NCBI GenBank assembly: GCA_964247055.1
Contig: OZ176051.1
Coordinates: 12,090,001-12,154,000 of the forward strand
Source: Paragordius varius
Taxonomy: Eukaryota > Animalia > Nematomorpha
DNA: 64,000 bases
Direction: 5' to 3'
Part shown: in pieces, positions 1-64,000 of the stretch
Numbering within the stretch: the first letter of the stretch is position 1
Layout: every line of letters begins with the position of its first letter
Translations under genes and position numbers: made by a program
The notes under the pieces: generated by a model
Databases searched by the model: none
What the model was told of the DNA's origin: nothing
Seen by the model: the letters and a program-made list of their open reading frames with translations, nothing else

Positions 1-170
1 ACTTTAAGTAAGTCCTTGAACATTTCAAGTTGGTCCCTAAACACTTTAAGGTCCTTTGACTTTTTTGTTTTGATTTTAACTTATCAACATATCGTATTAT
101 GGATTAGGTTGAATCAGTATGTTTTAGAATGATATGATGTAATATCAGCAAAATTAATAATGAATTTATT
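1..170. mobile_element. Partial foldback-type element (family F2, 21-bp subterminal repeats), cut by the window start
   Basis: 1-110 (…gtccttgaacatttcaagttggtccc…ggtcctttgacttttttgttt) is the reverse complement of the repeat arm of the element at 47066-47391. The inner boundary is approximate. Confidence 0.55.
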
Positions 171-512
171 AATGAATTTTCGTTAGATTCCTCTAACTTC
201 TTCGGATTAACACAAAAATGAAATTAAAATAAAGATACAAATTAAAATTATAAAATATTCATAAATATAAAGAAGTATATCTATTTATAAATCCGTTATT
301 TGGTTGATATGATTGATTTCTTTTTGTCGGTTTATGTTAACGTAATATTTTAACTTTTTGGAGATAAACATTTTTGTCAATACGTATTATCATAAATGTT
401 GGTGCATTGAGACTTTTTCATGAATTAAAGTTTTTTTGTTTATAAAAAAACGATTAGAATAATTGTGAAAATGAGTGTCCAACCATTTGTCCCGTAAGAA
501 AATCATTCGCAG

Positions 513-3500
513 ATTTGAATTCCAACAATTATAATAATATGAATAATTCAGAAGCAGTAAGGATGTGTAACCCAATTTCAGGTGAATGTATGTGCCCCGA
601 AGGTTGGACCGGTCCGCCCCAATGTGATATGCGATGTCCGCTTGAAGCTTTGACCCTATATCACCCTTCTGAGACAGGATTAAAGTTTTTGAAAATAGAT
701 TAATTCCCTTCTTTGAAAAAAATATTTTTGAATAACCCTTACCAAATTTAGATTTTAATATAAAATATTGGAAATTCTGTGGTATAATGGTTTATTTGAT
801 AAAACAAAAAAATGACAGTAATATGCGAAACTCTGTTGATTGTTATATGCTTGTTATCACTCAAAAACTATTTGACTAATTAACGTTTTTGATTCTAATT
901 ATATATACTACGTCCAAAATTGAAGCACAGACCCCTAGGGTTTATTATAGGTGGAGTTTCATGACAATTTTTAATAATTGAATAGCCAAATGTTAATTGT
1001 TACACTATATCTCATATTACAATCTCTATAATACTTTCTTAACCTCGTTTTTTCCTTTTTGATTTTAATAATTAAAAATAACAGCGTTTTATGATATACA
1101 GTATGATTAAGTATATATTGTTGCCAAATAGCATATACAACAAAGGTCGTTATTATTGGCTTATAGTTATTTGTATCACTTTTTACTATTATTAGCCAAT
1201 AATAATTCTTTTTGCTGCATATGCTTTTTGGCAATAATTAATAACTTTGTAGCAATATATATACTCAATCATACTGTATACATCTATATGTTAGAGTTCA
1301 GCATTCTGCCGAATTTGTAACGAATGTTACAAAGAAACCCCAAACTCAATTGTATTATTACCGTACTTCCAGCGGTCTCAATTGTGGTCTTCAGTGCAGG
1401 TGTGGCCCTTCCTATTTACATAATCCTGAAACTAGACCTCACTATGCTACCAAATACAATATTAATAGTAGTGTGACAAATAATTTTACGGCTCTTTTGC
1501 TTGATTATGCCCGATTTAAGCATTGGTTTTGGAACCCCAATAAACGGCCGAGAACCATGCCAATTATATTTGAATGCACGGTTGAAGATGGACGTTGTGT
1601 ATGTCCACCCGGTAGGATATATATAATGCAAAATATTTTATGTCAAAATCCCATAGGGGTTTTAGTTAATAAAAGTGATTTGACGCTAAACATATTTTAA
1701 TTACTTGAATTAAGTGTTTGTTTTAAATTATTTTATATTAACTTTTATGTTCTTAATTTTTTACATAGATAAATTATTTGGTTTTTATTTTGTAATATCA
1801 TGTTACATTTTAAGACAATTAATTTTTTTACCAAAAAAAGAACTTTATTTTAAATTACCGCTATCATTGGTCGACAAAAAAATCCAAAATCACATTCTAC
1901 TACGAATTATTTATGAATTTTTTTTATTCCATCCCATAAAACATGGCTAAATTTTTTGTTACCCTTACAAAATGTAAAAGTAAAAATTAAATAGTTTTTT
2001 TAACCATTTATAGGGTAAATTGTAGGGCATAAAAATTACTACAAAAATCAAAAAATGACGCAAAAAATTCCTCAATTCAAACATAATTTTTATATTATAA
2101 CTCAATAGGTTTTACCGGTCCATATTGTGAACGCTTATGTCCCGTGGGTACTTTTGGACCAGCCTGCATCCATCGATGCAATTGTACGACAAATGAATTA
2201 GATAAAGATTGTCATCCAGTAACTGGGGAATGTCAAATTGATATGAATCAAATCTCTCACAAAGCCTGCAATCAGGCTAATCAAGGACAAAAATGTGTTG
2301 AAAATTTATCAATATCATCATCAGCCATCTGTAAAGTAATATGTTTGAATGTTTAATATTAATTAATAATTATATTGATTAATATTCAAAAAAATAGGTG
2401 AAATTTGTTTTAACATTTAGACATCATAATATAACCTTATAAGTAAGGATATATAATTTTACAGGATAAAAGGGGTTTCTAACACTTTCATATCTCTCAA
2501 TATAATAAAAACAATAAATGTTGACTAATTTTATATTATTATTATTGTTTATAATTAAAGGATGGATTTTGGGGCCTTGATTGCACAAAAAAATGTGACA
2601 TGGATTGCATTAAGTCGGCCAATAATGTCGGTTGTGATAAAATTACAGGTAAATGCGTTTGCCGACCCGGTTTTTATGGTAAAAAGTGTCACCAAATATG
2701 TCGCGTTGGTTGGTATGGCCAAGATTGCGTATTTAAGTGTCCCACTCAAGTACCAACGCCTAATATAACTGCAACCAATTCTTGTTCAAGTCTTTATGGC
2801 TATTTGGATGTCCGTTTATTATCGCCGTTACCCTGTCATCCTGTACATGGTGGTATTTGTGTTTGTGATTATCAACGCCTTATCAAACATAAAATTGATA
2901 ATTTTGGATCAACCAGAAATTACAAATTAAGAAACGATGAATTGGACCTTAGTGATTTAGATGGACAAAATAATGAGCTTGTGTGTGGAGACTCCCTTTT
3001 ATACGGTAATAATTTGGAAGTTTATAAATTCGTATACCTTGGCACTAATCATTGATTACTAATCATGGATATATAATGCTCTTCGAGGCAAATTAAGATA
3101 CAAATTACGATAAATTAATTATTTTGTTTTAACCTGAATGCGTAATAAAAGATTACCTTATATGAGTGCATGAGTTTATTGCAAATCTATTTGTATTATA
3201 GCCAGTTTTTCTGTTATTAGTTTTAATTAAGTTCAAATACAGTCGGTAATATTTAACTAATTAAAAAAATGCGCGAAAAAAGTATTATATATCAATTTAT
3301 ATAGAGTTCACTTTAATAGAGATTTGTTGATAGTTTTATACGAAATATAGGGTAGTTAACTACTTTAAATTATAAAATGAATTTAACACTCCATTACCTT
3401 TTTAGGTGGTTTTATATCCCAGATCAATTTGAGAATGGAATATCTCAAGGTATTTAAGCTATAAGCATATTAAAATCTGCTTTCTTAAGCCTTTTAGGCG

Positions 3501-6414
3501 CATTATACAAAAATTTTTTTAAATGTAATGAAATTCATCATCCCATACTTTTTTGCCGCCATATTTTCCCCATAAATATTTTTAAATCGCTAATGCAACA
3601 GTTAAATAAATGTATATTATGGTTAAAAAATGTAAATAATTAATTTAAAATAGGCTTTCAGGCTACATTTTACCGGAAAAAACTTGATATATTTTGATTG
3701 TAGTATCAGCTGTTCATTTCAATCGTGTTTTGGACATTCCTGTTTTTAGACTCTAGAAGTCACAAAACTCTTAAAATATAAGCTTTTTTATATAATACGT
3801 GAGAGCATTGTTTGATGATTAAATTCAACTAAAATAACACTGTAGTTATTTACAAAATTGAGCTATGGATTATAAAACCACGCCAAAAGGTAAACTAGAT
3901 AAAGTGATAAATGAAGTGTTGATAATACAATAGAATAACCGCAGACGATATGTCTTATCATCATTTAGTTTTTATAGCACTCTCATTACAAAATAAAAAC
4001 CTGATAGTTTACATATATTTAAAAATTATTAATATTCCTCGCACTTATATCTTTCCTATTATCAGATACGCTAGAAAATGTATTTCATTTGATTGCCCAA
4101 GAAATATCCTTATCTAGTGGATCATCGTTGTCTCCTCGATCTCGTGCGACACGAATTATAATTTTAGGAGTTGGAATCGGTTTAGCCTTATTGCTAATAA
4201 TTGCTGTTTCCTTTTTTTGCTTGGTTGTTAAAAGGAGGCACTCATCTTCCTTGTTATTACTCCAAAAAAATGGGAAAAATTATTATGAAACACATCGAAA
4301 AAAAGGTTAATCCTATTTCATATTGGATCAATTCATATCAATTTTAATAATCTTATTTGTATAAGGTTAATGGGATAAAAGTATTTATAATGTTTCATGA
4401 AAACTAGGTTTACAAACGGCCAATTTGTTTGAATAAGCCCGATTTTTAAAATAATTAGGCAGTAATGTAAATCATCCGTTTTGATTATTCTTATGTTTGC
4501 ATTAATGTTTATTAAACTACTGTAATGTCTTGTACAATTCTAGATCCAGCCGCGTACTATGAAATGGAAGAAAATATGTACGGATTACCCAAGAGTCCGT
4601 TGGGGGTCGTTCCGCTTCAAGAACCACAATTTTCCAGGGAACCTTCAATTTTATTAACATCCCCAAATTGTGAGGACTACGTGGATAAAGAAAGAACACC
4701 AATTAAAAAAATGGGAAGTGACAAGAATTTCATTACGAAAAATCACTCATCCGCTCAAGATAAATTGAATAATGGTAGGCTTTTGTTAATTTTTTTTCAT
4801 ACACTTTTAAACATATTTTTTGGCTTTTTTACAAATGGGAAACTTTTTAACTTCTCAAATGATATAGATTTTGACAACCCAAACTATGGAGGAAAAACGC
4901 CCATAGGTACATTGATACATTTAAACAACAGTCATTACAGTATGATTGTCCCCAATCCAGTGAACAAGACATCCAAATTAGGGCTTAAAAATACTAAAAA
5001 TAATTTAAGTAATAGCCAAAATAGAAATGTTGCTTCGTCCAGTAATCTCCTAAACAATTACAATTATGATGACGACGCAAGCAAAAGTAACATGGAGGAC
5101 ACAAAAAATTTTGGACTGACCCTTGATCGAATCAATAATAATGTTAAATTGAGCAATTTAGAGACAGCGGCTAAGATTGAAGCAAAAGAGAACTCGAAAA
5201 AACGAAAAAGTATTTTGTATTACTATAAATTACATTTTGACGCGGAATTATTTATAATTTAAATATTTTGCAGATAAAATAACAAATGAATAATAATACA
5301 ATTTAAAAAGACGTAGTTTTAAAGATCAACCATATTTTAATAATTTCTATAGTTGTAAAAAACCCGGTTTTATGGATAACCATACTTGATGTTTTTACAT
5401 TTTGTCTCTGTAATTTCAAATATTTACTGTAATTTGGTTAATTTCTTTATATATACAGTATGCATTTTAATGGTTGCTTATTTCAGACTATAGTTGGGCA
5501 ATTTGCATCATAATAGTGTATGGAAAAAAGTAATAATTGTTTATTCAACATTTTGTTGTTTTTTGCATACACTACTGTTGTGTTGCAAATTGCCTAACTA
5601 TAAGTGTAAAATAAGCAACCAATAAGATTATATATATATATTTTATACCAGACATCAATTCTCCAAATCATATATTACACCAAGAAGAAAACACGATAGA
5701 GTCAAACGATGACGGCCCAGTTACTTCTTCCACACTTAAAACTACTTTTCAAAATCAAAATGACAGTATTCTCCATGAATTTTTACCCCAAAGTAATGAA
5801 TCAAACAATAGATTTGAAAAAAGTAGTCACAAGGAAAATTTCCAATCGTCTTCCAATAGCCTTGTGGATGCAGATAAAGATCCGTTTTTATTGGCTTTTA
5901 CGCCCCCGAGCAAGGGTGATAATCATATTTTAATCATTTATTTTGTTTTTTAAAGTTTTTACCTTGACTTACCGTTATGTGACCCAGGAAACAAACTAAA
6001 AATTATATTAAAATTTAATAATAAATAATGTAAGCGGTTGTTAGCATATAATTTAACATTCTATTCATTTTGAATATTATAATGTAAAAAATTATAAATT
6101 AAATATTATTTAATTAGTTTTTATTTAGATAATTTGTTGTACTTCTACTGCCTTTTTAACCTTTGGTTTACAAATATTAAAATTAGTTTTTGCCATGTGA
6201 ATTCAATTTACTTTAGTTATATAATAAAAAAATAATATGTAACTATACTACAATCAGTGGGACCCATAATAGTTAATAAAGTTGTTTTTAATTTGTAAAA
6301 TTTATTAACCTTAAAAGCAATAAAATTATATATTTTATAAAACATTTTTCCTAAATTTTAGAGAATACAAATAAGGACTGTCGAAGTAACAATGACAATA
6401 ATCCCATAATTTAG
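513..6414 (+). CDS. MEGF10/MEGF11/Draper/CED-1-like multiple-EGF single-pass receptor, 5' end outside the window
   Basis: Phase-consistent exons: 513-684, 1295-1611, 2109-2335, 2561-3005, 4066-4305, 4544-4774, 4868-5209, 5652-5915, 6362-6414 (TAG). They encode laminin-type EGF repeats (CNPISGECMCPEGWTGP, CDKITGKCVCRPGFYGKKC), a TM helix (IIILGVGIGLALLLIIAVSFFCLVV-KRR) and a cytoplasmic FDNPNY (NPxY) motif. The 684/1295 junction and the last exon are the least certain. Confidence 0.8.
1099..1276. mobile_element. Tc1/mariner-type palindromic MITE (family A, copy 1)
   Basis: TA|CAGTATGATT…AATCATACTG|TA termini with a TA duplication and long internal inverted symmetry. Four more copies occur in the window. 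Confidence 0.8.
3387..3918. mobile_element. piggyBac-like TTAA MITE (family C)
   Basis: TTAA|CACTCCATTACC…AAATGAAGTG|TTGA termini. The interior matches 21576-22050 (reversed) and 22468-22847. Confidence 0.7.
5489..5602. mobile_element. Short palindromic TA-flanked MITE-like inverted repeat
   Basis: tatagttgggcaatttgcatcataatagtgtatggaaaaaa pairs with ttttttgcatacactactgttgtgttgcaaattgcctaactata. It lies in an intron of the EGF receptor gene. Confidence 0.65.
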
Positions 6415-6646
6415 GTGGCAAACCTTTAATCAACTATACTTATTCCTGAGTTTTTAATGTCATTTTTGAGAGATTTTATGTATTATTTTGCATCAAAATT
6501 AATTAAACTATTTAAAATTTTAGCCAATTGTGATCATGTAAAACCTATTTTTATATATATTATTATATTATATGGTTTTTGTACTGAACCAAAATATATT
6601 TTTCGAATACATTTTATATAACGCTAATTATATGGACAAAATTTTT

Positions 6647-6650
<4 letters not shown>

Positions 6651-6692
<42 letters not shown>
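6651..6692. repeat. (AT)n microsatellite
   Basis: Uninterrupted AT dinucleotide run between the two convergent stop codons. Confidence 0.95.
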
Positions 6693-6697
<5 letters not shown>

Positions 6698-6984
6698 ATA
6701 GAGAAACTTTATATAATATCCATTTTCAATTTTTAATAAATTTATAATCAACTATTTGCTGTTTATTTATTTTTACCCTGTTTTTTTGTACCTGTTTTAT
6801 AGCGCGCGTCGATTAAGGATAAATAAAAACTAGGCTTTTCTAAACTCCCCACCATATAACATTTTCTCAAGTCAAATGTGTAATTATTTATTATATTAAA
6901 TTTAATACCTATCCACATAAACTGTAATTATAACCACACAAGACAGCTAGTAAAAACGCATTAAAACATAAAAAATTATATGGA

Positions 6985-9900
6985 TTAAATCATGCATTCA
7001 AGTTCACTACGAATGTAATGATTTTTATCTTCGTTTTCGAAACGGGGGAATGAAGCTACCATTGCATCTTGAGCCCCAATATAAATTGTATTGTAAATTT
7101 TCCAATAAACATCTCTAACCTTGCGAGCCGGATGAAATAATCCCTGCAGAAATATAGTTAAAAATATAAATTTAGGTTAGAAATCAAATATATTTAATAA
7201 CCTATATTTCGTAAAATAACATTTTTATTTATCATAGTTAATATTACCGCTAATATTTATATATTACCAAAAAAAATATTATAAAATAACGAAATAAAAT
7301 TTAAATTAATGCAATCGCTAAAATTATATAATTTGCTTTTCGTACGACTAATAAATATCATTTTAAAAACCTAATTTAAATTATTAACACGGTGCATTTA
7401 ATTTTTTTTCATTAAGTATATATTGCTTTTATAGTGGGGTATATTGTTCATCGAATACCCTAAAAACTTCATTCAAATACTATCACATTTTATGTACGTG
7501 AAAATAAAAAATCAACATAACCCAATAACTTTTCTCATATGTATGAAAACAAAATTTATATAAAAAGAAACCTGTAACGTGTACATAAGCATTCGAGTTG
7601 GACCTAGAGCGACTCTCAGTCCCTCCATGGCTTCATGGACGGCTAAAATAACGTGGGGACTAATCTCAAACGCATTGGGCCAAACGAAATTCATGAGATG
7701 GATAAGGGCATCTTCACAACCGAACCCAACCACGCCCAGGGCTAAATGTTTTATAGCAGCTGCGGCGGTTTGACGATGTACGATATCTCTGTTTAATCAA
7801 TGAATAAAAAATAATAAGTGAACTAATTTATAAGGGGAAACAATATGGTAGTATTTAATTAAGTATAAAAATATATTTTGTTGTAAAAACCAACGCTTTA
7901 CTCCTTTAAATTGATAAACACTAATGATGTGTCATATATAAAATCAATTACCTTACTACAAGGATGTCCGATATACGGCCCTGTGAGATTTAAGAGCGGC
8001 CCGCTAAAATTTAATCCATTTATATATGCTCACAAAAATTATAACTATTGGAAAGAGTCAGAAAAAAATGTTATATTGTGTTTGCATTTTATCTTATATT
8101 ATATTCAATGCGGCACACCACGTTTTTTATGTTAAAAATGCGGCCCGCGAAACCATTTGTGCTGGACATCCCTGCTTTAGTATATAATCATTTAATAGAT
8201 AGTAGTAATTCATTTTATATATATATATATATAATTAGTGTGAAGTAACATGCAATCGAGATTGAAACCGTCAAATAATTTGATTAATCGAAATAATAGG
8301 AAGGACCAATTTTTGAGTAAAATAGTTTACATTATCATATTAATCAAAAATAACCTGTCACTTAAAGCGTCTTCAAGGAGTGGGGTAACAGCATAAATGT
8401 AATCTTTGGCCATTTCTCCAATGTATTCGAATAGGAAAGAAAGTGATTTTAAAACACCGTTTTGTACATTCAACTCAGGTACCCGGTATTCATTCATGAG
8501 AGCTAGGAATATTTACATATATAAAATTAACTTTTCAAAGATTTAGCTATTGGATTCACAAATAAAAAAAATTTGTATTAAAAAAGCATTTAAAACAGAA
8601 AATTGGTATTATTTGTTAACGTTTTTATCTATATACGCAACAAGAATCCCACAATTTTAGAATCTTAAACCCTGGGTAATTTTCATATCCAAATTGAGAG
8701 AAAAACTAAATTTATGATCCTAATTGTGTGGCATTATAATGGATAATACAAAAATTTTAGATGCAAAATTCTTTTTACCTGGAAGGACGGTAAATGGTGA
8801 ACAAGTTTCTGCGACAATAGCAATCGCAACGGTTGTACAAACACGATTTTGTCGTTCTTGGACTTTAAGATTATTGAGTAAAGTTGCTAACACATCGTGT
8901 GGTCTATATATTGTAAATAAATACAAAAGATAAACCATATTTTTTAAAACTTAATTTTTAATCTAACTATCCATTTTTAAGTCATAATTATTGTAACAAC
9001 ATAGAAGGATCAAATAACATAATTTTCTTAATAAAAAAATTTAATATTCCTTCTCTTCCTAATTTATCACAATATTGATTTTACTGTATATGTTAGAAAA
9101 ATTAACATTAATATAAAGAGTCATTAAATAATCTTTTTCTAAAAAAGGAACATAATAGTACCCAATAGCTTTTGCAATATAACCAAAGGTATTGACAGTG
9201 GCGCGTCTGATAGCTTTTTTATGGGCTTTAAGGAGATCCAAAAGTTCAAAACAAATCCGCATCCATTCACGGGCTGAAACGAATTCGCTTCCACGGTCAG
9301 CGATACGGCCAACCAGATCGATACAATTTTCTTGCACTTTTTCATGCCTTTAACATATTAAAAATTATTTAACTATAAGAAAAAAGAAAAGTATTAAGGG
9401 GTAAATATTTAAAAAGAATAATAGTTTTATAATGTCAACTCAATCTATAAAAGCAAGTTTGTTATTTTATTAATTCTAAGCACTAATTTACTAAAACCTT
9501 TATCATGAGAGATATTGACTATATAAAATGACGTACTTTTAAGTTTTTAGTTGAAATTTTAAAACGATTTTTGGGCAAGGGTGTTACCAATATAAACCAT
9601 TTATAAATGTGGTTAATTTACAATAAATACGAAAAAAAAACAATATTAGATCATGAGCAAACCTGTTTTTCAATATGGGTGTAAGTCTAGGCAGTAATTC
9701 TTTGATCGGTGGTGTCATTTTAGTCATACCAATAACGTTAACAATACTCTTGAGAGCTCCAAGGATGCTACCAAGTACCTCAGGATATTCTTCACCAAGG
9801 TATTCGTATAAAACGACCCCCAAATGGCCCATTAACTTTTCCTACATGGTTTAACAAAAATAAGACAGGCTATCGATTGTTTTTTATGTAAAAATGTTTT

Positions 9901-10673
9901 TTTAATTAAGTTTAAAATTACTGTGATAAAAACGTAACGAAATTGTCTAGATAGTTTATTGACTATCTTATAAATAAAAATTAGCAAGAGTTACTATGAC
10001 AAAAAATCGTAAATTTTTATATATATGGAAAATGTCACTTGTTAGCTATTATTTTGGGAAATAAGGTTAAATCACAGTATCAGGGTATATTTAAATACGA
10101 AAAAAGCATTTGCCCATATAATATATATATATATATATATATAATAAATGAATACCTCTTGACACGTTTTCATGACTATGGTTATGCGTGAAATGAGGTC
10201 TGCGGCCTGTTGCCTAACCTTAGCAGATTTATTGTTCAAACGCCAAAGTATGGTACCACAAATTTGGGGTAAATAGGGTTTGACACGTCGACCCAAGCTA
10301 TTAACTACTGCACCAAATCCATTTAACATGACAATATCCTTTGGTTTAATAAATAAATAATATAATTAATTCAATTTTCAAGATTAGTGCAATTTTATAA
10401 ACCTTATTAAGTAATCCCATAAGTTCTTAAAAACATAAAACGAGTGTGGTTCCCAACACCTTTTTTTTGTAAACGCCCCCACCAAATTAAATTTATCATT
10501 CTTGCGCTCCCCTCACAAAAAAATCCAAAATAAAACTGTAAAACACATAAAGAAAAAAAGAGTAAATCATTTTATACTACGACCTAATGTATAAATTTCA
10601 ATTCTGGCTAATAACAGAAAGGCAAAGGCAACCGCATAAATAACACATGAATAAAGCTTAATATTATCAAATG

Positions 10674-10734
<61 letters not shown>

Positions 10735-13700
10735 AACTTTACTTTATCGCAGTTAGTACAAAATATTTTTTTTCATACTTCACTAGTCTGCTCCTGGAAA
10801 GCGTATAAAATGCCATCAATTAATTGTTCCTCTAAGCGAGAATCGATATCGTTTGCACCCAAATTAGTAACGACTTGTTCGATTGTTTCCATAACCATTT
10901 TGCGGAAAGCTTCATTTTCGTCCTTCAGGTCATCCACGACACGCCCTATATATGTGAAAATTTTGATAATTATAAAACCAAAAATGATACGCAAAAAACC
11001 TCAATTAATACAATTTTATACAAATAGAGAAGAATGCTAAATTATATGACTTATGTTGATTATCCGGGGTTAAAACATCCAACAATTTATAAATTAAATG
11101 CTTTCTATTTCAAAGCAATTTTCTAATTTTGAGGATAACAGGGGGCCAAAATATTTATATAGCTATTATAAGGAACACTAGTTATTAAGTATTTATAAGG
11201 CATCATAATAGGCAAAAAATAATATAGCATTTTTATAATTTTCGTACATCAGTAGGACAATTATATAAAAAAATTAAAAGAGTATTAATATAATAAAAAT
11301 TATATTTTTTCCACATGGAGCTTTTCATATTAAACAAAATAATTAAAAACTATAAAAATATTCAAGGTTGATTCAAAAGACTATCACGCACCACAGTTTC
11401 ATAAAAAAATTTCAAACAAAATGACAAAATTCTAAAATATATATGGAAAATACCCAAAATTTCGGCAACGCCAACCTTGTTAGCAATTTCAACCGTCGTA
11501 TCCACCAATTGTCGGTAATTGCGTTTATCGAGAGCCATTCTATGTTGCCAGAAAAATTTGAAGAAAGGCGGCAATATTTCCTCCTTAATGTATTGGGCTT
11601 CAACACCATCCGTTGCGCAACATTGTTTAACAACCTATTCATTTCATTTCATTTTAATTCACATAAATGTATATTGATAAAATATATAAGCCCTTTATGT
11701 TAAGATAGCATTTAGATTGTAAAAATAATCATAAATTCATGTTTGAATAACATATTAAAAGTTTAACAGATGAATTATATAACCAATGAAAATGAAACCA
11801 AAAAATTTTAATATAAAGTCCTAAACTCAAATTTAATCTTTATTCTACCTTAAGCACAATCTTTTTCATTTCCTCGTCGGGGGATTGAAATTCACGGATA
11901 AGAATCAACATAACTTCCCTCGTATAATAATTGGCATATTCAGCATCCATAAGTGGGATAAGGTAACCGATGGCCTTTAGAAAAGCTGCTAAACCCTAAA
12001 TTATGTCAGTAATATAATAGAGAAAAGTTAACAGAAAAACATAGTATCTAAGTGAAAGGCAACAAAAAAAAGTAATAATAAACTCTATATATGTATGAGA
12101 ATATATTTTTTCTAATTTTAATTGATTTAATTTAAATTAGAATATTTTCACAATGGCTTAGATAGTATCATATTAAAATTGATTGATTGATGATTATTAA
12201 TTGGGATAGTTTTATTAAATAAATTTAACCTTATTCATTTAATGCATTATTACAAATACTATATAATATGCCTTAATTTGTGAAAAAACAGGTAGGGTTA
12301 TTGGCTTAGAATAACAAAGTTAAACTTTCTATATTCTGTAAATATGTTATTAACTGGTTTATATATAATAATCATTCATAATGTTGCACCCAAACTTACT
12401 ACAGAATCTCCATTCTTTAAGTTCACAATAATTAATTATAAAACACGATTACATTAAATTACTTATTGAATTCAAATTTAACAATAAAACTCAAACAAAT
12501 GTGTAAATACTTCAATATAGCCACCAACCGCAAAAAAAGGTATGTTAAGTTCTTGGAGATTAGAAAACACTATTTATTAACTCCAAACTCTTATTGTAAT
12601 GAAATAAAGAAATGCAAAAATGAGTTTTAACCTTTCCACGATGTGTCCGAATACCTTTCCAAAGTGGTTTAAGGACTGAATCAAACGATTCAATACCATA
12701 TGGCGTGGCTGCCTCAGCCAAGCCAGCAAGTGAAAGGGCCGTTATAGTACGCACTTTTTGCTGTTCATCCACCAAACCTTAAATATAATAAGGACATCAT
12801 ACAAATAAATATTTTGGAAATAATCGAAATCTTAAAAATCAAAAATTTCTCTAAATTAAACGTTAAATAGTAGGTTTTTTTGTAGGAAATTGCTTAAAAA
12901 TAGTATTTTTAAATATCAAGAGTGCAACATTTTTTATCCATCTAATAAATTTATAATGCCAGAATAAAATTGTTTCTAAAATATTTCATATAATTTTTGA
13001 TAAGTAATCTCTATCAAATGTTAAGTCAAAAAATTCATACCATGTTCAATAATTTCGACCATCGATCGAAGATGGGGTAACACAGCACAGCCCATAAGTA
13101 TGGCTATCTGTTGTACAATTTTAATGCCTGTGTGTCTGGCTTGCCAAGATTTTTTGCTTTTGCACACAGCCTAAAATTATATATTTACTATACAGTCATG
13201 TATCTTTTAATTTATCAAAAATTTATTTTCTTTCGATAAATGGGTTTTGGTAAAGAATAAAACAGGTTCTATGATATTAACATATCCTATCCATCAAAAA
13301 AATATAAGAAACCATAGAGCTCTTGTTTCCTTTACCAAATATATATACCCATTAAAGGAAAAAAAAATGATAAAATAAAGGATACATGACTGTATCTTCC
13401 TTAAATTTATTCAATAACAATTATTAATAAAATGTAAATTCTCATTATAGCAAATTATCAATAAAATTCACAATGTATAAATTTGACAAAGAGGTTTTTG
13501 CCTTTAACAAAATATTATTGGTAAAATAAAACTATTTTAGTATTTAAATTATAAGTTGATGACAGTTCCTTTTTTCATAGATAAGAGCAATTTTGTATCA
13601 AGTGATAAAAAAAATCCATTCGCCTCTGCTCAAGACTGACACATAGAGTAAGGAATAAAAATTCTTTCGCCCAAATAATGGCAATACGAGGGATATATAG

Positions 13701-16700
13701 GTAAAACTTAGATCTTCGAACCCGGTCGAAAAAAATGAAAGGAAAACCGAGCTGATTACCAAGAATTTAAAAATAGAACCCAAAGTGGTTCTTGAGACTT
13801 GAAACCGAATCCGGTATCAATTCACAAAGCCCTAGAGAAAATTATCAAAAAATTTTACTTTTCTCAATTAAACTAATCTATATTCTACCTTTAAAAACGG
13901 TAATAGAGCAGGGATCCCAAGCGCCGAAGCGACAACAGCAAAAGCACGAGCCGTCGTATTCCTAACATATTCATCCACGTTATCAATGTCCGGTCTCATA
14001 ACGCTAATCATGGTGGCTAAGCCAGCGGCCTTGGCTAAATTCGAAATGATTTCACGGCCTTCAACGCGGGCATAATAATCTTCATCGATAAGCAGTGGTT
14101 CAATCACAACCAAAATCTAGATATAGAGTGTATGTAGTTGAAAAATTTAAAAAAAATTATTTTCATATAATTTTCACTCATTAATTTACAGTGTAATGTT
14201 CGTTTTATCTTTCAAAAATTCAACAATTGTTAATATATCAAACAATTATTTTTTAAATTTTCCATTTTTTTGATTGATATATTCTAATTTCTATCATAAA
14301 ATTATCAAGAAAATAACAATTTACATCATTTTTTAATAAGACTGCGCAAAAATTGGTTTACATAATTTAATTAAAAAAAGTTTGACACTGTAGCATACAA
14401 ATTTATAGATATAATCAACGCCAAATAAAAAGCCCTAATAATGTAAATTAATGTCAAAAAAAAACCCAGAAAATAATCATACTTAAATAAGTATTTTACC
14501 TTGTGTACAAATGGTCGAACCAAGTCATCCAGCTTGTACAGGATGCGATCAATAACTTTCACTAGTAAATGTCTTTCCTGGTCCTCCAACGTAGGTGACA
14601 TAAGTAAGGGAAGGATTTGATTAAACAGGGGGCCAGCTCCAAGTTCCCTTGCTTTATCTGTTATTTGACGTAGAGCGCTCTACGGCAAGAAATAATAGAA
14701 ATTTTAAATAAATATCATAATAAATTTTGTGCACATATATAATATGGTCTAAAAACTTTACCCAAAAATAATGATACATGCGACTTTATTGAATCAAAAT
14801 AGGATTAAAATTTTAATATACAGTTTAATGAAATATTAATTTATAGTTGTTTAATATACAGTTTAATGAGTATTAATTTATGGTTGTTTTGTTGTTTCCG
14901 AGCAAATAATACTAAATAGAAAGCAATTATAAAACGGTATTCATATATATGGAAGTATATTTGGTTACAGACTAATATTTAATTAATTGCAAAATAAACA
15001 TCCAATAAAATATATGTTATAATAAATTAACGCAATAACCATAAGAATTTTACATCTTTGATGGAAAAAAAGGAATCATATTGAAAACAAAATGCTAATT
15101 ATAACAAGTTTTAATGTGATAAAAACGATTTTGAGATTAAACAAAACAAAACTTTTCGCATAGGCGGTGTCCCATTCTTAATTTTTAGGAGGAATTTCAT
15201 AATTTTTCGTTCTTTGGCTTCTTCGGGGTTCAGGGCTTCCTCATCCACGTCTTGCAGCAGTTTATCAAAATATTGACTATCCTCCGGTTTTAATTGCGGT
15301 AAAGTATCATCTAAAACAGGTCAATACATAGATACTATTTACAGTTCAAAATCACTGTTGAACGATTCAAATTCACCCTCGAAAAATTCAACACCCTAAA
15401 ATTATATGTTTTTAAGATTAGAAACTACTTACATTTTTTTATATTTTTAAAAATGAAATTTTGCTAAAAATTAATGTTATACTGAAAAACTAATTAACTA
15501 TGCCATAAAGATATATTACATACATATAATAAGTTATATCAGCCTAAAAACCTATAAATTATTTTTGGGGTGAATTTAAATTCAAGGGTAAATTTGAATC
15601 GTTTAAGGGTGAACTTGAATTGTAAATGGTATATATATATATATATATAACTGAGTAATTGGCATCTATGCTAATGTTATAAAAACTAAGGTTTAAAGAG
15701 TATGATGTATAGCTGTTTTTTGTTAAAAATATTTGTCTTTTAGTTCATACGTTTTTTGACGTCTTTATAATTTCAATTTTAACTACTCGTAAAGAGATAA
15801 TATAATTTTCAACTTGTAGAAATGAGTTGTTTATGGTAATAAAATATTTATAACGTACATACCTTTTGGTTGTAAGTCAGGTACGGCTCCACCTGATCCT
15901 GCCATACTTTTCCGATCAGGAGTAGCCTATAAAACATATAAAAGAATTTTTGTATTGTATTAATTGTGAAAAAGTGTAAAACCACTATATAAGGAGAAAA
16001 AATTACACAAAACAAAAACTTAAATTTTACAAAGTACACATATAAAGTATGGGGGCGAGCTTAATACGTATTTTGTAATTAGGATGATGTAATTTATTTT
16101 TAGAATAAATTGGACTGCACTGTCCCAATTATTATAAATTCCAACCTTTATTAGTCAACATCATAACATAAAAAGTAAAACTAATCGAAAAAAATGATAT
16201 TCTCAAGTTAGTTAATCTATTTCAACCATAAAAAAATTTACAAAATTAAACCATATTATGAGTAACAGACAAACCTGCACTACTACTCAAATATTTCCAA
16301 TTTTAACCGTATATCCTAAAAATTAACCATATTATTAATTTCAACAATAATTTTGCCAGAAAATTTTTTATCGTTAGTTAAGATAAACCTGCATGAAAAA
16401 AGTGTTGGCTCCCCCAGGCGCTCCAAGGCCACCCATAGGCGTAGGAGTTCCCATAAGTTTTCGCACAGGCGTCCTAAGAGGGACATAACCTTGAGGGGGT
16501 GGTAGCACTCTATAACCTGGAGGCAGTAAGGCATCCAACTCTTCATCGGTCACGGGGCGATTGCGTTCATCCATTTCTTTTTCCCAGCGATACGCTTGAA
16601 CTTGCTCGGGCGTCATGGACATTAAATGACCTAAGCACATATATTGGACTACTGTATGGAGAGAACACAATAATTAAACCGTATAGGGGATAGACGACAT

Positions 16701-19700
16701 ATAAATTTATAAATATGCAAGATGTGATGGTAAAAAATTAAGATTGGAACCAATCTACTTTAATATTTCATCTATTTTCCCTTTTGCATGTCTAGTTAAA
16801 ATAAAATAAATTAATCTATTTTCCAACAAAAGACTATGAACTACAATATCAAAAACCTGGGGTAGGAGTGGCTAAACCCATAGCCTTGGCGCCTATTGGA
16901 GTGATTCCCGAGGGCGTGATTCCCCCCATCATGCCTTGTGGCGTGGCCCCCATGATGCCTGTAGGTGTGCCGGGAACACCGCCAAGCATGGAGGGCGTTA
17001 CCATGCCAACCTGAGGCGTTGCCCCTAGCAACGGAGTAGCGACCGACGGTGTTTCATCCCAACGAGACCTACGTTTACTGCTAGCTTGAGTGGGCGTGGG
17101 AGCCGTTGCTCCAGGGGTCGTCGACCCGGCTGCTAAAGCTGTTGGAGTAGCCTGTCATTGAATATGAATATAGCAAAATGTATTGTAAATCTATGGTTTT
17201 ATACTAGCTCGGTGCTAATTATTTACCTTTAATTTTTCATCATAGATATCACTCTCCGTCATACGATCGGTTCTAGGGGTTTCGGCCCAACCTGCTCCAA
17301 TTTTGTGTCCTGGTGTCTCTACAAAAAAATAAATCGAATTCTAATCAGAAATTCAAATTTTAATCGACAAATTTAAAAAAGGCAATTTAAAATTATAAAT
17401 TATAATATTAATTAATTTAAATAATGACTGACCTCCACGTTCTGTTCTAGGCGTTTCGTCCCATCTGTTTCTTCGGACACTCGGGGTGCCAGCTGTTCTG
17501 CCTGGCGTGGCGCTTCCCAAATCAGCTGTTCCGCCTCCAGGAGTGTGGGAAGGCGTGATAGCACCCCCTGGTGTAACAGCCCCCATACCGACATGACCTA
17601 TTATAACATATTTATTCTCAATTAGGATCATAAAAGTATAAATATTTGCTCTGTAGCAATTTTGTTTTCCCATATAATAGGATTAGGGATACCTTATTTA
17701 AGTTATAATATATATATATATATTATTGCTAGTTTTCATTTATATTTCTAAATGGCATCTACACTCGAGTGCAATAATTTTTGCTAAAAAATAGTCATAT
17801 AGGTATTTCATAAATGCGCGGTTAACCAAATATCTATTCCAAAAATATTATCTTACCCAATAAGACTTCGCTTTTTTAAAATGCTATTTAGCAATATTTT
17901 CTGATATACTTCTATATATTTTACTATATACTTCAAAATTAGATAAAATATATGGATAAAAAGGGTTTTTGTAATCAATGCCAAATGTTAAACTTGGTGT
18001 TTCGGCCCATTCAAATTCCATCATTTGACGTGTCATTTCGCCCGAAGGCGTATCCAAAAGAGTGCGACCAGGTGTGGCTGCATTCAACATTTCACGTCCC
18101 GGGGTCGGGGCAACTGCCTTACTCCTCGGTGTCATTTTTATCAATTGGGCTTGCTGGGATTAAAAAATGTAGACAATTTTAAATTATTCTAAATATTTTT
18201 ATAACATCTTCTATTAATAAAATATTATTACAATAAAACACTAATTATAATATATATGAGGATAATCATAGTAAAAAGGAAAAAATATAGACTTATGCAA
18301 AAACTACATGATAATCATTTGTTTTAATCTATTTATCATCTTTAAACGTAACCATTTTTTATTACTACATAAGTCCATATTCATTCGACCAAGATAGTTC
18401 AAAACAAAAGCAAAAAAGGGTGTGTGGTGTGTCTTTAAAAATAATTGGAAACTAACAAACTAAATTAAATGTAAATTTTTACCAAAACACAGAGTTAAAA
18501 AAGTCTGGCATAATACAAAAAGATATTATAATCAAAAACCTTTTGTATGGTAACCGAGTCTGCAGTGAGTGATTTAGGCGTTTCAACTGAGGTATTGTCA
18601 TTGCCTGTAATTTGGTCCCAACGTTGTTTTCGTTTTTGAACATTGAGAAGCGCTTTAGTTGGATCGAGTTCACCACTCTTAACTTTTTCATTGATTTGTT
18701 GGGCGTATGCGGCCTATTTATTCAGACATACATAAAAAAGGGGGTGCATAAATAAAAGGGAAGGTAAAATAATTGATGTAGTTTTCTTTAGCTGCGATAG
18801 AAATTATTTTAAAAAAAAATGTAAATTAAAAAGAAGGATTATCAATTATTTAATTGGTTTATAAAAAATTCAAAGCATAAAATTAATTGGTATAATGGTG
18901 TGTGTTTTAAATAAATAGTTTGTTTATCGTTTTTTAAAATACTGTAAAATTTTCTATTTAAAAAAACATAAAAATTATTAAAAACCCAAATTTTATACTA
19001 TTTAAATTTCATTTTTTCCATATAATTCAAGATTGGTTAGCTTGTATAAAATTGGCCTTTAAAAAATTGGCTTTTGTCCAAAAATAAAAACTAATAATCA
19101 AATTATTAATACTTATGCTATAAGAAAAATAATATATTTTCAAGTTAATTACTTCGGTTTTATCCATTTTTTGTTGTTTCATAACTTCAACAAAAGTTCG
19201 AGCATCAACATCGGGTGTTTTCCCTCCTATAAAAACAACAAAAACTTTAAATTATAAAAAATCATAAATCAGATCAAAAAAATTTAATCGTATTTATATT
19301 TACAAAAATAAATTTAAAATTTTGATAACTAGGTTAATTAAAGTGTAACCTTAATGTTTTCATATATATACACAAGCATTATTTATATAATAGCTATATT
19401 TAGGAAATGTATATCTTAAACTAAAATAAACATAAATTAAATTTTTGAAATGAAAAATTATTGAAATAATTAAACCGTATACCATCAGCAAAAGGATCAA
19501 ACCGAGACGGACTTAGTACTAATTTGCGCCTCCTTTGCTTATATTCGTCTTCTCTATCGATAATTTTAGCTGTGCGGTGCTCGGCAAACGGATCAAAATC
19601 CTAAATTTATCAAAAAAAAGAATATAAGTAAAATAAATGCCAAAAAAATATGGAAAATCGACAGTGTATATAAGCTTATTTTATTTATGATAATCAAGGT

Positions 19701-20666
19701 CTGTTATAATAATGATATTTAAAATAATTAACTAGCCCATATATTTTTGTTAAATTGAACTAAGTAATATTTATTCAATTTTTACATTTGATTTAAAAAA
19801 ATTAAAAAATTTTTTATTAAATATTGGTTTGTTTTTTCAATCCTTTTAATTATATATATTTAACCTTCTCTGGGCCAAGCGTATTATGGAACATGGTAGT
19901 GCTTGAACCATTCATATTGCCTGGATAATCATCGTCCTAAACAGAATGCAAAATAAATAAAAATAGTAACGATAAATCTAATCCCAAAAATAGGTTTTAA
20001 GATTTTCGATTGATTTTTATATCAATAATTAAAAAGTATATTATATATAGGTAAGTAGTGTCTTTGTGAAGGATGATCATTTTACTTTTCCCATGGTATT
20101 GTAATTTTTTCAGCAGAAGATAGGATTATAGATAGATGTAACACTTTCAAATCATACATAACATAACAATCTATAGTATAGGTGTAAAAAACTATTAAAC
20201 TATTTTATTTATACACACACAAGTTAACATTCCCCTTTAAAGGGAAACAAACTCGGCACTCATGATTAGGATATGCGTGTGTTGTGTGATAAGATGAAAA
20301 GCTAAATTTAAAAAAATGGCATAAGAAAGGGAAATATATTATGACAAAATAAGTTTATAAAACATGATCGGTTTGCAATGAAAACAAAATTTGTACCTCT
20401 ACATCATCCTCAGGAGCTGCAGGTATAGAAGTAACATATCCTTCATATTTTCCTTTCGAACTTTGTTCATAAATATCTTGATCAAAATAAGCTTGATCCG
20501 TGCTCAAAGCTACTCTTTCTTCCTCAACATAGGTTTGAATACCGGCCTTTTTGGCTTGTATTTTGCGTATTTGTTCTTCAATTTCTATGAATAATATTAT
20601 AAATATAATTATAAATTAAAAAATTATAATAAAAAAATTAAAACCTTCATGCGATGATGCGGCCAT
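6985..20666 (-). CDS. SF3B1: Splicing factor 3B subunit 1 (SF3b155/Hsh155), U2 snRNP HEAT-repeat protein, about 1394 aa
   Basis: 27 phase-consistent exons on the minus strand: 20666-20645, 20584-20397, 19936-19865, 19600-19483, 19226-19153, 18713-18555 (or 18540), 18153-17994, 17597-17433, 17318-17227, 17151-16857, 16630-16389, 15926-15863, 15310-15153, 14679-14500, 14116-13889, 13170-13041, 12777-12632, 11995-11849, 11634-11454, 10945-10779, 10338-10156, 9841-9663, 9347-9162, 8903-8779, 8502-8355, 7788-7572, 7143-6985 (TAA). The translation has RWDETP ULMs, the p14-binding region ([12 protein letters not shown]), and HEAT repeats nearly identical to human ([58 protein letters not shown]). 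Confidence 0.99.
7959..8174. mobile_element. hAT (Charlie-like) MITE (family D) in SF3B1 intron 25
   Basis: TIRs CAAGGATGTCCG / TGGACATCCCTG, degenerate 8-bp TSD ccttacta/ctttagta, and internal GCGGCCCG repeats shared with other family D copies. Confidence 0.75.
10677..10729. repeat. (TA)n microsatellite
   Basis: Pure TA run in SF3B1 intron 20. Confidence 0.95.
15335..15629. mobile_element. Foldback-type element (family F1) in SF3B1 intron 12
   Basis: TA|CTATTTACAGTTCAAA…TTGAATTGTAAATGG|TA termini. Both arms are made of 21-bp ttcaaattcacccttgaacaa-type units. Confidence 0.75.
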
Positions 20667-20721
20667 TGATAGACAAACCAACAAAAGTTAAAATAAAATG
20701 TAAAATACTTTTTCCATTTGA

Positions 20722-21053
20722 CACTTGGATACAACACATTAATTTTAGTCCTTCAAATCAAATTGGGGGAGTAAATACCCCTGGCCTGTTTTAATTTTTT
20801 AAAAAAAATAGAAGGAATCGAGACCATGACAAAATTTTGCATTTATAATACATTAATAAACCAAAATATATAAAAAATTATCCAAAAATACTTGATAGTA
20901 CTTATCTAAAACTGAAAGGTAAAAATTAGTCAACGTGGCATGTGTGGAATGATAAAATTGAAAAATAATACATAATAAACGGCTTTTTTATTTCTATAGA
21001 TGTTTGATGTAATTTAAATTAAAAATCTGCTTTAATTTTCCCCTTAACACTTG
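20722..21053. mobile_element. Truncated piggyBac-like TTAA MITE (family B)
   Basis: Starts TTGA|CACTTGGATACAAC and aligns with the first ~330 bp of the copy at 37364-37928. It ends at a TTAA where the next copy begins. Confidence 0.75.
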
Positions 21054-21057
21054 CAAC

Positions 21058-21571
21058 ACATTCATTTAAGTATTTCGATTGAAATTGGGTTAGGATAGCC
21101 CAGGCCTGTTTAAAATCAAATATTGAATGAAAAGCCATAGCAAAAATTTGCACATTTATATTATTAAGAAACTGAAATATATAATAAAGTTAATTCAAAA
21201 AACTTGATATTACCTATATAAAAGAAACCTCAAGGTAAAAATGTCAACGTGACATGAGTGCCTTAGCTAAATTAAAAAATAATAAAAAATAAACCACTTT
21301 TTCTGTTTATAATAGATGTGATTTAAATAAAAATAGCTTTAATTTTAGCTATAAAATTAAATAAACACAAAATTTACAAAAATGTTGCAAAATAAAAATG
21401 CGAAGGAACTATTTTTTCAAAATTAATTTTTGTTTAAATATTTCGGCTTATTTATATTATTTTCAGCGGAATAGAAGCATAAATTTAAATAGGGTTTGTT
21501 TCTTAGTAGTTATTTTATTCAAACTTAAATATAGTCTGGGGTGTTTGAATACCCCAATTTAAATCGCAGTG
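21058..21571. mobile_element. piggyBac-like TTAA MITE (family B)
   Basis: TTAA|CACTTG…CAGTG|TTAA termini. Conserved internal blocks: cccaggcctgtttaaaat, gtcaacgtgacatg, aataaaccactttttct. Confidence 0.8.
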
Positions 21572-21575
21572 TTAA

Positions 21576-22050
21576 AGTCGTTAAAACTTTACTTTTTTAC
21601 TTTGGTGTCATAGTTTGCACTTTGAGTAGTTTTGTAAGCTAACTACAGTTTCAAAAAAAAATTAAATATTATTATCACATTCGTTTATTTGTTAAAAATA
21701 GCTTGTATTTTTAGTTTTGTGACTTCTAAAATCTAAAATTGGGACACTTCCAAAACACGATTAAAACAAACAGGTGATATCAATGATCAAAATTTCAATT
21801 TTTACTGGTAAAATGTTGTCTGATAAGTTAATTATTTTCATTTTTAACAATAATATACATACATTTGCCTTTTGCATTAGTCACTAAAAATTATAGAAAA
21901 AAATTCATAAAAAAGCTGACCATTTAATCGATTTTACATCCAATAAATAAATTTTTTTCGCGTTATGCTTCTAGGCTATAGAATGCATATTTATTTATTG
22001 AAATTTCAAATCGCTCTGTCCTCTAAAACTACCCTAACGGTAATGAAGTG
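21576..22050. mobile_element. piggyBac-like TTAA MITE (family C, reversed)
   Basis: Right end is GGTAATGAAGTG|TTAA. The interior (ttttgtgacttctaaaatctaaaa…ccaaaacacgatt) is the reverse complement of 3700-3790. The left end abuts the TTAA of the preceding family B copy. Confidence 0.65.
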
Positions 22051-22467
22051 TTAAACCTTTGTAACTTATGGCTAAAATTAATAATTATTTATATATTCAC
22101 TACAACCCTAAATTTCAGGATATTTTACGTGTTATTTACTTTAGTTATATACAAAAATTATTGTACATATTCCGTACACAAAATCCGGTGCATAATAGTA
22201 TAATGATATGTACATTCTTATAAAATAAAAGTATTAAAATTCGGTGCTTGCTCCTACGTGTATTATAAGAATAAAATTTACACTTTGTGTCATTGCATAT
22301 CAAAAAAATCCCAAAATTTTCGCTTTTGAAAATCATGTTAAAATAAATTATTAATAATCATATCTATATTCAAAACTTTCTGGCCTTATACTATTTTGTC
22401 GGAGTTGCTTAATTATATTTATATCCTAGAGCTCAATCTTGTTATTTTAGTTAAAAATTGATATTAA

Positions 22468-22847
22468 CACTTCATGACCGTTTGGGAAGTTTATAAGATT
22501 TATTATTATTTTAAAGATATTTAAGGTATTAAGCTGTATTTAAAAATATTCTTTCTTTAGCCTTTAATGCGCACTATTAAAACAATTTTTTAATAATTTT
22601 TAAAAACTCTTTATCTCAAACTTTTCCACCGTCAATTTTTTCTTAATTTTTAAATCGTTAATGCTACAGGTAAATAAATGTATATTGTTACAAAACTTTA
22701 AAAAGTTTTCAGGCTATTATTGAACAGCAAAAACTTGATTAATTTGGTTTTTAATATAAGTTGTTCGTTTCATTACAAATTTGAGGTCTGTAATATAAAA
22801 CCTCCAAATATGTCAACGAGGCAAAAAGGTGAAAAGGCCATGAAGTG
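22468..22847. mobile_element. piggyBac-like TTAA MITE (family C)
   Basis: TTAA|CACTTCATGACC…GGCCATGAAGTG|TTAA: 12-bp TIR with one mismatch and a perfect TTAA TSD. Confidence 0.8.
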
Positions 22848-22922
22848 TTAAATCGTTTTGATTAAGGCCTTATATACTTTTTAAAATACATTTTACGAGA
22901 TCTAAGTTCATTGATGTCTTAA

Positions 22923-23422
22923 CAATTCGAATTGAGGAATCTAAATACCCTTGACTATATCTAATTTTATGTTTTCAAAAACTACATAAAGAAACCCAAT
23001 TAAATTTATGATTCTTTCCCAAAAAAAGTCCATATCAAATTACATCGACGCCATTTTTATTTTACAACATTTTTGTAAAATATCGTGTTTATTTAATTTT
23101 ATAGCTAAAATCAAAGCTAATTTTTAATTTAAATCACATCTAATTTTTTAAACAGAAAAAGTGGTTTATTTATTATTATTTTTTTAATTTAGCTAAGGCA
23201 TATATGTATGTTGACTAATTTTTTACCTAAGGTTTCCTTAAAATAGGTATTATCAAGTTTTTTGAATAAACTATTTTATATATTTCGGTTTATCAATGGT
23301 ATATGAGTGCAAATTTGGTTTCAATTCATTCCATATTTTTTGAATTATTTAATTTTAAACAGGTCTGGGGTATCCAACTACCCCAATTTGAATTGAAGGA
23401 CTGAAGGTGTTGTATCCAAGTG
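22923..23422. mobile_element. piggyBac-like TTAA MITE (family B, reversed)
   Basis: Right end is GTATCCAAGTG|TTAA. The interior is the reverse complement of the family B consensus. The left end is degenerate but also TTAA-flanked. Confidence 0.75.
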
Positions 23423-23489
23423 TTAAACAAATTTTCAGAATAATTCTATCTCAATTTTGGCAATAAACTAGCAAAAATTAGTATAATAA

Positions 23490-23585
23490 ATTGTTGTTTT
23501 TATACTCTCATCTTATGTTTACAATATAATAAATTGTTAATGCCCATATATATTACGAATGCGGCCCGCGAAATCATTTGTGTTT
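23490..23585. mobile_element. Fragment of family D hAT MITE
   Basis: aatgcccatatat…aatgcggcccgcgaaatcatttgtg matches the right part of family D. Termini are missing. Confidence 0.45.
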
Positions 23586-26500
23586 CTATTCATATAGCCT
23601 CATACGTCTGAAAAAATGCTAAATATATTTTTTGCACTTAATTTGCGTTAATTTTGCAGAATGGACTTAAGCTTAGAGGCTAATCAAAAAACCGGGTCAA
23701 GTTATAAACTACGCATAAGGGAAATATATTCAGGATTATTTCATATATATGTGTTATTCAATTATCGCTTTATAAAATAGTGTGACTTTCTTTTACATGG
23801 GGTGGTAACATAGGATTTCAATTAAAAATATCCGCTTATCACAGCATTCATATATGAATCATTTTAGCTGTTCATGTTTTTCTTGTATATTTTTGAAAAA
23901 ATCTCTGGGGGAACCCTTTAATTATCATAATAAAAAATATATAAAACTATCAACATTGTAATATTCCAGACCAAATTAATTGTTATTCATATGAAATATT
24001 TATTAAACTATCAACTGTTTTAATATTCTACGTTGGTAATGTTGATAAAAGTTATTTATAATTATCACAAACTTTAAGGCTGGAAACATTGCTACTAAAT
24101 TATAATTAGTAAAGAATATTTAAATATTTTATATTTTCTAGCAGCTTGTTAGTGTTAATAATTAATCAAGAAACTATATAATAACTAGTGGTGGCCAACA
24201 CATATTACTTGCCGGGCCAGCTTTCCAACACAAAACATCGGCTGTTAAAAAAAAACTCAATAAACAATAGTGTTTAAAAAAATCAATTTAATAAATCATA
24301 CATGCCCTAAAACATTTATTTGACCCCTTATAGTAGAATTAATGGTATTTTTAAAACTAAACACGCAAAAAATATAGTTTAAAGTAAATTACCAAGATAA
24401 AATAAAATAGATTTGTGCTAATTATAAAAATTTTAATTTATTCGGTTGTTTCCGCATGTTAAAAAACCCTGATCTAAGCATATTTGAAAAATATATTTTA
24501 AATTTTTGCATTTTTGTGGTCTTATGTTATCATACAAACTAGCTTTGATATTTGGGTAAGCTTGTGACCATTGCAAATGTATGGGTGAAAATAACATTTA
24601 CATGAAAAAACTTAAATTTTTACTACAACAATAATTGTTTGTGAAATCCAATCTAGATCCTATTTTGAGAATAAATCATAGATATTTTAAGAGAGATTAT
24701 TAAAAATTTTGATTTTTGAGTAGGAAGTATAATATCAACTTGAGACACTTTCAACCGTATTCAAGGATAGTAGGCTTTCCATATTTGGCAAAAAATTTAT
24801 TGTACATTTTCTGAATGTTTCACAAATAATATTCCGTTTATTAAGCGGTTGTTTAAAAAGTTTACTTAACTTACCTCAAAAATGGCCACTAAGAAATAAT
24901 ATTTGATGAGACAGGATGATATGAATAAGTAGGGCGTCAGACTCATTCAATCTGCATGTGAATTTATAAGAATACTAACCCATGGTACTCACTATCAGCC
25001 CTAGGCAGTCTAGGATTAGACTTTCATAAATTCTTCCTTAAAATATCTAAATTAGGGGTCCATCAATAAATAGGAAATAGATAGATATTAATGAAAGTTT
25101 TATTATTTTTAAAAAAACTGTGAGTGAGAAAATTTTACAACTAATAATTTTACCAATTTTTTTTGTTTGTTAAAGTCTTATACAGATAATTTGTTTTAAG
25201 AATAACAATTTTATTGAGAATTTGACAAAATTTTGCAAATTATGGAATTTCATTTTATTTAGTTTTCAAAAATTTTCCGCTCATCTCATGTAAGGCACCC
25301 CTAAAGTAGTAATTACTCTAGAAATAGCCAAAAAATAAGCTAAATAAATATTCTTTAAAATTTTTATATAGGTATCATTTGTCTGAATTTTACTCATTTT
25401 CTTCATTCCTATTTCACTGTATCTATCCTATTTGTGTAGAAAATATAGTAAAAATATAACCAATAATTTAATACATTTTAAATATTCAATTTTATCCATG
25501 TATTATAGATGGAAATTTTAATCCAAAAACGATGCGCTTAAAATTTTTATAAAAAAAGAAGCCTTAAAAGTATGTTTCAAAGACACGATCGCGACATTTG
25601 TTGCACATAAGTACACACATGGCCAAGTAAGCATGAATGAAAAATTGTTATTAAACATAAAAAAACTTAAAAAAATGGGACGCTAAAAATCGATTGTTAG
25701 TCAGAGAACACACTTTAGCTTGGCTTCCCGAAACTATTATATTTTTTAGTGTGTCGAAATAAAACATAATATTTTATACCATCATCCAAAAACAACTGTC
25801 TCCGCGTGCTAATATTTTTAGATAATTTTATTCACACTTTAAATATTTGTAGATATATCTTTTAATATAGCATTAAGTTGGGCACGTGTCTAAACTAATA
25901 ACATATAGTTCAGAGGTACAGTAATAGTATTAATATATCGACTAAATCAACCAGGTTTTGAATTGTAGTATATAAAAAGAAACATTGTTTATTAATAATA
26001 TAACGCATTGAATAATAATTATATTCTACAATTATTTTATAATAATGAAAATATTAATGGAAAATAATTTGTAATATAACTAACTAACTTACTTAATAGG
26101 ACGTTGAACGCTATTATTATATAAAAATTTTATATAGTACATTTTTATGTGACACATGTCCCCTTTTTCAACAACAATATAATAAATATACATTATATAA
26201 GGCAAAGTGTTGTAATAAAATGAAATTATATAGAGATATATACATAGGCACATATGTTAGGATTAATGATAAAAAAATTTCAAATCTACTAAAAACAATA
26301 CTTAATTCAAAAAAATTGGTCATTTTTTGATTGTGTCCATATTATCTCCAATTCATATTTGTCTTCTTTCTCAGTATATATACATATATGGAAAAAAAGT
26401 AAAAATCGATTTTGCAAACGTCCCAAATATATAAGAAGACCAAACTTACCCATTGTTTTTTATGTTTTATAACCATAAAATACCCTAGAATTTAGATCAG

Positions 26501-26779
26501 ATTGCAACGTCTCCCTGACATACCAAGTCACATATAATATCTTTCCTCTTACTATTATGTTGGACATGTATATCTCTATAAATTATTTCATTTGATAACA
26601 CTTCGCATCATCATACTATTAAAATCTATGTTGTTGTTCATTTCCCAATGATTTAATTCAATTTAGGGGAATTTATTAAAAAAAGGAGGAATCAACAAAT
26701 TTATTATACCGTTTCATTAATAATATAATGTTAACGAATTGATATTCAATTATACTATTCTTACTACTATTGCTTTCAA

Positions 26780-29700
26780 ATGATTGAACCGATTTTAAAC
26801 ATTCCACCCAAAAAGTATGGTATAATTGAGCCAAACGAAACATTTTATTTGGACCAAGAAGAAAACAGCTCTGAAACCATCACCAATTTTTTTCAATCGA
26901 AAACGAAATCTCGGCCTGAAATTGAAAATGAAAAACGTAACTTAAATGATTATAAGCTCTCTGAAGATATATATAGTAGCAACTTGCCATCAACATCAAT
27001 AACATCAGTCAAATTATTCACGGGTTGTCCAAATGTCCAAAAATTAGAGGAAAACTTAGAAACGGTCGCTCAAAACTCATCTGCTTTTCCAACTTTTTCA
27101 AATTCTAGCATTAATAATGGTCAGGCTCCATATTTGAACGGAACGTTAAGCACTTCTCCATTGATTGAAATTTCGAATGTTGAAACATTCAATATGCCTG
27201 CCTTAACGAATAAAAAGACAAAAATTTTATGCCAAACCTTAGAAAACAATTTGGGTGACATAAATTATCAAGTTGGTCATATAGTTTCCAACCAGGATAT
27301 ACTCTTCACTTCTCATGTTAATGATGGATCTGACCGTTCAAATTTTATTAGTTTTACCGATATTAATACCTGCAGCAAAAACAATAATATTAACAATTGC
27401 AATTCTATTATTCTCCATGATAATGCAAATAATCAATCTTTCGCACTTTGCAAACCCAATTCCCGTAAAAATCCTGAGAAGATCAAACTTTTTATTGGGC
27501 AAATACCAAGGGGTATGGAAGAAAAAGATCTTTTACCCTATTTCACGCCCTACGGAAAAATTATTGAATTTAGTGTTCTGAAAGACAAATTTTCAGGCCT
27601 TCACAAAGGTCCGTTTAGTTATTCATTAATATGAAAAAAAAATTAGAATTGTTTTAAAATAATCTATTCTAAATATTTCTGGGTATGTAGGATGTGCTTT
27701 CCTCACCTATGAAAACGATGAATCAGCCTTCTTAGCCCAAAAATATGTTCATGATCAAACAACTCTCCCTGGGGTAATTAACATTAGTAATTTTTTAAAA
27801 AAAAGATAATTTTTAATAAAATTAATTAACTTGCAAATCAATTTCTTAAAATATGCTCAATATTTTATTCAAATTTTTTTTATTAAATTTAAGCTTTTTT
27901 GCTGTCATTGTTAGAATGCAATATTCCAACCAACTTTTAGTTGACAGTAGCGTATGGCATATAACAATATAAGTCCATAAACGAATATTTTTTTTTCAAA
28001 AAAACAAGGGGATATTATGGATATGTATACATACAACTAAGCTTGTTTTTTTTTAAAAAAAAATTTTTATTCTTTTATGGACTAATAATGTTTCATGCCA
28101 TAGGCTACTGTAGTATTTCATTTGGTGATTTTTATTTAGTTTAAAACATATTTGTTGGGGGATGATTTAAATATAAATATGAATACTAGATGAATTATGC
28201 GTAAGACCATCTGTCACTTTGCTTATATATAGATAGATATATAGGCGTATTTTATCATTATTTCCTACCAATTTATATAATATAAGGTGCAATTAACATT
28301 TGCATTTCCTATGACTTATCTATTTTATATTATTAGGTCAATTAGTTGTTTGTATGAACAGAGGGGATTTTTATTTTCATATACATATAAATGAAACCCA
28401 TTACATACACATTAATGATAATTAATTTTATATTAATAATATATATTTATATATATAATTAATTAAAAATTAATATTATATATATGTTTTATTTTTGCAA
28501 TACCTTTCTATAAAATTGTGCTAGGTTAAAACGACATGTGTCAACTATAGAAAATAGATATATATAATTATCATTATAAAAAATTATTTGTACCTTTTTA
28601 CATATATGTATTCTACCACTAAAAATTATGCCATTATTTTCTTTAATATTGGATTTTCATCAACACACACACAATCCTAAATAAAAGATTTGACTCAATA
28701 ATAAATTTATATATTAGGGAAAGAGACTTTTCTATTTGTGAAAAGTGCAATGTACTTTAATTTTATATTAATATTCATAACTTACTATATCATTTTTATA
28801 AGTCCCGTTATAATTTTAATTAATTTTTTTGGAAAAGTTTAAAAATAAAGCTTAAAATGTTTATTTTTTTTGATTTTATCATTTATAATTAAAACTGTCT
28901 TCCTGGCTACAAATGTCAAAATTTACTCATATTAAAATACATCATAGAGTGATGTATCATTTGAAAAGAAAATTTATAACAGTTTCGTAAATATATACAG
29001 TAAGAGTAAGTATATACTTCTAGAAAGTTTTAATTATTACCAAATAGTAAATACAACCAAGGGCAGTATTATTGGCTTATAGTTATTTTTTTACTTTTTA
29101 CGATTATTAGCCAATAATACTGCCCTTGTTGTATTTACTATTTCGCAATAATTAATAACTGTCTAGCAAAGTATATATATACTTATTCATACTGTATCTC
29201 GTTTCAAAGAAATTTTAAACGTCAATCATTGTTAAATTTATACCTGTTATTTAAGTAAAAATATTAACTTAAAATTTAAATTAAATTAATTTTATATATA
29301 ATATCTCTATATAATTTTTAAAGCTTATCCGATAAAACAATTAGGATGTATCAACGGTAAATTACTTATATGTTGCAAAATATAATTAATCTTTTATTGG
29401 AAATCGATAGAGCGACAGCGCTACATTACGGATGAATTTAAATTTTAATCTAAACTCATATCAAGCCATATATAAAAAATATTTATTATTTTTCACAACA
29501 CAAAATCCAATTTAAATTTATATTACCTTATATTTTTGCTTCATGGTTCAACAAAATCATAATTTTAGCTTTATCAAATATATATGTAATATATGCATAG
29601 ATTTTCGCATTTATAAAATATTTTTTAGTTTTGCAAAAAAATTTGTGGTGGTTTTTTTCGTTAGTAAGTATTTCTGATTCCACCAATCATTTAAGTTACA

Positions 29701-32700
29701 GCGTTTAAGAATCCTCTATTGTACTTTACAATTTTTTTGAACTTCTAACTTTTTTAGTTAATAATATGAAAGTATATGCTTATACATATTAGGGCCATTT
29801 TAAACATAACCATTTGTTTTGGGGCTGCTTTAATAATGATAAAAATTGTTGACACTAAATGAATTATAGATGCGTTTCTAAAACAGATATATAATTATAA
29901 AAGGCACATACTTTTTTAATAACAATTAGTTAATCAGTGCAAGTATTTACATTAGCAATTTCATCTTTTACGGACATCAGACTGGTTTATACTTTTGGTT
30001 TAATAACTGTATAAAAACATTTTTATCATACAACTAGGCATTGATTCACACTCTAAATCAGCAGGGGGTTGTCAATACGTGGCCCTTTGAGACTTTCGGT
30101 GCGGCCCGCGAAGAATTCGAAATAATCCATGATAATTTGCAAGAACATATTTACATTTTCCAAATAGTTTTCCTTTTGAGTCCTATGTTGTTTGGTAAAA
30201 TATTTATCCATATATCGAATGCGGCCAGTCGTAATTTTAAGCAAAAAATGCGGCGCGCAAAGCCATTTGTATTGGGCATTCCTGCTCTAAATTGTTGTTT
30301 ATATTCAGAATGTCAAAAATTGTGATTTTTAAGCTATGTTCCATGATTTTGCAGGTTTGGTATGGTTTTATAATATCACACGTTTTTATCATTCTATATT
30401 ACAAAGGGGTTCTTTATATATGCAAAATGGGATTCATTTCTTTTTTCTCAAATATATAATTTGGTTTCTATGGTTCTTTAAATAATATAATATTTTACCC
30501 GTTGCATGACTTAAGCAACCTTTAAATTTTAATATCATAGAATTTGTTTAAACATAAATATTTCCCAAGACTGCTGTCCTTATGTCAGGTCATCAAATTT
30601 TGGTGATGTTAATAAATGTGGAGTTAAGGAGATTTGTTTAATAAATAATGTCAATTTGTTGTAGAAGGAAGGAAGGGTCTTTTATTTATGATTTTTGGAA
30701 TTTTATCGATTTTTCTCCTACTTAAAGTTGCTAACTAGCGTGTTATCTCTGCTATATAATTTGTTTAAAAAGCCTAATCTTTGTTTATATCAAATAAGAA
30801 AAAGCATTTTCCAATATATTTCTAGTTGTATCTACATATATAAGGATTTTATCTAACATATTTACTGTAGTTTGTATCTAGCATTTGCGAAAAAAGACTG
30901 TTTATATTAAATATGTTTGCTTATGTTTGGATTTAAGATGATAAGAAGCCATAGAATATATATAATACAAAATAAATATAAATAAAAGATAAGGGAAAAA
31001 ACGTAATATACATACGACATCATTTATACAGAAAATCTATATTTTTGTCCTTAACGCGCACGAACCTACCAAAATAAAGTCTAATGTTTAATTTATTCTC
31101 CCTTATACAATCCTAATTAATATGTAATATAAGTTTAAATTTTCTAACCTCTGAATATAATATCATCTAGTCATACCTGGCCCATATATTACGTTTAAGC
31201 TAAAATTTGACAACCTTATCAGATATCTTCTATAAATACTATGAAGTCTATCATATTCTTTAATTTATAGTTTTTCAATTTGAATGCAATTAATTCTGCT
31301 CCATTTAATGAATATTTTCAATCCGCAATATTAAACTGATTCCCCCAATTTTATTTATATATAAAGCAAACTTTTTGTTTTTGGGGCCCTTTTTTCCAAT
31401 TAAAACATAATATTATGACATCTTCAATCATTCCGAAATCATTTAATATATGTCCTAATTCGTCCCAAGATACATTTAGTAAAAGCATCCCTCTAAGTAC
31501 TGTTAAAAATTCAGTTACAGATGAAAAGGTATAATATGATAGTTTTTAAAAACTTTTTTGATTGGCAGAAAGATTGACGTTTGATAATGCACTACATATT
31601 GTAAAGTTTGTTAAGAAAATATAATCATGTATCTTTTATTTTATCAATAATTTATTTTTTTTCGTTAAATGAGTACAAATATTTGGTAAAGAATGGAAAT
31701 ATGATGAATATGATATTGTTAATATCACAGAGCTCTTCTTTTTTCCATTCTTTAACAAATATTTATCCCCATTTAACGAAAGAAAATAAATTTTTGAAAA
31801 AATAAAGAATACATGAATGTAATAAATAAAATTTGTTCTTTTTTATGTTTTGAGAAATAGGGTACTGTAATTTTTTTATATTAACACTCTTTATATACGA
31901 AGACCTAAATTTCTTTTTGCTTCACAAGAGCTAATTTTTACGGCTATGAAAACGCCCTTATTCACATATAAAATTATCAGTTCTTATATATCTTTAAAGT
32001 GAAAAATAATATCAAAATTATAAATCAATCCTGTTGACATGAAACATAGAGAGAGAGAGTTTCAGAAAGAATTATAATGTCTTTTATTGATTACAAACAA
32101 GCTTTTGATTCGATAAATGATGATTTCTGTGGGGAACATTATATTATTAGGGGTATCGTCCCACTTAATAAGATTGATTAGCTGTCTCTATGTAAAACAA
32201 ACAGTGAATGCCTATCTTGAAAGCAGTCAAACAAGGGTGTTGCTTATCCCCTTATCTGTTCAATATGTGCACAGAAATGATAATGAGGAAATTAGATGGT
32301 AAAAATATTGGAGTAAGAATAGGAGGGAGAACAATCAATTATTTAAGGTTTGCAGACGATATCACTCTTATAGCTTAAAGTGTAAGTAATTTAAAGGAAT
32401 TGATTGAAAAGATTCGAAAGGAAAGTTTGAGTTATGGTATTTAACCCTTATAAAACCAAAATATTATGTACTGGAGAAAGGCCTACAATAATATAGATGA
32501 AATGAAAACAGAAGTAGTTAATCAATTAACATTTTTTGGTGCTATAATTTCCGAGGATGGCTCTTCAAATGCTGACATCATAGAGAGAATAGGATTGGAT
32601 AGAGAAGCGATGACCAAATAAATAAAGATTTGGAAAAACAAAAGCGTAGGAGTTAAAACTAAAAGATTACTCTACTGTTTCGTTCACCTGGTAACCACGT

Positions 32701-35700
32701 ATGGTTGTGAGAGCTGGACTCTCAGAAAAAGGGACAAAGAAAGGATGGCTTTCTAAAGGAGCTGCTGGCGTGGAATTCTAGGATACACCTGGAAGGATAA
32801 AATTAAGAATGGATATCTAACTACAGAAATAAATCCTAGAACAAACACCCTGGAGATGATTCTAAAAAGAACGTTAACATAGGTCATGTCATGCGATCGA
32901 ATTCAATAGAGAAAGACACAATATTTGGAAAGGTAGAATGACAAAGGTAACGAGGCCGACCACCCATGAGGTGGTATTTCAATGCAGCGGTAAAAGGTAG
33001 AAGGAAGTGGAAACCAATAGTGAAAATATCCAAAAAGTTGTTTACGACTTAGGAATAACCAACCAACCAGACAACTTTTAAGCAAATATCATCTGAATTT
33101 ATTATAAACTATTTAATATTAATTTTCACTATTTACTGTATTATCTCATCAGTGATACACGTAACTTGATGTGATTTACTAGTGACAAAGTGTGTTACGC
33201 ATAAATTTATAATCAGAAAATTATTTACAATTAATTTATTGAGAGAAATAGGATATAATAATAAGGCTATGATAAAATTGAGGATTAGTCAGTGCTATAC
33301 TATTCAAAAAGTCCAAAATTAAATCCAAAATAAGCTACGCATTTTTACAACTTTTATTTAATATTTTTTATATAAATTGCAAAAATTTTATGTTTTAGAT
33401 GAGCAGACCCATGCAAGTGAAACCCGCGGATACAGAAAATAAAAATCAAGAAAGAAAGCTATTTGTTGGCATGTTAGGAAAACATCAAAACGAAGATGAC
33501 GTCCGGGAAATGTTTAATTCTTTTGGTACCATAGAAGAATGTACCATTCTTAGGGGCACTGATGGTGTCAGTCGAGGTTCACTTAAATATTTAAATTTTA
33601 AAAATTTTTGTAAATAAGGCGTTCACAGTTATGTATAATCTATTATGGTAAAATTATTTAGTTTTGATAAGACAAGAAATTTTCTATAACTTCCTTTAGG
33701 TTGTGCATTTGTCAAATTCCAGACTCAACAAGAAGCCCAGAGCGCTATAGCCAGCCTCCATGGAAGCAAAACAATGCCTGTATAAAATTTTCTTATTATA
33801 AATATTCAGCAGAAATCATTATTTAACCCTGTCAATTATAAGTTTCTAAAGTTCCTGCGACTGTAAATTATTTGTTTCTTGGAAAACCCTAATTACTTAC
33901 AGAGGCGTAGCTTGCATTTCTGACGCCCCTTCCCCTGTATGGGACCCCTGCTTTTTTAAAAAATAACCAAATTTAAATTATGGTCATGACCACTCATAAA
34001 TTGGTCATTTTCTTATGTTTTATTTAAATAATAACTTTTGAATAACTAATTTTTTGAGACAAAATTAAATAAAATTTCCCCTTTCCCCACGAGCTACGCC
34101 TCTAATTACCCAATCTAGCGCATTGGAAATATTTATCAAAAAATTCACCTATATTTTGCCTTAGGTTCTATTGCTAAACCTATCAGCTTAAAATTTATTC
34201 ATCGGGCATTTGTAAGAATTAAAAATTTGACTGATATTTGAATTAATATTTGGAGGTACAATAATGTGAAAATTAGATTAACACCGAAAAAATGCAAATT
34301 GTGTAAACATTATTTGATCTATAAATGATATGAATTGTATTAATTATTTTTTTTCAAATAATTGTTTCTTAAATACAGTTTTTCCCATTTTTAGCAATAG
34401 TGCGTAATCACAAATTTATTTTAAAAAATTAACCAAATTTTTTTCTCCAACCACATTAAAATCAGTTATCACCCTTTCCAATGGCTTCGAATATTCGGTC
34501 AATTATGTTACATCGGGAATCTAAATCTAGCATTTAACTCTCTTTTAATCCATTTTTTCACAGTATTTAGGTAATTGTTTTTCGAAAATTTAACCATTAA
34601 CTCGTTTAAACAATCTATTCCTTCTGGGATACAATTTTAAATTTAAAATAACCATTTTTAGAAAGTAGGGTGTTGTTCTTGGTTAGTTGAACACAAAAGG
34701 CATATATGCATTTTTGCATGATCCCTTCCCTTCACAAAATATTTTGATGGTAGATTTCGGGAAATTATTTATAAACCATATTAATAAACATAGGCATTAT
34801 TAATATATGCCACCTTTGGGCGTTGAGTTTATCGAGTTTTTAGAAAACTTATTAGGGAATACGGGGTCTCATATCCCTAAATACTAATTCAGGGACAGAA
34901 CATATAATAACACAAATAATTGGAAAACCAGACTTCATTAATATTTGAGTATTAAGTTTTTAATATATATTCAAGTATGGAATTAAACGCTTAAAATTGT
35001 AATAATTTAATTAAATATCACCGACAGAAAACAGTCGAAATCCCCGATCTAAAAATATTAAAAAACCAAGTTTTTCCCAAATTAAAATCCTGGAATCATT
35101 CAGAAAGCTTGGTAAATTAACAATTGAGTCAATTATATTAAAACCTTAGCATGCCTTAATTTAGCTATAATATCTAGGTACATTCTTATGGCCTAAATAA
35201 CAGGTTCAATTAAAGTTTTCCTTATAATTTTGGGTATTCTATCTAAAATGAAAACCAAATATTAAGCATATTTGCTGTAGATGTTGGTTTATTGCGTTAT
35301 ATTTTATTTATAGCTATATGCAACAATCTATGATGTCTAAAATCCCTTACTTCACTTAAAGCTTAACCGCTTGAAACGTAAAAAAAAGAGACCCATATAT
35401 AAGGTGACCAGACGTCCCGCTTTTGGCGGGACAGTCCCGCTTTTTCACACTTTGTCCCGCCTCCCGCTACGTTTTGGAAATGTCCCGCTTTTTCACGATA
35501 TAAAAAATTGTTTTTAATACATTTAAATTTTTCATAAAAAAAATTATTTTTTTATCCGTTTAATTAAATTTTTTATCATTAGTTATCCTTAAAATCTATA
35601 TCAATTTTGAATGAAATTTTTTTTAAAATTAAAAATATTTATTTTTTTCGAATTCATATAATATGATTATACACTTTGCTTCCTACTCCTACTGCCAACA

Positions 35701-38700
35701 TTATCAAAAAAGGCAAATTAACTCTTCGATTCAAATTGGGGTATTTAAATACCCGAGACTAAATTTGAGTTATGAATTTCCAAAAACTACTGAAAGGTCC
35801 CAATTTAAATTTATGCTTCTATCCTAAGAAAAATTATATAAATATGCCAAAATATCTAAATAAAATTTTGTTTTCAAAAAAAGTTTCATGTCAAATTACT
35901 TCGATGCCATTTTTATTTTGCTAAATTTTTGCAAAATATCGTCTTCTTTTAATTTTAAGGGTAAAATTAAAGCTTATTTTTTATTTAAAATACATCTAAA
36001 ATTGATAGAAATAGAAAAAGTTGTTTATTTTGTATAATTCAATTTTACCATGGCACGCATGTCACGTTAACTAAATTTTTACCTTTCGGTTTTAGCTAAA
36101 AATAATTAATATCAAGTGTTTTCGAATAAATTTTTTTATATATTTCGGTTTATAAATGTTATATAAGTGCAAGATTTTGCTATGGTATCGATTCTTCCCA
36201 TATTTTTTAAAGAATTTAATTTTAAACAGGCCTGGGGTATTTAACTACCCCAATTTGAATCAAAGAACTAAAATGAATGTGTTGTATCCAAGTGTTGATA
36301 TCACAAATCGGTAGCTTATACGTTTACTTTACAAAATTAAGGTAATATAATATTTTTTTTACTAATATTAGTTTTAAAATATGAGTACAAAAAGAGGTTG
36401 TAAATTCAACGATGATGAAAGAATTTCCTTTTATCAAAAAGAAGAAGAATCAATCATTTGTTAAATGTTCTTAATGCGAGGGGGAATTCACCCTAGACAT
36501 GCGGCAAGCATGATATTACAAAGCATATGGAAAGACAGAAACATAAAAATTTTTAAGAAATGGCGGCATCATCTTACAAAATGAGGGATTTTTTTTAAAA
36601 TTCCCGGGGAAAATTTCGACATAATATTTATTTCAATAATGAATATTCTAGGAAAAAATAATTTAAAAGACAAAATCATCGCATTGCGCTGACAACACCA
36701 ATACGAACTTCGGTGGAAAAGCAAGGAGGGGAACAAAAAATATTTTGTTGGGTGTGCAGCTCATATACACAACGCTATTCAAACAGCTGCTGATTTTTAA
36801 CCCCTAGATGTGAAAAATGTAGTTGTTAAAATATATTACTATTTATATATACACAGTGCGCGGTGAAACACTTAAAGAATTCTGTGAAAATGAAATAGTT
36901 CAATATCAAAAAATGCTTGGATATTGTAAAACTCGTTGATTAGCTCTTCTGCCAGCTATCGAAAGAATTTTAAAAATGTATGATCCTTTAAAATCCTATT
37001 TTTTATCACAGGACAAATGTCCTACAACTTTAACTTTAAAGTGATTCTCTAAAAATATGGTTGGAGTTCCTACATAATCAAGCTTCTCTCTTTCAAAATG
37101 TTATTAAGATAGAAAAAGCCAAAATTTCGGCAATCGAAGTAGCCAATCAAGTTCTCAACCTAAAATTCCAATGTCAAGAATGGTTAGAAAATAATTTTAT
37201 ACCATTAACCCTCCGCAATATTATAAATAAATTAGAAAAACAAGGCTTTATAAATCGCCATCCTGTACTGTACCATATAAAATTGTTTTAAAACTGTGAA
37301 GATTATTTGGAAGATTGGACGGTGCAATTTATTGAAATCGATCATTTCATTGGATAACATTAACACTTGGATACAAAACATTCATTTTAGTCCTTCGATT
37401 AAAATTGGGGTAGTTGGATGCCCCAGGCCTGTTTAAAATTAAACTCTTTAAAAAATATGGAATGAATTGTCATGGCAAAAGTTTGCACTTTTAAAACATT
37501 AATAAACCGAAATATATAAAATTTTTTATTTAAAAATACTTGATATTAATTATTTTAATGAAAAACCCAAAGGTAAAAAATTAAGTCACCGTGACATGTG
37601 TGCAATGGTTAATTGAAAAATAATACAAAATAAACCGCTTTTTCTATTTCTAACAATGTTAGATGTAATTTAAATAAAAAAATAGCTTTAATACCCTTAA
37701 AATAAAAGACAATATTACAAAATTTTTGCAAAATAAAAAAGGCGTCGAAGTAGTTTGACATGGAACTTTTTTTACAACGAAATTTTATCTCGATATTTTG
37801 ACTTATTTATATAATTTTTATTAGGATAGAAGCATAAATTTAAATTAAGACAATTTCCTTCAGTAGTTTTTTAAAAATAATAATTTAAATTTATTCTGGG
37901 GTATTTAGATCCAATTTGAATAGAAGTGTTAAAACCAGAATTTAATTGGTGCGATGTTTAAAAATCATTTGATTACATCTGCATCTCCCAAAAATTCCCA
38001 AAAAGTAATCTTTCAGAAAAGGATATTTTTTCTGAAGTATCATTAGTTAAAAATTATATTCATAATGAAAAACTTAAATTATGGACAATGAAAAACATAC
38101 AGTAGAAAAGAAATGGTTGAAAATATTTCATCATTTTAAAACAAACTATGTTCGATACAATAATAATTTAAAAATTGTGGATTCGCACTATCTTGCCCTG
38201 GAACAAACGCTGCTACTGAGCGCGTTCACAGTAAATTAAGTATGGACATCGAAAAAATCAAATTGTTGAAACTTTAAAGGCCATTTCATCTGAATATAAT
38301 TTGAAAAATTCTTGTGAAGATTTCTACAATATTTTAAAAAAGGATGACAATCTGCTAAAACGCATTCACTCATATAAAAAATATACCAAGGAATAAAATA
38401 TTTTTTTATATTTTTAATGTATTTGTGTTAAAAATAAATAAATATTACATTATATTTTTTGTATAAAAATTTTTGGTTGTACCCCCCACATGCCCCCCTA
38501 TCTCAGATTTGTCCCGCTTTTTCTTTCAAAAAATCTGGTCACCTTACCCATATAACATTGTTGGTCAAATCTCCCATTATTTTTGAAATAACAACAATCG
38601 GTCAAAATTACAATTTTTCCCTAGCTCAGAAATTAAGTTGTAATTTTCAATTATGGACAAAATTTGTTCTTTTTATCCATACGCTACTGTTGTGCCAATT

Positions 38701-38728
38701 AGCCAACATTAATCAACATTAATGTGCA

Positions 38729-38765
<37 letters not shown>

Positions 38766-41700
38766 TAAATTTATAATTTTGCAGGGTGCTTCGTCCAGCC
38801 TCGTGGTCAAATTTGCGGACAATGAGAAAGAGCGCCAAATCCGTAGAATGCAACAGCTGACCGCAGCGGCCGCCGCGGCTGCAGCAGCAGCTGCTAGCAC
38901 CAATTTGGGTGCGGCTCTCGCAGCTGCTGCCGCAAACGGTTATAACGCTTCAAAGTACCTTTACTTTCATATTTAATTTGAATAATTTTATATCTTAAAT
39001 TTGTATTAGTTCGTTTATACAATTTTGCAATGTTAAATTCGTATTGAATTTTACTATTTTTAATTACAGATTTCAAGGTATATCATTTATATCTTTCTTA
39101 AAGTTTAGACTATATCTCAAATTATCATTTTTAGACATTTAGTTTTTATCAATTATATATGTAATTTGTCAAATTTTTTTGTGGATATGTATCATTTTTA
39201 AAATATCCAGTTTCTAGCATTCGTGTTATTTTAAAGATGTGCCAAAAAAATTTCAATATTATCAATTTTCTATTCATTAAGAAAATATTGATCACTAATT
39301 ATATTAATTAATATAATAGCCATCGCTAAGGACTAAATAATTTATAATTAAATTTCCAACCACCTAGATTTATTTTAATGACAAAACCAAAAATTCAATG
39401 CTAAATTTTTTTATAATTTTACCATTGGAGAATTTCATATTCATATTTGACGTATAAAATTTTTATTTTTGTGGTAAGAATACTGTAGTATATTTACAAT
39501 GTCTCACCTTTTTTGGATCATACCATATTCATTCTTATTTAACATGTATAGTTATAACTGTTCACCGGCAAACACACCCATAAACCCGTCTAATTTGGGG
39601 TTCAGCGTTTATCCTTTAATTATGGGCACGCCCAATCTGAGTGGAGTGTCTGGGTTAGGGTCTTCAACAAACAATCTTGCCAACCTGTCCAATACTAACC
39701 CATTTCAAGTGATCATAAAATTAGATTATATCAGGGAAATCAATTTTCGAATTTCCCCCTGTAAAATGTATTGAATTTAATATGAAATGTATAGACCAGA
39801 GAAATAACTTAACAATTTAAAAAATATTAATATATGCTTACAAGATAACAACAAAAACTTTAGCATCCAGCATCATTAAAATAACGACTCAATGGTGGGT
39901 AATATACAAGCGCATTATCCGTTGGTCTTTTTTCTCAATAACTATTTAACCTTAATATTAACCATACCTTTCTATTAAAAATCATAAACCATTTAGATAT
40001 ACATCAAAAAGATTTTTTCAAAAGCTAATTTATATATTTTGTATTTGGCTCAAAAGTGTCCACAAAATAAAGATCTAAAATTTTACAAGGGCGGTAGACT
40101 AATTTTAGTTACAATTTTTAATTAATTAATTTTGTATATTTAATCACTTTTACTTGCAAACTAGGAGATATGATTGTGGCATTATATTGTTAAATATATA
40201 TCATTTACAGTTCAAATTCGCCCTTTAACAATTCATATTCACCTTCAAAAAATTCAAATTTACCCTTGAACAATTCAACTTCACCCTAAAAAAATTATGT
40301 TTCCAACTAATATAAATAACTCATTATTATGAATATCTTTTTGTCATATTTATTATTTATTCAGTATTATTTAATGAAACGAAGTTTTATTTTTTAAAAA
40401 TATAAAAAATATAGCTAATTTTAAATCAAAAATATATAATTTTGAGGGTTAATTTGAATTGATTGAGGGTGAATTTGAATTGTTCAAGGGTGAATTTGAA
40501 TTATTTAAGGGTGAATTTACATTGTTCAAGGGTGAATTCAAATTGTTTAAGGATGAATTTGAATTGTTCAAGGGTAATTGTTTAAGGGTGAATTTGAATT
40601 GTAAATGGTATATAAATAATATATTGGCTATGAATGCGTTGGAAATGTAAATTATCTCGAGTTTGTTAATTTTGTATGATAATAATAATCAATCATTTAT
40701 CTATATATACATATATCTATATAACTATAAAAGATTGCACCCCCAAACATAATTGGTCAAAGTTACAATGGAAATGGTTTGAATGGGCATCAAACTACCC
40801 CGTTTTACATTACGCCTCAACCAACAGGCGGTCCAACCTTTTTAAACGGTTCCCTCAACAATCTTAGCGTTATTTCACAACAAACTAATTCAATGGAAAA
40901 TGTGCCACCATCTACCCCATTGGGACAGGTGTGTGGGCATTAATATATGCGTAAATAAGATACAGTTTAATAGATATAATATATTGTTTTTGTTTGACAC
41001 AATCAAAATTATTAGATTTTTTTTATATAATTAAAATAATATTATATGAATCCTTGAATGACATGTGCCCACAGGCTTGAAAATTTTTTTTTATTTTTTT
41101 AAAAGCATCCGGTAGGGAGCTTAAATAAAATTTTTTCATAGTTTTTGTTTAATTCATTATTAATTACCAGGAATCGAAATTGACACCGTTTATGATTACA
41201 GTTTCTAGAGTTTTTTTTCCACCAGTGGTTCGTATAATTCTTTAAAACAATCATGTTGTAATATCCATTTATTTGTTTCTATAATATCATTTTTTTCCTA
41301 AAAACATTTAGGTTTCACATTCAAACATTTCGGGTCATCCCAATTTCCTAACTTTCAGTAATTATGGCAGTGGGCAAAGCACTCCAGGAAGTTTGGTGGG
41401 AATACCATTAGCAGCTTTGACTGCGCAACACAACCATCCAACCACACCTACTGTTTTAGGTATTTCTTTTTTGCTTAAATTTACAAACATGTGTCCAATA
41501 CGCTTAGTTCGGCGCAAAATCCACGAAAAAAATGTTTGATCAAAAATTTACGATTATTTAGAATAAGTATCATCCATAAAATTGTTAAAATTAATGAAAA
41601 CTATTATAATTATCAAAGCAACCCGCGAAATATCTGTGTTCAACACCTCTAATTAAATTAAAACAAATTTTTTTTGGAAAAAGAGTGAATAACATACGTT

Positions 41701-44700
41701 CATAATTAACGATAATATATAAATTTATTAATATTTTTGTTGTTGTGAAAAGGTGGTGGAAATTTACTCAATTCTCAATTACATGGATCATCTCAACACG
41801 TGCTCAATGCTCACATGGGCCCAACAGTTGTTCCGATTTCTAATATAACTGCTCTCCTAGGAAATACAGGGGTAATCCCTTTTTACCACATAAAATTTTG
41901 GGTTAAGTAAAAGTTATTAAATATCAAATTTTGTTGTTCATAGCCTTAAACCATAATAATAATTGAAAATATAGTAACAATATACCAGTTACGAATTACT
42001 AACACAATCAAATTCACCCTCAAATAAATCAAATTCACCCTTGGACAATTCGAATTCACCCTAAAATCAATTATGTGTTTTTAAACTCATATAACTCATT
42101 ATTAGTAAAAAATATATATCTTTATGGCTTAGTCTTTTATTTTTTCAGTAGTATTTAAATTTTAAACAAAATTCGTTTTTTAAAAATATAAAAAAATAGG
42201 TAATATTTAATTTTAAAGCCGATAATCTATTTTAGGGTAAATTTGAATTGTTCGAGGGTGAAAGGGTGAAATTGAATTGTTCTAAAGTGATAATATTCTT
42301 TCCACAATCGAAATTATTTGCGCTGTGGGATCAATAAATATTATTTTGCTTAAAAAAGTATTAGTTATATAATTTTTACGTTTTTTTCAATTTTTTTATT
42401 AATAATAAAAAAACATGTATAGAGATTTTTTCCCAGCTGAAACAATTAATCTATACGTGTTATTAATGGAGTATCGATTCTTGTAATTTTTTCCCCCATA
42501 AAATGGCTAAAAATTATATTTTAATAAGAAAAATAATATAATCAAATTTGTTTTGTAGGGAACTTTAACTCCGGCCAACTTAGCAGGGGCTACTTTGTTA
42601 AGCCCAACGGGAGGTGCTTATGCTGCTCAGGTTTCAAATACATAAAAAATATAATCTTAATTTTATTTTTATTTAATTATTAAAATCAGGTATTTTATAA
42701 TAATATTATTATTACTATTATTTAATTTTATAAACATACATTTTTATGGTAGATTTTGCAACAAAACGCCAGTAATCCAACATATGCCACGTATGTTGCG
42801 TCAGGTCAGCACATCCAACAAATAATGCCCCAAGGTAACTGAAAATTATAATTATATCTTTGAAATGTTATGCTATAACAAATAGGGGTTATGGCTTTTG
42901 ACGAGTCAGTCAAAAATAAAAACCAACCTAACAGCTCACAAAATCAATCATTTAAGTTACTAAACCATAAGAAATTATATTTTATATCAATTAAAACGGA
43001 TTGAAAAATGCTTTTAAATATAAGTACAAATTTACTCCATCCATATTGTTGACGTGACAAACATATGAGTAAAAGTGTTAGATATTTTAAAAAACGGTCA
43101 CAGTGAAATATCAAGAGAAATCAGCCCAAATACATAATTAAAAATATTAACCAAACTTATTTATGCACAAATATCTATCATATATCAAATAAAATAATTC
43201 ATCTTCTATTTATTGTTTTGTTTTACTTTAATGTTTTTAACAGTTGGGGAAATATACATGTTATTTGGTGGCCTCGTAGCCTGGTTTAATTATAATAATT
43301 AATATGTGTGCAAAATTGTAAACTTCTCCGTTATGTTAGTTAACTTTTACTCTTTTATTTAGTAGAGATAGGGGAAGAAAGTTAATAAGATGAAAATCAA
43401 TAGTGCACATCATTTTATCATTCGTAAAATTTTTGTTAAAAAACCAATTTTTTTTTAAATTGATTATTCTTAAATATTTGTCTGTGCAAATTAATTAGTA
43501 ATTCTTAAAGACCGGACAATCATCCATATCTTGTAAGTAAATTTGCTTTTTTTAAAATTTATTTAAAAATATAGCAACTACTAGTATCAAGGTTTTCCTT
43601 TTTGAAACATTGTTTATTTGAGTTATTTAAAGGAGAATATTTGCCCCGAAAAGTAAAAAATCAAATGACCTAATATAAAATGGAATAAATTAATTGAATT
43701 GTCAATAAGTTTAATTGATTTTTGTTGTCAATACTAAATATTTATAATGAAAACAAACAAACTAAGGTGTATCGGGTAAAATGTTATATCATAAGATTTT
43801 TAAACAACAATTAATTCAATATACATAATTTTATATTATAAAATAAGGAAGAAATGCGATGCTCCATAAATATATTGTATAATTGATTTTAAATTATTTT
43901 CCTTTCCCATTCATTTGATTATCATATCATCTTTTGTAATTCATATTCAATTATGCGATTCCGTTAAAAGTAAGATTTGATTATTCAAAATTAAATTTTT
44001 TTAAATATTATGAAAGAGTTGAGGCCATTTTGAACATTAAGAGCAGCTCTTGCCTGTACCTCTTAATTTATTGATATTCAAACGAAACCATGTTTTCATA
44101 GTTAAAACGTATTAATTTTATTTTACTGGTAATGTATATGTAATAGTACAAACGATAAAATGTTTTTTTAGCGATTAACTAAAACTATTTCATCTTATAT
44201 TAATTTTTAAATAAGATAAACATATGTTTTAGATATTATATATATATCCTGATAAAAATATATATTGTGATAGAAAAATATATCATAATCATCAAGGTGC
44301 TTTTGGCCATTGAATCGTTACCACATATTGAATAAAAATTTTTGCTGAATGCTAAATGTATAAAAAATATTACTTAAATATATTAGATATTACGTATAAA
44401 CAGCAAAATAAAATTTTATAAAATTTATAAATTTTGATATGGGCTTTGGATGGCTTAAATTTTTGGATACAACTAATATAGGCAAGTTTTTTTTAAAATA
44501 AAGGCGATAAGCGATTAATATTTTGAAATGTACGATAAATTTTGACAAATGGATATTTTGCTTGATAATTTAATTTAGAGCATAATATTGATGAAGCGAA
44601 CTTTATATATTTTGAATGATGTAAACGGTAAAAAATAAAGATATTATGTTAACATATTTTTGTCTATATTCCCGTGATGCAGAATATTTATCACAGAGTT

Positions 44701-47700
44701 TTAATTTAAAGGTTCGTTTGCTATGAATTTTTCTAAAATCAACAAAATACATTTAACATAAATTAGAAAATCAACTATGTTAATCAAAATTCCGAGGTAA
44801 CAGAAATGCTTAGAATCATCAAATTTTATGAAAAATGTTTTTATACCGTTTCCATCATACAACAAAATAGCATGAATATCGATATTTTATTAAATTTTTA
44901 TACAAAGCATGCATTAAACAATATGTTTGTTTGATGCATAATCTAGCATATATTTATGGCGAAATCTCGGCATTTTTGTGTTTTAGGGAATCACTATTAA
45001 ATATTGAGACTTTCGACCCACATCTAAAAAAATTTATGATAATATTGTTTTCATTTTTAAATATATATATATATATAATATGTAGTTGGTATTTTATGAA
45101 AAAACGTTAAACTTTTACCAAAAAAAATTATCAAACATTGTTTACGTATTTTTGTGATGTAACCAAAGAGATCAACCAATCCAAAAATGTAAACTTTGTT
45201 ATATCACGTTTAAAACCAAAAGCACCATAAAAATCATTATACTTTATCTATCTGAATAAATAAATTATATATACGTATATATATTTCACTATGGGCACAA
45301 TTTTTGTAAAGCCCGTAGTAGTAAAATCATTGTCCAAAACATTTGACATTTCTGAATTTTATTCCATCAATATATATAGTATATATATATAATTAACAGA
45401 TTTAAGCCCAGGAAACGTAAATTTTGTTTCTTCATTGGTGACTGGGGGGAGTTGCAGTAGTCTTGTAAGCGGATGTGGAGTCCCGGGTAGCCTTTCTCTA
45501 ACTCAAACGACAAAAAGTCAACAATCTATCGATAATGATAAAATTGATAAAAATGAGCAAAGTGAAAGCTTTAACGAAAACAATATAAATACTATTATCA
45601 AAATTTCAAATCAATACACCTGTGGTTTGGAAAATAGTACATCGAACGCCGTAATCGAATCTGGTGCCGTCATGTATGGCTTAAATGATACCTCAAAACC
45701 GCCTAAGAACGTCAATAATAACACTTGTGGCAAAAATATTGATCTTAATGGAGAAACTACCCAAAATACACACCACCATAATTCAAATCATAATGATAAA
45801 ATTGACCCCAGCAATGAAACAACTATAATTAACCATCTTGGAAATAAAAACGAAGATACTACTTCTTCGTTTGAAAAAGGATTAAATGGATTTGCTGGTA
45901 AAAACGACTCGACATCACTGATGATGACTGATATGTTGTTTGCTAAAGGACAGTTGACTTATTCGAATGGGCTTAATGGTAATGGAGCACAATCTAACCA
46001 TTCATCACCCCAATCAATTATAATGGGGGGAGAAGATGAAATTATCGGGATACCGTCTTTCAAACAATATGGATCATTAAATTGTCATAGGTTAATTTTA
46101 ATTTTTTGATCACCTATTTCGTTCCACTTTGTAAAGGACTCAAACTTAAATTTATATATTATTATAATCATAAGCCGCGGATAAATTATTTTATGATTTA
46201 AAAAGTTAACAGATGTTAAAAGTTTAGCAGTACAATTACAAATACAGTATGAGTAAGTATACGTTGCTAGAAAGTCATCAATTATTGCCAAATAGCATAT
46301 ACAGCAAAGGGCACTATTATTAGCGAATAGTTATTTTTTTAACTTTTTATTATTATTTTTTAATAATGATTTACTTGTTGCATATGCTATTTGGCAATAA
46401 TTAATAACTTTATAGCAGCACATACTAACTCATACTGTAATATACCAACAATTTTCATAAATATAGCGATTTAGCTAAATAAGTCATAAAACGGAAAAAT
46501 AATTATTTCAATGAAAATAACCGCATATTGAAAATAAAGAAAATCTCTGAAACATATCAAAAATTTACTGTGAATGGCAGTAATCAATTTTGTTTTGATA
46601 TGGGGGGGAGGGGGGGGCACTTAGATTTTAAGAAATGACGTGTTATTGTTTATTTTAAACTAAAAATAAAATTTTATTATGCTGTAAGGCCTATAATTTG
46701 ATATGGTTCAATAGAGTAAAAAACGGTAAAGCCCCAAAGTTTTTTTCATAAACCTAGATGTTTATTTATATGATATTTTTTCATGAATCATATAGTCAAA
46801 ATAACACAGTAAATGGATTTGGAACGTACCCCCAAATCGCTATTGGGGCAACGAATTCGATTGCGCCAAACAATATAATATCAGGACAACAGAATCAAAA
46901 TTCTTCGGGTACACATGTGACATACTTAGATCAATTGTATGGTTCAGACATGACATTGGCCGCTTTAGCTGCGAATGGTCAAACAGCTGCAGTTATTAAT
47001 CCCTTGACAGGTGAATTAATAAAATCAATTGATGTATAAAGTTAAAAAAATATGTGGTAAATATACCATTTGCACTTCAAGAGTGTCCTTAAACAATTCA
47101 AGTTGGTCCTTGAACATTTCAATCCAAAATTATTTTAAAAATTTAATAAAGATATACGGTTTTTCAAAGATTAAAAGTTGATATCGATTTAAAATTTATG
47201 TTAAATAATATAGGTTAAAACAATAAAATAGATGAATTATTTACGATATTTGATTGATAAAAAATAAAAAAACAAAAAAGTCAAAGGACCAACTTGAACT
47301 GTTCAAGGACCAACTTGAATTGTTCAAGGACCAACTTGAAATGTTCAAGGACCAACTTGAAGTGTTCAAGGACACTCTTGAAGTGCAAATGTATTCAAAA
47401 ATCTAAGGAGGCAAATATCAAATTGAAGCAAAAATTTTTCGTAAAAGTTATTTTTAAAAAGCTTGACCACTAGATCATAGTCATATAGTTATTTAATTAA
47501 ACAAATTTATGATGTAAATAAATGGTAATATCAATATATAGCATATTCGTTGGATTCATCTTTTTTGTCAGCTCAACCAGGAACCGCGTTTCAACAAATT
47601 CAAGCACTTCAATATGGTAAATTATATTAGATTTTATCACTTAGGTTAAAATTTCGTTTAAAATTATTTTATATTTATAACCAAATTTGAAAATATAAAT

Positions 47701-49394
47701 GGTATACATTATTTTTAAAACTATCCTAACATTCGACCGACCAGTTAGGCAAAATCATGTGTATCTTTGGGAACAATTTTTATTTAGATTATTTTTTGAT
47801 AAATTGGTCGCATAATATATTTTGATAACTTATAGACTATATTACTTTTTTTAGCTTATCCCACAGCTTTGTACAATGCGTACAATCAAACATTTCCAAG
47901 TCAACTGACAACTAATGTGGCCAGTCAAAATATCACCAATCAACACCAAAGAGAAGGTGAATTAATTCAATCTTAAAGTAGAGGATTAATACGACAATGT
48001 ATATGTCCACAGAAATTTTATTCACATAAATTGAGCATCACCACTTAAACAGTTCAAAAACCTATTTTGTAAAAATTTTCATGTGATATTTTACTTGATA
48101 GGAAAGTATTAAAAATATATAACTAGGACTTTTATCGTCCTCGGCGAAAAAGGCAGATTTCTGGTTGTTTAATTACATTAAATCCTGGAATATATACGAT
48201 TTAAATGATGAGGAATCTCAGAGCTATTGTTTTGTATCATATTGATAATTTATTTTAAATTTTGTAGTTATTGATCTGCAAAAAGTCGCTAAAATAGCAC
48301 TTATTGATTAAATATATTTTTTTAAAAACGGAGGCTTGCTCGCATATATTATTGAATATGTCTAAGCCAAACAATCTAATTTTTAATTTTGCTGCGAAAA
48401 TATTTTTTATGAGCAATTTTTATAAAATAACTAGTAAAATGCCGAGATTGCGCGACAATCTTTAACATATGTTATAATAAACACAATAAAGGTTATTTTT
48501 AAAAAATGCATATATTGCTCAAATAATAAATTTAACAAAATTTTGTTACACCATATTTCATAGTATATTGAAGCAATAGGGAAAAGATGTAAAGTTTTTC
48601 ATATAATTCGATATTAATGAAGATTTCTATGACCTCAGAATTAATAAAAATAATAGTTCGCTAAATTTTTGTAATTTTTTACCTAATATAAATTTATATT
48701 TAATTTATGATGTGATAATCTTTTGCCTTATGAGGCTAAGACAAAAAATATTTTTTATATTATCTTAAAGCGTTTTTTATACCGCTTTCAGCATGCTTTA
48801 ATATACCATAAATTATACTACAACAAAATTTTATTGAATTTAACCATAAGCAAAATACGCATTTATTAGCTTATATTGCTCCCAGGCACTTTTAATTTAT
48901 TGTATAGAGCTAGTGCTGCTAGTGCTTATAGAGCACACATCTACAAATTAAAATTGTATACAAATATTGATTTGTTCGTAAATATTAATAAAATTTTGAA
49001 TTATTATAATTTATCATCAATAGGGCCGGAAGGATGCAATCTTTTCATCTATCATCTACCGCAAGAGTTTGGAGATGCCGAACTTATGCAGATGTTTGTC
49101 CCTTTCGGTTCAGTCATTAGCGCTAAAGTGTTCGTTGATAAGGCCACCAATCAAAGCAAATGTTTTGGTAAAATATTTTCAGTTAACATGGTTAATTTTA
49201 TATTTATTATAAGACTAAAATTGTATTTATACAAAATTACTATTGTTTATGTAATAATTTTATTAGGTTTTGTAAGTTATGATAACCCAACGAGTGCCCA
49301 AGCAGCGATACAATCCATGAATGGTTTTCAGATCGGGATGAAACGACTCAAAGTTCAGTTAAAACGGCCAAAGGATGCGAGCAAGCCATATTAG
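26780..49394 (+). CDS. CELF4: CUGBP Elav-like family RNA-binding protein, CELF3-6 class (CELF4/unc-75/bruno-3-like), 3 RRMs, about 1145 aa
   Basis: 17 phase-consistent exons: 26780-27608, 27691-27773, 33399-33576, 33700-33779, 38785-38954, 39552-39708, 40734-40928, 41312-41459, 41753-41871, 42559-42630, 42753-42834, 45400-46090, 46796-47010, 47572-47616, 47855-47956, 49024-49167, 49267-49394 (TAG). RRM1 is [10 protein letters not shown]…GCAFLTY. RRM2 is RKLFVGML…[15 protein letters not shown]3 is [27 protein letters not shown]…[17 protein letters not shown], characteristic of CELF3-6. The symbol marks the subfamily; the gene is probably co-orthologous to CELF3-6. The start codon and linker exon boundaries are less certain than the RRM exons. 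Confidence 0.93.
28998..29194. mobile_element. Tc1/mariner-type MITE (family A, copy 2)
   Basis: TA|CAGTAAGAGTAAGTATAT…ATATACTTATTCATACTG|TA termini, palindromic interior. Confidence 0.85.
30059..30284. mobile_element. hAT MITE (family D)
   Basis: Perfect 8-bp TSD CTCTAAAT on both sides, termini CAGCAGGGGGTTGTCAA / TTGGGCATTCCTG, internal GCGGCCCGCG repeats. Confidence 0.8.
32110..33075 (+). mobile_element. Decayed, 5'-truncated RTE-clade non-LTR retrotransposon (reverse transcriptase C-terminal part) in CELF intron 2
   Basis: Broken frames give [32 protein letters not shown] (the YADD-type box), [11 protein letters not shown] and RGRPPMRW, all RTE/BovB-like motifs. It ends in an (AACC)n tail. 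Many stops and frameshifts. Confidence 0.85.
33900..34104. mobile_element. Small GC-rich TIR MITE (probably hAT-type)
   Basis: TIRs CAGAGGCGTAGCT / AGCTACGCCTCTA, with a degenerate 8-bp flank attactta/attaccca. Confidence 0.65.
35722..36294. mobile_element. piggyBac-like TTAA MITE (family B, reversed) nested in the hAT element
   Basis: TTAA|CTCTTCGATTCAAATTGGGG…GTATCCAAGTG|TTGA termini. Confidence 0.8.
37364..37928. mobile_element. piggyBac-like TTAA MITE (family B) nested in the hAT transposase
   Basis: TTAA|CACTTGG…GAAGTG|TTAA termini. Removing the element and one TTAA restores the local transposase frame TGG ATA ACA TTA AAA CCA GAA TTT AAT TGG (WITLKPEFNW). Confidence 0.88.
38732..38762. 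repeat. (TA)n microsatellite
   Basis: TA run about 20 nt upstream of the CELF exon 5 acceptor. Confidence 0.9.
40201..40608. mobile_element. Foldback-type element (family F1) with 21-bp tandem arrays in both arms
   Basis: TATA|TCATTTACAGTTCAAATT…AATTTGAATTGTAAATGG|TATA termini. The right arm has about 7 copies of gggtgaatttgaattgttcaa. Confidence 0.8.
42005..42285. mobile_element. Degenerate foldback element (family F1)
   Basis: tcaaattcaccct units at left and inverted agggtgaa(a)ttgaattgtt units at right. The spacer resembles the spacer of 40201-40608. Termini are eroded. Confidence 0.6.
44600..44870. repeat. Palindromic dispersed repeat (family K)
   Basis: atgatgtaaacggtaaaa…ttataccgtttccatcat inverted pair, related to 57343-57622. 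Confidence 0.45.
46245..46437. mobile_element. Tc1/mariner-type MITE (family A, copy 3)
   Basis: TA|CAGTATGAGTAAGTAT…ATACTAACTCATACTG|TA termini. Confidence 0.85.
47066..47391. mobile_element. Foldback-type element (family F2) with 21-bp tandem array
   Basis: TA|CCATTTGCACTTCAAGAGTGTCCTT…AAGGACACTCTTGAAGTGCAAATG|TA termini, with about 5 copies of aaggaccaacttgaa(a/c/t/g)tgttc at right. Confidence 0.8.
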
Positions 49395-50610
49395 ATTTGT
49401 CCGAAATATGATCATGTATGTTTTTATGTTATGTGTGTAGCGCAGAATTTTGCCACAAAATAGTTTGAGAGACCACTAAACAGAATCTAAAGAGATCCTG
49501 TCCTGTTGCATTTGAATTACCGAAATCTAATTATTAAATTCTTTTTAAATTTTTTATGATAAATTTTAAGATCGTTTTTTAAAAATTGTCAGAGGATTTT
49601 TCATAATTTACAATATTTTATAGAATTTATAATCATATGGCTTAACTTTTTATTCACATAATATTCCTATCAAAAAATATTTACTTTAATTTATTAATAT
49701 TTTAAAAAACTTAAAACATTTTCATGTTAATTATATTTTAAAGTTTTATTTCTCAAATGCAGCATGACTCCCAACCGGACACTTGTGTGTTTTATTGTAT
49801 GTAAACCCAAAAAATACAAAATTTTTTTTTGTTCATAATTTAATATAACAAAATATCTAATTGATTCAAATTTTATTTCAATTCATCGGCAGCATATCGT
49901 TTTGATGCTGTTTCGGATAAAGCCTTTACACGGCACATGGAGGCAGAAAAAAGATCAGAGCTGAATGCTCCACAAAGGTGTATAATATATGCAGTCCAGG
50001 AAGAAAACAGCGACATTTCCTCCCTGTTGTCACTAAGCTATTGTAAGGTAATTGGAGAGTCTCCATATTTTACCTGTGTTTTAATGTTGTTATCCAAACT
50101 TGCTTCGTAGATTTGTCATGTATTGTTAATATCGTTTTCAATGTTTATGTGTTTTGTAACTATACTAAGCGATTACTCTCAAAAATTTATTCCTGTATAA
50201 AATACTCGATTTAATTTTATCGTTAAAATGTAGTGTCAACCTTTTTTAACCTTTTCAAGCCCATAAATGTTTTGGCTCATATTAGCGCTGTCTCTTAAAT
50301 CTAAAGCAGGTGTAATTTTGTGGAGCGCTCTTGTCAATTTCAGTAGTTCTGTCAGTGTTGGAATTTCACAATATTTATAAATATTCAATTTTTAGTTTAT
50401 TAATTGAATCACTCATTGTGTTAAGCAAAATCATACTGCATTCGATATTACTATAAAATATGCGATGGAAGGCGCATAAAACCCAGAGCTATAAAATAAT
50501 ATCCTAAAATATTAATGTAGAGAACTTAGGTTTAGGTCTCGAGTCATTATTTGGCACTTATATCGGTCGCAAAATTAGCCCACAATATAAAATTGGGCTA
50601 TAGTCTTAAA

Positions 50611-50938
50611 CCGGGATGTCCAACACCCGGCCTTCTGAGATATTATGTGCGGCCCGCGAAAAATTCGCAAAAATTACCAAATGAATACGAATTAATTCTA
50701 CACTTTACGAAAATGTACTCACAACACCTGATGTTATTTCTTAAGAATAATTCTTTCCAATCGTGTATGAAAAAAATTGGTAAAACAAACACTATTTTTA
50801 TAATCTTGCTATTTTTTTGACATTTTTATGTTTGAAATCTAATAAAATATTTATTATTGCCCATATGTTTTAAAATGCAGCCCGTCGGAATTGAGTCAAC
50901 AATGCGGCCCACCAACCCATTTGTGCTGGAAAGCTCAG
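50611..50938. mobile_element. hAT MITE (family D)
   Basis: Left terminus CCGGGATGTCCAA, internal GCGGCCCGCG repeats, degenerate right end ccatttgtgctggaaagctcag. Confidence 0.7.
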
Positions 50939-52120
50939 CTTTAAAACATAAAATTTTATTAAAATTATAAAACATAACTTTACTAAATTTTAATTTTTAA
51001 ATGTAGGAAAGCCTGAGCCTCCCTAAAATGTGCTAGTTTTCGTAAAACAAAAGCGGTAGAATTTTTTTTACATATGGATATTATGACACTAAAAAAATAT
51101 TTTTTAAAATGCCCATTATATTTTTTAATTTATAGAACCGTAAAAATCATGTTTCTATCACCTATAAATTTGAGTTTGAGATTTATTGCCTCCAAATTTA
51201 AAATTAATTTGCAAAAAACATAAACTAAATTAAAGGTAAACAATTTTTACTAAATTAAAGGTAAACAACTTTTCATAAATAGAAATTTTTAGTAACACTT
51301 TTATGTAGATAAATTGTTTTTAAAATTTTAAAGTATTTGTATCCCGTTTCCGTGATTTTGTCATAAATTATGATTAAATTTATAAATAAAAATTTTAAAA
51401 AAGTATACAGTTTTGGTAAATAATTTGTCATAATTTAGTTTATTTTAAAATTTTATCGTGTAATCTCAGCATTTTTGCGTCAAAAAAACTAATTCATTTG
51501 GTGTTCAAAGGGATACTTTTAAAGCCCACAAATTTTAAATCTCATATGTTCTCCCTTTTAATTATAGGATATTTTTAATTTCTTTTCTATTGTAACTGCT
51601 TCCACATATTTAACATATTATGTTAATTTCAGCTTCAAATTTAATATTAAAAATGGTCTCGTAACTCTCGAAACCAACACACGAATACAAATGTTTTTGA
51701 ATCATATGTATATTTCATCAGGACATTTTTTTAAGTGTTTGTGTTCTACAAGAAGTTGCAGTTTTTGAAAAATTAAAATTTTTTTCGCAATGTGGTAAGA
51801 TTCATATGTTAAGTTCCCTTACACAAAAGAATAAATATTCTAGGTTAGTGTTAAAATACCAATTTCAAATTCCTTATATGATTTGAAAAAATAATATCCA
51901 AATATATCAAAATAAAATATAAAATTGTCATATTTTTTTATCAGCCATACATGAATGTTTTGGGCTCAAGGGAAAACATAAACACCTAACACAAAATATA
52001 TATTTAAAATTATATATTTGACAAGCTGCTCAAATCCTAATCCAACCTGTTATCCTAATCTAATTAATACATCCATTTTTTAGTAATTTCATTCGAACAA
52101 GATTAAAATATGGCAACGAC

Positions 52121-53507
52121 TAGGGTTGTGCCCATTAGTCAATGACCTAGGGTCATGACCTAGGTCATGACCATGGTCATGACCACGAAAAAAAATGACC
52201 TAGGTCAATTTTTTTATTTTTTTAATTTTTTATTTTTTTAATTTTACAATTTTTAGGAAAACAAAACCTTATATTATTTATATATGTATTATTTTTTTAA
52301 AATATCATATGATACATATCTTTTCTTTACTTCCTAAATCATAATGAAATCAGCCTTGTGGAAATTTTTCGATCAAAAAAAATCAAGTTACATGCAAGAA
52401 ATGTAATGAAGAAACATTTAAATGAAGTTCATGAAAAAAATTTTATGATAGAAGGTGATGGTAAAGCAAGCTAATTATTTAATTTCTTAAGTTTAGTCTT
52501 AAAAATTTCTGTTTTCAAGATAAATTAGCCAGAAACATTTAGCAAAATTAATTATACATCCTCAACTCTAAACATAGTTGAAAATAAACATTTTCGGAGT
52601 TTCATTCATAGTTTAAACCTAATTATGCTATTCCAAATAGAAAACAGATTTCCAATAAATTATTAGATTCATGTTATGAAGATATAAAAATAGTTATTGG
52701 AATATGTAAAAATAATATTTTATTAATCGTCGATCCCTTTACCAATATTCGTAGGAAGCAAATAATTAATATTATTGGCCAAGGATCCCAAAAATCATTT
52801 TTATTAACTATTGACGCATCTTATCATATAGTAAGACTGCCGAATATATCTATAACATAATGGAACCAATTATAAAAGTTATTGGAAATTTTAATAATTA
52901 ATGCCATTGTGACCGATAATGCAGCGAACATGAATGCTGCTGAAAATTTAATTAATAAAGAATATCCTAATATAATATGACATGTATGCCAATGTCATAT
53001 AATATATAATTTGATCTAAGAATATATTAATCTTAATAAGATTACTGAAATTTTATATGTAGTGAGCACGAATATATATTCTATTAAGTCGTATAAAAAA
53101 TTTCAAGTATAAAAAAAACTTTGAACCATCCTAAGTTAACGTTAAGTTTATAGACAGTGACTCGTTGTTACACAATCTAAATAATTAGAGCATAAATAGG
53201 CTTAAATAAATGCATATTTTTTCATTAGTCTTAGCTTTCTGTGATTTGAAGCTTTCTATAAGTCTTTATGTATGATTCCAGGAAACATCGTTAATTGTAG
53301 AAATTTAAATTATCAGGATTGGTGAAAGTATAATTTTAAAAAAATATACACTTTATGTAAAAACCTTTTTTATGTGATTTAATCAAGTATTTATGTGTGT
53401 AGTTATTTATTATTGGCAATAACATATGGTATGACCTAGGTCAGACCTAGGTCGGACCTAGGTCTGACCCCCTTTTTCGAAAAAAGGGGGTCAAAATCAC
53501 AACCCTA
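52121..53507 (+). mobile_element. Internally deleted hAT transposon with transposase remnants
   Basis: Perfect 10-bp TIR TAGGGTTGTG/CACAACCCTA, perfect 8-bp TSD GCAACGAC, and subterminal GACCTAGGTC repeats. Remnant frames include VTCKKCNE (BED finger), IVENKHFRSFIHSL, IPNRKQISNKLLDSCYE and IVTDNAANMNAA. Confidence 0.92.
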
Positions 53508-54038
53508 GCAACGACGCATATGTTTTGCTTTTTTGTAATGAATATAAGCCAAAATTAATCAAATATATATTAGCAATTATGTTAGTACATCTTTTAAATT
53601 TTCAGACGACAAAATGGCTTCTACCTTGATCCTATTGACAAACTACCAACATCCCATTAGTGCAATACGCTTAGCTTGATAATTTATGATACCTTATAAA
53701 GTCAACAAACAATTCAAATATAATCACATTCTGTTTATACTTACTCTAGCTAAATTATACCCGGGACGCAGTGGCATTATCAAATTAATTTTAATTTAAA
53801 AATATAATATTTATTTTAAACATTCCTACTACACCCTTTTACATGAATAATTATATTATTTTCTATATATGAATATTTAACTATATGGGAGAGTGTAAGT
53901 CTCTAGTCCCATAGCATATTTTTGGTAATTGGATGTGTGGCTTTTTACCAAATTCATTTGAACATTTGTGGGTATGGCAAACACATTTTGTTTTCAATGA
54001 ACCTTAATATTTATATACATGATTTTTTATCAAATATA

Positions 54039-54229
54039 CAGTATGAGTAAGTATACATTGCTAGAAAGTTTTAATTATTACCAAATAGTAAATACAACAA
54101 AGGGCAGTATTATTGGCTTATAGTTATGTTTTTCACTTTTTCTATTATTAGCCAATAATACTGTCTTTTTTTGTATTAATATTTGGCAATAATCAATAAC
54201 TATCTAGCAATGTATACTTAATCATTCTG
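54039..54229. mobile_element. Tc1/mariner-type MITE (family A, copy 4)
   Basis: TA|CAGTATGAGTAAGTATAC…GTATACTTAATCATTCTG|TA termini. It is closely similar to copy 2. Confidence 0.85.
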
Positions 54230-54553
54230 TAAATTTTTATCAAACATATCATATTAATAAAATTATTATTGATAAAAATGTTAATAAAAACAAAACATAA
54301 AAAGTAAAGACGAATATTTTTTATAAGAAAAACCATATATTTTAAATTTTTATCTTACTAATGGTAATTATTAATCGTTTAAAATTTCCACCAAAACAAA
54401 ATGTGAAAGTTAGAAAAGTTATGGATATATAAAATACCAGTCTTTACTTTTTATGTTTAACTTAAATACTATTTTCCATATTATAAATAGAATGTTATAT
54501 TTTGCAAAACAAAAACAACTCTAAAACATTTAAAACATTATATTCATTATATA

Positions 54554-54748
54554 CAGTTGAGTTGTATACATTGCTAGAAAGTTATTAATAATTGCCAAAT
54601 AGCATCATATGCAACAAATAGAATTATTATTGGCGAATAATGTTAAAAAGTGAAAAAAATAACTATATGCCAATAATACTGCCCTTTGTTGTGTACGCTA
54701 ATTGACAATAATTAATGAAAAACTAGCAATGTATACTTACTCATACCG
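54554..54748. mobile_element. Tc1/mariner-type MITE (family A, copy 5, reversed)
   Basis: TA|CAGTTGAGTTGTATAC…GTATACTTACTCATACCG|TA termini. Confidence 0.8.
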
Positions 54749-55857
54749 TATAATCATTACGATTCATTATCATATCTTATATATTTTTATAATAATAAAT
54801 TTTTTACACAAACAAATATTTTTGTGGATTTGAATGAAAATTAATCCAGCGGCCTGTGTAAATGGTCCCAAAATATTGGAAGTAATATAACTAACCAAAT
54901 TAACAGGTCAGATTTAAACCATTTTAAAATGCATATCTTAAAATATTGTATGGGGTCGCAATCATATCATAGTAGAAGAAATAATCAAATATAAATTATA
55001 CATAGTTTTACCCTAATATAAAATTTATTAATGAAACTTTTTAAATAATAATGAAATAATATTTTAAATAAATCTGAACAAAAAAGGATATTTAATGATA
55101 CAAATTTTATGCATTTCATTATTCATCATGGCTGTTTGACTCATATTTATCTCAAAAATGGTTGATTTTTTATGAGTTTGTGGCCCTCAATTTTAAAGAA
55201 GAATTTTATATTAAATATTACTTGAGATTTCTCTTTGCTCGTTTATTCGTTTTTGTTAATAAAATTAGAAATCCTTCTCCATTTCATCAACTAATATGGC
55301 TGTTAACCCATTTATGGCTAGATAGGGTCTAATGCTAATGTGACCAGATAGGTTGTTTTTCGCAGTACAGTACTGGGTTTTCAGAAAAAAACTTCGCCTG
55401 AACTGCGCCCACTTTTGTAATGCTTTTTGAATTAAAAAAAATATTTTTTTATAAATATATTATATACCTTTTATTTATTCAAAAAAATTATTTTAGAATT
55501 TAATATAGTACCGTCTGTAAAAATATCCCCATGATTTGTTAAGAAAGGTTCATTCGGTAAAAATAAGATTGGCCTATTTTTAATTGGTTAATATTCTATT
55601 TTCTCGAATTATACATAAAACTTAAGATTGCGCCTTTTCACGCAGTGGTGAAACTATTTATCTCGATCGTAAGATTCAGGCTAATGGCTCTTTCACTCAG
55701 GGCTTCCGCAAAAGGAGGTGCCTAAAAATACAAATAACTTAATTATGATATTTTAATAAATGTTTGATCATGTTAGAAAGTTTATTTTTTTTTATAATTA
55801 TCAAACGAAAAATTATATAGAAAATTGTTATTCCCATAACATATTATGTAAAATTTA

Positions 55858-57186
55858 CTAGCTGGCCGTGTTACGCTTGGCTGTGACGTATCACCGATAA
55901 TTATTCTTAATAATTTACAATAAATAGAGTTAATGGATATAAAAAAATAAGTAAAGCATATTTAACAAAAAGAATATCTTTGATTATTATTTTACGGGTA
56001 TAGGCTCAAATATTGTTTACTCAAAATTGACCATATTTAAACTGTCCCTTATTAAAGTTCAGAAATGTGTTTAACTCGTATGGCTTCTTAAGTTTTTTGA
56101 AAATTAGCTTTAAAACCACACCATTTTTGTATGGCGTCTCAGTTTTAAACCGGTAGACCCCACCCATAGACCTATATGGAAAAAGCGCTGTTAAATTTTT
56201 TGCCTTTATGAGGCAAATATTTGGAATCATTTTTGATATCATCGTATCATGGGTTATTTAAAAAAATACCTCAACCTCAATAATAATTATATGATGGCGT
56301 ATTTTTAGGGCGTAAAGGCCCCAAATTAACAAATTTTAAAAACCCCTGACCTTTTTTACATAGTTACGACTAATATTTCAAGCTTTTAATGATCTTATAT
56401 GGCTTCATAAATTTCCTCTAAATTAGCTCCAAAACAACGCTATTTCTTTATAGTGGTGCAGTTTTTGGCGGTTAGCTCCTAACCGCAGGTATAAAAAGGG
56501 CTGGGAAAATTGCCTTTAGATGGGGAATATCTGGAATTATCATGGAATCCATATATTCCTATTAGACTTATAGGTTTTCCGAAATTTGGCTCCAAAAGTA
56601 TGCTGTTTCGATATGGTGGCGCGGTTTTAGGCGGTTAGCCCCCTAACCAAGGGCGAAACAAAAAACGCTCGATTACAATTTTTGCCTTAATTCAGGTAAT
56701 AGCTGGAATCATGATTGATTCCATATGCTCTCATGGGATTTTCGAAAAATTGCCTCAAAACCAAAAGGTTTTTCTACGGTGGCGCATTTTTCAGAATAAG
56801 GCCTAATTAAGAGGTAATTTTATAAAACCGCTCTACTTAAAATTTTACCTTTTTACGGTTAACATTTCAAGCCCTTATTGAGCTCATACCTGATAAGTTT
56901 TCTAGAAGGCCTCCAAAGTCACGCTGTATCGATATGGTGGCTTGTTGGCGGGTAGCCCCCTACCCAGAATCCAATATAAAAAAAGAGGTTCTATAAAAAA
57001 TTATTGCCTAACCCGTTTTTTACACGGAGTTCGCCCGAACTGGGGGCCCAATTTAAAAAAGGGCGAAGCTATGGTCGGGGCATTCATTAATGATTATATG
57101 TTTTTGACATTTGGATTTGAATGGGTCTACCGGTTTTCCGGAAACAGATCCCAAAACCAGTATTTCCATTTTTATAAATATATAGA
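55858..57186 (-). mobile_element. Non-autonomous Helitron
   Basis: On the minus strand the 5' end is A|TCTATATATTTATAAAAATG and the 3' end is a GC-rich imperfect hairpin (gccaagcgtaacacggc) followed by CTAG|T. It is inserted between A and T with no TSD. No Rep/helicase ORF. Confidence 0.8.
56060..57010. repeat. Diverged ~160-bp tandem repeat (6 units) inside the Helitron
   Basis: The anchor motif (a/g/c)tgg(t)g(g)cg recurs at 56131, 56294, 56453, 56613, 56777 and 56934 (spacing 157-164 bp), with shared flanks gctccaaaa and ggcggttagccccta. Confidence 0.75.
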
Positions 57187-57342
57187 TTGTATATGGCATG
57201 TTCGATAACTTTTTTTTCGTATTAAAAAATTAATAATTTATACGTTTATACTCATCAGGGGGAGGTATGATATTTCTTAATTTTTTTCCTAAACTTTAAT
57301 TTTTATTGTTTTCTTATTTTTTTGTATAAATAAAGATATTTT

Positions 57343-57622
57343 AAAGCGTACTTCAAACTATTTTGAAGCATGATGGAAACGGTATAATGCTTTAAGATAT
57401 AAAACCCTTTTTCTAAATATTTCGATGATGTTGAACATTACTATAGGTTCAGAATTTTAATTTAAAGATTTGTTTGCTCGCAAATTTTGGCCAATTTTTG
57501 TAAAAAAACACAATAGTTCTTAGTGAGAAAAACGTATTGCAATATCAAATTAATATATATATAAAGTATATAACCAACCGTTCATATCGTTTCCATCATG
57601 CTAAAAATAGTAAATACGCTTC
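57343..57622. repeat. Palindromic dispersed repeat (family K), MITE-like
   Basis: gcgtacttcaaactattttgaagcatgatggaaacg pairs with cgtttccatcatgctaaaaatagtaaatacgc. Confidence 0.55.
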
Positions 57623-59445
57623 AAAAAATTTTGTTAAAAATTAAATTTTTAAAAGTATGGATTTTTTAAAAAATATATTTAATTGATATCAGGATTTAAC
57701 ATGTATTTAAAATTTACACAATGTCGGAATTTTTGCATTTTCTTTAAGAAAACTGTCCATTTTAAGAGAGCCAAAAAATTTCGGACTTTCAGAGCCCTTA
57801 TCTAACATAAAATTTTTATTGTTTTGATTTTTGTATGAAGTTTATATGTTTTAGTGATATTTTTTGAAATAAAGCATTTATGTTTTCACCAAAAAATATA
57901 TTTGAAAAAATTGCTCACCTTTTGCATTTTTTTGCTGTTTACCACAAAGGTGTAAATATTCTTAAATAACTCGCAAAGGTTAGGACCAGAAGCACCAGGA
58001 TAATCCTGAATTTTTCCTATCATAATATATATATTTCATCAGGATATTTTTTGTGGAAACTGTGTAATATACCATACCGATGGTGAAAAAACAGGCAAAG
58101 TATGTTTTAATTTTGTACTGCGTCCAAGTTCAAAGTATCTGGTCACTTTAGTCTAATCTCAATTATTATATATTACCGAACAAGATAGATAATTTTAGGG
58201 TACTTAAATACGGCGCGGTTAAATTGAAAAATATTTTTATATCAAATTTTAACAAACATCGTCAGGTATTAAAAAAAAATATAAACCCAATAGTCTAATA
58301 TCTAATAATTAAATATGGTAAGTAAAGTATTAAAAAGGAAAGGAGAATTTCCCACAAATTTGACATACTAAGCTTCATTAAAATATATAATTTAATTAAT
58401 TTTAATATATATTTTTCGGTATAAAATGCTGTGGTTTGAACGAAGATTAGCGTGGAAATCACGTTATTCTTCACGTCCATTTAGTACAAATTTTCCTGAG
58501 CATTGAATTAAAAAGGTTTCTACCTGCTTAATTTGCGGACTTGTCTTTTTACTGATTAAAGAGTTTTATTCGGTTTCCATAATTTGTAGATGGGGTTCTT
58601 TAGTCATCCATTGATCTTTACTGATTAAAAGGTTTGTGAATTTTGAGGGTTAACCTAAAATACACATTTAATTGTTTTTATGTTTCCTACATCAAAATTA
58701 TGCTAATTGGTTAAAATTTTCAGGTTATGGTTTAAACGAGTATAAGTGAATTTTGACATATATAAATAATTTTATTTTTATAATTTCAATAACCAATGAT
58801 GGATTTAATGTTTCACGGGCGTTTCAATGTTACATAAATCGATTATTCTAACCCAAAATAACGCTTTTTAACTGTGCTAACTGATTAATTTTTTGCTCCC
58901 CTGTCGTAAAAATTCATCTCATCAGGCCTCAAAAATCTTGTTGATAATATACTATTCTTTAAATAGTTTGTGTCAAGTTTACTGCCTATTTTTAGATTTT
59001 TTTATCCTAAGATGCAACCTAGTGATTATTTTAAGTTTTATAAGTTTCATCCATGACCAAGCCCCCGAATCTATTTTTATAAAAAATCCTATTTTAAGCA
59101 AAAATATTTTTAGAAAATGATCAGGTAAAACTGAAGCCTTATTTGGTCATAATCTTATTTTAGAACACTATATTTTATAAATAAGCGATACGCATATTTT
59201 ACCCTCTTTTGTGTAAAATAAGTGAATTAAATATTGACATAAAAATGATAAAAAACTAATATTAGATTTCAACAGAATTACACACCCTTTTTTGTTATTA
59301 TTATACATAAATATAACTATGACATAGTTATCAAAGAGATATCTGTTCATATTATTAACCTATTTCAACAATAGAGTGAGTACTATTACTGTGAAAGTTG
59401 AACAGTCATTAGCCCTTGACATCTGACGCAATATAAATCAGAGAT

Positions 59446-59465
59446 GCCCGCCCATATATATAAAA
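59446..59465 (+). promoter_or_regulatory. Candidate core promoter (GC box followed by TATA box) of the small secreted-protein gene
   Basis: GCCCGCCC at 59446-59453 is immediately followed by TATATATAAAA, about 60 nt upstream of the ATG at 59520. TATA-like strings are common in this AT-rich DNA; the GC box and the position are the informative parts. Confidence 0.45.
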
Positions 59466-59519
59466 AAGCTAAAATTCCAAATTAAAAGTATATTTGTTAT
59501 TGATAGTAACTTTGTAAAA

Positions 59520-61135
59520 ATGAAATTCTACTCCCTAATTGTAGCAATCATCCTTTTGAAAGCGATATATTCGGACCGTGGTAATTTTTTTTATTATCTT
59601 TAAATAATTATTGGCCAACTCTAAGAGTGTATTGCAGTATACGCATTCATGTTTAATAGGCTTGTATATATAATCATCATGTAAACTCACTAATACCGAT
59701 ATTTTTATAATTGAAAAAAAATTCGATTATCGCTGAATTTAGGTTATATTAAAATGATTTGTTAACTTAAATAGGTATTACACAATTGTTTTAGTAATAA
59801 ATATATTCGAGGATGGAATTTATGATTAAATCATTTACCATACCTTGGTAATATCTGCTTTATAGCAATCAATGAAAGCAACTTTTTTAGCCGATATTTT
59901 TTTATAATAAATATTTTTTCCATATAAATAAATTATTAGTTGCTAAAATTTTTATATAACAACGCATTTTTTATTCAATCTTTCAGAGATTTATGCAATA
60001 AAATAAAATAAGAGTTAGGGTCCTTTTTGCTTGTTGATTTAAAAATAAGGTTATTTGGGCCGATACTACCATAACAATAAACAATTTTTACTTATGAGAT
60101 TAATTTAAATTAACCATAAATGTACAAATATGTATATTTGTTATTCAGTTACCGAAAATTTGAGAATAACATACCAAAAGGATCCCAATAGACCCGACTG
60201 TAATAATTGTTATAAAGTTGGTCGATCGTATCATCCTTATGTGTACAGTGTATGGGTAAAGATCACTCTCAAGGATAAACTGTTTTATGATAATTATGTA
60301 AGAAATAAAATACTTGATTATCTCATTTTATTTGAATCAAATTGGGTTATCTAAAGATTCCAGATTTTTAGATTGATTTAATTTACTATCCCAAAATAAA
60401 TTATATCAATGAGCCAAAATATATAAATAGAAATTTGTTTTGAAAAAGGTTCCATATCAAACTATTCGACGCCTATTTATTTTAAAAATTTTCTGCAAAA
60501 TATTCTGTTGTTTATTCTAACGCTAAAATTAGAGTTTTTATCATAAATATCGTATAAAACATACATAACAGAAAAAGTGGTTTATTTTGCATTATATTTG
60601 TATTTAACTAATCCATTCATGCCATGTTAACAAATTTCTTTATCTTGAAGTGTTTATCCATAAAATAACTAAAAAAATTTCATGATTTTTTTTTATATTT
60701 TGGTGCATCAATATAAGTGGAAACTTTTGCAATAAAAATATTTGATTTTAAACAGGCTTGAGCTCCCCATAGACCCCAATTTGAATCGGAAACTGTTCAA
60801 GAAATATGCAATATCGAAAAACAATTTCAATATATATTGTTTTAAATAATATTAAAAAGAGATATTATATGAATATATATGGTAATTGCAAAAAAGCAGA
60901 ACATGCGAAAGCTTTAAACTGGTTATAATACTTTAATGCCTCATTTACGGTCATATTCTAAAAACTTTCTTTTATATTTTCTAAAATTTAGATAGTAGGC
61001 GAAGATGTTACCGTAAATTTCAGGGATCACCGTGATGAAATCTTTCACGTACTTATGACATACAAATTAAATAATGGAACCAAATATGTCATAGATGATG
61101 TCTTTAATCCTCAAACATGGGACCGATATCATTAA
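59520..61135 (+). CDS. Small secreted protein of unknown family (103 aa, signal peptide, CxxC pair)
   Basis: Exons 59520-59580, 60149-60255 and 60992-61135 (TAA), with GT-AG introns in matching phases (1, 0). The translation is MKFYSLIVAIILLKAIYSDRVTENLRITYQKDPNRPDCNNCYKVGRSYHPYVYSVWIVGEDVTVNFRDHRDEIFHVLMTYKLNNGTKYVIDDVFNPQTWDRYH. AATAAA follows at about 61192. All three exons are GC-richer than their flanks. Confidence 0.8.
60335..60800. mobile_element. Degenerate family B TTAA MITE (reversed) in intron 2 of the secreted-protein gene
   Basis: acagaaaaagtggtttatttt, ttccatatcaaactattcgacgcc and ttttaaacaggcttg…ccccaatttgaatc match reversed family B. Termini are eroded. Confidence 0.65.
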
Positions 61136-61419
61136 CTCGTTTAAACTTTTACCTTTTACTGAAAAGTAGTTCAATTTAGTTCACACATATTAAATAAATA
61201 AATTAAAAGATTGTATCTGATTAAAATTTATTTTTATTATATTAAGAGGTTTAGTGATACTCCTTATTCCCAAATAAATATTGATATATTACAATATCTT
61301 TTTTCGTTTTACATGGTCAGTTAAATTTTAGGAATTTTAACAGGCTTCTACGCTGAAAAAATAGTCAGCTGATTCGTTCTGGCATATTCATATAATTGTG
61401 TAACTAATGCTTCAAACAA

Positions 61420-61603
61420 GAGTCGAGTTATTATTTGCGGCCCGTGGAAAATTTGGTCAATAATATAGTAAAATTTAAAATTTAAACCAATTTTCTGGAT
61501 GAATCCATCCAATACGCAAAACTAGGTTTGCATAATAAAACTATTATTAATGCCCATATATGTTTCCAGCCCGCAAAGCCATTTGTATTGGACGACACCC
61601 TTG
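61420..61603. mobile_element. Partial hAT MITE (family D)
   Basis: gcggcccgtggaaaattt…gcccgcaaagccatttgtattggacgacacccttg|ctttaaac matches the right part of family D. Confidence 0.6.
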
Positions 61604-62110
61604 CTTTAAACATTATACTACCCTTTTCCCAAATAAATGTCAAATTGATATTTGAAAAAGACAACAATTTAAGATTATAACTTTTTATGGTAACATACTT
61701 TGGGATCATAATAATTCCGCGCCTAATCAAATAACTATATCAAAACACAATAATTATTATGCGATCTTTTACTATGGCTATGATTGAAATTAAATGATTT
61801 GATAATCTAATTTTTAATGTTTGGTCATCTCATACATAACAATAAAAAAATTTAAGTCATTAAATAATAGTCAAATATTTGTATATTCTGTTTAAGAGTT
61901 GATTAAAATATAAAACACCGATAATATGTAAAAATAAAAGAGGTATCAAGAGTGTTCTGTAGACAATTTAGGATATTGTTTAACTGTGATAAAAATCCTC
62001 ATAAAAATATTAATACATTTTCTGTACTTTAATGTATACCTTTAATTTAAAGTTGTTTTAAATTGAATAAATTTTTGATTAAGAGAGGAATTCATGCTAC
62101 AATGAGAAGC

Positions 62111-63354
62111 TTAGGTATTTCCAAATATAATTTTGGTAAGTTTTGTCAAAGATCGATGTAGATTCCTATCGCACATCAAATATATTTGGACCACTGTTAT
62201 CAGGTAAAACAAATCAATCCACATAACAAATTCCTTAAAATCCATCAAATAATCGAAATTAGGCGTTCCCTGTAAAGCTCGGTATATGAGATCATACAGA
62301 TTAACAATAGTTTCAGGAAACATACAAATGAAATAGTAAATAGGTAAATACGTTGCTGTAGTTAAATTAAATTGGTTACATCGAGTTATGGTAGGAGAGT
62401 TGCATTCTAAATGATTCTTATTACATTCCTTGTTTAGGGCTGACTCTCCATTAGCTGGTGGGGATTGAGGTTGGTTTGATTTAATACCTTGTGCATCTTC
62501 GAAATTATGAATTGTATCGGTTGTTTTTAAAGCAATTTTTTTCCTTACAATTTGTGTCATTTTCGTCCATGTGGTTTCATGATTGGCTCCGGGTTTAGTT
62601 AATTCACCACAAATGAGACACATACAAAATTTAGGATGATTGGATACACCATAAAATACTTTTAATTTTCGACTCACTAACCATGCGCAAACAACGATCA
62701 CAATGATTGGGAAAAGGTGGAAAAAACACAATAAGATCCCAATGATAATGGATTGATATAGTACATAGTACAGTTGAAATTCATAGTATACCTCATTGTT
62801 TGCAGTTAGGCAGGGGATGATTTGACTACTGAAACCGAGAATCCCATTCAACCCTAATTGAATGAGCCAAGTGACCCAGGGTAAGCTGATCCAATATTTT
62901 TTGAGGGTGAGAACCCATTCCGTATATACGTAGGGTTTACTTAAAGCTAACCATTGATCAATCATAACGAAGCTTATGCACACAAAGCTATTGTAAAATA
63001 GGGATCTAGAAAACATTTTACTGTATATGTAGAATAGCAACCAATCATACTGTGGTACGGGTGAACCATAGTAATAAAATGGTAACTCTTCAAAATATCT
63101 ACTCCACATTAGCATGCAAACTACAATATTTTGTGCTGTATAAGTTTCCAGAAATAATAGGCTGGTTGTTTAATATGATTTAACACGGAGGTAAGAATCA
63201 ATAATCCTATAAGATTGCTAAATACGCCCATAAAAATTAATATCGGAACTAAACGTTGTCGAAATATTTCATTTCCAGGGCCCAAAACAATGTGGTCGGA
63301 GCAATTATCAATGTAATTCCTTTGAAAATCAATATCCATTTTCATGTTATTCAT
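62111..63354 (-). CDS. Intronless class A (rhodopsin-like) 7TM GPCR, resembling FMRFamide/myosuppressin/Srw-type peptide receptors; frameshifted at about 63152 (pseudogene or assembly error)
   Basis: ORF 63354-63121 supplies the N-terminus and TM1 (LVPILIFMGVFSNLIGLLIL). ORF 63115-62111 supplies the rest of TM2 through TM7 (MIDQWLALSKPY, YYFICMFPETIVNL). The two frames overlap, and adding one T in TATTTC restores a 414-aa ORF reading KQPAYYFLETYTAQNIVVCML. Confidence 0.8.
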
Positions 63355-64000
63355 AGTATTATATTAACTTTTATAAAATATTTAATATATATACGGGTAC
63401 AGAGGGGTAAAATATATGGTTATCGGAAAATAAATTAATTTTTTTTAGAGTTTATTTAAAAATAATTAGATAACACATGTATCGATATTTCTTTCCATTC
63501 CTAATATATACCAAATTTTGTTGACTCATATTTTTAATATTGAGATATTATATAGCTTTAATAGTAATAGTTAACCCCGCCCATCTTAAATATACCTTCG
63601 TCTCTATTCCCAACAATATTTATTACGGATGTTTTATGATTTAGAGATTGATTTTTCAAAAAAGTAGGCCACTATTTCAAAAAATGCTAAATATAAGTTA
63701 AAAAAACTTCAAATAGCGAGCGGAAGGCTAAATCTATCTCCAAAACTCGCACCGATTATAATCAAGCTACCCTTATACCCAAATCCCTATAACAGAAAGG
63801 TTTTTTACGAATTCAGTCCTCAAAAATCATGTTTTTATAACATTTTCCCGGGAATCGCTAGATCTTTTCAACGGTGCGCACAAATTATGGATCATTATCA
63901 ATCGACAGATATTGGTTTCAAAATTAATATCGAAGGGAATACCGTTAAAAACTAGAAAAGTTTTTTTAGTTTTTGCTGTTAACCAAAATTAAAACATCGG

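Follow-up and report, generated by a model that had tools for sequence, protein, structure and literature searches.

Near-background intron side of 5' splice sites in three genes of the horsehair worm Paragordius varius

Does the splicing machinery of Paragordius varius still select particular bases on the intron side of its 5' splice sites? The question is raised by a 64-kb window (the whole stretch of DNA that was analysed), in which an initial annotation had reported G at +5, close to background, in 9 of 52 introns. Our independent count gave 9 of 47 curated donors from three genes (26 in SF3B1, 15 in CELF and 6 in an EGF receptor), about one third of them placed by reading frame and composition alone, where a mis-called junction would itself resemble background. 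At the level of sequence, the observation is confirmed and extends beyond the original claim.

Gene models and junctions in the window

SF3B1 occupies 6985..20666 on the reverse strand and encodes 1392 residues in 27 exons, which are separated by 26 GT-AG introns of 60-718 nt. One exon matched human SF3B1 (PDB) with an E value of about 1e-42, and the curated model has a clean translation. We rebuilt the gene by spliced protein-to-DNA alignment with nine references. The donors of introns 1-13 begin on the reverse strand at 20644, 20402, 19864, 19482, 19152, 18554, 17993, 17432, 17226, 16856, 16388, 15862 and 15152, and those of introns 14-26 at 14499, 13888, 13040, 12631, 11848, 11453, 10778, 10155, 9662, 9161, 8778, 8354 and 7571. 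Judged against four animal references (Lingula, Limulus, amphioxus and a wasp), 20 introns were identical with all four and 21 of the 26 with at least three. Seventeen introns also lie at the exact position and phase of introns in the brachiopod, amphioxus, wasp or mite gene, which bears out the annotation's contention that the SF3B1 junctions are not mis-calls. Alternative junctions exist for introns 2, 6 and 9, none with +5 G. Intron 8 is the only one whose +5 status depends on the choice, between 17432 (G) and 17438 (no G), and 17432 is the donor in four of four references. Among sequencing runs recorded as RNA, none was found to contain this stretch.

The three donors that the annotation had cited as examples are all present. 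AAG/GTTAAA occurs twice, at 19864 and 12631; the latter (intron 17, 12626..12634, reverse strand) occupies an intron position common to Lingula (AAG/GTGAGG) and amphioxus (AAG/GTATGC). CAG/GTTTTT is the donor of intron 10 (first base 16856; 16851..16859, reverse strand) and was agreed by all four animal references. CAG/GTTTCT begins the last intron (first base 7571; 7566..7574, reverse strand), and at the same position Lingula has CAG/GTAAGT, the wasp CAG/GTAAAT and amphioxus CAG/GTCAGA.

A Tupaia SF3B1 reference (P0159) was dropped because an internal 60-aa duplication produced false small exons, and the Lingula, Limulus, amphioxus and wasp proteins were used instead. Two introns that the aligner proposed in the TP-rich N-terminal region (17252-17109 and 16979-16935) were rejected by hand, the DNA there being GC-rich and in frame; these segments are lineage-specific insertions that a spliced aligner treats as introns. 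A composition-only gene finder, which served merely as a guide, recovered 24 of the 26 SF3B1 introns after whole-gene training; in CELF it selected some ORFs of transposons and satellites as well.

The CELF gene (CELF3-6-like; 26780..49394, forward strand) was modelled with 15 introns by inspection of reading frames and junctions. Conservation of the RRMs fixes six of its donors (27609, 27774, 33577, 33780, 47957 and 49168), and the chosen junctions are the only ones that restore the RNP1 motifs (KG/CAF...) and REG/PEGCN. The comparison was with human CELF4, and a search with the RRM part of CELF exon 1 found no match. Nine further donors lie in the linker (38955, 39709, 40929, 41460, 41872, 42631, 42835, 46055 and 47011). 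G at +5 occurs in CELF at 27609 and 40929 only.

Positions 1..5262 on the forward strand contain the 3' part of a gene for a multi-EGF receptor similar to Draper/MEGF10, which has a TM segment and an NPxY tail; the start of the gene lies upstream, outside the window. Its donors were placed by EGF cysteine spacing and frame continuity at 685, 1612, 2336 (alternative 2297), 3006, 4306 and 4775; those at 1612 and 4775 have +5 G. A putative secreted protein is encoded by an orphan three-exon gene (59519..61135, forward strand), recognized from its ORFs and signal-peptide-like start, with its second donor at 60256. The junctions of the orphan gene were left out of the 47-donor count. Together with those of the CELF linker and the EGF receptor, its two junctions are of lower confidence, because only the frame, the pattern of cysteines and base composition point to them. 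The ends of the range given in the annotation match two donors, 685 in the EGF receptor and 60256 in the orphan gene. An exact look-up of a 334-aa single-exon ORF at 62114-63115 gave no record, and no snRNA gene was found in the 64-kb window.

Bases kept and bases lost at the donors

We reproduced the annotation's figure of five +5 G donors among the 26 of SF3B1 (17432, 15862, 13040, 10778 and 9662). At +3 these 26 donors have A in 14, T in 11, C in one and G in none, and GTRAG is absent from all of them. Over the whole set of 47, the frequency of +5 G is 19% (Wilson 95% interval about 10-33%), which is no significant excess over the 11.5% of G in introns at large (binomial p = 0.09) and is far under 50% (p = 1e-5) and under 78% (p = 2e-17). 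G at +5 may still be mildly enriched (19% versus 11.5%), so that a weak constraint would be present. The annotation had also described frequent T at +3 and retained G at -1 (16 and 42 of 52), and our counts of 15 and 36 of 47 come close. A purine stands at +3 in 29/47 donors, +4 is A in 19 and T in another 19, +6 is T in 20/47, and no donor contains GT[AG]AG. None of the intron-side preferences typical of metazoans (a purine at +3, A at +4, G at +5 and T at +6) stands out from intron background.

On the exon side, 34 of the 47 donors have A at -2 and 77% have G at -1. Relative entropy amounts to 0.52 bits at -2 and 0.89 bits at -1, and is about 0 bits from +3 to +10. All 47 introns start with GT and all 26 SF3B1 introns end with AG, as expected of U2-type GT-AG introns, and the ATCC of a U12-type donor (/RTATCCTT) was found at +3 to +6 in none of the 47 donor contexts. 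A pyrimidine precedes the SF3B1 acceptor AG at -3 in 23/26 introns; the base has shifted from C to T only, and the rule is kept. Most donors are left-handed (-1 G/+5 H, 28/47), the AG//GU or U5 class, and one of 47 is right-handed (-1 H/+5 G).

SF3B1 introns are much more AT-rich than its exons (22% versus 45% GC), as in composition-defined introns. Real donors show a difference of +0.26 in GC between exon and intron; for decoy AGGT sites the value is about 0. The SF3B1 pre-mRNA contains 16 real and 32 decoy AGGT sites, and a donor-like GC step was seen at only six of the decoys. Conservation at the donors is confined to A at -2, G at -1, G at +1 and T at +2, and at real donors GC falls abruptly, from about 45% to about 22%.

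SF3B1 donors in other animals

We compared these donors with SF3B1 in other animals, one gene per species and with neither a nematode nor another horsehair worm among the controls. In five other species the same pipeline returned a protein identical to the annotated one and donors rich in consensus; the Limulus locus (L003, 97 kb) was left out of the control set for its size and the Tupaia locus as close to human. G at +5 occurs in 16/20 donors of Lingula and 16/23 of amphioxus. The introns of the wasp Phymastichus and the mite Oppia are as poor in GC (25% and 22%), and 10/17 and 4/6 of their donors have +5 G; +3 is a purine in 15/17 of the wasp donors. For Cotesia (intron GC 24%) the count was 1/4 introns. 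Pooled, the AT-rich controls have +5 G in 15/27 donors versus 5/26 in P. varius (Fisher p = 0.01), and GTRAG in 8/27 versus 0/26 (p = 0.004). Where intron positions are orthologous, +5 is G in 31/44 comparisons for the other animals versus 7/44 for P. varius, and +3 is a purine in 36/44 versus 24/44.

Because the AT-rich wasp and mite genes retain +5 G, AT-richness alone does not explain the P. varius donors. Nor can AT pressure account for T at +3: A is as much an AT base as T, so that persisting purine selection would have left +3 nearly all A. Some tolerance of +3 T may be older than the P. varius lineage, since in the mite +3 T coexists with +5 G.

The annotation had proposed that donors are defined mainly by the exonic -1 and -2 positions together with AT-rich introns. 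This stands in so far as -2 and -1 hold the sole detectable information outside GT and the composition step is sharp, but the exonic positions have gained no strength over those of other animals such as Lingula and amphioxus, where -1 is G in 19/20 and 20/23 donors. Donor information is lost, not moved to the exon side. As possible causes the annotation had named altered U1 or U6 snRNAs and changes in U1-C, LUC7, METTL16 or SNRNP27.

Explanations for the loss and their known counterparts

We favour the explanation that the pattern is genuine and belongs to the lineage, whose splicing machinery would select no base at +3 to +6; its donors are ordinary GT-AG sites of the U2 type, nearly all in the AG//GU class. 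Taken jointly with the mechanism set out here, we give it a probability of roughly 60%. Four central U1 pairs would hold the 5' splice site, U5 loop 1 would then act on the exon end, and the contact of the U6 ACAGA box with +3 to +5 would add little specificity. The composition contrast between exon and intron would make up the lost information, as AU-rich introns do in plants, and exonic enhancers probably would too. Such tolerance would require that some factor tuning how the intron side is read has changed. The candidates include a LUC7L2-type protein, lost or weakened relative to the LUC7L3 type, and an altered METTL16 or SNRNP27K. It is possible, and we suggest it tentatively, that a whole lineage, probably the horsehair worms, has no read-out of +3 to +6 through loss or change of such a tuner of the U1 or U6 contact (LUC7L2-type, METTL16 or SNRNP27K), with AG/GU and the composition step defining where introns start. 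We found no paper on this loss of donor consensus in the literature.

Composition and drift could instead have acted alone, with AT-biased mutation and the small effective population of a parasite eroding weakly selected positions and an unchanged spliceosome tolerating the weak sites. Introns of 22% GC, the move of acceptor -3 from C to T, the slight excess of +5 G over background and the low count in Cotesia would all fit, as would the known trend towards a weaker 5' consensus in intron-rich species. Yet AT bias does not prefer T to A at +3, where T occupies 11/26 SF3B1 donors, and the wasp and mite keep +5 G at equal AT-richness. As an essential gene of high conservation, SF3B1 must moreover have all 26 donors spliced efficiently, and zero information at four positions suggests that selection is absent there. 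We consider this explanation unlikely.

A change in the snRNAs themselves, at the U1 5' end (C4 or pseudouridines 5 and 6) or in the U6 ACAGAGA box, would cause +3 to +5 to be read differently or not at all. A new reading should bring a new preferred base, but +3 to +6 match background. Eukaryotes, besides, very widely conserve both the U6 box and the 5' end of U1. In yeasts, U1 ACUUACC was found in candidates from nearly all surveyed genomes (PMC10581693). We regard altered snRNAs as improbable. The remaining alternative is an artefact, either mis-called junctions or a sampling fluke in the window. The gene finder recovered only 16-21 of 26 introns in two-fold cross-validation, so junctions without homology, as called in the CELF linker and the EGF receptor, may be misplaced, and errors of this kind would resemble background. 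But +5 G is equally scarce in the SF3B1 introns identical with all four animal references (4/20) and at the positions shared with other animals (3/17), the probability of five or fewer in 26 at p = 0.5 is 0.001, and the same pipeline returned exact proteins and consensus-rich donors in the five other species. The artefact is largely refuted, and we give it very little weight.

The lineage feature that we favour has partial counterparts elsewhere. It resembles dicot introns in a large composition contrast between exon and intron and in weak intron-side donor positions. AU-rich introns are needed for plant splicing, and plants keep a preference for A at +3 and +4. Plant donors also carry measurable information at +5 and +6 (0.27 and 0.21 bits; PMC10599564), unlike those of P. 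varius, where +3 to +6 hold about 0 bits. The P. varius donors share with the AG//GU or left-handed class a strong -2 A and -1 G, a non-G +5 and the lack of //GURAG. Among the metazoans surveyed, AG//GU sites are roughly as frequent as //GURAG sites, and the presence of both is seen as a possible basis of regulated alternative 5' splice-site choice (PMC9803359). AG//GU sites form about half of all donors beside //GURAG in analysed metazoans (PMC9803359, PMC11842720), whereas in P. varius GTRAG is missing from all 47 and the +3 purine preference is gone.

Left-handed sites are favoured by LUC7L3 and right-handed sites by LUC7L2, and fungi without LUC7L3 have almost exclusively right-handed donors (PMC11842720). 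In these fungi, too, one donor class dominates a whole lineage, which that paper reads as co-evolution with LUC7 paralogues. They differ in that their sites have the intron-side consensus and no exon bias; P. varius, judged by its donors, is the mirror image, almost all left-handed. Saccharomycotina offer another intron-side change at the level of a lineage, a switch between A and U at +4 that is tied to METTL16 and SNRNP27K, factors of the helix between U6 and the 5' splice site; loss of either shifts the +4 preference (PMC10581693). There the +4 base was switched and +3 and +5 stayed conserved, whereas P. varius has A and T equally often at +4 and has lost +3 and +5 as well.

Software for gene prediction and spliced alignment may, when trained on ordinary donors, place junctions wrongly in a genome of this kind. 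If so, this could add to the universal genes that seem absent from one horsehair worm genome, for which a low BUSCO score was reported (71.6% with the metazoan set; 10.1101/2023.06.26.546503). According to proposals published in 2022-2025, exon-side (U5, LUC7L3) and intron-side (U6, m6A, LUC7L2) donor classes are kept in balance in animals and plants, and fungi lost one class with one LUC7 subfamily. The P. varius lineage seems to mark the starts of its introns unusually. An animal in which both the intron-side class and the preference for a purine at +3 have been lost would offer a natural test of the two-class model, which predicts the factors that should be missing or altered in it.

Gene models and splice junctions

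The window has a GC content of 27.6%, consistent with the 26.93% of the published Gordionus montsenyensis assembly (10.1101/2023.06.26.546503). SF3B1 lies on its minus strand (6985..20666); the plus strand holds a CELF-family gene (26780..49394), the 3' portion of a Draper/MEGF10-like EGF receptor (1..5262) and a small orphan gene (59519..61135), whose two introns were left out of the donor counts. A scan of the 64-kb window detected no tRNA, and no Rfam family reached its gathering score. Similarity searches used single exons or database proteins as queries.

SF3B1 was modeled with a purpose-written protein-to-DNA spliced aligner, which scores only GT/GC...AG and protein match and therefore cannot favor consensus donors at positions +3 to +6. 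The references, given as nine, were from an alga, a plant, Plasmodium inui, two database representatives, Tupaia, Lingula, Limulus, amphioxus and a wasp. All references gave the same calls for the 14 HEAT-region introns, except for one or two introns with P0159 (the Tupaia reference) and the reference P0096. We curated the N-terminal part by hand, because the Tupaia entry is internally duplicated and the TP-rich region contains lineage-specific insertions. These insertions lie at 17151-17260 and 16857-17151, and include adjoining stretches of 12 and 17 residues. The final model has 26 introns and encodes 1392 aa, compared to about 1304-1333 aa in the other animals used as references. GC content is 45% in its exons and 22% in its introns (11.5% G), and intron 1 is only 60 nt long with 5% GC.

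At least three of the four animal references called 21 of the SF3B1 introns, and all four called 20. Moreover, 17 of the 26 share the exact codon position and phase of introns in Lingula, amphioxus, Phymastichus or Oppia, which at the level of sequence independently confirms the junctions. Alternative junctions remain for introns 2, 6 and 9, and none of these alternatives has G at +5. Intron 8 is the sole intron where the choice of junction matters, and there the +5 G site was picked by all four animal references.

Six CELF junctions are flanked on either side by conserved RRM sequence that fixes their position; by comparison with human CELF4, they restore KG|CAFLTY, TLPG|MSRP, SRG|CAFVKF, TMP|GASSSL, REG|PEGCN and CFG|FVSYDN. 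The nine linker junctions were placed by frame continuity, composition and acceptor quality, and the six EGF receptor junctions by the spacing of cysteines together with the TM segment and an NPxY tail (FDNPNY, at about 4870-4890). The intron that splits RRM3 at CFG|FVSYDN (49168-49264, ~97 nt) has no stop codon in the frame of the exon, leaving an uninterrupted ORF of 172 aa across the stretch; if the intron were retained, the downstream frame would nevertheless be off by one base. The CELF linker also contains a GC-rich run of 11 alanines at 38860-38900, directly after a conserved segment ending in RRMQQ. In the receptor, the loops of successive EGF repeats are extended by long in-frame insertions (552-1611 and 2109-2335), one of them a 57-residue loop from CRC to the next Cys. 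The DNA of this loop is stop-free with ~37% GC, as estimated by eye, so the loop is coding and does not represent a missed intron.

Several introns of two genes contain a dispersed tandem-repeat family (CELF 40180-40660, 41968-42280 and 47291-47371; SF3B1 intron 12, 15345-15646), which reads through as heptads with 72-90% identity between places. A composition-based gene finder mistakenly called one copy an exon. Degraded reverse-transcriptase (RTE/LINE-like) ORF fragments are present in the 5.6-kb CELF intron 2 (32117-33078 and about 30000-30350), and a short dispersed repeat found there recurs as weak copies in one SF3B1 intron and between genes (8125-8179 and 50613-50674).

Donor sites in the window and in other animals

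The curated set comprises 47 donors from three genes in one window (SF3B1 26, CELF 15, EGF receptor 6), and about one-third of the junctions are without homology support. G was found at +5 in 9 of the 47 (19%), T at +3 in 15 and G at -1 in 36, nearly reproducing the initial annotation, which had counted 9, 16 and 42 among 52 introns. The remaining +3 bases were A (25), G (4) and C (3); A and T were each present at +4 in 19 donors, T at +6 in 20 and A at -2 in 34, and GTRAG was never observed. SF3B1 by itself showed +5 G in 5 of 26, +3 A14, T11, C1 and G0, -1 G in 21, -2 A in 21 and no GTRAG. With the base frequencies of intron interiors (A.356, C.109, G.115, T.419) as background, positions +3 to +10 had a relative entropy of -0.04 to +0.05 bits. 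The excess of +5 G over background was not significant (p = 0.09), and the frequency of +5 G was far under 50% (p = 1e-5). Against the exon background, -2 and -1 carried 0.52 and 0.89 bits.

We applied the same aligner to the SF3B1 loci of five other animals, and the annotated protein was reproduced exactly in each. These controls represent one gene per species and include neither a nematode nor a second horsehair worm. G occupied +5 in 16 of 20 donors in Lingula (intron GC 34%; +3 purine 18, GTRAG 9), 16 of 23 in amphioxus (37%; 18 and 5), 10 of 17 in the wasp Phymastichus (25%; 15 and 8), 4 of 6 in the mite Oppia (22%; 3 and 0) and 1 of 4 in the wasp Cotesia (24%; 3 and 0). In +5 G, the first three differed from the SF3B1 of the window (Fisher p = 7e-5, 5e-4 and 0.011, respectively). 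At shared intron positions (44 paired comparisons), other animals had +5 G in 31 and a +3 purine in 36, compared to 7 and 24 here. The exon side is no stronger here than in the controls. Therefore, donor information has been lost rather than moved to the exon side.

Base composition and donor recognition

AT-biased mutation can replace G, and if composition alone accounted for the weak consensus, then other AT-rich animals should have it as well. This was not seen when the two wasps and the mite were pooled: in this small sample, +5 G was present in 15 of 27 donors versus 5 of 26 in the SF3B1 of the window (p = 0.01), and GTRAG in 8 of 27 versus none of 26 (p = 0.004). Moreover, AT bias gives no preference for T over A, yet +3 tracks the background A:T ratio, whereas nearly all A would be expected if the purine rule were still in force. 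Acceptor position -3 of SF3B1 serves as an internal control: its pyrimidine rule is kept (T 19, C 4, A 3 of 26), with merely a shift from C to T. Composition alone is thus not enough to explain the donor pattern. Three of the six Oppia donors read G|GTTTG, with T at +3 and +4 and G at +5, so in another AT-rich ecdysozoan the purine rule at +3 can be loosened without loss of +5 G.

The SF3B1 pre-mRNA contains 617 GT dinucleotides, 26 of which are real donors. The mean match of these donors to CAG|GTAAGT is 5.3 of 9, versus 6.5-6.7 in Lingula, amphioxus and the wasp. Among decoy GTs, 22% equal or exceed the score of the median real donor, and two perfect GTAAGT sites within introns are unused in the model. 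The sequence AGGT is found at 16 of the real donors and also as 16 exonic and 16 intronic decoys. Real donors are set apart by the local GC step (40 nt on each side), which is +0.26 for them and close to 0 for decoys; just 6 of the 32 AGGT decoys have a step as large as that of real donors. As a correlation, this fits a definition by AG|GT plus composition contrast. The proposal that donors are defined mainly through the exon side and AT-rich introns agrees with the GC step and with the information at -2 and -1, but not, as worded, with an exon side that is no stronger than in controls.

Relation to the known donor classes

In studied metazoans, 5' splice sites fall into two classes that are roughly equally frequent (PMC9803359). 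LUC7L3 has been linked with left-handed sites and LUC7L2 with right-handed ones, and fungi are right-handed after loss of LUC7L3 (PMC11842720). METTL16 and SNRNP27K have been linked to the +4 preference (PMC10581693), and plants have low yet measurable information at +5 and +6 (PMC10599564). In the papers searched on horsehair-worm genomes and splicing, we found nothing on the splice signals of these animals. Under the published classes (PMC11842720), 28 of the 47 donors are left-handed (-1 G, +5 H), one is right-handed, eight have both features and ten have neither. A changed factor or snRNA may lie behind this pattern. Judged from these donors, the genome seems to represent an extreme case with left-handed sites only, in which the +3 rule is gone as well.

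Follow-up and report, generated by a model that had tools for sequence, protein, structure and literature searches.

A probable three-exon gene with a small, presumably secreted beta-sheet product, and its diverged paralogue, in an AT-rich hairworm genome

The window analyzed here, a stretch of 64,000 nucleotides of Paragordius varius DNA (C2:12090001-12154000), has the base composition of AT-rich animal DNA (GC ~27%) and belongs to an assembly of 110.5 Mb in 44 contigs, on which all genome searches were run. Toward its 3' end lies a compact three-exon gene model (Table 1), which very probably corresponds to a real gene, the chief support being a second copy with the same layout on another chromosome. 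Joined end to end, the 61-, 107-, and 141-nt coding segments yield 103 codons in one frame from the ATG to the stop. Both introns follow the GT-AG rule, with phases 1 and 0, and their splice-site words are similar to those of HSP70 introns in the same genome. The exons of the window copy differ from its introns in GC content (0.34-0.38 vs 0.23). Exon 3, which carries the motif VNF-x2-H-x2-EIF ... Y ... KY-x-I and is predicted to form a beta hairpin, starts right after an in-frame TAG, as does its counterpart in the paralogue. Read-through past the exon 2 donor meets a stop after 8 codons in the paralogue but continues for 32 codons in the window copy, which favors the proposed donor. A three-exon model had been put forward in an earlier note on this DNA, and every coordinate in it, both junctions (59580/60149 and 60255/60992), and the length of 103 aa agree with the sequence. 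The accompanying remark that the open reading frame track shows a mere fragment of exon 2 needs correction: the open frame at this place (60109-60351) is 81 codons long and covers the whole of exon 2 together with non-coding flanks.

Table 1. Features of the three-exon gene, of its relatives in the genome, and of other loci (positions are those of the window unless a locus or contig is named; a slash marks the exon-intron junction)
Feature	Position	Strand	Description
GC-rich 8-mer GCCCGCCC	59446-59453	+	Sp1-type GC box in complement; immediately 5' of the TATA word
TATA-box-like 11-mer TATATATAAAA	59455-59465	+	65 nt 5' of the ATG
ATG	59520	+	earliest in-frame ATG of its open frame; none further upstream
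Exon 1	59520-59580	+	61 nt; 20 codons + 1 base; donor G/GTAATT; phase 1; GC 0.377
Intron 1	59581-60148	+	568 nt; GT..AG; GC 0.227
Exon 2	60149-60255	+	107 nt; acceptor TTATTCAG; donor G/GTAAAG; phase 0
Intron 2	60256-60991	+	736 nt; GT..AG; GC 0.235
Dispersed repeat in intron 2	60386-60790 (approx.)		~400 bp
Exon 3	60992-61135	+	acceptor AAATTTAG; 47 codons (141 nt) + TAA at 61133-61135
Two overlapping AATAAA	61193-61202	+	~60 nt past the stop
Paralogue TATA word	L002:309-319		identical TATATATAAAA; 82 nt 5' of the ATG
Paralogue exon 1	L002:391-457		ATG at 391; 22 codons + 1 base; hydrophobic; donor G/GTAATT, as in the window copy; phase 1
Paralogue exon 2	L002:750-895		donor T/GTAAGT; phase 0
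Paralogue exon 3	L002:1489-1608		starts exactly 7 codons before VNF-x2-H-x2-EIF, as in the window copy
Exon-3-like piece on C5	L024:1450-1584 (C5 ~1760194-1760328)	-	open frame
Frame with laminin-type EGF matches	2600-3055	+	PF00053, E 2e-04
Exon matching SF3b1	16852-17154 (region ~10.7-18.7 kb)	-	PF08920, E 8e-06
Open frames with RRM_1 matches	26780-27634, 33399-33617, 48876-49394	+	
Reverse-transcriptase fragment	32208-32378	+	RVT_1, E 5e-09
Segment of ~40% GC	56450-57230		open on both strands
Convergent neighbor	62114-63363	-	352-codon open frame and an upstream 80-codon piece; several hydrophobic spans
Short gap between two HSP70-matching segments	L005 (C4 ~12482550-12482580)		28 nt; GT..AG

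The genome search identified the exons as single-copy DNA and confined the repetitive sequence to the intronic stretch; therefore, the gene is not transposon-derived. The repeat within intron 2 has more than 40 scored copies of 68-82% identity on many contigs (1569 candidates at first look) and probably represents a family of short non-autonomous transposons. The segment of ~40% GC upstream of the gene, one peptide stretch of which recurs at a locus on contig C1 (L025), is probably another dispersed repeat. On the other side, the convergent neighbor was placed by the ESM Atlas among rhodopsin-type GPCRs (score 0.94), with no 7tm match in Pfam, and has the look of a receptor gene that has diverged strongly. 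Elsewhere in the window, the open frames with RRM_1 matches are probably exons of one or more genes for RNA-binding proteins, and the reverse-transcriptase fragment, a retrotransposon remnant, lies among these RRM-domain exons. The exon matching SF3b1, together with neighboring high-scoring frames on the minus strand, suggests a gene for splicing factor 3B subunit 1, and the frame with laminin-type EGF matches probably belongs, as one exon, to a gene for a receptor or a protein of the extracellular matrix. Outside the window, the short gap on contig C4 was observed in an HSP70-like locus.

The promoter and poly(A) words reported in the earlier note, namely GCCCGCCC, TATATATAAAA, and AATAAA, are present in the sequence. 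The GC-rich word occurs once in the window vs 0.11 occurrences expected; a word of this type is absent upstream of the paralogue, and the promoter role of the window word is putative. The TATA-box-like 11-mer has five copies on the two strands of the window (128 kb) vs 1.67 expected, and an identical 11-mer precedes the ATG of the paralogue. The AATAAA of the paralogue stands 43 nt past its stop. AATAAA and TATA words are frequent in DNA of 27% GC, and AATAAA alone provides weak support.

The paralogue, with a product of 110 aa, was found through a weak own-genome match of exon 3 on contig C7, with a genome-wide E of 0.22, which is not significant alone, and the locus (L002) was then read directly. 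Compared directly, the two exon 3 translations are 37% identical along 35 residues that align without gaps (pairwise BLASTP, E 2e-08), a score reached by 0 of 20000 shuffles. In the alignment of the exon 2 translations, the blocks L-[RK]-[IV]-T, Y-K-[VI], H-P, and Y-V-Y are shared by the two copies (E 0.004, pairwise BLASTP); the score of this pair was reached by 108 of 20000 shuffles, and its similarity is below that of chance matches in a control set of 154,000 residues. The two unlinked loci have in common the intron phases, the order of the exons, the start of exon 3 relative to the motif, the TATA word, and the GC contrast, which in the paralogue amounts to 0.30-0.39 in the exons vs 0.20-0.21 in the introns. 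At the DNA level, identity between the copies of exon 3 at codon positions 1, 2, and 3 is 0.44, 0.62, and 0.38, respectively, vs 0.325 for random intron registers, and 5 of the 13 identical residues are encoded by differing codons. This pattern is that of an old divergence under protein-level constraint.

When profiles of both exon pairs were compared with the genome, the two copies and a weak piece on contig C5 were recovered, and no others. The back-translated motif pattern had exact matches in the two copies only, with mismatched matches occurring at the control rate. Local profile searches covered the window, the 10 kb past its end, and the flanks of the C7 and C5 loci to a distance of 10 kb in both directions, and no tandem copies were detected. 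The C5 piece is 52% identical to the C7 copy over 23 residues; neither exon 2 similarity nor a signal-peptide or otherwise hydrophobic first exon was found nearby, and the piece may be a third, partial member of the family or a fragment. An exon-2-like match within the window (32303-32386) is in another frame of the reverse-transcriptase fragment and was dismissed as a chance one. By these searches, the family has two clear members and is known so far solely from this genome. The word orphan, used in the earlier note, was too strong, given that the gene is not a singleton and that the search for paralogues in the genome returned the diverged C7 copy and perhaps the C5 fragment.

In both copies, exon 1 encodes a segment that reads by eye as a signal peptide, which was sought as a basic n-region, an uncharged core of 7-15 residues, and small or neutral residues at positions -3 and -1. 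The N-terminus of the window copy combines Lys2 with a hydrophobic core of 11 uncharged residues and with I-x-S ahead of the likely cleavage site, and that of the paralogue has R5, a core of ~16 residues, and V-x-S before the likely cut. The mature part starts with acidic or polar residues in both copies, and intron 1 lies two codons past the proposed cut; an intron two codons past the cleavage point is a common layout of signal-peptide exons. Hydrophobic N-termini arise easily in AT-rich DNA. The arrangement proposed in the earlier note, a signal-peptide-like exon 1 followed by a phase-1 intron, is seen in the window copy and recurs in the paralogue.

Counted exon by exon, the predicted mature part is 85 aa long in the window copy, and that of the paralogue 90 aa. 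The two are of similar composition, with 12 and 13 acidic residues, 11 basic residues each, 4 and 5 His residues, and 13 and 15 aromatic residues in the window copy and the paralogue, respectively. The Cys content is 2 in the window copy and 0 in the paralogue. Alignment of exon 2 places the CxxC of the window copy in a six-residue loop stretch that is missing from the paralogue. The emphasis that had been put on the CxxC is not borne out at the level of the family, one member of which has neither the loop insertion nor any Cys in the mature part; likewise, assignment to redox or metal-binding proteins with a thioredoxin-like CxxC fails, the CxxC not being conserved between the copies. Structure was predicted with AlphaFold2 on single exons out of their context, each with a two-row alignment. 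For exon 2, strands were predicted at residues 4-10, 21-27, and 30-33 with moderate confidence (pLDDT 67), and for exon 3, also with moderate confidence (pLDDT 72), the model consists of a hairpin (18-25 / 31-38) and a short C-terminal helix.

Relatives outside this genome were sought with single exons of 35-47 residues and, in word searches, with open frames of 81 and 71 aa, a choice of lengths that lets complete proteins of 100-110 aa through the length filter. In Pfam, searched at E up to 10, the exons belong to no family, the sole sub-threshold match being to DUF1521 at E 0.11, far below the cut-off of that family. Single exons found no match in the PDB sequence search and no relative in the ESM Atlas (best score 0.76), and the word index yielded no candidates for exon 3, for the 81-aa frame that encloses exon 2, or for the 71-aa frame of the paralogue. 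A metagenome scan with the exon 3 alignment and an Rfam search of window positions 55000-64000 found nothing, and the literature on the hairworm genome or secretome held nothing useful as context. The lack of a recognized family, as claimed in the earlier note, is thereby upheld at exon-wise sensitivity, with no true relative emerging from the Pfam, PDB, ESM Atlas, word, HMMER, and metagenome searches. This absence of relatives is limited because queries of 35-47 residues miss kin as distant as the paralogue: such a relative (~30 bits) would fail in a library of 1.8 billion proteins.

A full HMMER search with exon 3 produced one match (E 3.8e-04), to a bacterial RTX protein of 1694 aa (P0001) with seven HCBP_related repeats (PF06594, RTX calcium-binding). 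Residues 9-37 of exon 3 align with the second half of each repeat of this protein at 32-36% identity, and the pattern F-R-x-H ... F ... NGT is common to the repeats and exon 3. The match turned out to be an artefact of adding up weak scores from the individual repeats, among which no single stretch exceeds 5.5 bits. Against the same protein, the profile built from both copies reaches 4.2 bits, and a search with the paralogue alone returned no match. Nor was PF06594 among the Pfam matches of any exon at E up to 10. Judged by these scores, the likeness to HCBP_related is taken as a chance resemblance.

The most radical alternative to a gene is that AT-rich non-coding DNA happened to offer open frames, GT and AG words, and a hydrophobic start, which were put together by eye, and that the look-alike on C7 is coincidental. 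Loose models do arise this way: an enumerator set to a minimum of 90 codons in three exons with a hydrophobic N-terminus found 14 starts in the real window vs 3-10 in each of 20 locally shuffled windows. Because the shuffled 64-kb windows give ~6.5 such starts on average, the assembled open reading frame by itself is not significant. Codon usage, scored with 1964 codons from the HSP70 and tubulin exons of this genome as the training set, was unremarkable and did not discriminate: among open frames of 35 codons or more, exon 3 ranked in the top 9%, and exons 1 and 2 only within the top third. This alternative also draws on the commonness of TATA and AATAAA words at 27% GC and on the genome-wide E of the exon 3 match. 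With an exon GC of at least 0.33 and an intron GC of at most 0.25 added as requirements, thresholds that were chosen post hoc, the present model alone remained in the real window, and none in the 20 shuffles. In the C7 locus, the enumerator obtained a three-exon model with a signal peptide from a single ATG, which is collinear with the homologous exons. Coincidence would have to account for two unlinked loci that share collinear similarity in exons 2 and 3, intron phases, the codon, relative to the motif, at which exon 3 starts, a signal-peptide-like exon 1, an 11-base TATA word at a similar distance, and the GC contrast; by our own rough estimate, with terms that are not fully independent, the product of the separate chances is ~1e-5 or lower. 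No single figure is overwhelming, and jointly these modest collinear signals make an origin by chance very unlikely. The gene stands beyond chance because the paralogue shares its plan, the open frame alone being insufficient, and we accordingly assign the no-gene alternative very little probability.

Granting a real gene, its N-terminus might stay uncleaved, as a signal anchor or as a segment targeting the protein to another compartment, in which case the protein would not be released. The hydrophobic stretch of the paralogue, at ~16 residues, comes close to the shortest length that can span a membrane, and the window copy has a Lys within the segment before the proposed cut, both of which fit this possibility. 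However, the 11-residue uncharged core of the window copy is too short to span a membrane, and both copies combine I or V at -3 and Ser at -1 with a basic residue close to the N-terminus, an acidic or polar start of the mature part, and an intron two codons past the cut; retention of the segment is, in our judgment, unlikely. It is also conceivable that at least one of the two copies is a relic, a young or decaying frame that is barely or no longer expressed and intact by chance. The family is tiny, the C5 locus keeps an exon-3-like piece alone, and the exons occur in no protein of the public collections searched, within the limits of length and sensitivity of these searches and with the proteome of this genome itself possibly absent from them. 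Against decay stands the fact that both full copies retain a start, a stop, four splice sites, and an open frame despite saturated third positions (0.38 vs 0.325). Such intact frames argue for long-term selection on the protein because they are hard to explain otherwise, and we regard relics as quite improbable.

We consider it likely that a real gene resides at this locus and that its product is a small, secreted protein of beta-sheet type from a two-member, lineage-restricted family. A TATA-type core promoter would direct the synthesis of a short mRNA of ~0.4 kb, presumably spliced from the three exons as predicted. The 103-aa precursor would enter the endoplasmic reticulum by means of a signal peptide encoded wholly by exon 1, with cleavage probably after Ser18 (Ser20 in the paralogue). 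The resulting mature protein of ~85 aa would be near-neutral, rich in aromatic residues and His, and folded into about five beta strands, with the CxxC as a copy-specific extra in a loop insertion rather than part of the family core. The protein would most likely act extracellularly, as a small binding or structural protein.

The organization of the locus resembles that of lineage-restricted genes for small secreted proteins, such as gland, cuticle, immune, and parasite excretory/secretory proteins, in which a signal-peptide exon 1 is followed by a phase-1 intron. As here, such genes are compact and have a TATA-type word, a mature product of less than 100 aa, fast-diverging paralogues, and no outside relatives. 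This likeness describes a kind of gene and not a homologous family, with no link in sequence or fold to any named member, and secretion and expression in the present case are predictions. The high and tissue-restricted expression that the earlier note associated with this layout is a conjecture for this gene. The gene seems to be an ordinary lineage-restricted one with a small secreted beta-sheet product. A more specific role, that of a secreted, parasite-specific effector with a new small beta-sheet fold, directed at the arthropod host, perhaps to evade its immune system or to manipulate its behavior, appears highly unlikely.

Small secreted lineage-specific proteins are the usual source of factors in parasite-host interaction, and the pair described here is a reasonable entry in a candidate list for secretome work, with nothing to set it apart from many such animal genes. 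For the poorly studied AT-rich genome from which it comes, the analysis adds what is probably a genuine gene, along with its paralogue, to the gene set, and it indicates that weak own-genome matches can validate hidden small genes here through shared intron phase and position.
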